A DNA stretch of 64,000 nucleotides. Origin: Nitrosopumilaceae archaeon (GTDB taxonomy: Archaea > Thermoproteota > Nitrososphaeria > Nitrososphaerales > Nitrosopumilaceae). Of the stretch, positions 1-64,000 are shown in pieces. Under the pieces are notes generated by a model. That model was not told the DNA's origin. It ran no database searches and saw nothing but the letters and a program-made list of their open reading frames with translations. The position numbers and the translations under genes were made by a program. The stretch lies in assembly GCA_965200155.1 (NCBI GenBank), contig CBDATR010000010.1, positions 1 to 64,000 on the forward strand, given 5' to 3'. Positions within the stretch are counted from its first letter, which is position 1. Each line of letters begins with the position of its first letter.

Positions 1-295
1 CTAATCAATTCCAGACCATACCACCCGCAGACAAATGGCAAACCGGAGCGCTTCCATGGAATGATTGAGGACGAGGGGACTCTTATTTAAGAGTCCAATG
101 AGATATGACATTATGACAGTCTCCGGGATTATGTTGACTACTACCATGAGAGAAGGTTGCACTTCTCACTGGATATAGATAACGCCGAAACACCGCTTCA
201 GGAATAAAAAGGCGACCCAGACAATTAGGGCAAATGATGCAAAATGGATGGAGCGGGATGCCAATGACTAGCGGACCGACTTTTCATACATTACA
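1..295 (+). mobile_element. IS481-family remnant, right part (runs off window)
   Basis: Encodes PYHPQTNGK.ERF integrase-core motif; ends GACCGACTTTTCATACATTACA; near-identical to copies at 5248, 14208 and 20681. Confidence 0.8.
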
Positions 296-608
296 TAGGA
301 ATGCCTGCTCTGACTTCCATGATGTCCCTGTCTCTAACACTGTCTGCCCAACGTTTGCAAAAGTCCTTCTGAACTGACTCAAGTTCCTGTGTTAATCTGT
401 GGTCTATCTGGCGCAGCTTGTGAATAATGGTTACGATATCTTTTAGGGCATTCACCAGAGTATCCATGTCGTGCGCCTTTCTCTGATAGACCTTAATTTC
501 CTTGGTGATAACTCTGTACTTTTCGACCATTTGTGAATTCCTGCATATGCTGCTCTCATTCGCCACCCACCAATCTGTCAGCTTGTCTAGCATCATTGTG
601 TTAGCCAC
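291..608 (-). CDS. hypothetical coiled-coil protein
   Basis: 105-aa ORF with an AT-rich TATA-like upstream region; its stop codon lies in the IS481 end. Confidence 0.4.
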   Translation of the reverse strand: MANTMMLDKLTDWWVANESSICRNSQMVEKYRVITKEIKVYQRKAHDMDTLVNALKDIVTIIHKLRQIDHRLTQELESVQKDFCKRWADSVRDRDIMEVRAGIPM

Positions 609-985
609 ACAATCTATTCTTATAACAAGATATATTTATATATATAATTGGTATAAATGTGAGTGCTTAAATCGTCCCAGTATGAGATTACGGCATTTTA
701 GTGCGCTCACAATTCACCCTTTACATTCCATTAATGGAGTTGTGTGAATTTTGGTCTATATGCCAGAGTATTACGGGTTGGCGGGTCATTATGGATTATC
801 CCACGTATGGATTTGGAGTGGCTCCCGAAATCCTACTTTATGCTACACCATCATGCATTACACACTTCGCGTGGAGACATGTTAACGACTGGTACGCCTT
901 GGGAGAACATGTGGCTATTCTTTGGAGACATCCTAAACTCCCCCACCAAGAAGTTTAATATACACATAATAATTCAGGGGCAATA

Positions 986-3094
986 GTGAGCGCCAAGAAA
1001 ATATTCCAGGAAACCGTCACCACAGACCACAAGGTAATCACCGAAGACTTATCAAAGTCCATTCTAGAAGAGTATGGCGTTACCGTTCCCCCTTATTCTC
1101 TAGTTACAAGCCGCGATGAAGCCATGACTGCGGCAGAAAAAATAGGCTTCCCGTTAGTCATGAAGGTGGTCTCCCCGCAAATACTGCACAAGACCGATGT
1201 GGGCGGCGTCAAGGTAGGATTGGATAATTCTAAGGAGGTGGGGGATGCCTTTGATGACATGTGGAAACGTTTAACCGGCGGCGATGCCCAGATAAAGGGA
1301 CTATTACTAGAAAAGATGGTACCCTCCGGCGTCGAACTAATCGTAGGGGTCCAGAACGACCCACAGTTTGGCCCCGTAATAATGGTGGGCATGGGTGGCA
1401 TAATGACCGAGATAATGAAGGACGTATCCTTCCGTATGTTACCCATCACTGAGAATGATGCCCAATCCATGTTACAGGAACTAAAGGGCGCCCCACTATT
1501 ACAGGGGTTCCGGGGCAGCTCCCCAATAGATACTGCCATGCTATCTGATACACTAGTAAAGATAGGCAATATGGCAATGGATAACGCGGACTATATCAAC
1601 AGTATAGACTTTAATCCCGTTCTAGCATATCATGACTCTTACTGTGTCGTTGATGCCAAAATCATCCTAAACAAGGAGATTCGTCATAATTCCGTATCTC
1701 AGGCTGATCCTGACAAGTCATACATGGAGGAATTCTTTACGCCCCGCTCTATCGCGCTAGTGGGCGCCTCCGCCACTCCCGGAAAGATTGGCCACTCCAT
1801 CCTGGACAGTCTGGCAAACTATGACTACACCGGCGAGGTCCACCCCATAAACCCCAAAGTCGATGAAATCTTTGGGCGCAAGTGCTACAAATCCATCCTG
1901 GACATACCCGGTCCCGTAGACTTGGTCGTTATATCCATTGATTTATCCCGAACTCCTGCCATACTAGAAGACTGCGCTAAAAAGGGCGTTCACAGCGTAG
2001 TTATAGTATCCGGCGGGGGCAAGGAGCTGGGCGGCCAGAGGGCCGAGTATGAAGCCCAGGTGAAAAAACTCTCCGCTGAGCATAACATTCGCATCATTGG
2101 TCCCAACTGTATCGGCATGTTTAACGCGGCCAATCGCCTGGACTGCGCCTTTCAGGGTCGCGAGAGAATGGTACGCGCCAAACTAGGCAATGTCGCGTTA
2201 CTATCACAGAGCGGCACCATGGGTATCAGTTTCCTGGAGTCCGCGGACGTCTTTGGTCTCTCCAAAATGATTAGCTATGGCAACCGCTCAGACGTGGACG
2301 AGGCAGACATGATATGGTACCTAGCAAATGACCCCCAGACTAGGGTAATAGTTCTATACGTGGAAGGTTTCGGTGATGGGCGCAAGTTCATTCGTACTGC
2401 GCGCCGTGTAATGGCCGAGAAAAAGAAACCCATCATAATATGGAAGAGTGGTAGAAGTGAGGCTGGTTCCAAGCAGGCGGCTTCCCATACCGGCTCGCTG
2501 GGTGGCTCCAACAGCATTATAATGGGGGCGCTAAAGCAGGCTGGAATCGTTTCAGTTGACAGCTATCAGGAATTGGTCGCCGTTTCCAAGGCGCTCTCTT
2601 GGCAGCCTGCCGCCTCTGGTAATGGCGCGGCCATGTGCAGTAATGGTGCCGGTCCCATGATAGGGGCGATTGATCACTTTGAGCGCCTGAGTCTGAGTTT
2701 GGCTGGAGTGAGCGATTCCTCCTGCCAGAGTATGATAGAGAAGTTCCCGCCCACTTACGTCATTGGCAAGGGGAACCCGGTGGACGTAACCGGCGGGGCG
2801 GTAGCCGAGGATTACAAGTTTGTAATAGAGACATTCATGAAAGATCCCAACGTGCATATCGTAATGCCCTGGTTCGTCTTCCAGGACGACCCATTAGATG
2901 AGGTTATAGTGGATTATCTGGCAGAGTCCTCGGCAGCCCGCAAAAAACCGTTACTTGTAGGCGGCAATGGCGGACCTTATACGAAAAAGGTATCTGATGC
3001 AATAGAGGCGCGCGGCATTCCAGTATATTCTGATTTGCGGGATTGGGTGGCTGCCGCTTCCGCTCTATATCAGTGGGGACGCACATCTTCATAA
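986..3094 (+). CDS. ADP-forming acyl-CoA synthetase (probable 4-hydroxybutyrate-CoA ligase of the 3HP/4HB cycle)
   Basis: N-terminal ATP-grasp (HKTDVGGV), CoA-binding domain, GPNCIG, SQSG and phospho-His SHTGSL motifs; substrate inferred from domain order. Confidence 0.85.
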
Positions 3095-3106
3095 TATTAT
3101 TCTGTC

Positions 3107-3287
3107 AGAACCCGGATCCATTATATTTATATAAATCACGCCGACTAGGAGGTTAAAATGAAAGCTAAATTGATTCCTGCACTTTTACTATCTTTTGTAA
3201 TGGTGTCAGGAGCTGTAACGATAAATGACGCATATGCACAGACAAACACAGAACGGTTGGCAACCGTGGATGAAACAACCATGGATA
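3107..3287 (+). repeat. 181-bp repeat (promoter, RBS, signal peptide), inverted copy at 9947-10127
   Basis: Appears identical base by base to the reverse complement of 9947-10127. Confidence 0.95.
3121..3152 (+). promoter_or_regulatory. TATA box and AGGAGG ribosome-binding site
   Basis: TTTATATA at 3126-3133 and AGGAGG at 3147-3152 ahead of ATG 3158. Confidence 0.65.
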
Positions 3288-4978
3288 CCAACAACATGAT
3301 AGCAGCACTAAATACCGCCATTACCAATATGACCACTAGCATTATGGATATGCTGTCAGAAATGATGTCTTCCATGGATGCCTTGAGTGCCAGCGTGGCT
3401 GGTGTATCTACTACTGTAGATGATGTATCTACTACTGTGGAATCAATAGATTCCAAAGTGGATGGTCTTGCAAATAATATGGCATCTAGTAGCGGTGCAG
3501 TAACTGATGTTGCAAATGCCGTATCTGCACTGTCTAGCGATGTGGCTGACATAAACGAGCATGTACATGAGTACGCAGAGAACTCTGCTGATATTACAAA
3601 CGCTGTAAACGATATAAACACAGAAGTGGGCAACATTGCGGCATCACTGGCTGCAAGCACTAGCGGCTTGTCCGGTCTGCCAGCTTCAGTAGCCAGCATA
3701 CAAGACACTGTAAGCGATATTGCAAGCAGTAACCAGGACGCAGAGATTACACTCCGTCTGAACGCCCTTGAGGAGAGCCTTAACACTCGCTTGGGTAGTT
3801 TGGAGAGTAACATGGCACAAATATCTGATGCACTGAATATAGTGCAAGATGCAGTACAGCCAGTAGTGGCCCCGTTGCCAGAAGTAGAGGAGACGAAGAT
3901 TAGCGGCTTTATATACACCGCAGATTATGCGGGTGCAGTAGCTGCGAAACCCGATGACAACATATACAATTATGACTTTACACTAGAGTGTCTATCTGGA
4001 GCATTTGTCACTGGCATAGAAGTTAAAACCACAAATGCACGTGAAGAAATGAGAGACAACCGTAAGGACTTGAATGACGTTATTAATGACGATGATGCTG
4101 ACCAGGTCTTGCAACAAACTGCCAATAGGCTGTATTATAATCACATGACTATGTGGGATGATGGACCTCTTACAGTCACTAATCCATTCGATACCGATAG
4201 CCATCATTCAAAAATATATGCCGATGGTCGCGTTCTGATTGATACACGATTTTTGATAGGTGATGATAAACCTGTAATATACAATCAACCTATTAAGTTT
4301 AACTTCCAGGAGTTAAGTGCTGGTGATGCTTTGAATATACGTACTGAACTTGACGCAAGTCCATTGCAGTCTGACATTAAGGTTAATGCACCACCGCCTG
4401 ATAATGAAAATAAGATTGATCAAGGAGATGTGTACATATTTGACTTTGAAAAGCTAACCGATGACAATCCTGACGTGGTGAATTTCTGGAGTATTCCACT
4501 CTTTAAAGTCACGGTAACACTACTTAGCGCTGGCGATCCTAGCTGCAGCTTGAGTCTGCCCGAGGTCGTTGGTGATAGATTTACGGATAGGGATAATACT
4601 ATTCTGCTAAATGCACCTACTGAAGGTCCAGAGGAAGCTCTCTTGAAGGACTTTAGCGTTATGGTTGATTGTAACGATATGCCTACTCGTATCCAACAAA
4701 ATAGTGATATCACTTTCGACTTTATAGGAACTGTTGGAGATGTATTTGATAGCGTTAATACCCTTAACCTGATGGCTGGTGGTAAGAACGTGGAATACAA
4801 TATAAACTCTGAAAAAACCCTGACCCCGACGACTAACTCCGATACGTTGCCCATTAAGTGGGATAGTGGTATGCTAGTCGTGTCTGGTTCTATACCAACT
4901 GACGGTGCACTAATAGAAATCACCTATGACACTGTTGCAGGCAATTCATGTACTCAAGTAACTGAGGAAGACCAGTAG
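3158..4978 (+). CDS. secreted acidic surface protein with coiled-coil stalk
   Basis: Signal peptide ending AYA/Q, heptad repeats, acidic beta-rich C-terminal half ending GNSC; paralog of 8250-10076. Confidence 0.8.
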   Translation: MKAKLIPALLLSFVMVSGAVTINDAYAQTNTERLATVDETTMDTNNMIAALNTAITNMTTSIMDMLSEMMSSMDALSASVAGVSTTVDDVSTTVESIDSKVDGLANNMASSSGAVTDVANAVSALSSDVADINEHVHEYAENSADITNAVNDINTEVGNIAASLAASTSGLSGLPASVASIQDTVSDIASSNQDAEITLRLNALEESLNTRLGSLESNMAQISDALNIVQDAVQPVVAPLPEVEETKISGFIYTADYAGAVAAKPDDNIYNYDFTLECLSGAFVTGIEVKTTNAREEMRDNRKDLNDVINDDDADQVLQQTANRLYYNHMTMWDDGPLTVTNPFDTDSHHSKIYADGRVLIDTRFLIGDDKPVIYNQPIKFNFQELSAGDALNIRTELDASPLQSDIKVNAPPPDNENKIDQGDVYIFDFEKLTDDNPDVVNFWSIPLFKVTVTLLSAGDPSCSLSLPEVVGDRFTDRDNTILLNAPTEGPEEALLKDFSVMVDCNDMPTRIQQNSDITFDFIGTVGDVFDSVNTLNLMAGGKNVEYNINSEKTLTPTTNSDTLPIKWDSGMLVVSGSIPTDGALIEITYDTVAGNSCTQVTEEDQ

Positions 4979-5247
4979 TAATTTTTCATTTCTTTTATAT
5001 TTTGTATGCATAGCTAGCTTGCGCCTCATTATGCCGCCTAGTCATTTACGTCCATTCTGTACCACTTTTCCTAACCGACTCTGTGGTTCTTTTGTGAAAC
5101 GCCTTAAGCGGCATCTCCATGCCAAGCGATCAGTGCAGTCTGAGATCTCGTCGTAATACTTGGTATATTTGTGCAGGACACCCGTATGTCCTCATCATAC
5201 TTCTGAGGAGTCGCTCCATCTTGTCATTGGTCTGTGGTCGGTATGAT

Positions 5248-6175
5248 TGTAATGTATGAAAAGTCGGTCCGCTAGTCATTGGCATCTCGCTCCATCCATT
5301 TTGCATCATTTACCCTAATTGTCTGGGTCGCCTTTTTATTCCTGAAGCGGCGTTTCGCCGTTATCTATATCCAGTTAGAAGTGCAATCTTCTCTGATTGT
5401 AGTAGTCCACATAATCCCGGAGACTGTCATAATGCCATATCTCGTCCTCAATCGTTCTATGGAAGCGCTCCAGTTTGCCATTTGTCTGCGGGTGGTATGG
5501 CCTGGAATTGATTAGTATGATTTCTTGATCCAGCAGTTCTTCCTAGAATAGTGGGTTTCCAGTTCTTTTTGCCCTTTTATTGTCCTACGAAACACGCGCC
5601 GTTATCCGAGATGCAGGGGCGCCGAATCTCTTTATCGCAAGTCTCAGTAATAGAACGGCGTTCTCTGAGGTTGCAAGCTCAAATAGTGCCGCTCCGACGA
5701 TGCACCTAGATGCATCATCTATGAGATTCAGTCCCCTGAAGCGCTCATCTTTCATGACATGCCAGTGCCACATTGCATTGGAATATTTACGCTCATAGCG
5801 TACCCACTCTGCAGGTGGTGAGACTGTCGTGCCGTTCTTTTTCATTATGTGATATACTGCGCGATATGTATCATGTCTAAGCCTCTTTGCAATACGTACT
5901 ACTCCGGCGGGATCCTTGCTATATGCTTCAGTTACCATTCGTATCTGGGTGGCGGTGATTGGTATCATAGGCCTGCCCATCTTTACTCGAGTCGTTCCCG
6001 TTCTCTGGTTCACAATCTTCGTACGTGTCTTGTTTCAGGTCTTGAGCTATTTTGGTGGCGGCAACGCCTCTTTTTGTCTTGATTCCTCTGTTATTCTATT
6101 TACCATAGCCTTTCGTGGCTTGTGTAACTTGAACTACCCTACACCGGATCCTGATCGGACTTTTGACATCTTGAG
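5248..6175 (-). mobile_element. IS481-family defective element
   Basis: TGTAATGTATGAAAAGTCGG end; YERKYSNAMWH, DDASR and PQTNGK fragments with frameshifts; far end approximate. Confidence 0.8.
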
Positions 6176-6344
6176 CTGCTATGCGTCGTATTCCGAGGAC
6201 TTGATTGATCGTATGAGTTCACGTGTTTTGATCATTCACTAAGATGTATAGATTGGTACGACAATATTTTGCTTAAATACAAAATTTGTAATAAGAATCT
6301 AATGAGAAGGCGCAGGTCCTATAAGGAATTGGAACTGAAAAATA

Positions 6345-6436
6345 GTATGAGTTCACGTCTTCCGGAATCTTATGCACAAATCACATTAACTGTCGCGATC
6401 AGTTGTGCGTAAATTTAGACACAGGTGAACTCATAC
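6345..6436 (+). mobile_element. 92-bp IS66-type MITE (family 1)
   Basis: TIR GTATGAGTTCAC; TSD GAAAAATA; inside the IS66 transposase gene. Confidence 0.95.
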
Positions 6437-6461
6437 GAAAAATAAGCTTCTTCAGGATACC

Positions 6462-6636
6462 CTTGCGTCTACCAAGAAAGAACTTGCACATTACAAGGAG
6501 AATGAGCGAGAGATAAAACGTGGAGACATAATACTTGCGTCTACCGAGAAAGAACTTGCACATTACAAGGCAGGGGCCATGGGCCGCCTTGTCCTACGTC
6601 TTGCGGCTACCGAGAAAGATCTTGCACATTACAAGG
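6462..6636 (+). repeat. three 37-bp direct repeats with 35- and 29-bp unique spacers (CRISPR-like geometry)
   Basis: Repeats at 6462, 6534 and 6600; the sister IS66 copy has no spacers and no triplication. Confidence 0.9.
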
Positions 6637-7411
6637 AACGTGTGAGAGTATTGGAAGCATATATGTCACGCACCACAAAAGAAATACGAAATCTCACACA
6701 AGATTTCCAAATTATTAGGAATTATGTAAATGAATTGAATGAGAAATTAGAAGAAAAACAGGGGAAAATTGCGGTACTCATAACGTGACTTAAATATTAT
6801 GAGAATGCTCACTCGCCACCATCCCTTCAATCCCTCCAGTACAAGAAGCGGAAACAGGGAGAGATAATAAGAAACAGAAAGAAGCCAGTACTAAATCAGC
6901 CAAAAAGGCTGGCGCTCAAAAGGGACACAAGGGGGTTTCTCGTTCCCACAACCCCGACAGAGTAATGCGCCATACCTTTAAGCATACTCCACTATGTGAG
7001 TGCGGCAATATGATGACAAAAATTGGTTGGAAACAACGACACATAACGGAATTAATACCAGCCAAAATAGAGGAGGCCCACCATATGATAGAAATGGCTG
7101 CGTGTGGGTGCGGCAAAAAACAACTGGCCCCAGCAGCGGGCGTCCCAAAGAGTGGTGGTTTTGGAGTTCAATTATGCGGTGCCATCACTGCATTGCGTGC
7201 GGAAAAGATTCCAATAAAACGCATACCTGTAATTTCGAAGGATCTCTTCGGCCTAAATATATCGGTGGGTGCAGTAAACAACATAATTGCCAGGGCCGCC
7301 GATGCATGTGAATCATTTATGGAAACAATTCATGAGAATATAATAAAATCACCCAGCATTCATGTGGACGAAACTGGTATATCACTGGCGGGTAGGCGTG
7401 ACGGGATATGG

Positions 7412-7503
7412 GTATGAGTTCACCTGTGTCTAAATTTACGCATAACTGATCGCGACAGTTAATGTGATTTGTGCGTAAGATTCCGGAAGACGTGAACTCA
7501 TAC
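7412..7503 (-). mobile_element. 92-bp MITE family 1
   Basis: TIRs; TSD GGATATGG; inside the IS66 transposase gene. Confidence 0.95.
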
Positions 7504-8249
7504 GGATATGGGGGATGCGGGCCGAAGAGTGGATGATATACAAAAGTAGGAGTTCATATGTAGTGGACAAATACCTGAACGGTTACAATGGAGCGATAGT
7601 CACAGACAGGTACGCTGTGTATCGCCGGTTTGATGACGGTGGGAAGCACCAGTTGTGTTGGGCGCATTTATTGCGCGATACCAGTATATTACATGCGGGA
7701 TTCTATATTGATCCCGGTGATCAGGACGCCCGGATCAAACTTGACAACGATTTGAAAGAATTGTTCCGGAGCGCACGTGAATCGCTGTGGGCCGTCCGCG
7801 CAATTACGACACTCATTTGAGACGGGGGCAGATGCATCAGTATTGTGATGTTGATGATACTGAACTGCAAAAGAAGGTAAAAGGATTGAATAAGGTCATA
7901 CCAGGCATGTTCGTATTCTTAGAATATGACAGTGTGGCGCCGACCAACAATCCAGCGGAGCAGTGGAACCGGTTCTGATACGCAGTGGTATTCCGCAAGA
8001 TTAGTGGTCAGATAAAGGGTGGTGAAAGGGCCATGCGCCGCATGTCTACATTCGTATCATGTGTTCAGACATGGAGGGCTCAGGGCCTTTCTGTAATGAA
8101 CGAGGTTGCTGCCAGAATGCAATTATAATTAAAAAACTGGGATGCATTCTATCTTATTATGTGATCAAAACACGTGAACTCATACGATTGATCATCTAAT
8201 ATGTGATGAAACACATGCGTGTTCCTTCCGGTATTAAAAAATGAAAAAT

Positions 8250-10076
8250 CTAGTTACAAGAATTGCCTTCGATAGTTGTATAATCAATTACAACCAACAA
8301 GTTGGTCTTCTGCGCAAGTCCGGCGTTGATCTGAAGTGGTCCTTCGCCGCCAAACGTGAATGGCAACTCACCAATGTTTGGTGTCAATGTACCATTACTA
8401 GCGAAGCCGAATATAGCATATACCTTTTTATCATCACCATCTCCTGTGAATAATTCAAGTGTACTGTACTGTGGCAGTGTTACGCCGCCTGGTACTTCTG
8501 TCCTTATGTCATTGATAATGGTTGGTACATTATTACAGTTTAGTGTATCGGTGAACCTCTCGATCAACCCACCATCCCCATCGGTGTCTCTCATAGGGTT
8601 AAGTATTTTTGTGGCTGAGTTTGTCAAGTCTGCAAAGCTGCCTGCCTGCATAATCTCACAACTGGCTTCATTGGCCGATAGCCAACTAATGGTCATTGTA
8701 AATGATTCTATGTTACCTACGCCCGCCTTACTGACTGTGTAACTGGCATATGATGAAGCGGCAGGAGACACATATGGTAAATCATTAGGCCGCTCAGGCA
8801 GATCGCTATTCCTCATACCATATGATTTGAAATCAGGCAGCCTATGAGTGTGTATTTCCGTATCGCCTGGACCATCATTGTTGTTGTATCGGGGAGCTAT
8901 ATAGGTAAAGTCTTCTCCAAATGGTGTAGAAACGTACCCGTTAAGGGCAGTGACGAAATCGTGCTTGGCCGTGTGTGTTGTAGTGATATCCAGTGCATCA
9001 CCAGCTGCTAGAGCCATGCGACCCAAGGAATGGTCCTTACGATTAAGGGAAACTTGGTCCGCTTTTATCTCCGCAATATTGGATTTGTATATTGGTATGC
9101 CACCAACGTATAATGTCGCTTCTGTACCATCTACGCGATCAGGATCTCCTTCATCGTGGTATGGGAAAACGTGATCAATATTGTTCGACTCAATGTTTGT
9201 CGTTACAGTGTTCAGGAAGACATCCTCGTCACATACAAGCTCAAATGCAGCCTTATATGTGCTAAGTCCCTTGTCATCTTTTGGTGGAATTTTGCCTGAA
9301 GCCGCATCACCAAAGTTTCTCTGATATACGGTGTGCGTTATCTCGCCTGAGTATAGCATCGTTATTGGATCCGGTACAGCTGCCATTACAGCTTCTTCTG
9401 CCGCTTCCCTGTCCATGTCTGCATCCATTTGGATGTTATTCAGCATTGTTTCCAACTGGTTAAGCTTTGCAGCGTTATTGGTTATGCCTCTGACTATTCT
9501 ATCCAGTGTGGCAGCATTCTCGGCATTAGCATCGCTAACTGCGTCGCTAATGTCACTTGGACTAACTAGTGACTCACTAATGTCACTTAGAGTATCTGCC
9601 TGTCCTTCTATTTCTTCATGCAAATTCTCAATATCAGATGTGCTTACTACCTGACTACCAAAGGTGGCCAATGCGGTCATAAGTCCGTCTAGCTTGGAAT
9701 CCACTGCGCTCACGTCATTGGCTACGGCGCTAACATCAGCACCTAGTCCGTCAACACTGGCAGTAACATTGCTCACGTGGCCGGTCAGGTCATTAACATT
9801 ATCATTCACCGCTGATACATTATCATTCACCGCTGATACATTATCATCAACACCACTTATTGCATCGCTAATTGACATTAGCATTTCCATGACACTGTTG
9901 GTCATAGTGTCAATGGCACTACTTATTGCCATGAGCAAGTCGTTGTTATCCATGGTTGTTTCATCCACGGTTGCCAACCGTTCTGTGTTTGTCTGTGCAT
10001 ATGCGTCATTTATCGTTACAGCTCCTGACACCATTACAAAAGATAGTAAAAGTGCAGGAATCAATTTAGCTTTCAT
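8250..10076 (-). CDS. secreted acidic surface protein with coiled-coil stalk
   Basis: First 43 aa identical to 3158-4978, divergent afterwards, same Cys pattern and GNSC end. Confidence 0.8.
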   Translation of the reverse strand: MKAKLIPALLLSFVMVSGAVTINDAYAQTNTERLATVDETTMDNNDLLMAISSAIDTMTNSVMEMLMSISDAISGVDDNVSAVNDNVSAVNDNVNDLTGHVSNVTASVDGLGADVSAVANDVSAVDSKLDGLMTALATFGSQVVSTSDIENLHEEIEGQADTLSDISESLVSPSDISDAVSDANAENAATLDRIVRGITNNAAKLNQLETMLNNIQMDADMDREAAEEAVMAAVPDPITMLYSGEITHTVYQRNFGDAASGKIPPKDDKGLSTYKAAFELVCDEDVFLNTVTTNIESNNIDHVFPYHDEGDPDRVDGTEATLYVGGIPIYKSNIAEIKADQVSLNRKDHSLGRMALAAGDALDITTTHTAKHDFVTALNGYVSTPFGEDFTYIAPRYNNNDGPGDTEIHTHRLPDFKSYGMRNSDLPERPNDLPYVSPAASSYASYTVSKAGVGNIESFTMTISWLSANEASCEIMQAGSFADLTNSATKILNPMRDTDGDGGLIERFTDTLNCNNVPTIINDIRTEVPGGVTLPQYSTLELFTGDGDDKKVYAIFGFASNGTLTPNIGELPFTFGGEGPLQINAGLAQKTNLLVVIDYTTIEGNSCN

Positions 10077-10127
10077 TTTAACCTCCTAGTCGGCGTGATT
10101 TATATAAATATAATGGATCCGGGTTCT
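9947..10127 (-). repeat. 181-bp repeat, inverted copy of 3107-3287
   Basis: Direct comparison. Confidence 0.95.
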
Positions 10128-10173
10128 AACATCCCGTTAGACATTAATTTGCCAATCTGCACATGATAACCGT

Positions 10174-13008
10174 TTGTATACGGAATCCACCGACAAGCCT
10201 ATCGCCCCATCCAACTGGGGCCGGTACATAAAAGTCGCGCTAATCGCCGGACTGGGCGTCCTGATATTTCTCCTGGCGGGGAATCAAGCTGTTCTTATAT
10301 TCATGAATGTGGTAGAGTTTGAGGAGCAGTTCACAAAACCGCTCTACTATTCCCTGGTATCCGCGTTAATCCTCTCCTCCATATCCCTCATAAGGATAAA
10401 CCCCGTTCGCCGTTCCTCCATGTTCTGGTATGTCATTAATACGGCAATCTCTTCTATGAGCCGGGCTCCCGGCGAGGCTAGGGCAATCCAGCGGTTCTCC
10501 GACTTTAGACTTACGCCGGTGCAGTTTAGTCTTTGGCAAATAACCAAAGTCCTGCTCTTTGGCGCATTCTTCACCAATGTAATGTTCGGCTTTGCCGCCA
10601 TATCATTCCTGGACGGGAACACGCTGGGGGTGGATCATTTACCGGGACTCTTCTCATTGCCCTTTGTTACCCCGCCCACGGATCCGTCATACGCGGAGAA
10701 TACCGTAATCCCCATGATACCAGCTTTGGTAATACTACTCTCCCCCATACTCTCTGCCATCGGGCTGCGGTTACTACTCTACATTGGGATGCACGGCATA
10801 CTGAGTATGGTTACCAGCTATGTTGCCGACTCGTCCGAGGGCAAGGCAAGATACCTAAATTATGCATCAACATTAGAGCTTATCCTGGGCGCCACCATTC
10901 TCTGGACTGCCTTTAACCTCTTCTTTACGGATAACATTGATTACAACACACGGTACGTTGTGGCCGGAGCACTCCTGATAGGCGTGGCAATGTTATCATT
11001 CTCCGTAATAGACAGGATACGCGCCAGAGTATTAACGCACATGCTTCGGCGGGACGTCCTGATACGTATTGGAACGATAGTGGCAATTCTTCTCATCGTA
11101 TTGGTCATTACTACGGTGAATAACAGCGTGGCGGACGCCCGAAAGATAGAGTACATTGGTCCATACACGGCGCAGGAGATTGGCGTGAATCGTTACCTGG
11201 GTGAGCTGGACAAGATACAGGAGAACATACACGAGGTGAATATATCGCCGGTATCGCCGAATAATATTGATCGCTACGTCATCGAGAACCAGGACGTTTT
11301 AGATGTAGTGCGGGTCTGGGACTGGGAAGCCGCATTTGCCAAGCTAAGACCGGAGATTGGACTTATACCATACGTCAGCTTTGAGGATAACGATATACTG
11401 CGGTTCAATGATACCCTGTACTGGACCGCCTCCATGACGCCCATTGTTCCAAGTACAGTGGATCCCAGCAACATTTGGTTTAACCAGCACTTGGTGTATA
11501 CTCATGTACCCAATGGCTTTCTGACTTTAGGGGCAACTGACGGGCAGATTGTCGATAGCGCCGAGTTCTTTGATCAGCGTCGAATATACTATGGCGAGGG
11601 CGGATTGTTCAGCGATACATGGTCCGGCTTTCCCGCGGGTGACGTATCAAGGGAGATAGACGGGGTCACATATGCCGGTACCGGCGGAATTGATGTAAGC
11701 CCGCCCATAAGTTACATCTTTGAGCCCAACTTTCTATTATCGTACCCCACCGACTCGGTTCACGTGAACCGCTACAAGGATGTACATGAGCGTATGGGCG
11801 AGCTGTACCCATACTTCCTTTACTCGTTGTTCGGCAGCAAGATAGACCTGTTGCCGGTAACTGACGGACAGAACACTTACTGGATGGTCCCTCTCATCAT
11901 AGGCTTTGACACCAGGGATGTACCCTGGTCACAGGGGCATCCGTACCTGAGACTGGTGGGATACGCACTAATTGACATTTATGATGGCGATATATCGTTA
12001 CTCAAGACCGGTGATGACTTTTTCACTGAGATGTTCGTATCACAGTATCACGAAAAGTTTGAGCCCATGCCGGTATGGTTGGAGAACCAGATAAGATATC
12101 CTGTAGAGCTGTTCAACTGGAAGACAGAGATGTATAACAGCTATCACGTTACCAACGTGGAGACCTTCATACAAGCCAATCAGTTCTATGAGATACCCAG
12201 TGGATTAGACACGTATTACATACAGGCAAAGCCTCCGGGCTTTGAGAGTACGGAGTTTCTGGGATTGTTATCACTGGAGCTGCGGGGGTCCCAGGGTCGT
12301 AACCTGGCCGGTTACATGATTGTAGAGAACGATCTACCGAATCTGGGCAAGATGCAGTTCTATGAGGTACCCCTGAACTCCACTACAAAACTGATAGGGC
12401 CCACGGCGGTGAATGAGGCGCTGGACAGGGATCCCGAGTTTGCCCAGTTGAATACCTTATTGCGGAACCCACGGGTGGGTGATAACATACTGTATCGTGT
12501 GGGTGCGCAGGATGTCTACTTTATACCGGTATATACTGCTGGGGCCGGGGGAGTCGTGGCACAGCTGGGTACTGTGGCCGCGGTGGGTGCCTCATTCACG
12601 GGCGAGTATTATGTGGGGTTGGGGCAGACCCAGGAAGAGGCGTTTGAAGCATATCTGCAAAAGTTGTCGGGAGTGGAGCCGGCCGCGGTAAATGGCGGCG
12701 ATGTCCTGGAAATGACAAGGGACGATCGTGTCAATGCCGTTTATGAGGCATTGGAAGATGTGGAGATAGTGGAGCCAACAGCAATACAGTTCCCCCTGAC
12801 ATTCCAGGCGAATGAGGTATTCTTCTATACATCCGCGGATCTTGACGATGTTACTGACGCCATTGACTCGTTCATGGATGATTATGTTGTTCCAAGGACT
12901 GACCGCGTCTTTGTGTGGACAGAGGGTACTGCAATAAGTATAGGAACGGTTCTGGTGCGGGACGGCATATCGGAACTGCACTATATTGTTGTAGAGGTCG
13001 GAAGTTGA
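10174..13008 (+). CDS. UPF0182 family membrane protein
   Basis: Multi-TM N-terminus; VRVWD, HLVYTH, RIYYGE and RYP motifs. Confidence 0.9.
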   Translation: MYTESTDKPIAPSNWGRYIKVALIAGLGVLIFLLAGNQAVLIFMNVVEFEEQFTKPLYYSLVSALILSSISLIRINPVRRSSMFWYVINTAISSMSRAPGEARAIQRFSDFRLTPVQFSLWQITKVLLFGAFFTNVMFGFAAISFLDGNTLGVDHLPGLFSLPFVTPPTDPSYAENTVIPMIPALVILLSPILSAIGLRLLLYIGMHGILSMVTSYVADSSEGKARYLNYASTLELILGATILWTAFNLFFTDNIDYNTRYVVAGALLIGVAMLSFSVIDRIRARVLTHMLRRDVLIRIGTIVAILLIVLVITTVNNSVADARKIEYIGPYTAQEIGVNRYLGELDKIQENIHEVNISPVSPNNIDRYVIENQDVLDVVRVWDWEAAFAKLRPEIGLIPYVSFEDNDILRFNDTLYWTASMTPIVPSTVDPSNIWFNQHLVYTHVPNGFLTLGATDGQIVDSAEFFDQRRIYYGEGGLFSDTWSGFPAGDVSREIDGVTYAGTGGIDVSPPISYIFEPNFLLSYPTDSVHVNRYKDVHERMGELYPYFLYSLFGSKIDLLPVTDGQNTYWMVPLIIGFDTRDVPWSQGHPYLRLVGYALIDIYDGDISLLKTGDDFFTEMFVSQYHEKFEPMPVWLENQIRYPVELFNWKTEMYNSYHVTNVETFIQANQFYEIPSGLDTYYIQAKPPGFESTEFLGLLSLELRGSQGRNLAGYMIVENDLPNLGKMQFYEVPLNSTTKLIGPTAVNEALDRDPEFAQLNTLLRNPRVGDNILYRVGAQDVYFIPVYTAGAGGVVAQLGTVAAVGASFTGEYYVGLGQTQEEAFEAYLQKLSGVEPAAVNGGDVLEMTRDDRVNAVYEALEDVEIVEPTAIQFPLTFQANEVFFYTSADLDDVTDAIDSFMDDYVVPRTDRVFVWTEGTAISIGTVLVRDGISELHYIVVEVGS

Positions 13009-13562
13009 CCATACTTGTGGTGAATAATGACTCTTCATACACGCATAGAATAGTAAAATGCATGGATGAATGCCATTCACTACATGAGATACGACCGTAC
13101 TATGAGTTGAATGAGAATGAGATAGGGCGATACTCCAGTTACATACTGACGGGGCGGCGCGCCAATAATGTCATAATGAACGCTGTAAACTCAAAGGTAG
13201 TACGCCATGCCGTGTCAGATAAAAAGCCGATGCTGGGCATCTGTTACGGGGCCCAGATACTGGCGCTCACCCTTGGGGGGACCATAAGAAAGATGCAGAA
13301 TCGTGTATCCGGAATTCATAGAGTTAGTATGGAGTCGAATGATTCAATATTTGGCTCTGGTACATTACATGTTTACCAGAGTCATTCATACGTGATAGGG
13401 CGGCTGCCTGAACCACTGCATGGTGTGGGTAGCTCAGAGACCTGCCGGTATGAAGTCGTGAAACATTATTCTAGTATGATATACGGGACGCAGTTTCACC
13501 CTGAAATGAGTGATGACGGGATTGATGCGCTTGGGCGTTTTCTGAATTGTGTAGCGGCGTAA
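13005..13562 (+). CDS. class I glutamine amidotransferase (GMP synthase subunit A-like)
   Basis: PMLGICYGAQ and QFHPE motifs; TTG start overlapping the upstream stop is assumed. Confidence 0.85.
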   Translation: MTILVVNNDSSYTHRIVKCMDECHSLHEIRPYYELNENEIGRYSSYILTGRRANNVIMNAVNSKVVRHAVSDKKPMLGICYGAQILALTLGGTIRKMQNRVSGIHRVSMESNDSIFGSGTLHVYQSHSYVIGRLPEPLHGVGSSETCRYEVVKHYSSMIYGTQFHPEMSDDGIDALGRFLNCVAA

Positions 13563-13568
13563 CTGTTT

Positions 13569-13654
13569 GTATGAGTTCACGTCTTCAACCACGTGCACAA
13601 ATCATCTAACCGCGGCGATCAGTCATGCATGAATTTAGACAGACGAACTCATGC
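13569..13654 (+). mobile_element. degenerate MITE family 1
   Basis: GTATGAGTTCACGTCTTC...GAACTCATGC with diverged interior. Confidence 0.75.
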
Positions 13655-14881
13655 AATTTATTATTTCAAAAACGTGGACAAATACACAAGATTTAGTCTC
13701 TGTGGCACATGTGAAAGAGATACCTGAACGGTTACAGGGTGACCTGAACGGTTACGGTAGACGCGGCGGCAACGTAGGACACGGCATGGGGAATCTGTGT
13801 TCAGTCAAAGTCAGTTGTGCAACAAACTTCCTAAACGGTTCCCTTTAATACGGTTAGAATTGAAAAACGTGGGAGTATGGTGCGTGGAGAGTAACGCAAA
13901 ATGATCTATACTCCTACCTCGAACGTTTCAGTGACGACTAGTTTAAGGTCATATGGAGTGTTATAATGATGAAATTTTGGAAGAACTACCAACCGGTAAT
14001 GCTCGCAGGCTATGATAGAGATACAAACAGGGTGCTAGACGGCATAAGGACAGACTTGGATATGGTCCTCAAGTATATAAAAACGGGAAGGCCGCATACC
14101 AAGGATACGCGTGCATACACGGTCCAGTGAGGCACCTCTCACGTATTCAATGTGGTAAGGGCGTGTGCGGTGCAGGCATATTTAGCCACGCCCACCTACA
14201 TTGGCGCTGTAATGTATGAAAAGTCGGTCCGCTAGTCATTGGCATCCCGCTCCATCCATTTTGCATCATTTACCCTAATTGTCTGGATCGCCTTTTTATT
14301 CCTGAAGCGGCGTTTCGCCGTTATCTATCCAGTGAGAAGTGCAATCTTCTCTCATTGTAGTAGTCAACATAATCCCGGAGACTGTCATAATGCCATATCT
14401 CGTCCTCAATCGTTCTATGGAAGCGCTCCAGTTTGCCATTTGTCTGCGGGTGGCATGGTCTGGAACTGATTAGTATGATGTATTGATCCAGCAGTTCTTC
14501 CTAGAATAGCGTGGGTTTCCAGTTCTTTTTGCCCTTTTACTGTCCTACGAAACACGCGCCGTTATCCAAGATGCAGGGGCGCCGAATCGTTTCATTGCCA
14601 GTCTCAGTAATAGAGCGACGTTCTCTGAGGTTGCATGCTCAAATAGTGCCGCTCCGACTATACACCTGGATGCATCAACTATGAGATTCAGTCCCCTGAA
14701 TCGCTCATCTTTCATTACATGCCAGTACCACATTGCATTGGAATATTTACGCTCATAGTGTACCCACTCTGACTTTACATGTGATGATCCTGCCGTGCCG
14801 TTCTTTTTCATTATGCGATATACTGCGCGATATATCATGTCTAAGCCTCTTTGCAATACGTACTACTCCAGCGGGATCCTT

Positions 14882-16568
14882 GTATGAGTTCACGTGTTTT
14901 GATCACATAATAAGATAGAATGCATCCCAGTTTTTTTAATTATAACTGCATTCTGACAGCAACCTCGTTCATAACAGAAAGGCCCTGAGCCCTCCATGTC
15001 TGAACACATGATACGAATGTGGACATGCGGCGCATTGCCCTTTCGCCACCCTTTATCTGGCCACTAATCTTGCGGAATACCACTGCGTATCGCAAAGCCT
15101 GCTCCGCTGGATTGTTGGTGGGCTCTACACTGTCATATTCTAAGAATACGAACATGCCTGGTATGGCCTTATTCAATCCTTTTACCTTCTTTTGTAGTTC
15201 AGTATCATCAACATCACAGTACTGATGCATCTGCTCCTGTCTCAAATGAGTGTCGTAATTGCGCGGACGGCCCGCAGTGATTCAGGGATTCCCGTGCGCT
15301 CCGGAACAATCCTTTCAGGTCGTTGTCAAGTTTGATCCGGGCGTCCTGAGCACCGGGATCAATATAGAATCCTGCATGTAATGCCTGGGTATCGCGCAAT
15401 AAATGCGCCCAACACAACTGGTGCTTCCCACCGTCATCAAACCGGCGGTACACAACGTACCTGTCCGTTACTATCGCTCCCTGGTAACCGTTCAGGTATT
15501 TGTTCACTACATTTGAACTCCTACTTTTGTCATATATGGACATCATCCACTCTTCGGCTCGCATCCCCCATACCCAGCCACGCCTACCCGCCAGTGATAT
15601 ACCAGTTTCGTCCACATGAATGCTGGGTGATTTTATTATATTCTCATGAATTGTTTCCATAAATGATTCACATGCATCGGCGGCCCTGGCAATTATGTTG
15701 TTTACTGCACCCACCGATATATTTAGGCCGAAGAGATCCCTCGAAATTACAGGTATGCGTTTTATTGGAATCTTTTCTGCGCGTAATGCGGTGATGGCAC
15801 CACATAATTGAACCCCAAAACTACCACTCTTTGGGACGCCCGCTGCTGGGGCCAGTTGTTTTTTGCCGCACCCACACGCAGCCATTTCTATCACATGAAG
15901 GGTCTCCTCTATTTTGGCTGGTATTAATTCCGTTATGTGTCGTTGTTTCCAACCAATTTTTGTCATCATATTGCCGCACTCACATATTGGTGTGTACTCA
16001 AAGGTGTGATGCACTACTCTGCCGGGGTTGTGGGAACGGGAAACCCCCTTGTGTCCCTTTTGCGCGCCAGCCTTTTTGGCTGATTTCGTACTGGCTTCTG
16101 TCTGTTGCTTATTATCTCCCTGTTTTCGCTTCTGTTCCTCCTGTTTTCGCTTCTTGTACTGGAGGGATTGAAGGGATGGTGGCGAGTGAGCATTCTCATA
16201 ATATTTAAGTCGCGTTGTGAGTACCGCAATTTTCCTGTCTTTTTCTACTAATTCCTCTTTTAATTCACTTACATAATTTCTAATAATTTGGAAATCTTGT
16301 ATATGATTTCGTATTTCTTTTATGGTGTGTGACATATATGCTTCCAATACTCTCACACGTTCCTTGTAATGTGCAAGATCTTTCTTGTAATCCTCAATAT
16401 CTTTCTTGATAGACGCAAGGGTATCCTGAAGAAGTTTATTTTCCAGTTCCAATTCCTTATAGGACCGGCGTCTTCTCATTAGATTCTTATTGCAAATTTG
16501 GTATTTAAGTAAAATATTGCCATACCAATCTATATCTTAGTGAATGATCAAAACACGTGAACTCATAC
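14882..16568 (-). mobile_element. IS66-family element, 1687 bp
   Basis: 24-bp TIRs, 8-bp TSD GGATCCTT. Confidence 0.97.
14940..16479 (-). pseudogene. tnpC: IS66 transposase TnpC split by one frameshift (ORFs 15214-16479 and 14940-15245)
   Basis: Coiled coil, GAQKGHKG, CxCG, DETG, QLCWAHLLR and PTNNPAEQALR motifs. Confidence 0.9.
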
Positions 16569-16869
16569 GGATCCTTGCTGCATGCTTCAGTCACCATTCG
16601 TATCTGGGTGGCGGTGATTGGCATCATAGGTCTGCCCATCTTTACTCGAGTCGTTCCCGTTCTCTGGTTCATAATTTTCGTACGTGTCTCGTTTCAGGTC
16701 TTGAGCTATTTTGGTGGCGGTAACACCTCTTGTCTTGATTCCTCTGTTATTCTCTTTACCATCTGGCTTGTGTAACTTGAACTACTGTACGCCGGATCCT
16801 AAGCGGACTTACTTTTCGTACTATTGAATCGGGTCATTATACAACTGCCAATTAAAACATGAGTGGTGA

Positions 16870-17265
16870 ATGGATATTACTGTTCAAGATGAGGCGCCAA
16901 TAGTGTCAACTGTTATGGGCATAGTGTGGGACGCCGCCGATATAGGATGCAAGAACATTGAGAATAACATACATGTTACTGTGCAGGGTGAACAAAAAAT
17001 CCAATCACTCGCGGACACAGAACAGTTCAATCGTGATGCCATTAAAGATATACTTGCAGTATTGCCTCCAGAAAGGGCCGCGATTGTGATAAGCGTGCTT
17101 GCTGATATGAGCAAACTAACAGCACAAACATTGAACGCCGGTATGAGTTCACGTCTTCCGGAATCTTATGCATAAATCACATTAACTGTCGCGATCAGTT
17201 ATGCGTAAATTTAGACACAGGTGAACTCATACGAACGCCGAGGATCAGTTAGAAAAAAATACGTG
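16870..17265 (+). pseudogene. hypothetical gene interrupted by a MITE
   Basis: ORF 16870 reads into the MITE at 17141; 3' end approximate. Confidence 0.4.
17141..17232 (+). mobile_element. 92-bp MITE family 1
   Basis: TSD GAACGCCG. Confidence 0.95.
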
Positions 17266-17328
17266 ATAATCTTCACAATGCCTTGAATGGTGTTAGTGCC
17301 TTGAGTTTGTTACAACATTTGACTATGG

Positions 17329-17520
17329 ATGGATCTTGAGCGAAAGTTAGGGATTGATGTACCGGTTAACCCGCCCAAAATAATACATATCGGCAATGAC
17401 TCCTTTACGGTAGACCTGAATGCGATGGAGCCGGACAGCCCTTGTATAGTGGAATTGCCTGACTTCCGTTACGTGGTGTGGAAGGATCAGGATGATTCCA
17501 TGGTCATGGTGGATGTCTAG
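17329..17520 (+). CDS. small hypothetical protein
   Basis: 63-aa ORF with protein-like composition. Confidence 0.4.
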   Translation: MDLERKLGIDVPVNPPKIIHIGNDSFTVDLNAMEPDSPCIVELPDFRYVVWKDQDDSMVMVDV

Positions 17521-17634
17521 CGTTTGATAAATTGTATACGATTGCGGGCAAGACGCGGACTCATACTCCTGATTCTGCCTGAACGGTTACAGACTATGAT
17601 AGTGATTAAATTGTCCATATGACTGACTTGTTCG

Positions 17635-18561
17635 GTGGATTGCATACTGGCACAGGGTCTCACCAAGACCTATGGCAATACTGTTGCGGTGAACAATATT
17701 GATCTGGGCGTGAAACGCGGTTCTGCCTTTGGATTTTTGGGACTAAATGGCGCGGGTAAGTCTACTACCATAAAGATGCTGACCACCCTTGTAAAACCAA
17801 CTGACGGCTCCATTAACATACTGGGTATTGATGCGCTGAAAAATCCGCTACAAGTAAGAAAAAGAATCGGGGTAGTACAGCAGCAGCACTGCTATGAGCC
17901 AACCCTTAGTGTGGAGCAGTCATTACTCAAGTATGGCATGATGTGGGATGTGGCACGGGATAGGAGGCAGCGGCTCGCCCAGTCACTGATAGAAGAGTTT
18001 GGATTAAATGATTTCCGCAAAAAGCGTAACGAGGACTTGTCAATAGGGCAGCGCCGGCGGGTACAGGTGGCAAGGGAATTCATGCATGATATGGACTTGT
18101 TATTCCTGGATGAGCCTACAGTAGGACTGGATCCCGATGCCCGCCACGAACTGCTGGATTACCTGAAACGGCGGGTAAAGGCAGGACTTACCATATTTTA
18201 CACATCTCACGTACTAAGTGAGGTAGAGTATCTATGTGATGAAGTGGCCATAATACGACAGGGACGTATAATACGCAGCGGCACGCCACAGGAGCTAAAG
18301 CGTTACGGGCATCAAAGGACTATTGCCGTAACCACTCATGGCGACCCCCGCAAGGTAAAGACGATATTGTATGGTGTGCAGGGGTGCAGTGTTGCAGAGG
18401 ATACCGGCGAGATAATGATACGGGCTGGCAGCCCCGATGTAGTACTGTATGAGGTGCTGGGTCGCCTGACCGGCGAAAACATTAGAACCCGAGATATTTA
18501 CGCCGCAGAAGCAACGCTGGAGGACGTATTCCTGGAGACCGTGCATGAATCCGATAATTAG
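17635..18561 (+). CDS. ABC transporter ATP-binding protein (DrrA-like)
   Basis: GLNGAGKS, LSIGQ and LFLDEPT motifs. Confidence 0.95.
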   Translation: MDCILAQGLTKTYGNTVAVNNIDLGVKRGSAFGFLGLNGAGKSTTIKMLTTLVKPTDGSINILGIDALKNPLQVRKRIGVVQQQHCYEPTLSVEQSLLKYGMMWDVARDRRQRLAQSLIEEFGLNDFRKKRNEDLSIGQRRRVQVAREFMHDMDLLFLDEPTVGLDPDARHELLDYLKRRVKAGLTIFYTSHVLSEVEYLCDEVAIIRQGRIIRSGTPQELKRYGHQRTIAVTTHGDPRKVKTILYGVQGCSVAEDTGEIMIRAGSPDVVLYEVLGRLTGENIRTRDIYAAEATLEDVFLETVHESDN

Positions 18562-19306
18562 GCTGATTGACAGAAATCTTACCGTATCACTGAATCCCGG
18601 GTTCCTGATATGGCAGATACTTTTCCCGCTGATATACATATTCGTGGTGGGATACGCGTATACCGGACTGATACCCAGCGTGCCATTACTGGGCCAGGAG
18701 GTGACTTATCCTGCATATCTGGCTACGGGCATGATTGGCTTTAACATAATGAATAGTACGCTGGTCTCCGGTTTGATAATATGGAATGATCGCCGGCACG
18801 GCATGTTCGAGCAGATAATGTCCGGCCCATATACCCGTACGCATTATATCTTGGCCAACATATGTACCATTGGGATAGTGGGATTGGCAAGTGCCGGCCT
18901 CATTTGTGCCGTGGGCCTTCCCATATTCCTGGAGTATGCGGATATATCATATGCTACATTGCCTTTGGTGATATTTGCCGCAGTAGTTGGCTCGGCCCTC
19001 TTTGGGTCGCTGGCGTCCATAATATCCGCGCGATTCAAGTCCAGCGAGGGATTCAATGTGGTGATAAATACCACTTTTATATTCCTGGCTTTTGCAAGTA
19101 CCGCCTTTTATCCCGCGCAGGGGGCGCCCGGCGTACTTGGGGCAGCCTTTTACTTTAACCCCCTTACCTATGTGGTGGATATAATACGCGCTGGCATATT
19201 TGGTGTCATGGATACTACCGTAATAATGGAGATGGCTCTGCTGGGCGGTATTGCCATAGCATTATTCGCTGTGGCTGCAAGAACCATGTCCCGACTGGAT
19301 TTTTAG
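18545..19306 (+). CDS. ABC-2 type permease
   Basis: Six TM segments, FNPLTY motif, coupled to the ATPase gene. Confidence 0.9.
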   Translation: MNPIIRLIDRNLTVSLNPGFLIWQILFPLIYIFVVGYAYTGLIPSVPLLGQEVTYPAYLATGMIGFNIMNSTLVSGLIIWNDRRHGMFEQIMSGPYTRTHYILANICTIGIVGLASAGLICAVGLPIFLEYADISYATLPLVIFAAVVGSALFGSLASIISARFKSSEGFNVVINTTFIFLAFASTAFYPAQGAPGVLGAAFYFNPLTYVVDIIRAGIFGVMDTTVIMEMALLGGIAIALFAVAARTMSRLDF

Positions 19307-19404
19307 CGAACAGGGGGAGATTGTATTTTTCCCGGGCAAGGATAGAACCATTCTGCCGGTACTGACGATTTTGAATTGATGGCAAGTGCTACTTGTCGTG
19401 ATAA

Positions 19405-19477
19405 TAGCCCGGCCCAGATTCGAACTGGGGTCAAGGGCTCCAAAGGCCCCTATGCTTAACCGCTACACTACCGGGCT
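19405..19477 (-). tRNA. tRNA-Gln(TTG)
   Basis: Cloverleaf AGCCCGG...CCGGGCTA, anticodon loop CTTTGGA, T loop GTTCGAATC. Confidence 0.95.
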
Positions 19478-19547
19478 ATGGTAATATTTATCGATGTATG
19501 GCAATATGACACTTTCTAGAGAATGTAACAGGCGCCAAATGCTTCTG

Positions 19548-20627
19548 TCATATGAGTGGTGTAGCCTTTATTATTATGGTGTCTTCCTGGCCGGTCAAGT
19601 TATCGTAATCCTGTCTGGTGCAGGCCAGAACTATTGCAGTCTTGCCCGATGAGCCTATGCTTTGTCCGTCATACTCTCCCACTTTGCCAGCATAATTCTG
19701 TATCATGCCCAGTAATGTGTTGCGGGTCTCTATCTTGTCGCCGCGCATACTGTGCTGGTCTATACTCCATGCTACCAGTATGTTGGTATTGACCATGCTC
19801 ATGCCGTTCTGCCTAACTGTGGTCCTTACCTTGTCGGTGAGCCGCTTTAGAAACTTGTTTATGCTCTTTGTTATGTTGTTGGTCAGGAATTGCAGTGTGT
19901 ACACACTGGCATGGGAGTGATTTATCTGGTACATGTCATACAGACCGTCAATCATATCGTCAATGAATGTGTCATTTCTTGGGTCCACTGCCATGTCGTC
20001 CTTGTCGGTAGCATATCTGCACACCTCCAGTATTCCCAGTAATGATGAAAACTTGGAGAGTACGCGCAAGGCGTGAATTCGCTCTGCCGCATGTATGCTG
20101 ACAAAGTTTTTGTTATCACCGGGCAGTATGGTACTGATGTCAGTGTTGGTCTTGTATAACGAGCCAATTACGTCCTGTTGTGATATGCCTTCCAGGGGGT
20201 AATAGTAATAGTTCATGCCATTATGGTCTGTGCCAGTTACGTGTCTTAGCAGAGATATGTATTGGGCATTTCCGTCCAGGCCCATTGGCAGGTTGCATAT
20301 GAAGGAGCTATCTGGTTTCATGTGTCTGGCAACATCTCTAATACCAGCCTGTATCTGGACATTGGCATTAACGCCGCTCTGGCGTATGCGGGGTGCAAAG
20401 AAGACGTACCTTGCATGCGATATTGCCTCCCTTAATGATATGACGCTCATTAGCGGCTCGTCCTCCATTAGTATGGTGACACTAGCGTACATGTTTGCCA
20501 TTTCCGGCTTTAGCAGTATGGCCAGATTGTTTATCTCATCAATGATATATGTCTCTGCGTATCGGCACATACGAGACGCCAAGGTGTACCCTTCCGTACT
20601 CATGCCATATACCACGGCACGATCCAT
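19548..20627 (-). CDS. divergent nucleotide-sugar dehydrogenase-like protein
   Basis: N-terminal Rossmann-like VVYGMSTEG; catalytic motifs not evident. Confidence 0.6.
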   Translation of the reverse strand: MDRAVVYGMSTEGYTLASRMCRYAETYIIDEINNLAILLKPEMANMYASVTILMEDEPLMSVISLREAISHARYVFFAPRIRQSGVNANVQIQAGIRDVARHMKPDSSFICNLPMGLDGNAQYISLLRHVTGTDHNGMNYYYYPLEGISQQDVIGSLYKTNTDISTILPGDNKNFVSIHAAERIHALRVLSKFSSLLGILEVCRYATDKDDMAVDPRNDTFIDDMIDGLYDMYQINHSHASVYTLQFLTNNITKSINKFLKRLTDKVRTTVRQNGMSMVNTNILVAWSIDQHSMRGDKIETRNTLLGMIQNYAGKVGEYDGQSIGSSGKTAIVLACTRQDYDNLTGQEDTIIIKATPLI

Positions 20628-20680
20628 GGTTACATTTGGTTGCGATGTGTCAAAAAACTTTTGTGTTGCAGAATTGCATG

Positions 20681-21595
20681 TGTAATGTATGAAAAGTCGG
20701 TCCGCTAGTCATTGGCATCCCGCTCCATCCATTTTGCATCATTTGCCCTAATTGTCTGGGTCGCCTTTTTATTCCTGAAGCGGTGTTTCGCCGTTATCCA
20801 TATCCAGTGAGAAGTGCAACCTTCTCTCATTGTAGTAGTCCACATAATCCCGGAGACTGTCATATCTTGTCCTCAATCATTCCATGGAAGCGCTCCAGTT
20901 TGCCATTTGTCTGCGGGTGGTATGGTCTGGAATTGATTAGTATGATTTCTTGATCCAGCAGTTCTTCCTAGAATAGTGGGTTTCCAGTTCTTTTTGCCCT
21001 TTTATTGTCCTACGAAACACGCGCCGTTATCCGAGATACAGGGGCGCCGAATCGTTTCATTGCCAGTCTCAGTAGAGCGGCGTTCTCTGAGGTTACATGC
21101 TCAAATAGTGCCGCTCCGACTATACACCTGGATGCATCATCTATGAGATTCAGTCCCTTGAAGCGCTCATCTTTCATGACATGCCAGTCTACGTGCCACA
21201 TTGGAATATTTACACTCATAGTGTACCCACTCTGACTTTACATGTGATGAGACTGTCGTGCCGTTCTTTTTCATTATGCGATATACTGCGCGATATATCA
21301 TGTCTAAGTCTCTTTGCAATACGTACTACTCCGGCGGGATCCTTGTGATATGCTTCAGTTACCATTCGTATTTTGGTGGCGGTGATTGGTATCATGGACC
21401 TGCCTATCTTTACTCGTGTAGTTCCCGTTCTCTGGCTCACAATCTTCGTACGTGTCTTGTTTCAGGTCTTGAGATATGTTGGTTGTGGGAACACCTCTTG
21501 CCTTGATTCCTCTGTTATTCTCTTTACCATATGGCTTGTGCAATCTGAACTACTGTACGCTGGATCCTAAGCAGACTTACTTTTTGTACTATTGA
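20681..21595 (-). mobile_element. IS481-family defective element
   Basis: Same ends and frameshifted transposase as the other copies. Confidence 0.85.
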
Positions 21596-21599
21596 GCAT

Positions 21600-21715
21600 A
21601 ACTGACTTTGGCAGAATGCAGGTTCCCCATGTAGTGATCTAATTTTCTACGTTGCCACCGCTTCCACCCACTCGTTGTACTCGCATGTTATCCCATTTCT
21701 GCACCAGTAATACTG
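21600..21715. repeat. terminal fragment of the IS5-like remnant (also at about 13760-13830 and 61970-62080)
   Basis: Shares AACTGACTTTG...CTACGTTGC with both sites, and CCACCCACTCGTTGTA with the 62 kb copy. Confidence 0.65.
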
Positions 21716-21718
21716 TCG

Positions 21719-21860
21719 GTAACCGTTTAGGTCGCGTTAAAGATCAACACCTAGACGATAAATTCATGGCCATGTGTGAGGCAACATGATAGAAAAAGCA
21801 AGAACGGACATGTATGTGGTGCGTTTTGAACAGTTGCCCAGGGGTGACCTAAACGGTTAC
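21719..21860. mobile_element. MITE family 2 (GTAACCGTTTAGGTC TIR)
   Basis: 15-bp perfect TIR; interior homologous to 35807-36036. Confidence 0.85.
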
Positions 21861-21909
21861 AACACAAACCCGCAAATCCCTTAATATGGTGTCATAATTC
21901 CTGCCAACA

Positions 21910-22380
21910 ATGTCTCTAAAAATAGGCGAGAAGGCACCAGATTTTGAGCTGGTGGATACCGAATTAAAGATGAGGAAACTCTCAGAGTTCCGGGACAAGA
22001 AGGTAATCTTGGCATTCTTTGTGGCGGCTAGCTCACCCGTATGCGAGAGGGAGCTGTGCACATTCCGGGACTCCTGGAAGGATCTCTCAAATATGGGAGC
22101 GCAGGTCATTGCCATAAGCAATGATGGCCCGTTCGCCAACAAGGCTTTTGCAGAAAAGAATAACATCAACTTTCCCGTACTGGGTGACTACACCAGTAAT
22201 ACCATACGGGATTACGATGTACTATTGCCTGATCTATTACACGTAAAGGGGTATAACGCGGCAAAGCGTTCAATATTCGTACTGGACGAAAATGGTACAC
22301 TCACGTACAGCTGGGTATCTGATGATCCACTAAAGGAGCCTGATTATAACGAAATACGCGCCCACGTTTCTAAATCATAA
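21910..22380 (+). CDS. peroxiredoxin (AhpC/TSA family)
   Basis: GEKAPDF and SPVCERELC motifs. Confidence 0.9.
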   Translation: MSLKIGEKAPDFELVDTELKMRKLSEFRDKKVILAFFVAASSPVCERELCTFRDSWKDLSNMGAQVIAISNDGPFANKAFAEKNNINFPVLGDYTSNTIRDYDVLLPDLLHVKGYNAAKRSIFVLDENGTLTYSWVSDDPLKEPDYNEIRAHVSKS

Positions 22381-22389
22381 CAGTAATTT

Positions 22390-22899
22390 TTATTCAATCT
22401 CGGCTATAAGGTCGCCCTTGGCTATGCTGACGCCCATCTTGATTCTCAGTGATTTTATGGTACCATCAATGTGCGCCTTTACTGATACCTGCATCTTCAT
22501 GGATTCCAGTACACAGACGGTGTCGCCCGCCGTAACGGTATCTCCTGCCTCAACTGCCATGGATACCACTTTGCCTGGTATCTGACTTAATAATGCCGAG
22601 TCCGAGGATGCCGCACCGCTGCCACCGGAATTCTTGTAGACTATTTCATCTAGGCCGGTATCTCTGGTAACGGTAATGGGTACGCCATCAACCTCCATCT
22701 CTGCCTTGCCTGCCGACTCTTGCACATATGTAATGGTATGATACGTGTTATCTAGCATGAACTCTGCCCTGTCATGGCTGGCATGTATCACCTTGATGGA
22801 CATGTCATGTCCATCTATCGTTATGGTGTCGGCGCCATTCATGCGCGCCTCATACTGCACGTCATCTATCGAGTACTTCATTGTTATAATCCCCCCCAT
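22390..22899 (-). CDS. accB: biotin carboxyl carrier protein of acetyl/propionyl-CoA carboxylase
   Basis: ESMKM biotinylation motif. Confidence 0.92.
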   Translation of the reverse strand: MGGIITMKYSIDDVQYEARMNGADTITIDGHDMSIKVIHASHDRAEFMLDNTYHTITYVQESAGKAEMEVDGVPITVTRDTGLDEIVYKNSGGSGAASSDSALLSQIPGKVVSMAVEAGDTVTAGDTVCVLESMKMQVSVKAHIDGTIKSLRIKMGVSIAKGDLIAEIE

Positions 22900-24350
22900 C
22901 CGGGAGCCTGGGGAGCCGTCCCCGGCTGCCGGGGTCTAATCATGTTTCCTGCTAGGGCAGCGGCTGCCAGTACCTTGCGTGAATCCTGCAGGTCCTGAGA
23001 GTGGCGCTTTATGATATCAAATCTATTCAAAAAGTCCGTGGACAGCTCGCCCCGGATATACTCTGGAGTCCTAAGTATTGTTCTGTATAGTGGTATGGAT
23101 GTCTGTACCCCGCCCACGTAAAAGTCATCAAGGGCCAAAAGCATACGTGTCCTGGACTCCTCAAAGGTGGCTCCCCATGTGCACAATTTTGCCATGAGTG
23201 AGTCATAGTATGGCGAGACCGAGCACCCTGGATACAGGTACGTATCACATCTTACACCGGGACCCTGGGGCAATGTCACATGAGGTACCGGCCCCGTCGA
23301 CGGAGCAAAGTCCAAGAATGTGTCCTCTGCATTTATGCGACACTCTATGGAGTATCCGTTCATGTGCAGTTCGTTCTGCGTGAAGGGCAGTTCCTGTCCG
23401 TTGGCTATATCTATCTGGAGCTTGACCAAATCAAGACCGGATACCAGCTCCGTTATTGGATGTTCCACCTGTAGTCTGGCGTTTATCTCTATGAAATAGA
23501 ACTCGCCGGTATCTGAGCGCAGGAACTCAGCCGTTCCCAAATTCGAGTACCCTACAGCCTTGGCGGCCTTGACAACTCTTTCACCTATCTCCTGGCGCGT
23601 CTCCTCGTCCACCACAGGCGAGGGTGTCTGCTCTATGAGTTTCTGGTTACGCCTCTGTATGGAGCACTCCCTCTCGAACAGGTGAACTGTATTGCCATGG
23701 CTGTCCCGGGCCATCTGGTATTCAATGTGGCGGGTCTTTTGCAGAAATTTTTCCACCAGAATGGCAGACTTGCCTACCGCCGCTATGGACTCACCAGTCA
23801 CCGAGTCAAAGGCCACGCGCAATTCTGAATCATTATTTACTAGTCTTATGCCCCGTCCGCCACCGCCATACACTGACTTGAGCAGTACGGGGTATCCTAT
23901 CTCGTTGGCTATCTGAGTAGCCTCGTCCGCGTCCGCCACCAATCCTGGACTGCCCGGAACGGTGGGAACTCCTGCATCCAGCATGGCGGCTTTGCATCGC
24001 ATCTTGTCGCCGCACAAATTCATGGACTCGGCCGGAGGGCCAATAAAGGTAATGTTGTTCTTTTCGCAGAGCAGGGCAAAATCGTCATTCTCCGAGAGAA
24101 AGCCGTACCCGGGGTGAACAGCATCGGCGCCCGAAGATTTGATTACATCCAGTATTGTGTCCTGGTTCAGGTAAGATTTGGCCGGGGCCGCCTCGCCTAT
24201 GTGATATGATTCATCGGCAAACTTCACGTGCAGAGAATCCATATCCTCGTCTGAGTATACTGCCACGGACTTTATTCCCATAATACGACATGTGCGCATC
24301 ACCCTAAGAGCTATCTCGCCCCTGTTGGCTATCAGAATTTTTTCAATCAT
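22884..24350 (-). CDS. accC: biotin carboxylase subunit
   Basis: ANRGEIA, HPGYGFLSEN, RECSIQRRNQK and RLQVEH motifs. Confidence 0.97.
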   Translation of the reverse strand: MIEKILIANRGEIALRVMRTCRIMGIKSVAVYSDEDMDSLHVKFADESYHIGEAAPAKSYLNQDTILDVIKSSGADAVHPGYGFLSENDDFALLCEKNNITFIGPPAESMNLCGDKMRCKAAMLDAGVPTVPGSPGLVADADEATQIANEIGYPVLLKSVYGGGGRGIRLVNNDSELRVAFDSVTGESIAAVGKSAILVEKFLQKTRHIEYQMARDSHGNTVHLFERECSIQRRNQKLIEQTPSPVVDEETRQEIGERVVKAAKAVGYSNLGTAEFLRSDTGEFYFIEINARLQVEHPITELVSGLDLVKLQIDIANGQELPFTQNELHMNGYSIECRINAEDTFLDFAPSTGPVPHVTLPQGPGVRCDTYLYPGCSVSPYYDSLMAKLCTWGATFEESRTRMLLALDDFYVGGVQTSIPLYRTILRTPEYIRGELSTDFLNRFDIIKRHSQDLQDSRKVLAAAALAGNMIRPRQPGTAPQAPGWGGL

Positions 24351-24356
24351 GACAAA

Positions 24357-25904
24357 TCAGAGGTTAATGTTTCCGTGTTTGCGGGGCAGTTGCCTCTCCT
24401 GTTTGTCAGAGAGCATATGCAGGGCTCGTATCAGTGCAGGTCTGCTGTGGGCGGGATCAATCACCGCGTCCACCGTACCGTGTGACGCCGCCACGTACGG
24501 GTTGTCAAACTTTGCCTCAAAGTTGGACTTGAGCTCCTGTAGTAGTGGACCGGGATCCGCGGACCTTTGCAGGTCCTTGCGATTCATTATCTTGACTGCT
24601 GCCTCCGCGCCCAGAACGGCGCAACGGGCAGTGGGCCATGCATAGTTTACATCAGTATGCAGGTTCTTGCTCCCCATGGCGATATATGCCCCGCCATATG
24701 CCTTGCCTATGACCATGGTTATCTTGGGTACTGTTGCCTCACAGTACGCGTATAGTAGCTTGCTGCCGTGCCGTATTATCCCATTATGCTCCTGGTTTGA
24801 GCCTGGCATGTAACCGGGCGTATCCACCAGGGTAATTATGGGCACGTTAAAGGAGTCACAGAATCTTATAAAACGCGCCGCCTTGTTGGAGGAGTCTATA
24901 TCCAGCGCCCCTGCCAAGTGCATGGGCTGGTTCGCCACAATCCCAACTACCATTCCATCCATGCGTGCAAAACCCACAATGATATTTGGCGCAAAGAGCT
25001 CGTGAACCTCGAACAGTTCGCCGCCATCCACTATGCGGGATATGATTTCCTTCATGTCGTATGGCTGCAGGGCATTCTTTGGTATCATGTCCAAAAGGCC
25101 GGGATCCGTGCGTTCCGAGTCATCGCCGGGTGTTATGGCCGGCGGCCTCTGGGAGTTATTGGATGGTATGTATGAGAGCAGCTTTCGTATGGAGTCAAAG
25201 CAATCGTACTCGTTCTTGGAGACAAAGTGGGCTACCCCGCTCTTGGTACCATGCGCCATGGCTCCGCCCAAGTCCTCGAATGATATCTCCTCGCCCAGTA
25301 CGGTTTTGACTACGTCCGGTCCCGTGACAAACATGGTTCCGGCCTTTTCCACCATCATTATAAAGTCCGTCATGGCTGGCGAGTATACAGACCCGCCCGC
25401 GGACGGTCCTATGCTAGCGGTTATCTGGGGGACCACGCCTGATGCCATCTGGTTATGATAGAATATATCCGCAAAGCCGTCAAGACTCATTATGCCCTCC
25501 TGAATTCGGGCCCCGCCGGAATCCATTATTCCTATAATGGGACAGCCAGTTCGTACTGCATGATCCATCAACTTGGTTATCTTTTTGGCGCCCATCTGGC
25601 TGAGGGTGCCCCCCAATACGGTAAAGTCATAGGCAAAGACAAAGACCTTGCGGCCGCTTATGGTCCCGTGACCGCCCACTACCCCGTCGGTGTAGTATTT
25701 GCGTTTCTGCATATCAAACTCGTGGTAATGGTGGGTTACCAAGGCATCAAGCTCCGTAAAGGAGTCCTCGTCTAATAATAGACTCAACCTTTCCCTGGCA
25801 GTAAGTTTGCCCTTGTCGTGCTGGGCCGCTATCCGTTCTTGGCCTCCTCCCTCCTGTGACTTTCTTGCATTCTCTAGAAACTCATTCATCTTGTCTGAGG
25901 ACAA
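24357..25904 (-). CDS. pccB: acetyl/propionyl-CoA carboxylase carboxyltransferase subunit
   Basis: SGGARIQEG, KAYGGAY and RKHGNINL motifs. Confidence 0.95.
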   Translation of the reverse strand: MSSDKMNEFLENARKSQEGGGQERIAAQHDKGKLTARERLSLLLDEDSFTELDALVTHHYHEFDMQKRKYYTDGVVGGHGTISGRKVFVFAYDFTVLGGTLSQMGAKKITKLMDHAVRTGCPIIGIMDSGGARIQEGIMSLDGFADIFYHNQMASGVVPQITASIGPSAGGSVYSPAMTDFIMMVEKAGTMFVTGPDVVKTVLGEEISFEDLGGAMAHGTKSGVAHFVSKNEYDCFDSIRKLLSYIPSNNSQRPPAITPGDDSERTDPGLLDMIPKNALQPYDMKEIISRIVDGGELFEVHELFAPNIIVGFARMDGMVVGIVANQPMHLAGALDIDSSNKAARFIRFCDSFNVPIITLVDTPGYMPGSNQEHNGIIRHGSKLLYAYCEATVPKITMVIGKAYGGAYIAMGSKNLHTDVNYAWPTARCAVLGAEAAVKIMNRKDLQRSADPGPLLQELKSNFEAKFDNPYVAASHGTVDAVIDPAHSRPALIRALHMLSDKQERQLPRKHGNINL

Positions 25905-26066
25905 TATGCTTGTAAGAATATCATGTATATATTAATTAAATGAAACAAGTTTGCATGCCACATTACCAATCCCGGCCCAGCAATGGCGCACGCCATACTG
26001 AGAGATGGCTTTTTCCCGGAACACTACTCTATACCTTTAATTCATGGAGTCATTATACATTATATC

Positions 26067-26342
26067 ATGAGGCGACTTGATAAGACCGAGATTCAGCAGG
26101 CACTGGAATCTTTGCCAGGCTGGTCACTACAGGATGAGAAGATCTACTGCGAGTTTGTGTTTGATGATTTTGTGAGCGCCTTTGGGTTCATGAGCCGGGC
26201 TGCCCTGCTGGCCGAGCGCATGAACCATCACCCGGAGTGGTCCAACGTGTATAACCGTGTAACCGTTCACCTGACTACTCATGATGCCGGTGGCATCACT
26301 GAGAATGATACAAAACTGGCCGGGCTCCTCTCGGAATTATGA
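26067..26342 (+). CDS. pterin-4a-carbinolamine dehydratase
   Basis: [10 protein letters not shown] and LTTHDAGG motifs. Confidence 0.93.
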
Positions 26343-26401
26343 CCACTTTGCCATCATTCCTATATCGTCACTTTATATAATGAAATACTCGCAGAACAAC
26401 C

Positions 26402-27214
26402 ATGGCCACGTCACCACAAATGATAGACTCGGACTTTAGGTACACTGACGGGCAGGGTAACTTGCTCAGATCCAGAACCGAGCTCTCGGTGGCGCGACTG
26501 TTATCATTTCTGGGCATCAAGTACCGGTACCGTGTCCCGCTGGATGAGGACCCTTCAGTACTGGTGGACTTTGCAACAGAGTCCGGGGCAATCCAGATAC
26601 TGAAAAACGACGACGACATGACCCGCTATTCTAGTATAAAGAAGAGATTTCCAGATTATAATATAATGGCCATGGGTCATCCCAAGCTTACATCGCGCAT
26701 AGACGAGCTGGATGATATAATATCATACCAGGATGTTCCGGAGACCGGTTCCATATTCCTGGAGGATCCATCCTTCTCCTTTGATTATGCACATATACTG
26801 CCACTGGTGGAAAAATGTTCCATACTGCATGGTCACACATCATCTGTAATGGTGGAGCTGGTGGGACACAACCAGGATGGTCTGCTGGTAGATTTTGCCG
26901 AGGCCAAGCGACTGGTTCGTAACGCGATAAGCGCATTTGATCATAAATTCTTTATCAGCAACCGTTATGTTGTATCGAAAGATGACACGCACTATCGTAT
27001 AGTCTTTGATGGTCCCAAGGGACATTTTGATTTGCAGGTGCCCATATATACGACATATCTCTTGGAGGGCGAGGCTACCGTAGAGAACCTCTCCACTGAA
27101 ATTATACGTATACTAATGCCTACACTGCCTTCCAATGTGGAGGGTGTGGGTGTCTACATATACGAGGGCTACAACAAGGGTTCCCATATCGTGTCGCGTA
27201 TATCAAAGAGATGA
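26402..27214 (+). CDS. 6-pyruvoyl-tetrahydropterin synthase/QueD-like protein with extra N-terminal domain
   Basis: CSILHGH, DF...FDH and TVEN motifs. Confidence 0.85.
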   Translation: MATSPQMIDSDFRYTDGQGNLLRSRTELSVARLLSFLGIKYRYRVPLDEDPSVLVDFATESGAIQILKNDDDMTRYSSIKKRFPDYNIMAMGHPKLTSRIDELDDIISYQDVPETGSIFLEDPSFSFDYAHILPLVEKCSILHGHTSSVMVELVGHNQDGLLVDFAEAKRLVRNAISAFDHKFFISNRYVVSKDDTHYRIVFDGPKGHFDLQVPIYTTYLLEGEATVENLSTEIIRILMPTLPSNVEGVGVYIYEGYNKGSHIVSRISKR

Positions 27215-29523
27215 CCAATACAATATGTGAGAAGGCTTGGAATCCTGCCCTGGAGGGTGTTATAAGGAAGAAATGGGATGAGACCGGCGCCCACAAGACC
27301 CCGCAGGCGGACCGTTATTTCACCATAGATACCCCGCCGCCCTACCCTTCAGGCAAGCCCTGGCATATCGGGGCCGCGGCGCACTATGCCCAGATAGATA
27401 TGATTGCCCGCACTGCCCGAATGGACGGCCATGCCGTCTACTTTCCCATTGGTATAGACAGGAACGGATTACCGGTGGAGATATACGCAGAGAAAAAACA
27501 CAAGATACGCATGCGTGAAACTCCAAGGGAGGAATTCCTGGAACTTTGTAGGACGGCATTAGACGAGCTGGAGAATGAGATGATACAGATAATGAAACAC
27601 CTGGGAATGAGCGGTGATGTAGATGGCCGGTACAGGACAGATACGCCCGAGTATCGCTCCATGACCCAGGCTACCTTTATAGAATTGTGGAATAGTGGTC
27701 GAATATACCTAGCCACAAGACCCAACAACTATGACTGGGCTACCGGAACCACCATCGCGGATGCGGAGATAGCATATCTTGATTTACCGGCAAAACTGGT
27801 TTACATGAAATTTTCAATAGATGGTCATAACGACACTATCATTATAGCAAGTACCAGACCTGAGCTATTATGTACGTGCAAGGCCATAATGGTGAATCCT
27901 CAGGATGCCCGATATGAGACCCTGATAGGGAAGCGGGCCACCGTGCCCATATTTGGGCATACTGTTAAGATAGTGGGGCATCCCTCTGCCAAGACCGACT
28001 TTGGGTCAGGCGCAGTAATGATATGCAGTTATGGTGACCAGCACGATGTGGCCATATTTCGGGAGCTTGGTCTTGAGGAGACCGTGGCTCTGGGTATGGA
28101 TGGTCGTATGACTAGTGTGGCTGGCAAGTATGCTGGATTGCGCCCAAAGCAGGCACGCTCCAGCATAATACGGGACATGATGGAATCAGGTATCATAGAG
28201 CGTGTCGAGGAAATAATGCACCGCACCCCGGTATCTGAGCGCAGCAAGACTCCCATAGAGATAATTCCCATGGACGAGTACTATATGAAACAGAAGGACG
28301 TGCTGGATAGGTTGCGGGATTTGGGCTCTGGTATACGATTCCATCCACCCATGCACAAGCAGATACTGATGAACTGGCTGGATTCTGTATCCATTGATTG
28401 GCCTATATCCCGGCGCCGATACTATGGGACCGAGATACCCATGTGGTACTGTGATTCATGCGGTCATGAATATGTACCCCAGCCGGGTCCCTACTATGTG
28501 CCCTGGAAGGATGCCTGCCCCATTCAGGAGTGCGAGAAATGCGGCGGCGCCAAATTTACAGGGGAGAGTCGCACATTTGATACGTGGATGGACTCTAGCG
28601 TTTCACCATTATACATATCACAATATGGACGGGATGAAAAATTCTTTAAAAAGGCATATCCTGCTGCCATAAGACCTCAGTCTAAGGATATCGTAAGGAC
28701 ATGGCTATATTACACGCTATTGCGGTGCGACGCACTGACCTGCCAATCTCCCTGGCCCCGGGCATGGATTATGGGTTACGGACTGGACGAGCGGGGACTC
28801 AAGATGAGCAAGAGTAAGGGCAATGCCATAGATCCACTTCCCATAATACAGACTCATGGTGCTGATACATTCCGGCTATGGAGCGCCAGCGAGATCAATC
28901 ATGGTTATGACTTTAGGTGTAATGAACAAAAAATAGAGTCAACAAAAAAATTCCTAAGCAAACTCTGGAATATAGCCAGATTCCTGTCCTCATTCCCCGT
29001 GGTGCATGAGGCCACGCCCACAGTAACTGACAAGTGGATTTTATACGAGACCGACAGGCTGGTGGAAAAGTGCAGGGCGGGATATGATGAGTATAACTTT
29101 TTCATTCCAGCCATAGCCATACGGGAATTTACGTGGAACATATTTGCGGCTCACTACATCGAGATGGTCAAAAAGCGAGCCCGGGGCGAGGGATTCGACA
29201 AAGCGGAGAGCGAGGCAGCCATATACACGCTGCACAAGGTGCTGTCCACCATTCTGTTACTGCTGGCGCCAATTACACCCTTCATAACTGAGTATCTGTG
29301 GGGGCGTCTGTATGGCGATGCAAGCATTCATGAGCAGAAACATGCACAGGTTGCCGGCCATGATGTCATGGCCCTTGGTGATGAAATAATAAAATTTAAT
29401 TCTACAGTATGGGGATCAAAAAAGGAAAAGCACCTCTCACTAAAGGATGCCGTATCCATGGATGTACCTCCTGAACTACAAGGTATGACACAAGACCTGA
29501 CTGCCATGCACAATCTAGAATGA
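27211..29523 (+). CDS. valS: valine-tRNA ligase
   Basis: DTPPPYPSG, HIGA, WPISR, DTWMDS and KMSKS motifs. Confidence 0.97.
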   Translation: MTNTICEKAWNPALEGVIRKKWDETGAHKTPQADRYFTIDTPPPYPSGKPWHIGAAAHYAQIDMIARTARMDGHAVYFPIGIDRNGLPVEIYAEKKHKIRMRETPREEFLELCRTALDELENEMIQIMKHLGMSGDVDGRYRTDTPEYRSMTQATFIELWNSGRIYLATRPNNYDWATGTTIADAEIAYLDLPAKLVYMKFSIDGHNDTIIIASTRPELLCTCKAIMVNPQDARYETLIGKRATVPIFGHTVKIVGHPSAKTDFGSGAVMICSYGDQHDVAIFRELGLEETVALGMDGRMTSVAGKYAGLRPKQARSSIIRDMMESGIIERVEEIMHRTPVSERSKTPIEIIPMDEYYMKQKDVLDRLRDLGSGIRFHPPMHKQILMNWLDSVSIDWPISRRRYYGTEIPMWYCDSCGHEYVPQPGPYYVPWKDACPIQECEKCGGAKFTGESRTFDTWMDSSVSPLYISQYGRDEKFFKKAYPAAIRPQSKDIVRTWLYYTLLRCDALTCQSPWPRAWIMGYGLDERGLKMSKSKGNAIDPLPIIQTHGADTFRLWSASEINHGYDFRCNEQKIESTKKFLSKLWNIARFLSSFPVVHEATPTVTDKWILYETDRLVEKCRAGYDEYNFFIPAIAIREFTWNIFAAHYIEMVKKRARGEGFDKAESEAAIYTLHKVLSTILLLLAPITPFITEYLWGRLYGDASIHEQKHAQVAGHDVMALGDEIIKFNSTVWGSKKEKHLSLKDAVSMDVPPELQGMTQDLTAMHNLE

Positions 29524-29548
29524 TTTTTTAATATGCCATTATCATAGA

Positions 29549-30442
29549 ATGAATGTGTGGGTAACACCTTCCGGCAGAGAGATAAGGACTACAGATAAAC
29601 ATATGGCGGCACTGCGCCTATCGCCGGATGATTTTCACATCATTAATAGAATTCCCATAAATTCTGGTAATATTCCCGCCCAGTTATCCGATGATACAGG
29701 CGAGCAAACCATGGTATTCTTGGATACAGAGACCACCGGGGTTAATCCCCGTGAGGATCACATGATACAGCTGGGTATGGTGCGTTGCAAGTATAATGCA
29801 GAGTCCCGCCGTATAGTGAGTGTTGATGCGGTATTTGATGAGTTTGATGATCCGCATCGCCCCATTCCTGAGGCGGTTACCAATCTTACAGGCATTACTG
29901 AGCAGATGGTTAGTGGCTGTCATGTGGACGAGGATAAGGTTAGAGAGTGGTTGGGACCTGATCCGCTTATTGTTGCACATAATGCTGCCTTTGATCGTCC
30001 AATATTTGAAAAGCGGTTTACGGAACTGACTGATTACCGCTGGGCTTGCTCCTTTAAGGATATTGAGTGGCGTGATGTGGGGTATTCGGGCAAAAGACTG
30101 GCCGTATTATTACTACAGGAAGGATGGTTCTATAATGAGCATCGGGCCCTTGATGACTGCTTTGCAATAGTGTGGTTGTTGCATATGGTTCCTGATGCAT
30201 TTGACATGCTTCTGGAATCACAATACTCGTTATTCATGGTGGTGGGGCGCGGCCGTTCGTATCACGTCAAGGATGACTTGAAAAAGAAATTCTACAAATG
30301 GAATGATCTCAACAAGACATGGTCTAGGGTGATACCGGCCGGTGAGAGGGAAGAAGAAGAGCAGTTTCTTCACGGTCTGGGTTTGGAGGGGACGTATGAG
30401 ATTCATACAGTTGATCCCCGTACTAAATTCAAGATGTACTGA
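29549..30442 (+). CDS. DEDDh 3'-5' exonuclease (DnaQ/epsilon-like)
   Basis: DTETTG, AHNAAFD and HRALDD motifs. Confidence 0.9.
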   Translation: MNVWVTPSGREIRTTDKHMAALRLSPDDFHIINRIPINSGNIPAQLSDDTGEQTMVFLDTETTGVNPREDHMIQLGMVRCKYNAESRRIVSVDAVFDEFDDPHRPIPEAVTNLTGITEQMVSGCHVDEDKVREWLGPDPLIVAHNAAFDRPIFEKRFTELTDYRWACSFKDIEWRDVGYSGKRLAVLLLQEGWFYNEHRALDDCFAIVWLLHMVPDAFDMLLESQYSLFMVVGRGRSYHVKDDLKKKFYKWNDLNKTWSRVIPAGEREEEEQFLHGLGLEGTYEIHTVDPRTKFKMY

Positions 30443-30710
30443 AGATAAAACGGGTTCTGTGTAATGGCTTCAATACGCGCAACCGGATTTACGCTATGAT
30501 TGTCGGACGTGAATCTGGATGCCTGTGCATGGAATTGCCATCTGTCTGTTCTTTTCAATCATTTTGTGTCAATATCTCATACCGGCAGGCGCTACCATGT
30601 ACGCTTGATTTGAATATGCCTGCCTTTATGGCGAATTCATTTTTTCCGAATTCTCTATGGCATGTTGATTAGACCTTATGCGCATGATTGACAGTAACAG
30701 CCCATGTTGC

Positions 30711-30802
30711 GTATGAGTTCACGTCTTCCGGAATCTTGTGCACAAATCACATTAACTGTCGCGATCAGTTGTGCGTAAATTTAGACACAGGTGAACTCAT
30801 AC
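30711..30802 (+). mobile_element. 92-bp MITE family 1, no TSD
   Basis: Intact TIRs; flanks CATGTTGC and CATTAATT differ. Confidence 0.95.
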
Positions 30803-31133
30803 CATTAATTTAGTGGATTTTCTGATGAGTAATATTCGAATTATAATAACACGGAAATTATGGACAGATATTTTTCAAAAATTTCTTGTACCTGGTATGC
30901 TTGTGCATAATGGGTAAATTATGCAACCCGGATACTACGAGTAGATCCCGGAATTCCTCATGACTACCATCATATACCTGACTTAATCTACGATATACCT
31001 TTAGCATTCGAATTACATTCTCGATTAATATGCGCCTTTTTGATACATATTGGTTGTATTTCCTTTCAGTGTTAGTGAGTGATTCCCTACCCCTGATGGA
31101 ATTATGACCTTTGCGCCGGGTAGGAAACTTTTC

Positions 31134-31225
31134 GTATGAGTTCACCTGTGTCTAAATTTACGCATAACTGATCGCGACAGTTAATGTGATTTGTGCATAA
31201 AATTCCGGAAGACGTGAACTCATAC
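31134..31225 (-). mobile_element. 92-bp MITE family 1
   Basis: TSD AACTTTTC. Confidence 0.95.
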
Positions 31226-31253
31226 AACTTTTCATCCCCTGGTATCCTGCATC

Positions 31254-31345
31254 GTATGAGTTCACCTGTGTCTAAATTTACGTATAACTGATCGCGACAG
31301 TTAATGTGATTTGTGCATAAAATTCCGGAAGACGTGAACTCATAC
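31254..31345 (-). mobile_element. 92-bp MITE family 1
   Basis: TSD CCTGCATC. Confidence 0.95.
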
Positions 31346-31976
31346 CCTGCATCTATTACTGTTATCTTATCGGATGGTGGCGTGGTTGATTCTTTTAGGG
31401 ACTTGCCGCCAAGGGGAATATCATTCTTGAATATGCCATAATCGTGTCTTTTTCCCTCATATACTCCACTTACGTGAATTATCAGTCTTTTCTTGTTTGA
31501 TGTTATCTGTACGTTATACGTGTGGGTTTTTTGTTTACCAGAGTACATTGCCCCCTGATTTTTTTCAGGACGTTGTACGCGTACGTGTGTCCCGTCAGTC
31601 TTTATCTCCCCTCCGGCTCGACCGGGAACAATTTCCTTAAAGTCGGGTGTTGACTTGATTTGCGATATTGCTTTTGCAACGGTATCGGCCGTTGGAAGTA
31701 TCTTGATCAGTCCCTGCTTTGTAAACTGGATGTAACGACATATGTTTGACTGGTTTATCTTGAGTATTGCAGCAAGAAGCTCCTGCTTTGTGTTGCAGCG
31801 CAGGCGTATCAGTGTAACTAAGAGTACGTGCATGACCGGAAATTTGTTCACATGGCCGCGATCATTTGTAAGTTATAAGAATCGCCGTGCATCATCGCCT
31901 TCCAGGGACTCTACGTATTCTGTGAATCTGGTTAGTATCCATTTGAACTCTTCCGGGGTGCATCCGGTCAGGGAAT

Positions 31977-32068
31977 GTATGAGTTCACCTGTGTCTAAAT
32001 TTACGCACAACTGATCGCGACAGTTAATGTGATTTGTGCACAAGATTCCGGAAGACGTGAACTCATAC
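31977..32068 (-). mobile_element. 92-bp MITE family 1
   Basis: TSD CAGGGAAT. Confidence 0.95.
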
Positions 32069-32433
32069 CAGGGAATGAAGCTGATCCTTGCGTTCTATGA
32101 TGTCATCGAGATTTGAAACGAGGGCATTCTTTGTTTGAGCTTCAAGTTTGGCGTGCAGGTTTGTTACTTCGGCCTCAGACTCGGTGCGTAGCCGGTTGTA
32201 TTCTGTGACTAACTGCTCCTTGGTGAGTTCTGCTTTTAGCATACCTGGTATTACAAAATTAGGTCTTAACTTTTCTGTTTCACACGAGTCTGTGTGGGAT
32301 AACCCATGATATTAGGTCAATTGCTCGTATCTAACAACTTGGTTTAGACGTGCAGGGTGGGAGAAGTGATTCTGCGCATACGGTCTACTATTTATCGCAA
32401 GAACGTAAACTCACACAAAATTCAGAATAATTC

Positions 32434-33039
32434 CTACCTGCGTGCCAACCCTATCAAATATCTGTGTATGGCAGTGTCTCCTGCCAATTCCGGATGAAAT
32501 GCAGTGCCGATTATGTGATTCTGCCGTACTGCAACGATACGGTTGTCCACGGCGCAGATGGGCTCCACTGACGGGCTAACTGATCCCACTGATGGCGCCC
32601 GTATGAATACTCCCCGGAATGAGTCAATGTCAAGCGCGGATATTTGCAGTTGTATCTCGCAGGATCGGCGCTGCCTGCCAAAAGAGTTACGCTCAAGGCG
32701 CATATCCAGGACGCCCAGGAGTGGCTGGCCGGTCTTGCCCATGTTCCGCTCGTGTGCTGCATTGGCCAGCAGTATCATGCCGGCACATATTCCCAAGGTG
32801 GGCATACCTGCTGTTATACGCTCAGATAGGGTGGACAGTACGTCTCCTGTTAGGCACATTTGGCCTATGGTTGTACTCTCGCCGCCGGGTATTATCATGA
32901 CATCCACGTCCGATATGGCCGGAGATGTCTTGACTGGCATCACCCTGCCGCCTATATTCATGTCATCAAGTGCCTGCCTTGCCACTCGTACATTCTCATA
33001 CACGTCCCCCTGTATGGCCAGAACTCCCACGGTAATCAT
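32434..33039 (-). CDS. pdxT: PLP synthase glutaminase subunit
   Basis: GVLAIQG, PGGEST, RNSFGRQ and FHPE motifs. Confidence 0.97.
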
Positions 33040-33995
33040 GACTGGGCGCCCCTTTCCTGCATGCGCAGCTCCAGACTGGCCGTATCCATGCCCAGTATGG
33101 ATTGCCGCTCATCTACCATCTCCTGTGCATCACGTACCCGAGACGACTGATCCCAGAACGTTGTGGCCAGAACTATGGCCCTTGCGCGGTTCTCCGCGTC
33201 GTTTGACTTGAATATGCCTGATCCAACAAATATCCCGTCACAACCCAGCGACATCAGATATGCCGCGTCCGCGGGCGTGGCAATTCCTCCTGCGGCGAAG
33301 TTGACTACCGGGAGCCTGCCCAGCTTGGCGGTCTCCCGTACCACATCATATGATACCCTGTATTCCCGGGCTATTCGTATCATTTCCTGATGGTCTCCGG
33401 AATCGTACACCGACTTTATGTGGCGCAGTCCGTCGTTTACCTTTTTTATGTGAGTTATGGCTTCGGCTACATTTCCGGTACCAGGCTCGCCCTTGGTGCG
33501 TATCATGGATGCCCCCTCCTCTATGCGGCGCAGTGCCTCCGCTAGTGAGCGTGCCCCGTTAACAAAGGGAGTGGTAAAGTCCCACTTCCATATGTGGTGC
33601 ATCTCATCGGCCGGTGTAAGCACCTCTGACTCATCTATCATGTCTACGTCACACTGGGCCAGGACCTGTGCCTCGTACACATGACCTATGCGACATTTTG
33701 CCATGACCGGAATGGTGACTGACTCCATTATGTCCTGGATTGTCTTGGCGCTGGCGGTTCGTGCAACCCCCCCGGCCGCCCGCACATCTGATGGTAATTT
33801 ATCCAGTACCATGACTGATACGGCGCCCGCGGTCTCGGCTATCTGAGCTTGCTCTATATTTGTCACATCCATGACAACACCGCCCTTTAGCATGTGGGCA
33901 AATCCGCGCTTCACGGTGGTGGTACCCATAACTACATTGCCCTCCTCGCATACTATGCCGCGCGCGTCATCCTGCTGGCCCGCGGTAGATATCAT
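33036..33995 (-). CDS. pdxS: PLP synthase lyase subunit
   Basis: [17 protein letters not shown] and [11 protein letters not shown] motifs. Confidence 0.97.
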
Positions 33996-34022
33996 GTATG
34001 ATGATACATCCTGTGCATATTT

Positions 34023-34562
34023 TTACTTATCACGGGTATCGTCCAGAATTGCCACCAGTCTTGATTCTACCTGAGTTATTATGGGCGGGATGAATCTGTC
34101 TGTGGCGTCTTGTTCCGGCCATGTTATTCTAGTTATGGCCCCATTCAAGGTAACCTTCACCGTATGCCTGGTGTACTGCTCTATGTCCCCCCTGACGGGG
34201 AATGTATCCTCTGGCAGGGCCATAAAACCTGTCTCCTTTATCAGGGCCACCAAATGCAGTATCTCAGTCTGGTTCATGCTGGCGGTAATGGTAGGCTGCG
34301 CGTACCCCTCTTCTGATATACGCAATTCCACATCACCATCTTCCTTTATGGTCAGTATGTCTGTACGATCCGCCCCCAGTCTCTCGGTTACCCCAAAAGA
34401 GACCCGCCGGAGATCATGCACCGTATACTCAATCTCTATATCATCCTCTGGAACCGCTGCAGAGAATGGTATCTCTGCGCGTCCCAGCATGGGCGCAACC
34501 AGTATTATGGCTATAATGGCTGGTATGGCACCCAGAACCAGTATGACGGGCTTTACCATCAC
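34023..34562 (-). CDS. membrane-anchored hypothetical protein
   Basis: N-terminal TM helix, 179 aa. Confidence 0.7.
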   Translation of the reverse strand: MMVKPVILVLGAIPAIIAIILVAPMLGRAEIPFSAAVPEDDIEIEYTVHDLRRVSFGVTERLGADRTDILTIKEDGDVELRISEEGYAQPTITASMNQTEILHLVALIKETGFMALPEDTFPVRGDIEQYTRHTVKVTLNGAITRITWPEQDATDRFIPPIITQVESRLVAILDDTRDK

Positions 34563-34650
34563 ATGTATCTTGTATAATGACTCTCATAAGCCTTTGTCTA
34601 ACATGTTTATAATGAATTCATTTCTGCCAGACATGAAACATTATGGTCAT

Positions 34651-34843
34651 GTAACCGCTTAGGTCGCTCCGAATTGCTTTCATGACACAAAATCCGGTAA
34701 CCACAAGCCCGAAGCGGTGGGTGATAGACACCGCCAGCCCTAACGTATGTTGTGTTCGCAAATGTAGCGCAGTGAGATAACAGGATTTAGTCCTTGCCTT
34801 GGTTGCATATTAGGAAAAACACTTAGGTGACCTAAACGATTAC
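34651..34843. mobile_element. MITE family 2
   Basis: GTAACCGCTTAGGTC...GACCTAAACGATTAC; interior homologous to the reverse complement of 49744-49921. Confidence 0.8.
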
Positions 34844-34884
34844 CAGTATGATTAAACCGGTGGTTGATATTGGAGTCGACCCCG

Positions 34885-35312
34885 TTATTTTTGAGCAAGG
34901 ATGTTCTGCCCAATTATTGTGTCGTTCTGCTTTGAGTGATGCTTTGCGTAGTCAATTAGCATATTTAGCCGAGAAGCGCCGGTATTCATTGCATTGAGCA
35001 TTTCTAATTGCATGTCTCCCGAGATTATCTTGAATATGGTGAATTCTCCAGTGGTAGCAGTATATTTCACTTGCATATCATCTATTTGTACAGGTTCTTC
35101 CAATTTGTTGATGGCAGCAATGAGTGACTCTATGTACTGTCACCCTCGCATATTATTAATACGGATTCGTCCTCAAGGTTCTCCACACTACCTTTCAGTC
35201 CAATTTCTTTCGCCACATTTTTAACACTATTGCGGAGTCCCACCCCCTGAACCTTTCCGGAGACTAGAATTGTGGCTCTTTCTTGTGTCATCGTGTTATG
35301 ATTGTCGCTCAT
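34885..35312 (-). pseudogene. acylphosphatase-domain gene, frameshifted
   Basis: VSGKVQGVG.R and GSVENL.D motifs; continues in another frame after about 35130. Confidence 0.8.
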
Positions 35313-35374
35313 TCAATGTAAACTGAGAATGGAAGGGAATAGTAACCATTCATGTCGCTCCAAGCACAGTCGAC

Positions 35375-35704
35375 GTATGAGTTCACCTGTGTCTAAATTT
35401 ACGCACAACTGATCGCGACAGTTAATGTGATTTGTGCACAAGATTCCGGAAGACGTGAACTCATACTTTTGGCAACCGAAAAAACGCCCTCACTTTGTAA
35501 GGGCGTTTTTTTGATACCAAAATGCGTTCTCCTCCTAATTGGTCCATTTGTATACCATGATCATTAGGTATCGGTTGTATTGCTGGTATGAGTTCACCTG
35601 TGTCTAAATGGAACGGGTCATTCTATAACTGATCGCGACAGTTAAAGAGTAACCGGTTCTTTTGTGCACAAGATTGGAACCGGTTCCAAGACGTGAACTC
35701 ATAC
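35375..35704 (-). mobile_element. composite of two family-1 MITEs (35375-35466, 35586-35704) with 119-bp cargo
   Basis: 8-bp TSD CAGTCGAC flanks only the outer ends. Confidence 0.9.
35479..35512. terminator. bidirectional intrinsic-terminator-like hairpin in the MITE cargo
   Basis: AAAAAACGCCCT-loop-AGGGCGTTTTTTT. Confidence 0.55.
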
Positions 35705-35806
35705 CAGTCGACGCTTGGCGTATTTGGTTCGTATTTTTCTTCATGTTCCTTGATGTACAGTAATTCTATCGCAGCCTGCACAAGGTGGATACATACTTTG
35801 AGGATC

Positions 35807-36036
35807 GTAACCGTTTAGGTCACCCCTGTGCAACCGCTTAAAATATACCGCTAACATGCCCATTCCTGCCTTTTCAGTCATGATACCTCACATGTGGCAG
35901 CCACCATAAGTCCTTGGGTAACAAATCTACATTTGTCACATACAACCCCTGCCTTACATGTCAGAATTATGGTGTTCGCTGTATGCCCATGAATTCAGTC
36001 TAGATGTATGATCTTTAACTCGACCTAAACAGTTAG
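35807..36036. mobile_element. MITE family 2 with a nested family-3 MITE (35893-35983)
   Basis: Matches 21719-21860 plus a 91-bp insert homologous to 40581-40671. Confidence 0.8.
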
Positions 36037-36086
36037 ATAGTCATGCAAAAATGACTTAAATTGAGGCACTATTACAATAGTAGCGT

Positions 36087-36233
36087 GGGGTCGTAGCCTA
36101 GCCTGGTAGGGCGACAGTGTTAAACAGTGTTCACCGCTAAGGGCTCCAGAGGTAAACTAAACCACTGATTGGATGATGTGAGTTTGGAGCTGTAGTGACC
36201 CGTAGGTCGCCGGTTCGATTCCGGTCGGCCCCA
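36087..36233 (+). tRNA. tRNA-Trp(CCA) with two introns (about 36116-36140 and 36150-36197)
   Basis: Removing both gives stem ACGGG/CCCGT around loop CTCCAGA; acceptor GGGGTCG/CGGCCCC. Confidence 0.85.
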
Positions 36234-36235
36234 CA

Positions 36236-38491
36236 TCATCTATTCCTGATTACGTTCAGAGCGGATCCCGCACGGAACCACTCTATCTGTGATGCGCTAT
36301 AGGAGTGGCGTAATTGTATGGTATGTGTAGTTCCGTCCTGATGCTCCAGTATGCAGGATATGGGATGTTCGGGCCTCATTTGCTCAAGTCCAACTATGCT
36401 TAAGCTATCATCCTCCATTATACGGTCATAATCTGATTCGTCCTGGAATGTCAGTGCCAGTATGCCCTGCTTTTTTAGATTCGTTTCGTGTATGCGTGCA
36501 AAACTCCGGGCTATGACTGCGGCGCACCCCAGATATCTTGGCGTCATGGCGGCGTGCTCCCTGCTGCTACCCTCGCCATAGTTGCGGTCTCCCACAATGA
36601 CCCATGGAATATCTTCCTTCTGGTACGCCCTGGCTATGCATGCAAAGTCCTCGGTATCTCCTGTAAGGAAATTCTTGCCCTCTCCGGCCTTGCCCGTGTA
36701 GTAGTTTATCGCTCCCATGAGCATGTTGTCACTAAGGTTGCCCAGGTGCCCGCGATATGACAGCCAGGGGCCTGCCGGTGATATGTGATCAGTGGTGCAC
36801 TTGCCCCTGGCTTTTACCATGAGTCTCATGCCTGTCTTGTCCTTGCCGTCCCACTCATTAAATGGCTCTATTCGCTGGAGGCGCTTGCTGGCTGGATCTA
36901 TGATTACCTCAATGTCCCGGCCATCTTCGGGCGGGGATACGTATATGCCCTCGGGTATGCTGAAACCATTCTCTGGAACCTCGTCCGCTGCCGGTGGCGG
37001 TTCCAGGTGGAATTGTGTCCCGTCCGGCGCACTTAGTGTATCCTGGACGGGATTAAATGAGAGCCTGCCACCCAGTGCCAGCGCGATAACCATCTCGGGA
37101 CTGCCTATGAAGTTGAGCGTACTGCGACTGCCGTCATTTCTCCCGGGAAAGTTGCGATTAAAGGAGGTCACTATGGTATTCTCCTTGCCTGGTACTATCT
37201 CTGGGCGACTCCACTGTCCTATACATGGTCCGCATGCATTTGCCAGGACGGTGGCCCCAATGTCCACCAGTGACTGCATCTGCCCGTCCCGCTCTATGGT
37301 AGCTCTTATCTGCTCAGAGCCGGGCGTAACTAATAGTGGTACTGCCGCCTTCACTCCGTGGGCCTTGGCCTGCTCTGCTATACTTGCCGCTCTTGACATG
37401 TCCTCGTAAGAGGAGTTAGTACAGCTGCCCACAAGAGCCACGGATATATCATCAACGTACTTTTGCGATTCCACGTCCGGCGCCATTGCCGATACGGGGC
37501 GGGCCAAATCCGGAGTATGGGGACCCACTATGTGGGGCTCCAGCGAAGAGAGGTCTATCTCTATTATCCGGTCATAATGATTTTGTGGGTTCTCCAAGAC
37601 CCCGTAATCCGCGGTCAGTATGTCACGGTTCCTGTTGGCTAGCTGAGCTATGGCTGATCGGTTGGTATACTGGAGATACTTTTCCATCCGAGAATCATAC
37701 GGGAATATGGAGCAAGTGGCGCCCACCTCTGCGCCCATATTGGTAATGGTGGCTTTTCCGGTACAACTAATGGACTCTGTTCCCTCGCCAAAATACTCTA
37801 TCACTGAATTGGTGCCGCCGGATACGCTCAGCTCCTTGGCCACCACTAATATGATATCCTTGGGGGATGTCCAGGATCCCAGTTTTCCAGTCAAATGGAC
37901 GCCAATGCGCTTGGGGTACAATACTTCCCAGGATAATCCCGCCATGGATTCGGCTGCATCAACTCCGCCCACGCCTACGGCCAACATGCCCAAACCTCCA
38001 CCGTTGGGCGTGTGCGAGTCAGTTCCTATCATGAGTCCTCCGGGAAAGGCATAATTTTCCAGTACTACCTGGTGTATTATTCCAGCACCGGGTCTCCAAA
38101 AGCCGCATCCGTATCTGGCCGCCGCGGACTGTAGAAACTGGAACACCTCGCTGTTCTCATCAATGGATACAGCCATATCCGCCTTGCCATCTGTGCGTGC
38201 ACGAATGAGATGGTCACAGTGTATGGATACGGGCAATGCCGCCTTGTCCAGTCCAGCCTGCATGAACTGCAAAATTACTGTCTGGCCTGTTACATCCTGT
38301 AACGCCACCCTGTCCGGTTTTAGCGCGATATATCCTTCCGGCTCTCCTTTGGGAATCTGCATCATGTGACCCGCGAGTATCTTTTCTGTTAGCGTCAGTG
38401 GCCTGTTTACCACGCGCCTAAAGGCCTCGATGTTTTGCCGGTTTCTGGCATATACTCCTTGTACCATGTCTGTTGTGGTCTCCACTGGCAT
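36236..38491 (-). CDS. aconitate hydratase (mitochondrial-type)
   Basis: HCDH, GTDSHT, GSCTNSS, ANACGPCIG, TTDHIS and GSSREHA motifs; start placed at MPVETT. Confidence 0.95.
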   Translation of the reverse strand: MPVETTTDMVQGVYARNRQNIEAFRRVVNRPLTLTEKILAGHMMQIPKGEPEGYIALKPDRVALQDVTGQTVILQFMQAGLDKAALPVSIHCDHLIRARTDGKADMAVSIDENSEVFQFLQSAAARYGCGFWRPGAGIIHQVVLENYAFPGGLMIGTDSHTPNGGGLGMLAVGVGGVDAAESMAGLSWEVLYPKRIGVHLTGKLGSWTSPKDIILVVAKELSVSGGTNSVIEYFGEGTESISCTGKATITNMGAEVGATCSIFPYDSRMEKYLQYTNRSAIAQLANRNRDILTADYGVLENPQNHYDRIIEIDLSSLEPHIVGPHTPDLARPVSAMAPDVESQKYVDDISVALVGSCTNSSYEDMSRAASIAEQAKAHGVKAAVPLLVTPGSEQIRATIERDGQMQSLVDIGATVLANACGPCIGQWSRPEIVPGKENTIVTSFNRNFPGRNDGSRSTLNFIGSPEMVIALALGGRLSFNPVQDTLSAPDGTQFHLEPPPAADEVPENGFSIPEGIYVSPPEDGRDIEVIIDPASKRLQRIEPFNEWDGKDKTGMRLMVKARGKCTTDHISPAGPWLSYRGHLGNLSDNMLMGAINYYTGKAGEGKNFLTGDTEDFACIARAYQKEDIPWVIVGDRNYGEGSSREHAAMTPRYLGCAAVIARSFARIHETNLKKQGILALTFQDESDYDRIMEDDSLSIVGLEQMRPEHPISCILEHQDGTTHTIQLRHSYSASQIEWFRAGSALNVIRNR

Positions 38492-38527
38492 GTCATTTCT
38501 TGGAATATGCCTGAATTTATATAGCGC

Positions 38528-38694
38528 GTAACCGTCTAGGTCACTCTTCCACACATTCCACCAAGGCAGAGACTAACTACGGTTATCTCACTGGCAGCGT
38601 GGAATACATGACTGGCATAGGTTCATTCCCTACCGGTTTGGTATATGTTTGCCAATGAAAACACACCACAATTCAGAGCGCCCTAAACGGTCAC
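38528..38694. mobile_element. degenerate MITE family 2
   Basis: GTAACCGTCTAGGTC...CCCTAAACGGTCAC. Confidence 0.6.
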
Positions 38695-38823
38695 CTCCTT
38701 CAATGTGCTAGTATGCCACAGGCTACCTTATCACAATATGGCTGCTGTATAGCACCCACCATAAGTCTTTGCCGGGTATAGGACCGTACTTTTATAGAAC
38801 CACTACTAGAGTAGAATCGCCAG

Positions 38824-40256
38824 ATGATGGATGACATAATTCGGACCGTCGTTATACCGTTGAAAAATAATAGAGAGTTCTCCCGGCGCACCAAGATATT
38901 TGGTCACACGTCAGATTATGTCTATAATAGAGCGGTATCCGAGATCAGTCTTGGTGGCTACTACATACCCGGAACCACTCTTGAATTGAAGCATGATCCG
39001 GCCAAGGTCAAGAATAAGAACGAGTACGCCAAGTCACCATATGGCCTAAAGAAGGGCGCTTCATTATACGTGAATCAGATATCGCATTCTAGAACGGTCA
39101 TCAAGAGACGGTTTACCCGTCCAACAAGAATGGTTTGTTCCTGGAATTGACAAAGTGGCGCCCTGATCTGGAGTGGATGCGCGAGTTACCCTCTAACTAT
39201 GGTCGGGGTGCCATACTACAGGCGTCTGTCGCGTGCAGACGCGCGTACGAGGATCATTCTAATTACATGCCACACCGGCGTGACTGACAGAATCATACTA
39301 TCATGTGTAAGACCACCAATCCGTCGCGGTGAGTTCGAGTTGGACCTGTGCAGTTTTGGTGTGGGGAGAACAACCAAACCAATCGATCATTCCTTGGACA
39401 TGCGCTCATTCAGGATAGTGGAACGAGTAACCAAAGTAGGGGTGCATCTGGGATGGTATTGGGCAGTCCACTGACTCCATTCAGGATAGTGGAACGAGTA
39501 ACCAATAGTAGGGAGCATCAATTCGAGATTCACATCAATATACGGGAGAAACCATCGACCGGCGTTGTTCGCGGCGTGGATGTCGGCGGGAAACATCTAG
39601 CTGTAACAGCTGACACGAATGGCATAACGATGATTCCCAACATGAGACATCGTTCCATATTGCGGGAGATTAGCGCACTCCAGAGTATTAGAACGCGAAA
39701 GGGCAAGCGCAGGAAGCGAAAGATTGAGAAGAAAATCATTCAATTACGACAGAAAGCCAACAACATTGCGAACGACTCCATGAATAGAATGGTCCACACG
39801 GTCACCAAAGGTGTGGACAGGGTAGTACTAGAGGATTTATCACCTATATCAATGACCAGACATGGCGGGAACCACAAAATAACAATGAACCGTTCCATGC
39901 GCGAGAACCGGGTAGGCGAATTCCGCCGGAAAGTAGTACAAAAGTGCGAGGCACTGGGGATTGAATTGGTGGCTGTGCCAGCGAGATACACGAGGGGGCG
40001 GTTTACCCGCCCAACGAGCCAGACCTGTCACGTGTGTGGAAACGTTGAGATAAATCACGATCAACTAGGGACACTTTCAATATGTAACCAGGAATTTCAC
40101 GCCGATATCAACGCGGCGTTTAGTAACCGGTTTCTCTGTATGGGGCGGCAGAGCGTGTCGTCCGGGGGGCGGTTTACCCGCCCAACCGGAGGCGTCAGGG
40201 CAGGAATAATGGCGACAATCCAAAGCCATGTACTGCCTAGGAACGAGGTGCCATGA
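38824..40256 (+). pseudogene. tnpB: TnpB (IS200/IS605-type RNA-guided nuclease) pseudogene
   Basis: YVYNRA, GVDVG, VVLEDL, YT..SQTCHVCG and HADINAA motifs; several frameshifts and insertions. Confidence 0.9.
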
Positions 40257-40274
40257 AAATCATAGTCAAAGACT

Positions 40275-41110
40275 TATGGCGACCACCATATCTAAGACAG
40301 AATCTATAATGGCACTATCCACAAACATTCCAGCGACAGAACATGTAGCAGCGATACAAATCATCTACAAATGTATAATCCAAGATTTTGATGCATTATC
40401 TATAATACTGTTCGGCTCTATGGCTCGTAGCGACCATGGCAAGTACAGTGACATCGATATCATGGTTGTGATGCCAGAAGGCACCAATACAAGCGTGGTA
40501 CATTATAGTATAGCGAACACCATAATTCTTTGGCATGCAAGACAGAGGCGCATGGCCGCAACAACAGTTGTGGCAGCCAGTATAGCGAACACCATAATTC
40601 TTTGGCATGCAAGACAGGGATTGTATGTGACATGTAGATTTGTTACCCAAGGACTCATGGTGACCGCTATATTCCTGCTGCCCGATGGATTTGGACATAG
40701 GTGTGGATACAATAGTGACAACACCGTTAATACTGGAGACAAAATCACATCTGCGCGGTTCCGTACAAAGAATGGCATACTGGGAGGTATAGAATTATAC
40801 GGTAATCACAAACTAAAATACGCCTTTGGGCATACTGATGACGCGAAGTCAGGATCCATATTGCTCGAAATTGCCCTTGATGATATTCAGTCAGCCATTG
40901 AAAATGACTCCGGCAAGACACCATACAAGAGTACGTGCGTACAATCCCCCCCAACAGGCGATAGAAAAGGCGCTCAAGTCTGTAAGGTCTGGTCCGGAAT
41001 AGAACCGAAACACATCAATTGAAATATCTCTATGCCAAGGTTCCGTCCGATTAGGGGATAAGCGCATCAGTAACAGATTCGGATGACATACCTAAACAGA
41101 ACATAGCTTC
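40275..41110 (+). pseudogene. minimal nucleotidyltransferase-HEPN fusion pseudogene
   Basis: LFGSMAR...SDID motif; frameshifted HEPN-like QQAIEK..K; MITE insertion; ends approximate. Confidence 0.7.
40509..40671. mobile_element. MITE family 3 (91 bp, TA-flanked) with a duplicated left end
   Basis: TIR TATAGCGAACACCAT / ATGGTGACCGCTATA; homologous to 35893-35983. Confidence 0.75.
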
Positions 41111-41234
41111 AAGATGTGATCACTCGCCTAGCAAAGGTGTTGCCAATTGGGAATTTTTATGTCGCCTCAAATATATGCAAAACCGCAAGGAATGAGACTA
41201 TTTTGTGCGTGTTATGGAATGAGCAAGATATCAT

Positions 41235-42083
41235 GTGACTGATAACATCTCTGCACCCAACGACCGCATACAGTCCGTCTGTCAGTTTTGGCTATCCATA
41301 TGCACTGTTGGCCAGAAAATGATGCCCTGCGACTTGAGCTCCATGTATATTGTGTCAACCTGCATAACTGGGTTTAGGCCGGTCGCCCAATCCGGGAATA
41401 ATTCTTCCAGGGCACATACCAACAAAAATATACAAGTCCCTATTACCAATAATGTGGTTAATAAGGGGTTTCCGGCTTTTGGTATAACTCAGAACGGTGT
41501 CCATGTATCCACCCTAAAAAACTACAACCTGCCCGAGTTCATACTGGAGATGATTGCACAGGAGTGTAACTCGAATCTGCTGGAGAAGGGACGGTTGGAT
41601 GACCGATTACAAAGCATGAACGAGCAAGCCCTCAAGATGCTGTACCGCATATTTGTGGACTGCGAAGAAGACGAGGAAGGTAACTTTGCCCATTATCGAT
41701 TCTTTGCACACATATCCAGCGCATTCCACAAATGTGAGATACTTGTTAACGAGTCCATACCGGGCGAATCCGGCAACCACAAGTTTCCTGTTGCAGTCAA
41801 GAATCGCGGCATGTATGTGGCAGTGGCATACAACAAATCAGTCGGCAACTCCGTATCCAAGCGTGAGATAACCCGATTCTATAACATGGTGGACAATGTC
41901 AAGAAGGGGGAGCACGGTACACTATTATCTGAGGCCATATATGGATCATCAGTAGGCATAAAAAATGATGCCATCGAGGAGCTGCAAAGACTTAGCCAAT
42001 CAAGACCCAATGACGAGGAGAACCGTATAGACTTTCGTGTTGCCAACTTTGAAAACAAGATATACACTACAACAAAGTGCTAG
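41235..42083 (+). CDS. hypothetical protein (true start probably near 41500)
   Basis: C-terminal 190 aa are protein-like; IPGESGNHKF resembles restriction-endonuclease-fold proteins. Confidence 0.6.
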   Translation: MTDNISAPNDRIQSVCQFWLSICTVGQKMMPCDLSSMYIVSTCITGFRPVAQSGNNSSRAHTNKNIQVPITNNVVNKGFPAFGITQNGVHVSTLKNYNLPEFILEMIAQECNSNLLEKGRLDDRLQSMNEQALKMLYRIFVDCEEDEEGNFAHYRFFAHISSAFHKCEILVNESIPGESGNHKFPVAVKNRGMYVAVAYNKSVGNSVSKREITRFYNMVDNVKKGEHGTLLSEAIYGSSVGIKNDAIEELQRLSQSRPNDEENRIDFRVANFENKIYTTTKC

Positions 42084-42649
42084 GTCTTGAGACCCAAATC
42101 AGTGGTGTCCATGGTTAGGAATGTGGGTGACTCCCTTACCCTGTTCCCATTCACGTCATAACCCCAGAAAGGCAGATCAGCAAACAGGTGCTTTGTCCAT
42201 ATGTCATGCACATCGGGAATGTACTTCTTGTAGCCCCGCTGCCGCAGCAGCTCGTGTGCTATCTCGTGAGATACAGCAGTGCAGTTATTCCTGGCAACAA
42301 AGGGTAAATCAAAGGGTTCCTTATGCCGCCACCATGCCATCCCGAAATTCTCTGCATGATACCCCTCACACGTACAGTCTGTCCAAAGAGGCCTAAAGTA
42401 TGTCAGGTAGAACCGGTATGTTTCTGCGCCCCTCCGCCTGTGATCCTGCAATAACACGTGCGTGTCTGGTCTCTGCAAAAGGCTCCGTCTGCTAGCGAGC
42501 ATCATATCACACTGTACGTCATATGAGACTCCAAACTCTTTGCGTATCCACACTCCAAAGAATGCGGCCATGCTTTGGATATACTGAAACTCCTCTGTAC
42601 GGGAATTCCTCTCCTCCTCTTTTATCAAGAAAATAAAGTGTAAGTCCAA
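42080..42649 (-). CDS. hypothetical zincin-like protein
   Basis: SHEIAHE motif. Confidence 0.7.
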   Translation of the reverse strand: MDLHFIFLIKEEERNSRTEEFQYIQSMAAFFGVWIRKEFGVSYDVQCDMMLASRRSLLQRPDTHVLLQDHRRRGAETYRFYLTYFRPLWTDCTCEGYHAENFGMAWWRHKEPFDLPFVARNNCTAVSHEIAHELLRQRGYKKYIPDVHDIWTKHLFADLPFWGYDVNGNRVRESPTFLTMDTTDLGLKT

Positions 42650-42656
42650 CTCAGCC

Positions 42657-42890
42657 CTATTCCTCGATGCCCATCAAGGTTAGAGTGGAGCGTATACGTT
42701 CTATCTTTCGTATCTTCCAGGAGATGGTCTCCCGTAACTTCTCTGCGGTCTCTAACTCTATCTTGGCCAGTATGTCATAGGCACCAAAGGTGCCGTGGAC
42801 TTCCTTTATGCCCGCTATTCCGCGAAGTTGCTGTATTATGTAATGCTCGTGACCTATTTCGCAATTTATAAGAACAAATGCAGTTGCCAT
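42657..42890 (-). CDS. stand-alone Lrp/AsnC ligand-binding domain protein
   Basis: AFVLIN...GAYDI...STLTL. Confidence 0.9.
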   Translation of the reverse strand: MATAFVLINCEIGHEHYIIQQLRGIAGIKEVHGTFGAYDILAKIELETAEKLRETISWKIRKIERIRSTLTLMGIEE

Positions 42891-42924
42891 GAATCATTAT
42901 ACCAAATCCAATATATCAATACAA

Positions 42925-43341
42925 CTAATTAGACATGTCCAGTATTTTGCCCCATATGCCAGTGGGTACGGGCATAAAGGAGAGGCGTCCCATGCGTATC
43001 AATTCCCAATCCTGAAATGATTCCTCCTGTTTCATACGGGCCAGCGTAACGGGCTTTGCGAACGTATTTTGATATTCCACGTCCACCACCACAAACCTGG
43101 GGTTGTCCTCCTCCGGATTTGGATATGGCCCCGATATGGCCTTCATTATTCCCACTGCCTGCCGCTCTTTTCCAGTATGATAATACAGTATCATGTCTCC
43201 GGGTTTCACCTCCCGCAGGTGTATTAGGGCCAGGTTGTTGTGTATGCCGTCCCATACTGTAACTTTGTCTGCTTCTAGTTGTGATATGGGGTATCCTCGT
43301 GGACCGTCCGGCTCCTGCTTTGCAAGCCAGTATCTGGTCAT
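42925..43341 (-). CDS. EVE domain protein
   Basis: YWLAKQEP, WDGIHN, YYHTG and RLSFMPV motifs. Confidence 0.92.
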   Translation of the reverse strand: MTRYWLAKQEPDGPRGYPISQLEADKVTVWDGIHNNLALIHLREVKPGDMILYYHTGKERQAVGIMKAISGPYPNPEEDNPRFVVVDVEYQNTFAKPVTLARMKQEESFQDWELIRMGRLSFMPVPTGIWGKILDMSN

Positions 43342-43406
43342 TTGTTTTTTCAAGCGGCATGACACGCATAAACGTTACGAAAATCAAAAAATGGGAAAGA
43401 GTAGTT

Positions 43407-43739
43407 TTAGCCTCGTCCCATAGCTGCATATTTGCCTGAGCGCGCTCGTACAAACAAGGCACCGGCAATACCACCAAAGACTGCACCTGCAATTACTGAA
43501 GCGCCTAATACACCGCTAGCGTCCAGGTATGGTGTTCCTGATCCCGCTCCGGGGTTATCCTGCGCAATCTGTATTCTGCTAGCCTGTATCCTTAGGACTT
43601 CCTCAATGGTGTTCGCACCGGTCTCACCGGCACCACCTACATTGCCCATATACTGCGCATATGCGGCAGAGGTTACACCTGACACGCCCATAACAAGAGC
43701 CATCAAAACACCAGCTGTTAACATTACTCTTCTGTTCAT
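43407..43739 (-). CDS. small membrane protein with signal peptide and C-terminal TM helix
   Basis: AYAQ cleavage site; GVLGASVIAGAVFGGI segment. Confidence 0.75.
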   Translation of the reverse strand: MNRRVMLTAGVLMALVMGVSGVTSAAYAQYMGNVGGAGETGANTIEEVLRIQASRIQIAQDNPGAGSGTPYLDASGVLGASVIAGAVFGGIAGALFVRARSGKYAAMGRG

Positions 43740-43879
43740 GGCATTATTTCTTGTACGTATATATTTAAATCTTAATTGTTTTTGTGGCGTGACCATTCAA
43801 GCAAATAGCCTTGTGCCTAAATGGAAATACGCTACTTAAACAATACACGCGTCTTGATGTGTTTGTCTTGTATCACAAA

Positions 43880-44608
43880 TATATGATGCATCTCAAAGGC
43901 ACGGTCTGCCTCCTCCTTGGTCGCCCATATCTTGGTTTTGTATTCATCTCTGTGAGTGACTCAAGGTCTGTTACAGATACACTAATGCCACAGTACGATG
44001 ATACCTTGGAATAGATAACTTTTAGCTCATGCGTATGTACGGGTTCTATTCCGGACCATACCAGTGCAGCTTTTAGGGCTTTCTATGCTGGAGTGATATG
44101 CCCATCCCGCTATTTGATGACGCGCATCAGAATCAGCTTCTGTTGCGAGCAGAAGATCTATGAGTGCATGCTCCATAAACACTGAACCGGACTCCATATC
44201 ATCGGTATGGTTCAAGTTGTATTTTAACATTTGATTACCGTACAACTCTACTCCTAGCAATGCCATTCTTTGCGCTGAGCCGCGCAAATGTGATTTTGTT
44301 TCCAGTATTGAGGGTGTTGTCACTATCATGTCTACATCCATGTTTGCACCGTCCCGGGTGTCATGCATACTAAGGCTTGCCACTTTTATGTTGGTGCCCT
44401 CATGCATTACAACCATGATATCAATGTCGCTATACTTGCCATGGATCCGAACAGTATGACCGATAGTGGGATAAAGTTTTTGACAATTCTGTCACAAATG
44501 AGTCGTATCGCACTGGTGACAGTGTATCTTCCATATCCTGCGGGAGAATGGTTGCGTATTGTACAGCTGGAGTAGCTACTGACTGTGTTTGTGGAATGGT
44601 TGCCATAT
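43880..44608 (-). pseudogene. second nucleotidyltransferase-HEPN pseudogene
   Basis: Paralog of 40275-41110 (SDIDIMVVM.EGTN, GVELYGN) with frameshifts; ends approximate. Confidence 0.7.
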
Positions 44609-44796
44609 CATGATTAACACAGTGGTGATATATTAGTCGCATCTAGAACAGCTATATGTGCCTAAATTTACGCACAATGAATCATGAACTCATCTAATCC
44701 GGCTTTGGGGAGGGCAGGATTGTGACTTACTGGTACACTTGACGCCTCTTCATGCTTGTGCTTTTAGCGTGTTTGCTGTGGTGATACTTTCTGGGT

Positions 44797-44879
44797 GTAT
44801 GAGTTTACGTCTTCCGGAATCGTGTGAACTAACTGTCACGATAGGTCGTGCATAAATTTAGACATATACGAACTCATAC
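44797..44879 (+). mobile_element. degenerate MITE family 1
   Basis: GTATGAGTTTACGTCTTCCGG...GAACTCATAC; 6/8 TSD match. Confidence 0.75.
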
Positions 44880-45179
44880 TTTTGGGCTATCTGCCTTGGC
44901 GCACAGATTGCTCATTCTACTACATGACTCCAGTATGTCCCCCATAATGGATGATATCTCTACATCATATATGCGATACAGGGATCGGCGACCCTGGCTC
45001 CTACACACGACTAACCCGCACTCCCGCAGTATCCTCAGATGGTGTGATATCAGTGCCTGATCCCTGTTGGCCCTCTGTGTGATATCATTTACTGACAGTT
45101 CCGCATTATTTCTTAGCATCCCCAGTATGGAGAACCGTGTTTCCTCGCATATGGTAGATAATAGTTCTAACTGATTCAT
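44874..45179 (-). CDS. arsR: ArsR/SmtB transcriptional regulator
   Basis: ISHHLRILRECGLV helix-turn-helix; divergent from arsC. Confidence 0.85.
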   Translation of the reverse strand: MNQLELLSTICEETRFSILGMLRNNAELSVNDITQRANRDQALISHHLRILRECGLVVCRSQGRRSLYRIYDVEISSIMGDILESCSRMSNLCAKADSPKV

Positions 45180-45220
45180 AAATTTAGATTTATATTAATA
45201 GAGATTTATATGTTTAATGA

Positions 45221-45616
45221 ATGGGGCAGGTACTATTCGTATGCGTGGAGAACGCCGGACGCAGCCTCATGGCTGAGACCTTTCTGAAAAAATATGCTCC
45301 CCATATTCAGGTATCTAGCGCGGGCACCAATCCTGCATGTAAGCCAAACCCCATGGTGGTGCAAGTCATGAGAGAGGTTGGCATAGACATTGATGCCACG
45401 CCCAAGGCGCTGAGTGCGGGCGCACTCCTGGAGTACCATACAATAGTTAACATGGGGTGCATGGACAGTGACTCCTGTCCCGCATTATTCCTGAATGATA
45501 TAGATAACTGGGGCATCCCGGATCCCAAGGGCAAGTCCATTGAGGATGTGCGGATAATTCGGGATTTAATCGAGTCAAAGGTCCGGGACATGACAAGAAC
45601 ACTAGACCAGGTATGA
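45221..45616 (+). CDS. arsC: arsenate reductase (LMW-PTP family)
   Basis: FVCVENAGRS, CxxxxxCP and W.IPDP motifs. Confidence 0.88.
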   Translation: MGQVLFVCVENAGRSLMAETFLKKYAPHIQVSSAGTNPACKPNPMVVQVMREVGIDIDATPKALSAGALLEYHTIVNMGCMDSDSCPALFLNDIDNWGIPDPKGKSIEDVRIIRDLIESKVRDMTRTLDQV

Positions 45617-46257
45617 GAATATTCGCCGCGGAGGCAGTTGGCACATTTGGACTCATGATTGCCGCTACCGGTTCCATAGTCTATGACGGGATGAACAATC
45701 AGACATACGGACTGGGTTTCATCGCCCTTATGCACATGCTGGGACTCTGGTTTCTGGTGTTCGTATTTGGCCGCTACTCCATGGCACACTTTAACCCTGT
45801 AGTGACGCTGGGTTTTGCCATTGCCGGTCACACAAGATGGAGGGCAGTACCTGTGTATCTTGGGGCCCAGGCACTGGGGGCCCTGGCGGGCAGTTTCTTT
45901 GTATTGTATGTTATGGGTAATTATGCTGATTTGGGACTAAATCGGCCCGATTATGCATACTCCATTCCCGTACTGTTCGGCGTGGAGACAATAGCCACCA
46001 TACTGCTGATGGGTTCCATTCTGTGTGCGGTGCGCGTGAAAATGGCTGCGCCCGTTGTGGGTTTGGTGGTGGGCGGGATGGTTGCCCTGGATGTATGGTT
46101 CTTTGGACCGGTATCTGGCGCCTCCATGAATCCCATACGGTCTTTTGCCCCGGCCCTGGTTACGGGCATTGTGGGGGATCTCTGGCTATACATGACTGCC
46201 CCTCTAGCCGGGGTACTTATACCCTCTGTCATTTACCGTATTCTGGACAGGCGTTAA
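45613..46257 (+). CDS. MIP family channel (aquaporin-like, probable arsenite channel)
   Basis: HFNPV and SGASMNPIRS loops. Confidence 0.9.
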   Translation: MRIFAAEAVGTFGLMIAATGSIVYDGMNNQTYGLGFIALMHMLGLWFLVFVFGRYSMAHFNPVVTLGFAIAGHTRWRAVPVYLGAQALGALAGSFFVLYVMGNYADLGLNRPDYAYSIPVLFGVETIATILLMGSILCAVRVKMAAPVVGLVVGGMVALDVWFFGPVSGASMNPIRSFAPALVTGIVGDLWLYMTAPLAGVLIPSVIYRILDRR

Positions 46258-46285
46258 ATGAGAGGAATTACTGTATCCTTCTATC

Positions 46286-46600
46286 ATGGATGAAGCGGTA
46301 CGGGCAAAACTTGTTACAATCGGCAGGCGCAGTGGCATGAATCACACGGTAATGCTGCGGGCGGTAATGTATGGTGGGGACTTTTACTTTTCACGCCACC
46401 GTCCGGACTCGGACTGGTTCCTTAATGCTGTGTCCAACCCACAAGTACAAATCGCATATGAGGATATAATAATATCCGGTACTGCCTCCAGGGTGGATGA
46501 TGAGGATATAATGAGTATCGTATCCAATCTCAAGTATCCCGGAGAAGCCAGGGCGCATGAGAGACGCGTCATGATACGAGTCCGCCCTGTTACTACATGA
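46286..46600 (+). CDS. deazaflavin-dependent nitroreductase-like split-barrel protein
   Basis: T.GRRSG and DWFLN...NP.V motifs. Confidence 0.7.
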   Translation: MDEAVRAKLVTIGRRSGMNHTVMLRAVMYGGDFYFSRHRPDSDWFLNAVSNPQVQIAYEDIIISGTASRVDDEDIMSIVSNLKYPGEARAHERRVMIRVRPVTT

Positions 46601-47231
46601 CATGTATGATGGTGCTCACGCCCCGCCGTTCTGTCTCTGTTCCATTCTCTGTCTCGCAGACTGTTATGGTGAATGATATTACATCCCGCTGATGACTGTC
46701 TGCGTGTAACGTGAGGGATATGTCCATATCATCATACTCTGTGCTTGATATGTCGCCGCTAATGGTTACCGGGCATGTAGATTCGACACGGAATAGGTCG
46801 TTGTGGAAGTGAAAACCCAGCCTGGTTTGCCGCCCCTCCCTGCCGGTAGCGCGTACTCGCACTGGAATGGCGCCGGGCCCGGCCTTGCAGTAGCCTGCGG
46901 TCTTGTTCACAAATACGCCTATGGGAAATGGCTTCCCTGCAGTAGCCTCGGCCATCTTTTGTATTCCGTCATTCATTATGACATCTATGCTCTTTATGGT
47001 GGTGCCTACCTTGGCTATCCACTGGTTGGTGCGGGTTATGGTGCCGTCTATCTCGTCCCGGCGGCTTGCATCCTCTTGCGGGGGCAATTTGTAATAGTCC
47101 ACCCATGCCTTGTAGTCGTTGGATATGTCCTGGATAAAGTCCATACACGTGATTTTGTAGTTTTGCTCGGATTGTGGACCATCATCATCTGATGGCAGAC
47201 TATCCATGGGCAGGGCCATGGTATGTGTCAT
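46593..47231 (-). CDS. hypothetical protein
   Basis: 212-aa ORF ending RRGVSTIIHV. Confidence 0.65.
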   Translation of the reverse strand: MTHTMALPMDSLPSDDDGPQSEQNYKITCMDFIQDISNDYKAWVDYYKLPPQEDASRRDEIDGTITRTNQWIAKVGTTIKSIDVIMNDGIQKMAEATAGKPFPIGVFVNKTAGYCKAGPGAIPVRVRATGREGRQTRLGFHFHNDLFRVESTCPVTISGDISSTEYDDMDISLTLHADSHQRDVISFTITVCETENGTETERRGVSTIIHVM

Positions 47232-47295
47232 GATTTACCTTGTTAAAAACGGCTCTGGTTGGAATGTACATCTGTCATGCAAGAATAAATAGACA

Positions 47296-48483
47296 TTGAG
47301 AAGTATAGTCTTGTTGAGCGAGCTGGTGCTGGATTCTGAGCCCCTGAACCGCATAATGGATGGCAGAAAAGTCAGCCTACAGGAATGTGCACAAGTGTAT
47401 GATGAGGCACTGAAAAGCCCACGACAGATATACGAGGTGGCATCGGCAATTAGGCATACCCACAAGGGCAGGACAATTACATTCTCCAAGAAGGCGTTTC
47501 TAAACGTAATAAACCTGTGCAGGGATACGTGCTCATACTGCACATACAAGGCTCAGCCCACACAGGACAAGCTCTCCATGATGGACAAGAATGTTGTTAG
47601 TAGTATGTTGGACTTGGCCAAGCGATACCGGTGCGTCGAGGCATTATTAGTCACCGGCGAGAGGCCCGAAGAGGTATACCCGGAAGCCCGTCGGTGGTTG
47701 CATGATCAGGGTTATTCATCCACTCCCGAGTATCTGGCATTTATATCAGAGATGGCCCTTCAGGCCGGGCTATTCCCCCATACAAATGGGGGCAACCTGG
47801 AATCAGATGAGCTGCGCAAACTGGCCGAGACCAACGTTTCAGTGGGACTAATGCTGGAGAGTACAAGTAATGGATTGATGGACAGGGGGATGGCCCATCA
47901 CTTGGCCCCCAGCAAGGAGCCCGGCGCCAGACTGAGGACACTCCGGGAGGCTGGAATCTTGGGGATTCCCACTACCACTGGCATTCTGGTGGGTATAGGC
48001 GAGAGCATACATGATGATATAGAGTCACTGATTGCCATACGGGACATGCATGAACGGTACGGCCACATACAGGAGACCATAATACAGAATTTTGTGCCAA
48101 AACATGATACAGCAATGAGGGTCGCCCCGGCTGCCGACACTGGCCGATTCATGATTCTTGTAGCGCTGGCCCGCGTCATAATGCCAGACATGAATATACA
48201 GATTCCACCCAATCTCTCGCCGGAGACGTATCAAGATTATGTCAATCTGGGCATAAATGACTGGGGGGGTATATCGCCTCTTACTCCGGACTTTGTGAAC
48301 CCGGAGTTTGGCTGGCCTGCCATACGAGAGGTGGAGGGCAGGTGTGTAGATGCCGGTTACACACTGCAGTGCCGGTTTCCCGTCTACCCTGAGTTCATGC
48401 ACATGTGTAATAATCGTCTTCAGGATGTGATGTATGCAATCTCTGATGGTGCCGGACTGGTGGAGGAGTGGTATTGGCGCTAG
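47296..48483 (+). CDS. cofG: FO synthase subunit CofG
   Basis: CRDTCSYC, PHTNGG, IQIPPNL and DWGGISP motifs. Confidence 0.95.
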   Translation: MRSIVLLSELVLDSEPLNRIMDGRKVSLQECAQVYDEALKSPRQIYEVASAIRHTHKGRTITFSKKAFLNVINLCRDTCSYCTYKAQPTQDKLSMMDKNVVSSMLDLAKRYRCVEALLVTGERPEEVYPEARRWLHDQGYSSTPEYLAFISEMALQAGLFPHTNGGNLESDELRKLAETNVSVGLMLESTSNGLMDRGMAHHLAPSKEPGARLRTLREAGILGIPTTTGILVGIGESIHDDIESLIAIRDMHERYGHIQETIIQNFVPKHDTAMRVAPAADTGRFMILVALARVIMPDMNIQIPPNLSPETYQDYVNLGINDWGGISPLTPDFVNPEFGWPAIREVEGRCVDAGYTLQCRFPVYPEFMHMCNNRLQDVMYAISDGAGLVEEWYWR

Positions 48484-49730
48484 CCACTTGTGCTGATGCA
48501 TTGTTCCGGGAGGTGGATCCCGTCATTGCAGAGATACTACAGCGGGCGCTGTCAGGCAGGGAGATAAGCGTGAAACAGGGCATGATTTTGTACGGTTCTC
48601 GGGGCATGGCTTTTCATTTAACGGGGATGGTGGCCGACCAGATTCGCCGTGACCGGGTGAGCGATGTCGTGACTTACGTGGTGAACAGGAACATTAACTT
48701 TACAAATGTCTGCATAAAGCAGTGCGGGTTCTGCGCCTTTAGCAGGGACTTTAGGGAAGAGGAGGGATACATGCTTCCGGTACAGGAGATAGTTCGCCGT
48801 GCACAGGAAGCCCGGCGGATGGGGGCAACGGAGGTCTGCATTCAGGCTGGACTGCCGCCGGATATGGAGCCGGACACATATGAGAGGATTTGTCGGGCAA
48901 TCAAGGAGTCGGTACCAAATATTCACATTCATGGGTTCTCTCCCGAAGAAGTGCTGTATGGTTCCCAGAGGGCTGGCGTAACCATACGGCAGTATATCTC
49001 GAGATTGCGGGATGCCGGGACAGACACCCTTCCGGGCACATCCGCAGAGATACTGGATCAAGGTTTGCGGGATACCATATCACCGGGCCGTATCACGGTA
49101 AGGCAGTGGGGGGAGGTGATACGAACCGCCCACTCTCTTGGTATGCGCACCACTGCTACCATGATGTTTGGTCACATGGAAAGTGTAGAGCAGCGTATAC
49201 GGCATATGGTAATGATACGAGATATTCAAAAAGATACCGGTGGATTTACCGAGTTTGTACCATTGAATTTTATCGCCCAGGAGGCGCCCATGTACAGGCA
49301 TAACCTGCATGACGGTATGAGTGCCGGTGCCGGGGGCACCGACATATTGCTGACCCATGCCATATCCCGTATAATGCTGAATAATATAACGAACATTCAG
49401 GTCTCCTGGGTCAAGGAGGGAATGCAAATGTCACAATTACTATTGAATTGGGGCGCCAACGACATGGGGGGCACTCTGATAAACGAGAGTATATCCACCT
49501 CTGCCGGTGCCACCCATGGTCAGCTGATACGGCCATCTCGAATGCGAGAAATCATACGGGAAGCCGGTCGCATACCCGCGGAACGAACAACCACTTATGG
49601 TATATTGAGGCGGTTTGACTCCAAGCCCGCTGTCAATGACCCCTTGGATGTTGCAGACTCCGCGGACTTTGGGTCGTATGCACAATTAATCAAGATAGAT
49701 AAGTTTCGGTACAGTAATCCCCGCGCCTAG
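48468..49730 (+). CDS. cofH: FO synthase subunit CofH
   Basis: NRNINFTNVC...CGFCAF, PGTSAEIL and GANDMGGT motifs. Confidence 0.95.
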   Translation: MVLALATCADALFREVDPVIAEILQRALSGREISVKQGMILYGSRGMAFHLTGMVADQIRRDRVSDVVTYVVNRNINFTNVCIKQCGFCAFSRDFREEEGYMLPVQEIVRRAQEARRMGATEVCIQAGLPPDMEPDTYERICRAIKESVPNIHIHGFSPEEVLYGSQRAGVTIRQYISRLRDAGTDTLPGTSAEILDQGLRDTISPGRITVRQWGEVIRTAHSLGMRTTATMMFGHMESVEQRIRHMVMIRDIQKDTGGFTEFVPLNFIAQEAPMYRHNLHDGMSAGAGGTDILLTHAISRIMLNNITNIQVSWVKEGMQMSQLLLNWGANDMGGTLINESISTSAGATHGQLIRPSRMREIIREAGRIPAERTTTYGILRRFDSKPAVNDPLDVADSADFGSYAQLIKIDKFRYSNPRA

Positions 49731-49743
49731 AGTCGCGCAAACC

Positions 49744-49921
49744 GTAACCGCTTGGGCCGCTCAAGATGTGTGCCAGCAAGTCGGGGACTAAATCCGGCCA
49801 TTCCACTAGCATAACAAGCATACGTTGGGGTCGCCGGTTACCATTCTGTACCGGTTTGCTTATGCTTACTGGTTTTTTGTCATGAAAACCCGCCTCGATT
49901 AGAAGCGACCTAAACGGTTAC
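49744..49921. mobile_element. MITE family 2
   Basis: TIRs; 9-bp flanking direct repeat GCGCAAACC. Confidence 0.85.
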
Positions 49922-49962
49922 GCGCAAACCTGTTAGCGGGAAATATGGGTCATAATCGTTTA

Positions 49963-50054
49963 GTATGAGTTCACGTCTTCTGTAATCTTATGTACAAATC
50001 ACATTAACTGTCGCGATCAGTTATGCGTAAATTTAGACACAGGTGAACTCATAC
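49963..50054 (+). mobile_element. 92-bp MITE family 1
   Basis: TSD ATCGTTTA. Confidence 0.95.
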
Positions 50055-50094
50055 ATCGTTTAAGCCGTCCCGGACTCAGTGACGCTTATTCCTG

Positions 50095-50186
50095 GTATGA
50101 GTTCACGTCTTCCGGAATCTTGTGCACAAATCACATTAACTGTCGCGATCAGTTGTGCGTAAATTTAGACACAGGTGAACTCATAC
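50095..50186 (+). mobile_element. 92-bp MITE family 1
   Basis: TSD TATTCCTG. Confidence 0.95.
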
Positions 50187-50287
50187 TATTCCTGCGGGGA
50201 CTCGTTCAATATATCGTCTATGCTTGCGGTGACCTAAACTTGAACGGTTACTATATCAGTCAAAATCAGGGTTCACCCGTGGTGGCA

Positions 50288-51706
50288 TTATTCATCTATA
50301 CTTGACACTGCAACCGGCGACGCGGGATCAGTAATGTCCATTATCTGGGCACCATCATCATAAGTGGCGGCTACCAACGCGTAAGTACTGTTACCCATGT
50401 TGAATGCCACAATACCATTGGCTCCCCATAATTCCGTAAAGCCGTCAGCATCATCAGTCACCGCGGCTATGTGGACCGGATTTGTGGGATCAGTAATGTC
50501 CATTATCTGCACGCCGTCATCTAGAAATGCGGTCACTATGGCATATGTCCTGCCATCTATGTCGGTCACCGCAATGTCGCCAGCTCCCCATAATTCCGTA
50601 AAGCCGTCAGCATCATCAGTCACCGCGGCTATGGGGACCGGATTTGTGGGATCAGTAATGTCCATTATCTGCACGCCGTTATCACTAAATGCTGCTACCA
50701 GTGCATATGTCCCGCCTGCTATCTCTGCTATTGTGATGTGATGAGCGCCATCCAGTTCCATAAAGCCGTCAGTGTCGTCGGTAACCCTGTTTGCTGGTAT
50801 GGGATATCTAGGATCCGTAATGTCAATTACTTGTATACTGTTGGAGTATTCCCCCGCTACCAGTGCATATGTCCTGCCATAAATCTCAGTCACCTCAATA
50901 TCACTAGCTCCCAATAATGCTGTAAAACCATTAACACCATTTGTAGCTGTGGCCATCCATACCGGATTTGTCGGGTTCGTGATATCCATTATCGGCATGT
51001 TATTACTATAAAACCCGGCTACAAGAGCGTACGTCCTGCCCCTCATCTCAGTCACCTCAATATCTCTTGTCCCATTCAGCTTCGTAAACCTGCCAACATC
51101 ATCTTTCACTGTAGCTGTAGGTACCGGGTTCGTCGGGTTCGTGATATCCATTATCTGCACGCCATTATCGTAAAACCCGGCTACAAGAGCGTACGTCCTG
51201 CCATATATCTCGGCTATCTCAATATCTCCAGCTCCCCACAATGATGCAAAGCCATCCACATCATCTTTCACTGTAGCTGTCGGTACCAGGTTAGTCGGGT
51301 CAGTGATATCCATTATCTGCACTCCGCTCCCATATTCTGTTGTTATCAAGGCATACGTCCTATTCGCTATCTCGAATACCGCCACATCACTAGCCCCCCA
51401 CAATGGTGTAAAACCACCCTCCACTGTACCTGTCGGGGCCGGGTATGCAGGATCCGTAATATCCATTATCTGCACTCCGCTATCCCCTGTTACCTCCGCA
51501 TATGCCCTTTTGTCTATATCGCTCACTTCAATACCGGACAAGTCACTCCACTCTCCCTGAACGCCGCCAATCACAAATCCCAGTGCCACTATAGACATCA
51601 CAACCTTGACTGTTATACTATCTGAGCCCACACTACAGTACTCATATTGATCTGTGATAAGTGTGGTGATACTCTTTTCAGTTGGGCGCTTATGACATTG
51701 AGCCAA
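50288..51706 (-). CDS. LVIVD-repeat beta-propeller surface protein
   Basis: About 8 repeats of TYALVA...GVQIMDITDPTNP; hydrophobic N-terminal segment; true start probably near 51600. Confidence 0.85.
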   Translation of the reverse strand: MAQCHKRPTEKSITTLITDQYEYCSVGSDSITVKVVMSIVALGFVIGGVQGEWSDLSGIEVSDIDKRAYAEVTGDSGVQIMDITDPAYPAPTGTVEGGFTPLWGASDVAVFEIANRTYALITTEYGSGVQIMDITDPTNLVPTATVKDDVDGFASLWGAGDIEIAEIYGRTYALVAGFYDNGVQIMDITNPTNPVPTATVKDDVGRFTKLNGTRDIEVTEMRGRTYALVAGFYSNNMPIMDITNPTNPVWMATATNGVNGFTALLGASDIEVTEIYGRTYALVAGEYSNSIQVIDITDPRYPIPANRVTDDTDGFMELDGAHHITIAEIAGGTYALVAAFSDNGVQIMDITDPTNPVPIAAVTDDADGFTELWGAGDIAVTDIDGRTYAIVTAFLDDGVQIMDITDPTNPVHIAAVTDDADGFTELWGANGIVAFNMGNSTYALVAATYDDGAQIMDITDPASPVAVSSIDE

Positions 51707-51751
51707 AACTGGCCAGATGAATCCGGGACAAGATCACTTGGGTCTAAATGT

Positions 51752-52678
51752 CTACACAAGCAGGGCGCTCAAAATATACGTCACGTATCCGGCCACCAGG
51801 GCCAAGCCCACGGGCCATCTTAGCTTTCCTGATCTGAATGCCGCAAACAGGACTAGGCTGAAGAGTATCATTATGGTATAATCTGTGAACGTCGCGGGTA
51901 CTACATGGATGCTGGCTATGGACGCGGAGACGCCTCCAATCAGGAGTATGTTGTATATGTTACTGCCTATGATATTCCCCACGCCAATGTCTGTGTGCCC
52001 CCGGCGTATGGCAATTATTGATGTTATGAGTTCCGGAAGGGACGTTCCTACCGCGATTACCGTTATCCCTATTATCCTCTGTGGTATGCCAACGGTCTCT
52101 GCAACCGCGACGGCGTTATCAACAGTAAGTATGGCTCCCGCATATAGTAATGCCACCCCGATGCCCATCAAGAGAAAGGAGCGCCCATATGAGGTCGTAT
52201 CTGCCGGGAGCGCCTCATCACTCTTGTGGGACTTTGACTGCCAGAATGTATAGACACTGAACACCCCGAGCATGGACAGAAGGATGACTCCGTCTATCTG
52301 GGATATTTGCCCGTCGGCAGATAATCCCACCAATAACGCGGAAAAGCCTACCATTATGGGCACCTCCAGCCGCAGGGTACGCCTGCCCACCACTAATGTA
52401 GTAAGGATGGTGGCTATGCCTATTACCATTCCAACGTTGGCTATATTGCTGCCCACTATGTTTCCCAGTATGATATCTCCATACTTTCCCGCGGCGGCCA
52501 CGCTGGCGGCCAGTTCCGGCGTCGACGTGCCATAGGCGACCACGGTCATGCCCACTACCATACTGGACATGCCAATACGACGGGCCACCGAGACGCCTCC
52601 CGAGACAAGCCAATTGCCGCCATAGCAAAGCATTATGATTCCTGCCGCGGTCAGGGCTAAGTTGATTAGAATATCCAT
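51752..52678 (-). CDS. Ca2+/Na+ antiporter (YrbG-like)
   Basis: Two alpha repeats GTS.PE / GNI.GSNI. Confidence 0.95.
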   Translation of the reverse strand: MDILINLALTAAGIIMLCYGGNWLVSGGVSVARRIGMSSMVVGMTVVAYGTSTPELAASVAAAGKYGDIILGNIVGSNIANVGMVIGIATILTTLVVGRRTLRLEVPIMVGFSALLVGLSADGQISQIDGVILLSMLGVFSVYTFWQSKSHKSDEALPADTTSYGRSFLLMGIGVALLYAGAILTVDNAVAVAETVGIPQRIIGITVIAVGTSLPELITSIIAIRRGHTDIGVGNIIGSNIYNILLIGGVSASIASIHVVPATFTDYTIMILFSLVLFAAFRSGKLRWPVGLALVAGYVTYILSALLV

Positions 52679-53252
52679 ATGATGGTTCTGCTATTACTGT
52701 CTTGTTTAAATCCGCCGTAGATGTGGCGTGCGACAAACTACCCTCTCATTCTTGCACCGCTATATCCTACTGCAAGCAGTCATGTGCCTTGTGATGTTTA
52801 TCCTGCCGCATGTGCCAAGTTCGTGATTGACACTCCTGTTTCCTCATTCAAAATCATTCTCATGAGTGTTGGATGGCACTCCTGAACCTCCGGTGGACGC
52901 GTGTAATGAGACATGGCCCCAAGGATTGAGCAAAAATCTATTCTGTGAATTACTCTTTGGATCCCGCGTCTATTAGCAGGTCCAGTATGTCCAACTCCAC
53001 CCTCAGGGATTCGTCTCCTATGGCTTACATTTCGGTAACAAAGTGTTCTGTGAATAGTGATATTGCCCCAAGGTCATCTCTTGACACACTAAGCGGTATG
53101 GACTCCCTCTCCCACTGGTCCGCTAGATTGCATTCCCGCTCGTATCCATTAATGCCAGTCTTGTAGAATGCCTCTATGGGCGACAGTGTGTTGTTCCCCT
53201 CACTGTATGCCCATGTCTGCATTATCTGGACGTACCTGCTCAGCAGTATGCC

Positions 53253-53432
53253 CTTTCTGGTACTATCATTATCATAGTATGGCCCCGAATGCTATGGTCT
53301 TTGGCATAGGTGACCAGTACCGTGCTTTCAGATACTGTCATTATCATAGTATGGCCCCGAATGCTATGGTCTTTGGCATAGGTGACCAGTACCGTGCTTT
53401 CAGATACTGTCATTATCATAGTATGGCTCCGA
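53253..53432. repeat. three 36-bp repeats with two identical 36-bp inserts
   Basis: Repeats at 53253, 53325 and 53397. Confidence 0.92.
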
Positions 53433-53772
53433 GGCGTCCGGCGTTATGGTGACCGAACTGCTACCCGGGTTTCCATCCCTGTCCTCATGTGGTGTGTAGC
53501 GTGATCTGTCCACCGCCCGTATCCTGAAGATTTAGCAGTATGATGCCGCCCCGGGCCTCGCCGTCCTGAGTGGGGGACGGAAAGAGTGTAGTAACCCTCA
53601 TTACCTCACCGGTGGATTTATCCGCATCCGGGGAGCCATAAACTGCATCTATGTCGTATCCGGGGGCGTCCACAACAAGTTCCAGATCAAAGACCAGCGG
53701 GCTTACCATATAGTCGAACTCATTTACCATTCTCTCCCTGAACTCTGCGGCCGAGTGTACCGCGTAATAGTT

Positions 53773-53864
53773 GTATGAGTTCACCTGTGTCTAAATTTAC
53801 GCATAACTGATCGCGACAGTTAATGTGATTTGTGCATAAGATTCCAGAAGACGTGAACTCATAC
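53773..53864 (-). mobile_element. 92-bp MITE family 1
   Basis: TSD TAATAGTT; splits the vWA gene at GGNY|Y. Confidence 0.95.
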
Positions 53865-55591
53865 TAATAGTTACCACCACGAATGTTTCCTATTCCCTCT
53901 ATGAGTGCGGTGTTAAAGTCCACGCCTATCCCGATAAAGCTGGTGTAGTTACCCGCGTCGGCAGCACCCTGCAGTATGTTCTCTAGCGCCTGGTCATCGG
54001 TGATGCCGATGTTGAGCATGGCGTCAGTGAGCAGTATTATGCGATTCTCATAATTAGGGGATGATTCCACATCGCCCAGCATGGATAGCCCTGTCAGTAA
54101 TCCGGTCCCTATGTTGGTGCCACCTCCTGCAAATATGCCCAGGATGGTCTCCTTCAACATTGCCGTATCTTCCGGAACGCTACCCAGCGGTCTTAGCACA
54201 TTTGCCACTTCGTGGAATGTGACTATTCCGAGACTGTCTCCCTCTTGGAGCCTGTCCAGCAGTCCCACTATGGACTCGTTGGCCAGCCTCATCTTGGTTT
54301 TTGAATCATCATCGGTGGGGGTGTAACCGGGAGAATCATAAGAGTACGTATTGAATGGATTGTCCATGGAGCCGGAGACATCCAGTACTATAACCAGATT
54401 GAGGTTCTTGCGCGCAAAGTCTTCTTGTTCTATTCCGGATCTGAGACTCACGCTTAGATAGTGCTGGGCCTCTCCGGAGAAGGGATCAGGCGATAGTGCA
54501 TGACTGTATGATGTGCAGAATAACCCATCACATATGTCATTCCCGCCGATATCATAGTCATAGAATAGTCCCTCATATGCTATGTCTGTGGGTTGCGGTA
54601 GATAGTCGTTATACACGTTCTCCCAGAAATTGTTGATATCCTGCGCCCCGCCGGCCGCCAGTCCCAGCGATCTTGGTGCAAGAATATTTGGTATAGCTAT
54701 GTCGCTAAAAGAATCTTGTATTAAACATTCTTCCGGCATTCCACATGTAACGGGAGCGGAGTAATGGTTGGGCAAGTGCCGGGATATAACTCCGCTACTC
54801 ATTGCGTATATGTAATCTGTGTTGCCCATCCAGACTTGCCTCGGTACCAAGAGACTCTATGGTATCCCGGTATGAGGCACCGGATAAATAAGGAGGGGTA
54901 ATCAGTCCGTACTCCGTTATGGTACCATTTACCGTGACATACATAATTTGGCCTGTGGCATCCAAGGTAACGCCAGTTACGTCGTCCTCAGTATCAAGGT
55001 TACCGTAAAGTTCACCCCGCCTGTGTCATACTGGTATATGCGTCCCGTGTCGCCGCCTGCAACATATAACGACTCCTGGTGCAACCAGATATCCTCTACC
55101 GGGTGGTTCATCTCAACAGGTAGTGACCCATCATACTGCATGGCGTATATCTCCCCTGGTATGGGCATATGGTACTGGTGTATCATGTCATTTCCTGCCA
55201 CATATAACCGGGCACCCCTCGTGATTCGTGTATATGCCGCCGGTGTCCCGGTTCTCCGGAATATTGTACGTGCCGTGGTACGTAGAATCCGAGAGACGCC
55301 ATGGTATATTCAAGACATACTGGTGTATGGCGCCATTGTCGGCTAAATATAACCTGGTACCGTCATGACTCAGCGCGATTCCGTCAGCGCCATGGTATGG
55401 AGTAGATAACCACTCCCCCGTCGCCCAATGCCGGGATGGCTCCTATACCGGCGGTCACCGCCACTACTGCTATAATGATCCGCCTCATGAGAATGGTGTT
55501 TCTGATATTTATCATTCATGTGTTATTCTGCCGGAGCCGCCATCATTTACAATCTACAAAGTATTTAATCAGTACATTCTTTCCAGATCCC

Positions 55592-56785
55592 GTGAAGGTC
55601 TTGACCTTGGACGATTTTGATCTAACGTCCAAGACCATATACTTACGGGTGGACATGAACTGCCCCATTGATCCCGTAACCGGGGAGATAACCGGCACAA
55701 AGCGCATAGAGGAAATTGTCGAGACCCTTTCTGATATGGGAGACTCCAAGGTCGTACTCGCGTCACACCAAGGGAGGGTAGGCAATAGCGATTACACCGG
55801 CATGGAAAAGCATGCCCCGGTTCTGGAAAAAGTACTGGGTCGACCTGTAAAATACGTTCAGGATGTAATGGGGATAGCCGCCCAGCAGGCTATACAGTCC
55901 ATGAAGGATGGCGACATACTACTCCTGGACAACCTGAGATTGTGCGCCGAGGAGAATTACGAATTCGCCCCGCCGGATGCGGCCAAGACAGTAATGGTGA
56001 AGAGGCTGGCACACCTCTTTGATATATGCGTCCTGGACTCTTTTCCCAGCGCCCATCGTTCCCATCCTTCCATAGTGGGATTTCCACAGGTCATGCCTGC
56101 ATGCGTCGGTCGGCTGGCCGAGAGGGAAGTGTACAATCTGGACCAGATAATTACCGTTGCAAAGTCGCCCCACGTAATAGTACTGGGCGGTGCCAAGGTC
56201 CCGGACCGACTGGAAGCAATAAAGATGCTCATAGATAACGGGCGCGCGGATCATATCTTACTCACCGGAATAATAGGAAACGTCTTCATGAGGGCCCAGG
56301 GGCGTATAAAGTACCCCCTGGGAATAAAGCATGAGCGCGAGGTGGTGCAGGCCGCCCACGGACTGATAGGCCAGTACCCTGATGTCTTCTCGACACCGGT
56401 GGATGTGGCAACCTCTTCTCATGGTGAGAGATTGGATTTGGACGTGCGAAAGCTGGTGGAGGGAGACAACATATGTGATATCGGGCCCAAGACCGTCGAA
56501 TACTACTCCAAGATAATATCCAGCGCGGGCACGGCATTTATCAGTGGACCGGCAGGAAACTTTGAAAAGCCCAGCTTTAATGTGGGCACCAAAATGTTAC
56601 TGACCGCCGTAGCCAATTCCATGGCTACTACAATAGTGTCCGGCGGACACCTGACCTCTGCATTAAAACAGTACGGTCTTGACAAGCACATAAACCACAT
56701 CAGTACCGCCGGCGGGGCTCTTGTACGATACTTGTCCGGTGCCCGTCTCCCAATGATTCAGGTACTTGAGGCATCAGGATCCTAG
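55592..56785 (+). CDS. pgk: phosphoglycerate kinase
   Basis: RVDMNCP, SHQGR, LGGAK and HISTAGGA motifs; GTG start. Confidence 0.96.
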   Translation: MKVLTLDDFDLTSKTIYLRVDMNCPIDPVTGEITGTKRIEEIVETLSDMGDSKVVLASHQGRVGNSDYTGMEKHAPVLEKVLGRPVKYVQDVMGIAAQQAIQSMKDGDILLLDNLRLCAEENYEFAPPDAAKTVMVKRLAHLFDICVLDSFPSAHRSHPSIVGFPQVMPACVGRLAEREVYNLDQIITVAKSPHVIVLGGAKVPDRLEAIKMLIDNGRADHILLTGIIGNVFMRAQGRIKYPLGIKHEREVVQAAHGLIGQYPDVFSTPVDVATSSHGERLDLDVRKLVEGDNICDIGPKTVEYYSKIISSAGTAFISGPAGNFEKPSFNVGTKMLLTAVANSMATTIVSGGHLTSALKQYGLDKHINHISTAGGALVRYLSGARLPMIQVLEASGS

Positions 56786-57093
56786 AGCGGACCCTCGCAT
56801 ACAGGACACTGTCGACTCTCGTGTTTCCCCACATGCGTGATGCCGCACTTTGCGCATGATAACTCCTCCATGACATCGAATAGTTTCATCCATATGGTGG
56901 TGAAATTCTGCGCTATATTCCTGCACAGTCCAGACTCGCAGATTTTCATTATTACATCCTCAATGTCGTGAATATCCAGCGGCGTATCCCGGTTACTATT
57001 CAATGCCTCCAGTACCTGATCATTATTGAATGGCACGTCCGGGTTGTTATGCTTCTCATAAATTACCCGGCGTATCGCCGTCTCGTGCCCCAT
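56782..57093 (-). CDS. hypothetical zinc-ribbon protein
   Basis: CAKC...CPVC. Confidence 0.75.
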   Translation of the reverse strand: MGHETAIRRVIYEKHNNPDVPFNNDQVLEALNSNRDTPLDIHDIEDVIMKICESGLCRNIAQNFTTIWMKLFDVMEELSCAKCGITHVGKHESRQCPVCEGPL

Positions 57094-57528
57094 TTAATAC
57101 AGCTCCGATGCCTCCTCCTTTAGTGAGGCAGCATCTTCTTCCAGGTTCTCTGTCAAATACTTGTACAAGGCAAATTTGAGTGTCTTGAGGGGAAGCAGGG
57201 CACACTTTATGCGGACCGCCTGCAGGTTCTCTAGTCCCAGCTCTCCCAGTATGTCGTGCTTGGATATATTCCGGGCATCATCAAGACTCTTGCCCTTTGT
57301 AATCTCCGTCAGTACGGACGCGCATGCCATGCATATGGCGCATCCGTGGCCGTTGAATTTTATGTCATGGACGGCCGAGTCCTGCATCTTCATGTCAATG
57401 TCTATGCTGTCCCCGCACAAGGGGTTGGCGTCATGGTGTGTCACGTCCGCGTCCGGAATGGTCCCAAAGTTAACCGGATTCCTAGAATAGTCTATGATCA
57501 TCTCGTGGTAAATGTCCCGGCTATTCAA
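57094..57528 (-). CDS. sufU: Fe-S scaffold / sulfur acceptor (SufU/IscU family)
   Basis: NPLCGD, GCAI and RIKCA motifs; TTG start. Confidence 0.9.
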   Translation of the reverse strand: MNSRDIYHEMIIDYSRNPVNFGTIPDADVTHHDANPLCGDSIDIDMKMQDSAVHDIKFNGHGCAICMACASVLTEITKGKSLDDARNISKHDILGELGLENLQAVRIKCALLPLKTLKFALYKYLTENLEEDAASLKEEASELY

Positions 57529-58759
57529 GCTTGAACACCTTCGCCACCTTCTGCAGGGCGCCTATAAGGGCATCCACGTCACTGGTATCATTGTACAGGT
57601 AAAAACTGGCCCTGGACGTAGCGGCCACATTCAGCCTCTCCATTAGAACCTGGGCGCAGTGGTGCCCGGATCGGAGGGCAATACCCTCCTCGTCCATTAT
57701 CTGTGCCACATCATGTGGGTGTACATCGGCAAAATTAAAGGATATTACCCCGCCCCGCCGGTCCATGTCCTTTGTCCCGTATATGGTCAGTCCGGCAATA
57801 CCCTCCATTTTTTCCAGCGCGTATTTGGTAATCTCAACCTCATGCTTCCTTACCTTGTCCATGCCTACTTCATTTAAGTAGTCTATAGCAGCTCCCAGGC
57901 CTATAACATCCGCGATATTGGGCGTGCCTGCCTCAAACTTGTAGGGCAAATCATTCCAAGTGGACTCGTATCGGTGTACCTCCCGAATCATGTCACCGCC
58001 GCCATGGAACGGTTCCATCCTTTCCAGGACTTCCCGACGAACCCACAGCGCCCCTACTCCTGTAGGCCCCATCATCTTGTGGCCGCTGAATGCGAAAAAG
58101 TCGCAACCCAATTCCTGTATGTCCACTGTCATGTGCGGCACCGCCTGCGCCCCGTCCACCAGTGTGGGAATGCCCAACTTCTTGCACCTCTCTATTATGG
58201 ACTGGGCGTCCGTTATGGTTCCCAACACATTGGACATTAGGCTAAAGGTTACAAGTTTCACCCTGCCAGATTCTAGTATGCGGTCCAGATCCTCTAGTAT
58301 GAGGTGACCCTCGTCATCCATGGGTATGTACTTTAGCGCTGCTCCCCTCTCCTGCGCCAGGAGCTGCCAGGGCACTATATTGGAGTGGTGCTCATAGTCT
58401 GTAGTGACTATTACATCGCCGGACTTGATATTGCCGCGGCCCCATGAATGGGCCACCAGGTTTATTGCCTCGGTAGTCCCCCTGACAAATATTATCTCGC
58501 GACGGTTCGGTATGTTCAGGAACTTGGCTATCTTGTCCCGAACCCCCTCGTAGTATTCTGTGGCCTCCTGAGCCAGGGCATATACGGCACGGTGTATGTT
58601 GGCGTTATGGTTTTGATAGTAACTTACTATTGAGTCTATGACCTGTTGTGGCTTTTGCGTGGTGGATGCGTTATCCAGGTATACTAGTGGTTTGCCATTC
58701 ACTTTTTTCTCTAGTATGGGAAAATCATCCCGCCTATGTCGCATTATATCCTCACCCAC
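57521..58759 (-). CDS. sufS: cysteine desulfurase
   Basis: YLDNASTTQKP, SGHKM and RSGHHCA motifs. Confidence 0.97.
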   Translation of the reverse strand: MGEDIMRHRRDDFPILEKKVNGKPLVYLDNASTTQKPQQVIDSIVSYYQNHNANIHRAVYALAQEATEYYEGVRDKIAKFLNIPNRREIIFVRGTTEAINLVAHSWGRGNIKSGDVIVTTDYEHHSNIVPWQLLAQERGAALKYIPMDDEGHLILEDLDRILESGRVKLVTFSLMSNVLGTITDAQSIIERCKKLGIPTLVDGAQAVPHMTVDIQELGCDFFAFSGHKMMGPTGVGALWVRREVLERMEPFHGGGDMIREVHRYESTWNDLPYKFEAGTPNIADVIGLGAAIDYLNEVGMDKVRKHEVEITKYALEKMEGIAGLTIYGTKDMDRRGGVISFNFADVHPHDVAQIMDEEGIALRSGHHCAQVLMERLNVAATSRASFYLYNDTSDVDALIGALQKVAKVFKLE

Positions 58760-59052
58760 ACCCTGCCGTCCTGTATCTTGACCTTATACGTGGTTAGTGG
58801 TTCCTGGGCCGGGGGGTTCTGTGGACTGCCCGTATTCATGTCAAATACGGACAGGTGCAGTGGACAGCGTACGCCCTCAGATGACACAAAGCCCATACTT
58901 AGATCCGCATCCTCATGCGTGCATGTACGGTCTGTGGCATATATGGAATCGCCCGTCCTTAGTAGCATTATCTTTTTGTCCCGTATGTCGTATGGCGCCG
59001 GTGAATCTACCATGACAACGGACTCTTGACATAAACTGACCCACTCGGTCAT
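58744..59052 (-). CDS. Rieske-type ferredoxin
   Basis: CTH...CPLH. Confidence 0.92.
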   Translation of the reverse strand: MTEWVSLCQESVVMVDSPAPYDIRDKKIMLLRTGDSIYATDRTCTHEDADLSMGFVSSEGVRCPLHLSVFDMNTGSPQNPPAQEPLTTYKVKIQDGRVWVRI

Positions 59053-59053
59053 A

Positions 59054-60442
59054 TTATCTCCTGTACTTGTAGTGCTGCTCTATCTCGGCGTTCTCGTTAT
59101 ACCTGGTCTCTTCTACCTCTACAAACTTTTTGAGCTCCTCGTCAGTATTTATGGTCAGGGGCTTGCCATCCCACTTGGACTCCACCAAGTATGCTATCCA
59201 GGCGCGTATCTGAGTTGACATGCGACGTGAGAGGGGCTCCAGGAATCCCTCCACTATGGTCCGCTCCGCGGCGGCCCTGCTCATGCATCTTGCCATCAAA
59301 TAGAATAGTTGCTCCTCGTCCATTTGCGCGACTGATGCCGAGTGGGTTGCCTTTACGTCGTTGGTAAGTATTTCTAGGCCGGGTATGGCATCGGATTTTG
59401 CATTCCTGCTCAGTAATATGGAGCGGCCAGACAGGTAGGAGTTGGACTTGGCGGCATTCTCATTGATGCGTATCATTCCCTTGAAGAGCGATCGGGACTT
59501 GTCCCGCAGTATGGACTTTTCTGTTATGCGCCCCTGAGTGAAGCCGCTGTTGTGAACTATATCTGACTGTATGTCAAAGGATTGGGATCCGCTACCAAAG
59601 GCTACCTCAGAGTCGTTGGCCGTTGCTCCATTGCCATTCAGGTGATATGCTATTCTATATCTGGAGAGCTGGGCTCCGAACAGGCCCAGATACCAGTTCA
59701 CCTGCGAGTCCGCGGCCATCTCGGTGCGGCGCGTGGAAAAGTTATACGAGTCCTCGCCCATCATCTGTAAGGTAGTCACATCCAGTCTGGAATTCCTCCC
59801 CACTATGGTGTTGAGCATCTCCAAATATGCCTGGGAGGCGCCAGGCGAGTATATCTCCTGCACTATGGTGGCGCGCGCCTCGTCTTCCACCCGTATTACA
59901 TTGCGGGATACTGCCGATGCCCGGCCCGGCTCTATTGTTGAGAGAATGTGAATGGGCTCCTCGATATGGGTATCCCTGGGTATGTGCACAAATATGCCCG
60001 TACTAAAGGCTGCATTATTTAGTGCAGTAAAACGATCCTCTTCTGATGAGGACGCTTCCAGTGCCTGCCGTACCGGCTCGGGACTCTCCAGCAGAGCATC
60101 ATGTATAGACATGACTCTTGCGCCCTCCCCCTGTGCCTTGGCCGAGAGGTTGATCTTGCAGATGTTACTGCCTGCCTGTACGATATATGACTGATTCTCC
60201 AGCTCCGCCATCCTGTTGGCAAGGTGCTTGGGTATTGCCGTGTCCTCTGTGTCAAGTAGAATGTTTTCCGGGTTCATTCGGGCCGCATCCGTATACTTGC
60301 CATACAGGGGGGATGTCTCCAGGGGCAGTCGCTCATAAGCAGAGAGGGATTCCTTCCTGTACTCACGAAGCCAGTCTGGTTCCTGGGCTTTTTCGGAGAT
60401 TCCGCGTATGTATGATGTATCCAGTGTCGAAAGAAGGGTCAT
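59054..60442 (-). CDS. sufD: Fe-S assembly protein SufD
   Basis: PGLEI..NDVKATHSA and LFYLMAR motifs. Confidence 0.92.
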   Translation of the reverse strand: MTLLSTLDTSYIRGISEKAQEPDWLREYRKESLSAYERLPLETSPLYGKYTDAARMNPENILLDTEDTAIPKHLANRMAELENQSYIVQAGSNICKINLSAKAQGEGARVMSIHDALLESPEPVRQALEASSSEEDRFTALNNAAFSTGIFVHIPRDTHIEEPIHILSTIEPGRASAVSRNVIRVEDEARATIVQEIYSPGASQAYLEMLNTIVGRNSRLDVTTLQMMGEDSYNFSTRRTEMAADSQVNWYLGLFGAQLSRYRIAYHLNGNGATANDSEVAFGSGSQSFDIQSDIVHNSGFTQGRITEKSILRDKSRSLFKGMIRINENAAKSNSYLSGRSILLSRNAKSDAIPGLEILTNDVKATHSASVAQMDEEQLFYLMARCMSRAAAERTIVEGFLEPLSRRMSTQIRAWIAYLVESKWDGKPLTINTDEELKKFVEVEETRYNENAEIEQHYKYRR

Positions 60443-60448
60443 TTGGCC

Positions 60449-61849
60449 CTAGCCTACCGAGTCGTCCATCTCGAGTCTTATGAGCCGGTTGAGCTCTACC
60501 GCATATTCCATGGGGAGTTCCTTGGTGAATGGTTCCATGAAGCCATTAACTATAAGCGAGAGTGCATCCTCCTCGCTAAAGCCCCTGCTCATGAGATAGA
60601 ATATCTGCTCATCGCCTATCTTGCCTACGGTGGCCTCGTGAGTTATGGTGGCATCATCCTCGTTTATCTCCATGTATGGGTATGTGTCTGTCTTGGAGGT
60701 ATCATCCAGTAATAGTGCATCGCACCGAACAGTAGACTTGACTCCCGTGGCTCCCTTGGCAACATTCAGGAGACCGCGATAAGTGGAACGGCCATCCAGT
60801 CGGCTTACGGACTTTGAGGTTATCTTTGATGTAGTATTGGGTGCCAAATGTACCATCTTGGCGCCTGTGTCTTGGTGTTGGCCCTTTCCTGCAAAGGCAA
60901 TGGAGAGGGTCTCCCCATAGGCGCGCTGGCCTAGCATGTATACGCCGGGATACTTCATGGTCACCTTGCTACCAATGTTGCCGTCTATCCACTCTACAGT
61001 GGCACCGTCATACGCATATGCTCTCTTTGTAACAAGATTGTACACATCATTGCTCCAGTTCTGTATAGTGGTGTATCGCAGCTTGGCACCCTTGAGGGCT
61101 ACCAGCTCCACTACCGCTGAGTGAAGTGATTCTGAGGAGTATACCGGAGCCGTACAACCCTCTATGTAATGGACTTCTGCATCCTCGTCCACTATTATCA
61201 GCGTCCTCTCAAACTGGCCTATGTTTTCAGCATTTATCCTAAAGTATGCCTGCAGCGGCATGTCTACCTTGACTCCCGGGGGCACATAGATGAAGGAACC
61301 GCCACTCCATACTGCACTATTCAGGGCCGCAAACTTGTTGTCTTCCGGTGGAATTATCTTGCCAAAGTATTTTTTGAATATTTCTGGTTTCTCCTTCAGC
61401 GCCGTGTCGGTATCCAGGAATACCACGCCCTTCTTGGCCAAGTCCTCCCGTAAATTATGATAGACCACTTCAGACTCATACTGGGCCCCAACGCCCGCCA
61501 AGAACTTTTTCTCTGCCTCTGGTATTCCCAGCTTGTCAAAGGTATTCTTTACGTCCTCGGGAACCTCGTCCCAGCTCTTCTCTGTCTTTTCTGCAGCCTT
61601 GGCGTAATAGTATATGTTCTGAAAGTCTATGGTTGAGAGATCCGCACCCCAGTTGGGCATGGACTTTTTCATAAACGTCTCATAGGAACGCAACCTAAAG
61701 TCCTGCATCCATTGTGGCTCCCCCTTCATGCGACTAATATCCAGTACGGTATCCCGGGATAATCCCTTCTTGCTTAGGTGCACGTACATTTCAGTCGAGT
61801 CCTTAAAGTCGTACTTGGAATAATCCATATCCAGACTTTCTGTAGCCAT
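60449..61849 (-). CDS. sufB: Fe-S assembly protein SufB
   Basis: [16 protein letters not shown] and HEATVGKI motifs. Confidence 0.97.
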
Positions 61850-61959
61850 ACTATTGTGTACACACTTCCTCCATAAATACAATGGGAAAAATAGGCACAG
61901 CTAAAAGCGACTAGTATAGTACGCGCCTCATGATTAATCGACTAGTTTTACAGGCTAGA

Positions 61960-63050
61960 GTTTGTTGTGTAACTGACTTTGACAGAATACAGGTTCCCTA
62001 CGTCGTAATCTACGTTGCTGCCGCGTCCACCCACTCGTTGTAGTCGTATGTTATCCCATTTCCGCGCCATTAATCCGTGCCCGAATAATCGTTTGAACGG
62101 GAACCGGCTCTATGATTATCCATCGCCTGTTGTACCCTTTTGTCGCCTTCCAGTACTGCTTGTTTTTGGCCTTTTCCTCATCAGAGAGGCGGAAAATGGG
62201 CGATTCCGGACTTCCTCCAAGTCCCCATGAGTCGCCTTTCCTTTGGTGGAATTTAGCTAAAGTGGAATGGTTGTCCGGATTCGATTATGACTGCACAATT
62301 TCATGTTATCCCTGGACGCGTATGCGTCATCTGCAAGTAATTCCAGATTAAATGCGCGCTTCTCATCAATATTAGGTAAGGGGGACACACCGTTAGTCAG
62401 CACCTTTCCGGGTGGTGGCTTATCTGTTGGTCCTGCCAGAGATGGCAACTGTTGCAATGTATGAGTTCACGTCTTCCGGAATCTTGTGCACACATCACAT
62501 TAACTAGAACAACCTGTTCCATCAGTTGTGCGTAAATTTAGACACAGGTGAACTCATACGTTGCAATGGGTCCGGAACTTTCCAATTCCAGGGTGTGCTC
62601 CCTTTCCTGTTGTGGCTCTTCTGCATATGAGCCCAGTACTGCATTGTTTAACATGCGTGTATCCCCAACCCACTCGCCGGTAACCATAAATGCATATGCT
62701 CTCCCAGTCCGCGAGCACTGATGAATCCGCGCCTCTTTTTCCATTTGCCCTAATCCACTCACCGCGATTCAAGGCTGGTCGAGTCCACAATCATTGGCCC
62801 TCGTCAGCTTTTTGTCTGTGCCGACGATCATGTCATTCCCCTTGTTAATGTCAAGATCTTTTCCGCGTCTGTAGTGGAGTAGTGCGGGGTTTGATGCCTT
62901 CCAGTAGTCCTGCGAGGAATCCGGATACCTGCCTGTATCTCATACCTAATGTCGTTCTCAGTGTCATGTAACATGCCCACGACATACTGGTAGGGGGCAC
63001 CCTCCTTGTTATGGTTAGCCTCTTCAATCCCATGCATGGTTAAAGCCAAA
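61960..63050 (-). pseudogene. highly degraded IS5-family transposase remnant
   Basis: NRGEWIR/KWKKRRGF and ADDAYASRDN fragments across frames; ends approximate. Confidence 0.55.
62459..62559 (+). mobile_element. MITE family 1 (101 bp, internal replacement)
   Basis: TSD GTTGCAAT. Confidence 0.95.
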
Positions 63051-63274
63051 TAGCATTCCGCTGGACGTACTTGGCATTGTCGGTGAATATCATCAAGTTT
63101 GTTTAAAAAATCTCAGCTATTAATGCTTGGATCCAATCTAGTAATCACTATGACAGAATAAATAAAAATACTCAAACCGTTTCTCACATACATTTTTAAT
63201 CTAACTTGTTTGGAGTTATGCAACAAACTAAGATATACAAAGGGTTTAATTCGGAACGTACAGATAGATTCCGG

Positions 63275-63368
63275 GCTCCAGTGGTGTAGACCGGTCAAGC
63301 ATTTCGCCCTTTCAAGGCGAAGATCTCGGGTTCAAAATCCACAGATGAAAATCCCGACTGGAGCACCA
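63275..63368 (+). tRNA. tRNA-Glu(TTC) with a roughly 15-nt intron in the T loop
   Basis: GCTCCAG/CTGGAGC-A-CCA acceptor, anticodon loop CTTTCAA, interrupted TTCAAATC. Confidence 0.88.
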
Positions 63369-63420
63369 AGCTTTAATTGTAGCATTCGGAGATCTAGTTG
63401 TTGTATTGGATAATAAAGAG

Positions 63421-64000
63421 ATGGGAGATAATCCACTTCTCAAAATGTATGCTTCCTATATCACCAAGATTAACGATGCCTTGGACGCGGAGATGAAGAC
63501 ACACTCGGATTCCGAGTTCTACAAGCCGTTAGTTTACTCCCTGGAAGATGGTAAGCGCATACGTCCACTCATCTTGGCACTATCTGCGGAATGTTTTGGA
63601 GAGGCAGACGGAAACGTTATGTCTGCCGCTTGCGCCGTGGAACTACTACATACCGAATCTATCATACACGATGATATTATAGACAACGAGATACAGCGTA
63701 GGCAGCGAGATCCATTCTATGTTAAGTTCGGATCCGATACCAGCGTACTTAGTGGCGATTATGTGCTTGGCATGATTCTTTCCATAGTGGCCCGTCTAGA
63801 CAATCCCCGTATAACCTCTGACTTGGCGCGAACTGCCATGCTTATGAGTGAGGGAGAAATGATTGAAGGCCGCTTGGTGGTGGGCGGTGATGCAACCTTT
63901 GATGACTATGTCAAGACTATACAATACAAGACTGCTACCGCCTTTGAGACTGCCGCACGGATAGGCGCGATAATGGGTGGCGGGACTCCGGATCAGGTTA
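63421..64000 (+). CDS. polyprenyl diphosphate synthase (partial, runs off window)
   Basis: GKRIRP, ELLH..S..HDDIID...RR and YKT motifs. Confidence 0.92.
   Translation, partial: MGDNPLLKMYASYITKINDALDAEMKTHSDSEFYKPLVYSLEDGKRIRPLILALSAECFGEADGNVMSAACAVELLHTESIIHDDIIDNEIQRRQRDPFYVKFGSDTSVLSGDYVLGMILSIVARLDNPRITSDLARTAMLMSEGEMIEGRLVVGGDATFDDYVKTIQYKTATAFETAARIGAIMGGGTPDQV

Follow-up and report, generated by a model that had tools for sequence, protein, structure and literature searches.

Stray repeat-spacer-repeat units in the genome of a sponge-associated ammonia-oxidising archaeon as probable off-target products of its type I-G CRISPR adaptation module

Introduction

Off-target 'neo-CRISPR' integration is known from E. 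coli cells overproducing Cas1-Cas2 (Nivala, Shipman and Church, 2018; as presented in 10.1101/148544, PMC7054753 and PMC6698737). In these cells, a stretch of repeat length is reported to be duplicated around a spacer-length insert at non-CRISPR chromosomal sites, and such a site can grow into a small array. These events are rare, and were obtained in a type I-E laboratory strain through overexpression and transformed oligonucleotides. The evidence from natural genomes is described in one source as 'circumstantial' and as coming from two other species only (10.1101/148544). In vitro, Cas1-Cas2 of Pyrococcus furiosus likewise nicks plasmid DNA one repeat length apart at non-CRISPR sites, using a 30-bp ruler and G/C borders, and these sites share positionally conserved bases with the borders and the middle of the repeat (PMC6698737). 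Off-target acquisition has also been proposed as the source of arrays that lie away from cas genes (Shmakov et al., 2020, CRISPR J; via PMC13142298). Finally, ectopic acquisition in Streptococcus thermophilus and S. mutans places spacers away from the leader-proximal repeat, but within a genuine CRISPR array and at true repeats (PMC7999890; PMC8265633).

The type I-G systems of Geobacter sulfurreducens (PMC6547450) and Methanosarcina barkeri (PMC10504553) use a Cas4/Cas1 fusion to acquire spacers of about 36 bp with a TTN PAM, which is the type I-U/I-G PAM reported for G. sulfurreducens (PMC6547450). These studies describe integration at the cognate leader-repeat target, with about 70% of spacers derived from the plasmid and 50-80% carrying TTN, and indicate that in vitro the spacer side is joined less precisely than the leader side (PMC6547450; PMC10504553).

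Here we describe a natural archaeal type I-G genome that, in contrast to the E. coli case, carries at least 63 fixed events in 2.4 Mb, about half of them self-derived. Compared with P. furiosus, the ruler is 36 bp, operates in vivo, and is accompanied by an A(-3)/T3/K4/M5/G10-11 half-site; compared with the other type I-G systems, the targets are chromosomal. In the literature searched we found no description of natural off-target integration at this scale, although Shmakov et al. (2020) may already cover its density and the difference between self-derived stray spacers and native ones. The mechanism itself is known.

Results

Stray units in the 64-kb window

The window is the whole 64,000-nucleotide stretch of DNA that was analysed. 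The initial annotation had claimed repeat-spacer-repeat units at four loci, and all four are present with the coordinates and periods that it gave. The relevant features, in which R denotes a copy of the duplicated segment and S an insert, are as follows.

6462..6636, plus strand: mini-array in an IS66-family transposase gene, with copies starting at 6462, 6534 and 6600 (periods 72 and 66); R 6462-6498, S1 6499-6533 (35 nt), R 6534-6570, S2 6571-6599 (29 nt), R 6600-6636
16383..16419, minus strand: single-copy, unexpanded, divergent IS66 target, 7 mismatches relative to the 6462 copy
28035..28070, no strand assigned: donor (protospacer), identical over 36 nt to the stray spacer at C43:23951-23986
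39407..39513, no strand assigned: unit inside a tnpB (IS605 OrfB / Cas12f-like TNB; Pfam) gene, two copies, period 71; R 39407-39441 (35 nt), spacer 39442-39477 (36 nt), R 39478-39513 (36 nt)
40510..40617, no strand assigned: unit in a disrupted nucleotidyltransferase (NTP_transf_2; Pfam) gene, period 72, in frame; R 40510-40545, spacer 40546-40581 (36 nt), R 40582-40617
53253..53432, no strand assigned: duplicated unit, 2.5 tandem copies of 72 nt; R 53253-53288, S 53289-53324, R 53325-53360, second, identical S 53361-53396, R 53397-53432

The IS66 mini-array contains three copies of a 37-nt R within the region encoding the coiled-coil N-terminal part of the transposase, directly upstream of the IS66 DDE and zinc-finger domains (Pfam). 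Its S2 is a shortened version of a 35-nt spacer present in other IS66 copies. Unexpanded homologs had been noted within the window for two of the loci, and a single-copy variant of the IS66 target is present at about 16383-16419. In the tnpB unit, copy 1 is one base shorter than copy 2, and the resulting period of 71 shifts the reading frame; a search of the genome assembly revealed no source for its spacer. At 40507 the sequence can be read as two identical 39-nt copies with a period of 72. The spacer, however, has a perfect source at C9:28695-28727, and because this match runs 3 nt further at the locus, the true layout is a 36-nt duplication and a 36-nt insert. A vWA-domain open reading frame (53864-54850, minus strand; Pfam) now ends upstream of the unit at 53253. 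The two inserts of this unit are identical, indicating that one repeat-spacer pair was itself duplicated, and with 31 of 32 bases shared with C9:145172-145203 the insert is foreign to its own flanks.

A genome-wide peak in repeat period

The genome (2.38 Mb in 51 contigs, 87.6% complete) belongs to an ammonia-oxidising archaeon recovered from sponge metagenomes. A whole-genome scan for direct repeats gives the sharp peak near 72 bp that was anticipated from the window, located at periods of 71-75 bp. The census comprises 69 isolated pairs, which reduce to 63 distinct inserts spread over 50 sites; in each case 36-37 bp are duplicated around an insert of 34-39 bp, and every other period is represented by zero or one pair. 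Among direct-repeat pairs of 34-40 nt outside the native array, 68 fall at periods of 70-76, an excess well beyond chance against backgrounds of 11 (30-69), 14 (77-116) and 19 (117-200). The isolated pairs include 22 duplicates of 36 nt and 32 of 37 nt, a length that is compatible with a 36-nt native repeat since chance alone should add one or two matching bases. The scan extends exact 12-nt seeds without gaps and so overlooks units that are older or contain indels, making 63 a minimum; the window units at 39407 and 53253 are outside this number for that reason. A MITE or insertion sequence generating target-site duplications was ruled out as the origin of the units, given 63 different inserts with no common element; inserts are shared between units only among copies of the same insertion sequence.

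It is barely conceivable that assembly artefacts, ordinary slippage duplications or tandem repeats in protein-coding sequence gave rise to the units. The suspicion arises because the genome is a metagenome bin in which 27.7% of the DNA is repeated, and because Logan contigs break at most units; indeed, as most of these contigs end at duplicated segments, filled and empty alleles are indistinguishable there. The evidence below draws only on parts that contigs cover. Against it stand the sharp spike in periods, in place of a continuum, and inserts that are unrelated to their flanks, half of which have exact sources elsewhere. In addition, contigs from runs X1, X3 and X5, which belong to two studies, span the unit at L002:13224-13331 unbroken, so that the read support the initial annotation called for exists at the level of contigs.

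The pattern also recurs in relatives, where the same scan was applied to 400-kb samples. The single-contig, type I-G-bearing genome G071 contains 17 stray units in 400 kb, and G006, also single-contig and type I-G-bearing, contains 3. No stray units were found in the samples of the type I-G-bearing genomes G005 and G035 or in that of G003, in which no Cas1 was found. These two single-contig genomes and the three negative samples again argue against artefact.

The native type I-G system

A candidate for the integrase that the initial annotation placed elsewhere in the genome was found: the only Cas1 match in the assembly is a type I-G Cas4/Cas1 (Cas4g/Cas1g) fusion, encoded with Cas2 in an adaptation module at C9:68770-70844. 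This module adjoins the single native array (C9:71011-92086), whose 289 repeats are each exactly 36 nt and are invariant over all 36 columns. Its spacers are mostly 37 (101 spacers), 36 (85) or 38 nt (63), with fewer of 35 (16) or 39 nt (15), and one spacer is tandemly duplicated (N160 = N161). The array therefore has the same geometry as the stray units, in which 36 nt are duplicated around inserts of spacer length.

The type I-G genes present are those for the Cas4/Cas1 fusion, Cas2, Cas3g, Csb2 (a Cas5-Cas6 fusion) and Csb1/Cas7g, with NCBIfam matches to NF049935 (Cas4/Cas1 fusion, 710.7 bits), TIGR01573, TIGR02621 (709 bits), TIGR02165 and TIGR02570. Cas8g/Csx17 (TIGR04113) was not found in this 87.6%-complete assembly, and an IS5-type transposase occupies its expected position; the type I-G-bearing relatives G071, G037 and G061 encode it (462-505 bits). 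The nearest relatives of the Cas4/1 protein in a collection of species representatives, with this genome's own records excluded, are 51% identical.

Stray events are concentrated near this locus. Five are found in the 11 kb upstream of the array, where 0.29 would be expected (P = 1.4e-5), and two of the array-proximal events fall exactly at the junction between the cas1 stop and the cas2 start. In G071, stray events are also clustered by the cas locus. The lengths also agree in each genome: the modal period is 73 in the native array and 72 in stray units here, and 71 and 70, respectively, in G071.

These findings bear on whether some other enzyme made the units, such as a second Cas1, a casposase or a transposase with a stagger of about 36 bp, encoded in the unassembled 12% or by an element since lost. 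At 87.6% completeness a second integrase could be hidden, and G005 and G035 carry related type I-G modules without stray units in their samples, which indicates that the module alone is not sufficient. We nonetheless regard another enzyme as highly improbable, considering that duplication and insert lengths match the native array separately in each genome, that the events cluster by the cas locus in both this genome and G071, that the assembly holds one Cas1 match only, and that the target motif fits the ends of the native repeat, as described below.

A weak symmetric target motif

Stray sites and native repeat ends share a common, weak, two-fold symmetric motif of low information content. It was derived without regard to orientation from 16 unique sites with unambiguous 36-nt boundaries, and counting inward from each cut it consists of A at -3, T at +3, G/T at +4, A/C at +5 (28 of 32 half-sites) and G at +10/+11. 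When applied to 32 held-out sites, the model trained on these 16 gives them higher scores than random ones (Mann-Whitney p = 3.7e-9), and it places the native repeats, which were outside the training set, at the 97th percentile of random sites. Reading inward from either end of the native repeat (ATTTC...GAAGG), positions 3-5 are T-T-C. The GAAAG-like end proposed initially is thus correct insofar as the ends do share a motif, but the motif itself is the symmetric half-site, which reads as a [G/T][C/A]A end on the other strand.

An expectation-maximisation (EM) fit over strand and offset reached a log-likelihood of 209.9, compared with 130.7 +/- 9.6 in 20 random sets. The oriented motif from this fit was dropped, as its orientation agreed with the PAM side in five and disagreed in four of nine cases with TTN.

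Self-derived spacers and repeatedly struck sites

Full- or near-full-length sources elsewhere in the genome, with matches of 35-42 nt, exist for 32 of the 63 stray spacers. The inserts therefore are not degenerate copies of their flanks, an outcome that the initial annotation had left to be checked, as these 32 derive from remote positions of this genome. By comparison, none of 288 native spacers has a chromosomal source when the same genome is searched. The only cross-match between the two sets, in which native spacer N58 shares 26 nt with stray spacer E48 at an 11-nt offset, fits a shared foreign source. Of 30 sources, 9 have TTN immediately adjacent on one side, where about 4 are expected; this suggests at most weak PAM use and differs from the 50-80% cited above for the cognate systems. 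When a native PAM was sought through overlapping native spacers, three overlaps were obtained and their flanks were inconsistent.

Uninterrupted paralogous sites, representing the empty state, are available for 24 of the 63 events at identities of up to 100%. The IS66 site is the richest example: among 66 loci with common flanks, 53 hold a single R, whereas the remaining 13 are expanded and carry six different spacers between them. In the expanded copies S2 is always rightmost, and newer spacers lie to its left. Uninterrupted paralogs of the tnpB site at 39407 include C10:368858-368906 and C24:271554-271598, and in a further tnpB copy (C5:96434) the same site holds a different spacer, an event that has 15 empty paralogs. 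Multicopy IS66, tnpB and MITE-like sequences are thus hot spots that have been struck repeatedly with different spacers, and spacer-bearing copies of these elements are present at several places in the genome. When empty sites were sought at corresponding positions in relatives, genomes of the same genus proved to share only about 70% DNA identity, and no alignment was obtained for the surroundings of the C10:229607 and C10:288031 units.

Effects on genes and function of the units

Removal of units in silico yields open frames of 407, 495, 523 and 326 amino acids. In the 495-amino-acid frame, the insertion lies about 16 codons from the C-terminal end. Pfam searches of the flanking pieces place the start of a DHO_dh domain just downstream of the unit at C10:311421 and that of an SHMT domain just downstream of the unit at C10:288031, and matched no family in the pieces flanking C10:141058. 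Knock-outs of housekeeping genes are not claimed, given that the units at C10:311421 and C10:288031 sit at or before the 5' end of intact-looking genes. The suggested role as a mutator holds only as a side effect, exemplified by the frameshifted tnpB copy in the window, but of the three long restored frames examined, two have their insertion immediately before an intact-looking gene.

A selected function, in which Cas1-driven insertion inactivates transposons or creates mini-arrays that produce guides or serve regulation, appears quite improbable. It would accord with targets that are mildly enriched in repeated DNA (27 of 63, where such DNA makes up 27.7% of the genome; p = 0.011), with the repeated strikes on IS66 and tnpB sites, and with multi-spacer mini-arrays whose spacer order suggests addition at one end. 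The enrichment, however, is equally explained by tolerance of insertions in dispensable DNA, and the ordering argument is based on two lineages only. Moreover, just 5 of the 32 self sources are in repeated DNA, so the spacers are not aimed at transposons; together with the mildness of the target enrichment, this leaves the anti-mobile-element system envisaged in the initial annotation unsupported.

The seeding of new arrays, also proposed there, has one part that stands, because arrays of two to three spacers exist. Their repeats, though, fold no better than random 36-mers: stray duplicates average -6.1 kcal/mol and random 36-mers -5.8 kcal/mol, compared with -14.3 kcal/mol for the native repeat, and none of 50 stray duplicates is as stable as the native hairpin. 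Thus, there is no sign that the mini-arrays function.

Discussion

Judged from sequence comparison, the stray units very probably arose through off-target (ectopic) integration by the type I-G Cas4/1-Cas2 that this genome encodes. The idea that a Cas1-type integrase writes spacers across this chromosome is supported by the geometry, the period peak, the Cas1 homolog and the origin of the inserts. In the array of 289 repeats, the complex normally acts on the leader-proximal 36-nt repeat. At stray sites, Cas1-Cas2 would make two staggered nicks about 36 bp apart and ligate a processed prespacer, and gap repair would then duplicate the target. Later transposition of insertion sequences and MITE-like elements may have spread the spacer-bearing copies.

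The same model could account for the difference in self spacers. Flanking duplicates that lack the repeat hairpin should prevent stray self spacers from being processed into guide RNAs, allowing them to survive, whereas self spacers in the real array would cause autoimmunity and be lost. If interference is dead because Cas8g/Csx17 is missing, then the complete lack of self spacers among native ones must have some other cause: the loss may be recent, the gene may be unassembled, or the prespacer pools may differ.

A more far-reaching reading is that hyperactive type I-G modules are an evolutionary force in sponge-associated ammonia-oxidising archaea, and that some units are expressed, either silencing transposons or acting as embryonic CRISPR loci. 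We consider this reading improbable. If true, spacers would be written about once per 40 kb, IS66 and tnpB genes would be repeatedly struck and marked, and growing mini-arrays would be born inside transposase genes. The units would then form the first natural, selection-free record of capture, at least half self and with a strong donor bias to a single region of the chromosome.

Off-target integration has so far been a mainly laboratory or in vitro phenomenon, and here at least 60 independent events are kept in a natural genome, with the pattern recurring in at least two related genomes. Because the stray spacers are probably not expressed as guides, they offer a sample of what Cas4/1-Cas2 captures. 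The proportion of self sequences among them (at least 51%, versus 0% in the native array) would put a number on an autoimmune cost that is normally hidden by interference-based selection. The sites also indicate the in vivo target needs of a type I-G integrase, namely a 36-bp ruler and a weak symmetric half-site. CRISPR adaptation can be a measurable source of insertions of 72-75 bp, of which in-frame events are preferentially retained, and the multi-spacer proto-arrays are living examples that bear on the origin of CRISPR arrays. Such a natural view of the products that a spacer-inserting enzyme makes when it misses its own target is rare.

A genome-wide class of spacer-like insertions

The initial annotation had described four sites in the window at which resident sequence is directly duplicated around unrelated DNA. 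All four are as it described them, with coordinates and periods found again.

Window loci with duplicated resident sequence (gene assignments by Pfam)
6462: three 37-nt copies of resident sequence separated by two inserts of unrelated DNA (periods 72 and 66); in an IS66-family transposase gene, within its coiled-coil N-terminal part
39407: two copies around a 36-nt insert, period 71, one copy lacking a base; inside a tnpB gene, of which the window's copy is frameshifted
40507: two identical copies around one insert, period 72; inside a broken nucleotidyltransferase gene
53253: 72-nt unit, 2.5 copies; downstream of the present end of a vWA-domain ORF

The window also holds other repeats. Arrays of a 162-bp unit at 50421-51416 (1.8-2.9 copies with 74-91% matches by Tandem Repeats Finder) look like a protein-coding repeat that is not related to the spacer units. 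Two 94-nt copies at 31132-31345, 120 bp apart and 99% identical, are similar to the inverted-repeat end beside the IS66 copy at 6330-6440, and may be tandem IS or MITE ends.

We scanned every contig of the assembly (2.38 Mb, 51 contigs, 87.6% complete; the window is C10:1-64000) for direct repeats 30-200 bp apart, and the pairs concentrate near the period observed in the window.

Repeat pairs of 34-40 nt outside the large CRISPR array, by period
30-69 bp: 11 pairs
70-76 bp: 68 pairs
77-116 bp: 14 pairs
117-200 bp: 19 pairs

The commonest duplicate lengths are 37 nt, in 32 pairs, and 36 nt, in 22. Filtering for lengths of 34-40 and periods of 70-78 yields 69 pairs, which cluster into 63 different inserts at 50 different sites. 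We call these repeat-spacer-repeat arrangements stray units, and 63 is a minimum count because the window units at 39407 and 53253 fall outside the filter. The flanking copies are identical in 49 of the 63. Two stray units at C24:352098-352298 are offset by 21 bp, and the final 16 nt of the first duplicated segment form the start of the second, which indicates two independent integrations into overlapping targets.

Empty and filled versions of the same sites

When each empty site is rebuilt as a 40-nt flank, one duplicate copy and a second 40-nt flank, 24 of the 63 events have an uninterrupted counterpart elsewhere in the genome, with identities reaching 100%. The IS66 site provides the largest set, with 66 loci sharing common flanks, 53 of them single-copy and 13 carrying two to four copies of the 37-nt sequence. 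These expanded copies hold six different spacers. In arrays bearing the right-hand spacer of locus 6462, this spacer always lies on the same side and differing newer spacers lie opposite, an order that resembles leader-end addition, as judged from two informative lineages only. Likewise, another tnpB copy (C5:96434) bears a different spacer at the site used in the window, and four further multicopy sequences have each been hit at least twice with different spacers.

Individual IS or MITE families are present dozens of times in this genome (IS66-like loci number 66, and one MITE-like target has up to 77 copies), and repeated DNA, defined by a second copy of at least 85% identity over at least 80 bp, makes up 27.7% of the assembly. 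For an archaeal genome of 2.4 Mb, such a repeat load is unusually high.

A native type I-G system with the same ruler

The assembly, which encodes an archaeal AmoA, has one Cas1 match, and its cas genes are of type I-G (NCBIfam). Ahead of the native array lie a Cas4g/Cas1g fusion (549 aa, 710 bits) and then Cas2; beyond it, on the opposite strand, are a Cas3 extension protein, Cas3g, Csb2 and Csb1/Cas7g. The array itself (C9:71011-92086) contains 289 repeats, unchanging across exactly 36 columns (ATTTCC...CATTGAAGG), and spacers mostly of 35-39 nt with a mode of 37. Thus, the stray units share both the ruler and the insert size of the native array, and integration is very probably carried out by the native I-G module. 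Two neighboring native spacers, N160 and N161 (C9:82664-82771), are identical, indicating that a repeat-spacer unit was duplicated within the array; the same process explains the 53253 locus.

No match to the Cas8g/Csx17 model TIGR04113 was found in this 87.6% complete assembly or in the related genomes G008 and G035, whereas G071, G037 and G061 match it. At C9:98717-100325, upstream of csb1 in the place expected for cas8g/csx17, there is an IS5-type transposase (HTH_Tnp_4 plus an IS5 fragment). Interference may be defective in this genome, although a defect would fit poorly with the complete absence of self spacers from the native array.

Target choice

The targets share a symmetric signal, derived from 16 unique sites with unambiguous 36-nt boundaries by scoring each end as a half-site without assigning an orientation.

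Half-site preferences (positions counted inward from each cut as positive; 32 half-sites)
-3: A, 16/32
+1: G, 15/32
+3: T, 16/32
+4: G, 16/32
+5: A or C, 28/32
+10: G, 16/32
+11: G, 17/32
+12: C, 15/32

On 32 held-out sites, this model gives far higher scores than on positions drawn at random from the genome (p = 3.7e-9). It ranks the native repeats, left out of the training set, at the 97th percentile, and their termini, ATTTC and GAAGG, are symmetric at positions 3-5. The GAAAG-like end described in the initial annotation is a one-sided view of this symmetric half-site.

The 11 kb upstream of the array contain five events, where 0.29 are expected. Two of these stray spacers lie exactly at the junction between the cas4/cas1 stop and the cas2 start (C9:70400-70587), where copy 1 of a 37-40 nt duplicated segment retains the cas1 3′ end and copy 3 retains the cas2 start. 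Both gene ends are thereby preserved, and the distance from cas1 to cas2 has grown to about 150 bp, which might alter Cas2 dosage and, with it, integration fidelity.

Repeated DNA hosts 27 of the 63 targets, a mild enrichment given that it makes up 27.7% of the genome. The period is a multiple of three in 33 of 63 stray units, compared with 103 of 288 units in the native array (Fisher p = 0.016), as expected if selection removes frameshifting insertions in genes. Computational removal of the unit restores four long frames. In two of them the insertion sits a short way upstream of a DHO_dh or SHMT domain that looks intact, in one it is near a C-terminus, and one has no family match, and so claims of gene knock-out must be modest.

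Self-derived inserts

For 32 of 63 stray spacers, the assembly contains a near-full-length source that lies neither in the array nor in another stray unit, mostly at 100% identity across 35-42 nt. Among these, the 40507 spacer derives from C9:28695-28727 and the 53253 spacer matches C9:145172-145203 at 31 of 32 bases. In contrast, not one of the 288 native spacers traces to a source in the chromosome. The sole cross-match is between native spacer N58 and the stray spacer of event E48, a 26-nt overlap with an 11-nt offset that fits two captures out of one foreign element.

How might one machine yield such different spacers? We infer that capture of self DNA is common, and that self spacers would be lethal once expressed from a real array but harmless at stray sites, where the duplicates would lack the repeat hairpin. 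The native repeat has a predicted fold of -14.3 kcal/mol, whereas stray duplicates resemble random 36-mers, and no duplicate among the 50 reaches this stability. Such a difference in fate would explain the contrast between stray and native spacers.

Only 5 of the 32 sources lie within repeated DNA. Single-copy sources are biased toward C10 (16 of 26, spanning 28035-478599, although C10 is 22.7% of the assembly; p = 2.4e-5), whereas the number of integration sites per contig roughly follows contig size. This donor bias could be related to replication, to copy number or to another factor. In 9 of 30 cases a TTN immediately abuts one side of the source, where about 4 would be expected. The type I-U/I-G system of Geobacter has TTN as its PAM, present with 50% of unique new spacers (PMC6547450). 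By this comparison, PAM selection at stray sites looks relaxed, though the Geobacter PAM may not be this system's own.

Many short contigs (1.6-11 kb) have 35-42% GC, compared with 45-51% in the large contigs, and may be mobile elements or mis-binned DNA (C2-C4, C6, C8, C11, C14-C18, C21, C26-C29, C32-C33, C38-C42, C44-C45 and C47-C49). Native spacers have zero matches to them.

Relation to known activities and recurrence in relatives

Mechanistically, the events correspond to the off-target activity already known for Cas1-Cas2, as reported for E. coli under overexpression (Nivala 2018) and for P. furiosus proteins in vitro (PMC6698737). Such integration has also been suggested as one source of isolated arrays (Shmakov 2020). 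Our literature search found no natural genome at this event density, no contrast between self-derived stray spacers and native spacers, no in vivo half-site of a type I-G integrase, no event clustering beside a cas locus and no recurrence across related genomes. The core of the original interpretation, promiscuous Cas1-type integration, is supported, while the anti-mobile-element and array-seeding functions proposed with it are unproven.

The locus is present in sponge-metagenome runs of two studies. Assembled contigs from three runs (X1, X3 and X5) read through the stray unit at L002:13224-13331 (on this scale the cas1-cas2 junction is L002:18400-18587); most other contigs end at duplicated segments.

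The identical scan was applied to 400-kb samples of related genomes.

Stray units in relatives
G071: same family, other genus, 70% GC; I-G, arrays of >500 repeats, period mode 71; 17 candidates
G006: same genus; I-G, 64+14 repeats; 3 units
G005: same genus; I-G, 128 repeats; 0 units in 400 kb
G035: same family; I-G, 37 repeats; 0 units in 400 kb, against 10.6 expected at the density of the present genome
G003: same genus, no Cas1 found; 0 units in 400 kb

The G071 count excludes one row that is part of a longer tandem repeat. Its periods are 70 (8 units), 71 (3), 72 (4), 69 (one) and 74 (one), and 7 of the 17 candidates are no more than about 12 kb away from the array or the cas genes. Of three G071 stray spacers checked for additional copies in their own genome, one has them. 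Stray integration is thus not automatic for every I-G module, but it recurs in at least three genomes from two genera, each with its own ruler.

Follow-up and report, generated by a model that had tools for sequence, protein, structure and literature searches.

A repeat-spacer block inside an archaeal IS66 transposase gene as a highly probable product of natural off-target spacer integration by a type I-G CRISPR system

The IS66-family element and the block in its transposase gene

The window, i.e., the whole stretch of DNA analysed (64,000 nt; G000:C10:1-64000), carries a degraded insertion sequence (IS) of the IS66 family, and a block of repeats and spacers sits inside its transposase gene (Table 1). 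The surrounding 2.38-Mb assembly, a draft of 51 contigs and 87.6% completeness, is that of an ammonia-oxidising archaeon, with archaeal AmoA and archaeal 16S rRNA present, and is full of this IS66-family IS (dozens of copies). Some of the public runs that contain window DNA carry the label sponge metagenome.

Table 1. Features of the window that bear on the repeat-spacer block (positions are those of the window)
Feature	Position	Strand	Remarks
Degraded IS66-family IS	6211..8185	+	Terminal inverted repeats GTATGAGTTCACGT / ACGTGAACTCATAC; 8-bp target duplication GATTGATC on both sides
Transposase start codon and first codons, MRRRRSYKELELKN	6304..6344	+	Severed from the rest of the gene by a MITE
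93-nt MITE with the IS's own terminal repeats, after transposase codon 14	6345..6437	+	Absent from the sister copy
Repeat 1, 36 nt	6462..6497	+	Upstream copy of the duplicated target; encodes LASTKKELAHYK
Spacer 1, 36 nt	6498..6533	+	Exact copy of G000:C24:21284-21319; read as ENEREIKRGDII in both
Repeat 2, 36 nt	6534..6569	+	From word search and comparison of genomic copies
Spacer 2, 30 nt	6570..6599	+	6-nt-deleted form of a 36-nt spacer found in four other IS copies
Repeat 3, 36 nt	6600..6635	+	Oldest, most diverged copy; runs on into the rest of the gene
Premature TGA stop	6786..6788	+	Intact paralogues continue through ...LTTRLKYYENAHSPPS
Second MITE copy, same IS	7412..7503	+	Inside the element at 6211..8185
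Sister IS66 copy (empty site)	14882..16568	-	8-bp target duplication GGATCCTT
Second ectopic repeat-spacer-repeat block, unit 72 nt	40507..40617	+	Independent of the IS block

An intact 508-aa transposase paralogue matches PF03050 (DDE_Tnp_IS66) with an E value of 7e-39; on the same protein, zf-IS66 scores 22.5 bits, under its cut-off of 27.3. The accessory tnpA and tnpB genes of classical IS66 are absent, the 1687-bp sister element in the window consisting of a single long ORF, a layout that we take to fit the single-ORF subgroup of the family. With two MITE insertions and a premature stop, the window copy is dead; the first MITE is flanked by its own 8-bp target duplication, GAAAAATA, at 6337-6344 and 6438-6445. 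The nearest external IS66 homologues are at most 42% identical. For the spacer peptides, intact IS66 homologues of related genomes were the place to look, and the six nearest external homologues (34-39% identity in the alignment) lack them. A DNA search of 30 related genomes, nine of them of the same genus, did not find the IS and returned one 48-nt match (E 1e-4).

Within the transposase gene, a 37-nt word recurs at 6462-6498, 6534-6570, and 6600-6636, with 1, 0, and 2 mismatches, respectively, and had 0 matches in 100 shuffles. A preliminary description of this DNA had claimed three repeats and two different spacers inside an IS66 transposase, and the word search confirms this arrangement at 6462-6635. 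It had put the spacers at 35 and 29 bp; two spacers there are, but when all copies in the genome are compared, the segment actually duplicated proves to be 36 nt long, with spacers of 36 and 30 nt, the difference arising because the G after the repeat had been counted as part of the repeat. Recounting under those earlier borders returns the same 20/29 G+C for the second spacer, which becomes 21/30 with the 36-nt unit. The window repeats differ at 0-3 of 36 positions, and the spacers show no likeness to each other or to the repeat.

The block lies in the N-terminal coiled coil of the transposase, where the repeat encodes LAST(K/E)K(E/D)LAHYK. Both insertions are in frame and free of stops, as had been said of them, with units of 72 and 66 nt and no stop codon between 6438 and the TGA at 6786-6788. 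The sister copy likewise bears out its earlier description, having the segment once (about 16362-16418), with the extra heptad KKDIEDY and no spacer. Repeat 1 is 149 nt from the left end of the IS, and the block is sense to the transposase transcript. Tandem Repeats Finder, run on 5500-7500, returned 0 rows, as expected for repeats split by unrelated spacers.

Independently assembled contigs from three public runs (X3, X4, and X7) bridge spacer 1, repeat 2, spacer 2, and repeat 3 with 0-1 differences from the window; the block is thus not an artefact of this assembly. Such runs consist of short contigs and report on the presence of junctions only, not on transcription, RNA ends, or insertion polymorphism; two of the bridging runs are RNA libraries, which is no proof of transcription, as DNA carry-over is possible. 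Pattern scans, which required exact matches and covered sets that may omit the window's own genome, found no exact match to a repeat-gap-repeat pattern or to a 24-nt junction in metagenome contigs, nor to the junction in genome contigs.

Spacer sources and the states of the site among IS copies

Spacer 1 is identical at 36/36 positions to a segment of a non-IS region on another contig, G000:C24:21284-21319. The source gene there is the host polB, whose 836-aa product is a family B DNA polymerase (PF00136, E 4e-52); polB and the IS use one and the same reading frame for the segment. The 36-nt form of spacer 2 agrees at 31/36 positions (identity counted by eye) with G000:C1:23455-23490, in a transketolase/ribulose-phosphate-epimerase gene and again in the same frame; this match could be a paralogue of the true source. 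To judge from these alignments, the window spacers are not foreign, spacer 1 being host-chromosomal and spacer 2 probably so. The search for spacer sources in host and viral contigs that had been proposed at the outset was productive on the host side; on the viral side, no exact match was found in viral contigs to the 22-25-nt cores of spacers 1-6. Spacers 3-6, which occur in other IS copies, have no source in the assembly (87.6% complete).

The IS site was counted in two ways, namely, between fixed anchors (52 readable copies) and by repeat sequence (66 loci). One repeat is present in 27 of the 52 anchored copies and the heptad variant, with one extra heptad, in 11; three have the form repeat-spacer 2-repeat, five have repeat-spacer 1-repeat-spacer 2-repeat as in the window or a close variant, and six are single copies with other content. 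The search by repeat sequence over the whole genome resolved its 66 loci into 51 with one repeat, eight with two, six with three, and one with four; 15 loci thus hold two to four repeats, and two of the 51 single-repeat loci retain a spacer that was severed by a later insertion.

Aligning the genomic IS66 copies, a check suggested in the preliminary description, brought out empty as well as filled sites and six spacers in one 36-nt register. The unfilled site exists in the 27 single-repeat and 11 heptad-variant copies, the sister copy of the window among them; the IS paralogues also include the intermediate state, repeat-spacer 2-repeat, and the same register filled with other spacers. The six distinct spacers measure 36, 36, 36, 37, 36, and 37 nt (spacer 2 in its full-length form), and every one of them directly follows the same 36-nt unit, CTTGCG...TACAAG. 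In IS copies of a different sublineage, spacer 3 and spacer 4 each occur as the only spacer between a pair of identical repeats; the register has therefore been filled independently in at least three IS lineages (spacers 2, 3, and 4). Random placement of 45 events would put 0.0012 primary hits into precisely this register across the 66 IS copies, compared to an observed minimum of three (P(>=3) = 3e-10), which marks the IS66 site as a hot spot. Relative to spacer 2, the additions of spacers 1, 5, and 6 are all upstream, a growth polarity of 3/3 that has a chance of about 1 in 6 and is not significant.

At most loci, the array-bearing IS copies have differing flanks, meaning that they transposed after spacer acquisition; this accounts for the spacer peptides in paralogues of the same genome. 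One copy with spacer 2 retains a full reading frame of 530 aa (508 aa + 22). The two 37-nt spacers are frame-breaking, and the IS copies that carry them are singletons. In one further copy (C31:2830), the whole repeat-spacer unit is duplicated in tandem.

The resident type I-G system and matching blocks across the genome

A search of the assembly for Cas1 homologues gave a single match, a 549-aa Cas4/Cas1 fusion assignable to Cas4g/Cas1g (NF049935, E 1e-213; PF01867, E 3e-91; PDB 7mi4, E 1e-147 over the full length). Cas2 (PF09827, E 1e-18) comes directly after Cas4/Cas1, followed by the leader and then the array; beyond the array, on its other side, are Cas3g, Csb2 (Cas5/6), and Csb1 (Cas7g), with matches to TIGR02621 (E 1e-212), TIGR02165 (E 2e-84), and TIGR02570 (E 3e-20), respectively. 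By these signature genes, the host CRISPR-Cas system is classed as type I-G. Cas8g/Csx17 (TIGR04113) had no match in the genome, the control genomes being silent too; no long ORF lies upstream of cas7g, where an IS5-family fragment is found.

The host array (C9:71011-92087) comprises 289 repeats, all of 36 nt and 287 of them identical. The canonical repeat starts ATTTCCGCAGCC, the bases adjoining it are not conserved, and the leader end, TTGTTAACCTGCGCRGT, is common to an orphan leader-repeat on another contig (C43). Units of 71, 72, 73, 74, and 75 nt number 16, 85, 101, 63, and 15, respectively (280 of 288), and spacers are mostly 35-39 nt. With a 36-nt duplication and 36-37-nt spacers, the IS blocks thus share the resident repeat and spacer lengths. 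None of the 288 canonical spacers has a match elsewhere in the genome.

All contigs, with the real array excluded, were scanned for direct repeats that are spaced 40-160 nt apart and whose intervening and flanking sequences are unrelated. The scan returned 332 direct-repeat pairs, 70 of which fall at spacings of 71-75 nt (6, 29, 20, 9, and 6), as against approximately 2.3 pairs at each of the other 116 spacings. Among the pairs spaced 71-75 nt apart, exact repeat lengths of 36 nt (17 pairs) and 37 nt (20 pairs) form a peak that takes in 37 of the 70; other spacings show no peak at repeat lengths of 36-37 nt. Clean blocks, with an exact run of 33-41 nt, number 49, each a 36-nt duplication with a 35-39-nt insert and a unit of 71-75 nt; four are at the IS66 site and 45 elsewhere. 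A near-full-length genomic copy (>=94% identity) exists for 23 of the 49 inserts, versus 0 of the 288 canonical spacers. Units divisible by 3 are found in 25/49 ectopic versus 102/288 canonical cases (Fisher p = 0.055), a marginal difference that we do not use as evidence.

Two of these blocks deserve separate description. The one at 40507-40617 in the window is in frame in a nucleotidyltransferase-domain gene (40228-41022), and its insert matches G000:C9:28695-28727. Another, with three repeats, is situated at the cas4/cas1 stop codon; over positions 17-23, its repeat reads GGTTGCG, as the canonical repeat does.

The 49 blocks reduce to 44 distinct target sequences, the best ungapped identity of which to the canonical repeat averages 13.0/36, compared to 11.39 (sd 0.30) for random genomic 36-mers handled in the same manner (reached in 0/2000 simulations). 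In an unbiased dinucleotide scan of the targets, positions 3-5 and 11-13 stand out. T3-G/T4-C5 (T3-K4-C5) is present in 25/44 targets (random, 5.5; sd 2.2), C11-C12 in 20/44 (random, 8.5; sd 2.6), and both together in 8/44 (random, 0.36); for each of these counts, 0/2000 simulations reach the value. The IS site, which starts CTTGCGTCTACC, has both motifs, as does the canonical repeat, and the two are identical at 15/36 positions overall. No leader-like flank accompanies the IS site except for a shared 9-mer at a different distance, and TTGTTAACCTGCGCRGT is absent upstream. With respect to a PAM, TTN lies beside 5/24 self protospacers against a background of 0.128 (p = 0.19), or beside up to 9/24 when counted by eye with ambiguous borders, and sites oriented by T3-K4-C5 display no consistent PAM side. 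In the Geobacter I-U/I-G system, Cas4/1 is reported to have selected TTN in 50% of unique spacers (PMC6547450).

Origin of the block and comparison with known systems

We consider it highly probable that the block arose through off-target (ectopic) spacer integration by the host type I-G Cas4/Cas1 and Cas2, i.e., that it is a natural neo-CRISPR. We count the geometry, the empty and filled sites, the self source of spacer 1, the genome-wide signature, the target motif, and the cas genes as observations on which the following scheme can build. The 5' features T3, G/T4, C5, C11, and C12 of the canonical repeat recur in the IS66 transposase gene over a stretch of 36 nt (CTTGCGTCTACC...TACAAG); the integrase, charged with a 36-37-nt prespacer, would attack both ends of this stretch, 36 nt apart and on opposite strands, and gap repair would leave the stretch duplicated on either side of the insert. 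In the window lineage, spacer 2 would have been integrated first and spacer 1 later, at the upstream repeat. As 36 + 36 nt amount to 72 nt, or 24 codons, the reading frame would be kept in a tolerant coiled coil, and with the frame kept, the array-bearing IS copies would have stayed mobile. They would then have been copied to further sites, with the window copy dying later through two MITEs and a stop. We infer the order of the strand attacks, and geometry, motif, and co-occurrence point circumstantially to Cas4/Cas1-Cas2 as the responsible enzyme. From the window alone, it had been suggested that spacers were integrated at one site twice in succession, in the manner of a growing array; the empty, intermediate, and independently filled paralogues, the lengths equal to those of the host type I-G array, and the exact host-gene copy in spacer 1 now uphold that suggestion.

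Several other origins were weighed. The alternative raised from the beginning was ordinary coiled-coil expansion, in which slippage or unequal recombination of a heptad-rich segment would have left the spacers as diverged units; the heptad coiled-coil region, the IS subfamily with an extra heptad (11 copies), the tandem duplication of an entire repeat-spacer unit at C31:2830, and the in-frame inserts are all in keeping with it. Yet near-identical repeats alternate with spacers that resemble neither one another nor the repeat, spacer 1 reproduces a polB segment exactly, four further unrelated spacers (two of them 37-nt and frame-breaking) occupy the same register, and the unit size is that of the host CRISPR array. 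With homology confined to the 36-nt parts and no tandem array found by Tandem Repeats Finder, expansion was rejected, and we assign it next to no probability. A functional mini-CRISPR array borne by the IS, transcribed and processed by the type I-G machinery into guides (e.g., against competitors), would fit the array-like architecture with its unique spacers of host-like length, the position and sense orientation of the block in the IS, its coverage by RNA-library contigs (subject to possible DNA carry-over), and the reported mini-arrays on mobile elements (PMC6858448 and PMC11656645). Against such a function stand an IS repeat with only 15/36 identity to the host repeat and a folding energy of -3.0 kcal/mol (z -0.25), versus -14.3 kcal/mol (z -2.85) for the canonical 8-bp hairpin; the lack of a canonical leader beside the first IS repeat; and the same type of block at approximately 45 unrelated, non-mobile sites. 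Moreover, spacer 1, present in at least seven IS loci, matches the host polB perfectly, and a working spacer 1 guide would thus be autoimmune. This possibility was also considered and rejected, and we hold it to be very unlikely.

Integration by other machinery, whether an integrase (casposase-like or of another type) or a second CRISPR system, since lost, that used a 36-nt ruler, would accommodate the lack of the PAM signature that is typical of Cas4-assisted selection, and in a genome that is 87.6% complete, genes may be missing. The sole Cas1 homologue in the assembly is nonetheless the resident fusion, the 36-nt duplication and 35-39-nt inserts equal those of the resident array, the ectopic targets carry the 5' motif of the resident repeat, and the three-repeat block at the cas4/cas1 stop codon has GGTTGCG in common with the canonical repeat; we judge such other machinery to be very unlikely, on a par with a functional array. 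An assembly artefact, whereby the assembler would have stitched variant IS copies in series, might be suspected in a 51-contig draft with dozens of IS copies. It is contradicted by the junctions bridged in independent contigs of other public runs with 0-1 differences, by the same array in several contigs with different flanks, and by perfect 36-nt duplications round self-derived 36-nt inserts at 45 unique sites, which is not an assembler signature. This explanation was rejected as well, and its likelihood is, in our estimation, vanishingly small.

Under off-target integration by the resident system, the IS block and the other ectopic blocks would be by-products rather than working arrays, yielding no functional crRNA. 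The ectopic arrays would survive because they are invisible to interference, and this invisibility would explain why self-derived spacers are common in ectopic blocks and absent from the real array. On the same reading, the ectopic spacers, not being used for interference, would preserve an unselected adaptation input. We incline, with some reserve, to a broader proposal, namely, that this genome holds a natural, large-scale record of array birth: a promiscuous type I-G integrase would have seeded more than 50 proto-arrays at mimics of the first dozen bases of its repeat, some of which would have grown to three or four repeats, while the IS66 hot spot would add in-frame 24-residue segments to a still-intact protein and be multiplied by transposition, with an unselected, largely self-derived adaptation input being preserved.

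If this is true, the rules by which the type I-G integrase chooses its targets (5' repeat motif and 36-nt ruler) could be read from a natural data set, and there would be direct evidence of the de novo birth and growth of arrays in nature, with consequences for views on how CRISPR repeats originate and turn over. Side by side, the unselected and the selected repertoire of spacers would allow the strength of the autoimmunity filter on the real array to be gauged. A new source of genome change in a mobile-element-rich symbiont would also be implied, through in-frame 24-codon insertions, gene disruption, and arrays hitch-hiking on IS; nascent arrays could thus be spread by the IS as a vehicle, and proteins could gain in-frame insertions through CRISPR adaptation. 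A full-text literature search brought up no wild genome for which ectopic integrations by the dozen are described, and no description of ectopic integration in archaea, in type I-G systems, or within the reading frame of a transposase.

With the known IS66 family, the element shares a DDE_Tnp_IS66 transposase, 8-bp target duplications, and terminal inverted repeats; it differs in being single-ORF, and the nearest external homologues show no such insert. Mini-arrays of mobile elements have repeats that match the host CRISPR repeat and spacers that target competing elements. In contrast, the repeat here is a piece of a transposase gene with 15/36 identity to the host repeat, and the traceable spacers come from host genes. 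Common to both is the presence of one to three spacers on a mobile genetic element, with mini-CRISPR arrays and solitary repeat units having been described on viruses and other mobile elements (PMC6858448, PMC11656645, PMC10651486).

Ectopic spacer acquisition inside canonical arrays has been described in Streptococcus thermophilus (PMC7999890 and PMC5338259), where integration likewise takes place away from the leader-proximal repeat; those events reportedly use genuine CRISPR repeats in an array, whereas the targets here are non-CRISPR sequences. The likeness to canonical adaptation in type I-G (formerly I-U) extends to the protein family (E 1e-147 to PDB 7mi4), to the gene order cas4/1-cas2-leader-array, and to a repeat-length duplication per acquisition; canonical integration is reported to be leader-directed and TTN-selective (PMC6547450; PDB 7mi4), whereas the ectopic events occurred without a leader and without a significant PAM.

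The closest precedent is the neo-CRISPR, defined as off-target Cas1-Cas2 spacer integration (Nivala, Shipman and Church 2018, Nat Microbiol 3:310), which, as citing texts relate, was observed in Escherichia coli type I-E with over-produced Cas1-Cas2 and oligonucleotide prespacers. Citing texts describe off-target events as rare and mention "circumstantial evidence" in two other species; others discuss how cells avoid off-target integration and how repeat motifs and their spacing guide integration in vitro. Natural cases are only "circumstantial" in the surveyed literature, the E. coli evidence having been obtained with over-produced Cas1-Cas2. As in that work, a repeat-length, non-CRISPR stretch would here be duplicated round a spacer-length insert by an adaptation integrase, and repeated hits can build an array de novo. 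Compared to the E. coli work, the present case differs in being natural and in an archaeal type I-G system, with at least 51 distinct inserts in one genome, a defined target motif, hot spots, and arrays that lie inside an ORF and have been multiplied by transposition.

Ectopic blocks in the window and across the host genome

A genome-wide scan of the host assembly revealed, beyond the IS66 transposase site, ~45 more blocks in which a 36-nt duplication accompanies an insert of 35–39 nt (examples in the table). Repeated insertion in the same register also occurs in several multi-copy sequences other than IS66, e.g., a family at C13:35858 and C34:161231. In the second block of the window, SIANTIILWHARQ is duplicated on either side of an 11-residue insert with the reading frame kept, and this insert has a match at C9:28695-28727. 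One ectopic spacer (C25:4760) and one canonical-array spacer (C9:75221-75246) have 26 nt in common, which suggests that they derive from overlapping parts of one source.

Coordinates of ectopic blocks and associated features (C, host contig)
Feature	Location	Description
Second ectopic repeat-spacer-repeat block	window 40507-40617	unit 72 nt; inside nucleotidyltransferase-domain gene 40228-41022
Ectopic block examples	C1:11039, C10:141058, C22:16729, C24:237593, C43:106025	
Ectopic block, three repeats and two spacers	C9:70400-70587 (L001/L002, stretches around the cas genes)	between cas4/cas1 and cas2
MITE copies	window 6345-6437, 7412-7503	12 further places in window
Paralogous secreted-protein genes	window 3158-4978 (+), 8250-10076 (-)	flank IS, facing each other
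Orphan leader-like sequence and repeat	C43 ~128228-128263 (plus strand)	one canonical-type repeat (33/36), without spacers

Spacer frame and surroundings of the IS66 site

For both spacers of the IS66 site (spacer 1, 6498-6533; spacer 2, 6570-6599), frame and sense within the IS are those of the source genes: spacer 1 encodes ENEREIKRGDII, as in polB, and spacer 2 encodes AGAMG(NM)RLVLR, versus AEAMGDMRLALR in its probable source. This agreement could reflect chance, or alternatively a filter for stop-free inserts.

The canonical leader (C9:70970-70978) and the sequence upstream of the IS site (window ~6327-6335) share the 9-mer GAATTGGAA. As it lies 41 nt before the first canonical repeat versus 36 nt before IS repeat 1 (in MITE-free copies), the sharing may be due to chance (estimated probability roughly 0.03). 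The MITE itself (~92 nt) has the terminal inverted repeats of the IS66 element, generates 8-bp target duplications, and is extremely abundant (~2% of the genome), with ~575 genomic BLAST hits of at least 85 nt. The secreted proteins encoded on either side of the IS (606 and 608 aa) are identical over their first 43 residues.

The canonical system and the block at cas4/cas1

No Cas8g/Csx17 large-subunit gene was found upstream of cas7g (L003:6717-8750, a stretch around the type I-G cas genes; C9 ~98700-100750), in a search for which the control was uninformative; this place is occupied by an IS5-family transposase fragment, and the interference module may be incomplete. Over its last 17 bases, the orphan leader-like sequence on C43 hardly differs from the leader of the main array.

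The block between cas4/cas1 and cas2 begins within the final codons and stop codon of cas4/cas1, with host protospacers existing for both of its spacers. Compared to the canonical repeat, its repeat has positions 17–23 (GGTTGCG) and the 5′ TTTC in common.

Follow-up and report, generated by a model that had tools for sequence, protein, structure and literature searches.

The window analysed here, a 64,000-nt stretch of DNA from an archaeon of the Nitrosopumilaceae, contains a broken tnpB gene in which three hairpins of 19 or 20 nt lie between identical 4-nt sequences. How did such short palindromes come to interrupt a gene, and do they belong to a class of mobile DNA? An initial annotation of the locus regarded them as true insertions in one tnpB, either minimal, REP-like mobile hairpins or the fixed footprint of an excised element. 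The genome in which we examined these proposals is a 2.38-Mb assembly, 87.6% complete, of an ammonia-oxidising archaeon (AmoA was found in the genome, and one tRNA has a long intron); the sequencing runs holding the host sequence carry the label sponge metagenome.

Three hairpin units in a decayed tnpB gene

All three hairpins were found where they had been annotated, each with its 4-nt direct repeats (Table 1). A degenerate 18-mer, GRCGGTTTACCCGYCCAA, matched the window three times at up to 2 mismatches against 0.01 expected, and three matches were reached in none of 100 shuffles. Folded as single-stranded DNA, the three units formed stems of 5-6 bp with 5-nt loops (-7.8, -11.5 and -4.6 kcal/mol; z -2.6 to -3.3). 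The variant described in the 39106 copy was borne out as a G-C to A-T double change in the stem, and double changes of this sort preserve the pairing. Such compensatory changes need not imply selection, as intrastrand template switching can also correct a palindrome.

Table 1. Features of the window, with positions counted from its first nucleotide
Feature	Position	Position with repeats	Strand	Repeats or basis
Decayed tnpB-only IS (IS200/IS605-type TnpB pseudogene), host of the three hairpins	38746..40290		+	BLAST against 54 paralogous loci
tnpB N-terminal fragment, runs into the site-1 unit	38824..39150		+	stretch before the unit aligns with orthologue N-termini
tnpB C-terminal fragment (302 aa), containing the units of sites 2 and 3	39348..40256		+	reading frame; Pfam
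Site 1, 19-nt unit AGACGGTTTACCCGTCCAA	39106-39124	39102..39128	+	CAAG, 39102-39105 and 39125-39128
Site 2, 20-nt unit GGGGCGGTTTACCCGCCCAA	39995-40014	39991..40018	+	CGAG, 39991-39994 and 40015-40018
Site 3, 20-nt unit GGGGCGGTTTACCCGCCCAA	40166-40185	40162..40189	+	CCGG, 40162-40165 and 40186-40189
Second hairpin GGGACTCTTATTTAAGAGTCCAA in the rve-type IS copy at the window start	76..98		+	

The C-terminal fragment matches the Pfam domains OrfB_IS605 (PF01385, E 1.7e-8) and Cas12f1-like_TNB (PF07282, E 3.7e-10) and contains YTSQTC..CxxC. The host gene is thus a TnpB gene, with its motif split by the site-2 unit and its frame broken. The site-1 unit lengthens the gene by 23 nt, the translation reading TVIK, then the unit, then NGLFLELTKW in a different frame. 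This is a frameshift, as had been proposed, because both flanking frames align with one continuous stretch of the orthologue. The site-2 unit adds 24 nt (8 aa) within YT|SQTC. In the C-terminal fragment, which translates as ARYT[RGRFTRPT]SQTCHVCG and SS[GGRFTRPT]GGV, the units of sites 2 and 3 are both read through in frame.

Intact orthologues of the same genus carry no insert at site 1, 2 or 3. They read KYTSQTCHVCG or AYTSQTCHVCS, and LKYGMFKQLTEW, so that excision of the 39995 copy does restore YTSQTC as it stands unbroken in these proteins. The orthologues are 453-471 aa long, against a longest open frame of at most 325 aa in any copy of the tnpB IS. The hairpin motif is absent from the intact orthologues, and paralogous IS copies have empty sites; these observations established that the hairpins are true insertions.

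Filled and empty sites among the tnpB copies

The tnpB IS has 54 merged BLAST loci in the genome, with 65-93% identity. A genome-wide search for the hairpin motif, with repeats and targets tabulated, gave 60 copies at no more than 3 substitutions; at no more than one substitution there were 58 copies against none for the reversed control. By position, 21 copies and one site-1/site-3 hybrid belong to site 1, 23 to site 2 and 4 to site 3, and the rest lie in tandem arrays (7) or elsewhere (4). The class is wider, with other hairpin sequences, other host genes and tandem arrays (see below). The three sites are real, as claimed, but they are not private to the tnpB of the window: 49 of the 60 copies occupy the same three sites of the decayed IS family, and therefore most copies were probably inherited with the IS.

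That the motif is a library adapter or an assembly artefact has a negligible probability. The 60 copies include site-specific variants and point mutations, and both MITE insertion and recombination have occurred within units. Furthermore, gapless site-1 and site-2 hairpins occur in contigs of two RNA-library runs as well as of two separate DNA studies, which shows that they are not the artefact of one assembly. The left junction of site 3 was bridged by none of the contig pieces listed. Among the same pieces, the contigs of the four runs showed no joint that skips a unit and no presence/absence variant of the units, contigs being such as to hide rare variants.

Filled and empty sites were counted in the IS copies that could be anchored. 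Site 1 was filled in 22 of 23 copies, always with the GAC..GTC variant and always with +23 nt, and empty in one; altogether it is empty in the IS copies at C10:272586, C43:104900 and C24:255278, two of which lie beyond the anchored set. Site 2 was filled in 20 of 23 copies and empty in 3. Site 3 was filled in 24 of 29, in most of them by a 26-nt relative, GGGGCGGGGAACCGTTCCCCGCCCAA, and empty in 5. Depending on the IS lineage, this hot spot contains 0 to 3 units, two- and three-unit copies both being present.

The variants are site-specific: GAC..GTC is always found at site 1 and GGC..GCC at site 2. As one and the same variant recurs at a given site in about 20 paralogous IS copies, the original events were probably few and copying of the IS multiplied them. 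In a tree of 25 tnpB IS copies with the units masked, the filled and empty states were homoplastic. On well-supported branches, the both-empty state must have changed at least twice, and one copy with a filled site 3 has an empty copy as its sister (SH-aLRT 97). Units were therefore also gained more than once, lost precisely or recombined. The likeliest history is that there were few insertions into an ancestral IS, which was then copied in an already disabled form. Three old insertions would have struck the ancestor of the tnpB IS family, one breaking the frame and one splitting YTSQTC, and the IS of the window would be one decayed descendant of an ancestor that already carried them. Most hairpin copies probably came by descent inside a dead IS and not by insertion of their own.

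Since TnpB elements encode a guide RNA scaffold near the right end of the IS, the hairpins could instead be a native module of the tnpB IS, for example a guide (omega) RNA stem at site 3, spread by local multiplication and by gene conversion or recombination and not mobile in its own right. Site 3 is indeed ~105 nt from the right end, where the scaffold is expected, and one to three units of differing kinds are present there in almost all IS lineages. Just upstream, native sequence (ATGGGGCGGCAGAGCG) is similar to the beginning of a 37-nt unit together with the repeat before it, CCATGGGGCGGCATAGCC. The retention of an own variant at each site fits this explanation too, and units do mediate recombination, as seen in a deletion from unit to unit at C5:39466, which fuses site 1 with site 3, and at C22:6040-6300, where an array is fused to tnpB at site 2. 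We nevertheless consider a native module unlikely. Five IS copies and all intact orthologues have no site-3 unit at all, the flanks of the C35 copy keep the bases of their own lineage right up to the unit, against conversion tracts, and unrelated hosts (a Type ISP gene, an rve IS and intergenic arrays) carry units with 4-nt duplications of their own.

Units in other hosts and their common architecture

A screen for indels between paralogues (self-BLAST of the genome, indels of 17-60 nt, 905 segments) yielded, as its largest cluster (228), a second hairpin of 23 nt, with one copy at the start of the window (Table 1). It has 54 copies at 52 loci, 48 of them identical. Fifty copies occupy one site (site A) of a ~960-bp rve-type IS, directly after PYHPQTNGKLERFHGMIEDE, where an in-frame TAA is introduced. 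In 80 IS copies with both anchors, site A was empty (4 nt) in 33, held one unit in 43 and two units in 2, and contained other inserts in 2. In 25 of the 45 filled copies the repeats are unequal (left CGAG, right TGAG), and the insertions are thus not all recent. Away from the IS, variants of the second hairpin with perfect repeats were found at C10:486719, C24:238890 and C5:37824 (CAAG at two, CTAG at one), one of the three having a compensatory C-G to T-A change. Site B of the same IS holds a third hairpin, GAATCGCGAAGCGATTCAG, with CAAG(A) repeats, in 3 of 80 copies and is empty in 77.

Across 36 rve-IS copies, no 23-nt window diverges less than the second hairpin (0.24%, with 3.2% as the mean and 0.75% as the minimum of the flanks, and none of 229 flank windows as low), a result that is modestly significant, the flank divergence being concentrated at a few subfamily sites. 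Such low divergence fits spread of the hairpin later than divergence of the IS, or constraint on the hairpin. Decay of CpG was rejected as the cause of the conservation, CpG positions being 2.8% and other positions 3.3% diverged. The rve-IS tree is star-like; it leaves the number of gains unconstrained and is compatible with a single origin.

Further variants have GGGG..CCCAA ends with other interiors: a 26-nt form, a form with a CAAAG loop, a 21-nt CCATTC form, GGGGCTACAAAGTAGCCCAA and a 37-nt form. An intact Type ISP restriction-modification ORF of 806 aa contains the unit GGGGCGGCAAAGCCGCCCAA between CAAG repeats, with the frame kept and 8 aa added. The empty site is seen in its tandem paralogue, which has GTGAAGAAC in place of the GTCAAG+20 nt+CAAGAAC of the filled gene. 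Mixed tandem arrays sit downstream of a multi-copy FN3-domain gene and elsewhere. The identical 20-nt unit is repeated with a period of 24 at C35:29379-29516 (six units, a case of tandem amplification of a single variant) and at C5:64444, and the 37-nt form makes arrays with a period of 41. In one case a MITE, flanked by an 8-bp duplication of its own, interrupts a unit. No Rfam family matches the window region or the arrays.

All these units share one architecture: a 4-nt repeat, 1 nt (G or A), a perfect hairpin, 2 nt (AA or AG) and the same 4-nt repeat. Units are 19-37 nt in size, with stems of 6-10 bp in the shared architecture. The repeats CAAG, CGAG, CTAG, CCGG and CCAG fit CNRG, and TGAG and CCAT are found in arrays. 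Identical 4-mers flanked 16 of 63 perfect GGG..CCCAA hairpins against none of 158 with seven control tails, and in a scan of 4,167 perfect hairpins they were found 65 times at offset (1,2) and 68 times at (2,1), against 10-25 times in each of the other 14 offset cells and 16.3 expected, the excess in both tests being carried by multi-copy families, one of them doubtful. A candidate fourth family, GGAAATCTTGTGTGAGATTTCGT (GGAAATC..., ATTT flanks, ~50 scan hits), was not counted; it is coding sequence of a multi-copy gene, and with no empty-site evidence it may be due to chance. An exact 4-nt duplication is backed by an empty site at sites 1-3 of the tnpB IS, in the Type ISP gene and at sites A and B of the rve IS. 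Independent insertion events are few, about ten.

The arrays themselves could be the source of the inserts. Units would then be patches copied from arrays in repair or replication restart, by microhomology-mediated template switching and with no integrase. GC hairpins can stall replication, the period-24 arrays are available as templates, and every genic insert equals exactly one array period. On the other hand, the whole 4-mer is duplicated, its second copy is that of the target (CGAG or CCGG) and not the array linker TGAG, and neither site 3 nor the Type ISP gene shows microhomology for a return switch, so that a staggered cut fits better than template switching. Units with the CAAAG loop and the 26-nt unit also have no array template in the assembly. 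Copying from arrays appears decidedly improbable.

Insertions in genes have lengths of 23, 24, 27 or 30 nt, and the six that we inspected were all in sense orientation, a uniformity relative to the sense strand that is suggestive only. These lengths and this orientation, together with the Type ISP gene remaining open, might be taken to mean that the inserts do no harm because gene expression eliminates them: the archaeal splicing endonuclease could excise them as a mini-intron, or translation could bypass them, as with mitochondrial byp elements. At site 1, the copy in the window has the codon AAG both before and after the 23-nt gap, but most site-1 copies have AGG before the unit and AAG after it. 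A bulge-helix-bulge, in which exon and intron form a 4-bp helix between two 3-nt bulges, could not be drawn by inspection: the repeats are direct, and there is no pairing of the flanks with the unit as such a structure would require. In the contigs of the two RNA libraries the units of sites 1 and 2 are retained, and neither shows a gap or joint, carry-over of DNA being possible in these libraries. In addition, all tnpB copies are otherwise broken, and the 23-nt unit has an in-frame TAA. Removal during expression is hardly credible.

Mode of insertion and likeness to known elements

The hairpins of 19-37 bases rank among the smallest transposon-like insertions seen and, as the initial annotation held, are far smaller than MITEs. 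They form a real class of lineage-specific, ultra-short palindromic insertion units. As to how they move, we lean slightly towards lineage-specific insertion elements that are mobilised in trans. Most probably, an enzyme supplied in trans would cut the target with a 4-bp stagger and join a copy of the unit, and gap filling would then duplicate the 4 nt. The ends of the units are kept and the interiors vary (TTTAC, CAAAG, GGAACCGTTCC or a 23-nt interior), as in MITE families, which suggests that a trans-acting protein may recognise the base of the hairpin. Some variants, such as that with the CAAAG loop, have no second copy in the assembly as a possible donor. Copy numbers would also grow passively, through copying of the host IS, tandem amplification or merging in place, and recombination between units.

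In agreement with the initial annotation, no responsible enzyme is visible: no Y1/HUH gene and no parent element was found. The Y1/HUH transposase profile (PF01797, RAYT) had no match in the genome, with the control positive in 6 of 14 genomes; because of the incompleteness of the assembly, this does not prove absence. When ends of this kind with matching 4-mers were paired within 6 kb, nothing but arrays and scattered single pairs came up, and none of the pairs bounded a larger repeated element. As a donor enzyme the rve IS is not obvious, since it generates target duplications of ~8-9 bp, and its ends differ. An IS5/Harbinger-like IS with ~25 open copies was rejected as donor, its ends and TA-type flanks being unrelated (its right end was not delimited). 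The ends of the tnpB IS and of the 93-bp MITE of this genome (8-bp duplication) also differ from those of the units. A likeness to integron attC sites (the end GCCCAAC fits RYYYAAC) was rejected because the other arm has no matching core, and an origin from restriction sites was rejected because only site 3 (TCCGGA) is palindromic.

These searches also bear on the second proposal of the initial annotation, that the units are fixed footprints of an excised, larger cut-and-paste transposon. Footprints do retain both target repeats and terminal bases, and the ends of the units are conserved and inverted. However, there is no larger element with these ends, the abundant MITE and both ISs examined differ in their ends and in duplication length, and identical footprints at many sites would be unusual. 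We consider a footprint very unlikely, and this part of the annotation is left without support.

Neither the 20-mer nor the 23-mer was found in 40 relatives. In 185,579 species genomes there was one match, at chance level, and metagenome contigs and viral contigs gave none. Matches to GGGCGG..CCGCCCAA in relatives were at about the control level; in genome G009, repeated matches sit within larger repeats, without duplications. By sequence comparison, then, the units appear restricted to one genome among those compared and would constitute a lineage-specific class. The words 'MITE' and 'hairpin' are both absent from a survey of thaumarchaeal mobile elements (PMC6563490), and literature searches, at the level of their listings, gave nothing comparable for archaea.

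Insertion in trans by an integrating enzyme can be approached through before-and-after pairs, namely the 33 empty and 45 filled copies in one IS and the filled and empty tandem paralogues of the Type ISP gene. Such pairs define the inserted unit to the base, together with the 4-nt duplication and the CNRG target, and provide a basis for enzyme candidates and integration assays. The units also have consequences for their host, as they break or lengthen genes (by frameshift, in-frame stop or +8 aa), could confound gene calling in MAGs of symbionts, and promote deletions and fusions between copies. A bolder claim, which we hold as a doubtful possibility, is that the 19-26-nt units, with their CNRG target, 4-bp duplication and single transcriptional orientation, are integrated by a host or IS-encoded enzyme and are the smallest self-contained mobile DNA so far described in a cellular chromosome, still active and a prokaryotic counterpart of GC clusters. 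If it were true, they would offer a tractable system to find an enzyme that moves palindromes. REPs, GC clusters of mitochondria and hairpin elements occur widely, and the movement of the smallest ones is largely unexplained.

MITEs, which are usually 50-500 bp, resemble the units in being non-coding and in having inverted ends (here arms of 6-10 bp), a fixed-length target duplication, a variable interior and conserved termini. They differ in being larger and in sharing their ends with a parent IS, whereas for the units, of 19-37 nt, the search gave no parent IS. Rickettsia palindromic elements (~100-150 bp) are bacterial, larger and unrelated in sequence. One of them, RPE-1, occurs in a gene (excerpt of PMC3733652).

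Bacterial REPs are GC-rich stem-loops of 20-40 nt with many copies, located mostly downstream of genes, singly or in clusters, and sometimes within genes; they are specific to lineages, and a dedicated transposase is missing for some families (PMC3733652, in excerpt). The units described here, whose two main sequences number 60 and 54 copies, resemble REPs in size, stem-loop shape, clustering, location mostly downstream of genes with some intragenic, and lineage specificity. One end of a REP bears a GTAG or CGTC tag, REP families are associated with RAYT tyrosine transposases, and the word 'duplication' is absent from the text of the same paper (PMC3733652). In contrast, the ends of the units are G...CCAA or A...AG with no GTAG or CGTC tag, a 4-nt target is duplicated, and the archaeal host genome showed no Y1/HUH gene. 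REPs are the nearest prokaryotic analogy for the minimal mobile hairpin of the annotation, but neither their tag nor a RAYT gene was found.

Mitochondrial GC clusters, like the units here, are known to insert into coding genes. In yeast, clusters such as GC42 are short palindromes with AG or ACT direct repeats resembling target duplications; they are polymorphic, merge and shuffle into composite clusters, and their mobilising enzyme is unknown (PMC4478555, in excerpt). The units share with them, as far as that excerpt goes, the palindrome, the short direct repeats, the polymorphism and the merging into composites. GC clusters differ in belonging to an organelle genome and in having repeats of 2-3 nt, as against an archaeal chromosome and 4-nt CNRG repeats here; the units are also smaller (mostly 19-26 nt), and one family has an AT-rich stem and loop. 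By analogy, the best reading is that these units may represent an archaeal counterpart of REPs and mitochondrial GC clusters.

Insertion sequences and MITEs of the source genome

Besides the hairpin units (19-37-nt palindromic insertions between 4-nt direct repeats), the genome of the source organism (G000) carries several larger mobile elements (see the table for coordinates). One of them is a MITE of 92-95 bp, with perfect terminal repeats (GTATGAGTTCAC...GTGAACTCATAC) and an 8-bp target duplication. Hundreds of copies, 95-100% identical, were found in the genome, and ISs, hairpin units and arrays (tandem runs of such units) all serve as its targets.

The rve-type IS (~960 bp; ~80 copies) has termini of the sequence TCAATAGTACG... 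and generates a target duplication of its own of ~8-9 bp. The 23-nt hairpin was present in 45 of the 80 copies, where it introduces an in-frame TAA four codons past the ERFH motif. An IS5/Harbinger-like IS (DDE_Tnp_4), whose left end is (T)AGACCGTATGCG, occupies the listed locus plus ~25 others. Because ~25 frames of 390-414 aa are open and 95-98% identical, this IS appears, from its sequences, to have been active recently.

Coordinates of the features described (window positions unless a contig is named)
Feature	Location
rve-type IS copies	near 5465; near 14423; another, with hairpin at 76-98
92-95-bp MITE copies	31249-31345; 50095-50189
tRNA	36087-36233
Aconitase-like ORF	36236-38554
17-nt segment	38804-38820
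Direct duplication in tnpB pseudogene	39407-39441 / 39478-39513
Nucleotidyltransferase ORF	40228-41022
Direct duplication in nucleotidyltransferase ORF	40507-40545 / 40579-40617
Segment skipped in DNA contigs	40487 to 40712
Type ISP paralogues, tandem	L052 (G000:C22:24000-33000) 7-2672 and 3200-5620
IS5/Harbinger-like IS, example	C24:315827-316321
FN3-repeat gene region	G000:C5:62400-64500
Small ORF with four hairpin units	G000:C35:18700-22500 (L053 205-3986)

The tnpB pseudogene and its neighbours

The tnpB IS has, close to its left terminus, a 17-nt segment, TACTAGAGTAGAATCGC, that forms no clear hairpin; its presence varied among paralogues of this IS, accounting for 16 indel segments in the paralogue-indel screen. 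Short internal direct duplications were seen in the tnpB pseudogene and in the adjoining nucleotidyltransferase ORF, and 224 nt of the latter were skipped in DNA contigs from two runs. Adjoining an ORF that is aconitase-like by its sequence only, there is a tRNA whose match extends over 147 nt versus the 71 positions of the model, and which therefore contains a long intron.

Hairpin units and arrays at other loci

Contig C22 carries a Type ISP restriction-modification gene, comprising a methylase and a C-terminal specificity domain, as two paralogues in tandem. The first is broken into two; the second retains an open frame despite a 24-nt hairpin insert.

A multi-copy gene region of ~1.8 kb, encoding an FN3-repeat protein, has ~10 paralogous regions, on C9, C24, C34, C35, C10, C22 and C43. 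The gene is followed on its 3' side by arrays of 37-nt units (period 41), a conserved spacer of ~150 nt and mixed hairpin units of 20-21 nt, with TGAG between the latter.

On C35, four different hairpin units are read through in the 3' half of a small ORF. Of the ORFs flanking it, judged by eye, one looks like a PD-(D/E)XK nuclease and the other like a ThyX-type enzyme; this region is possibly an integrated element.
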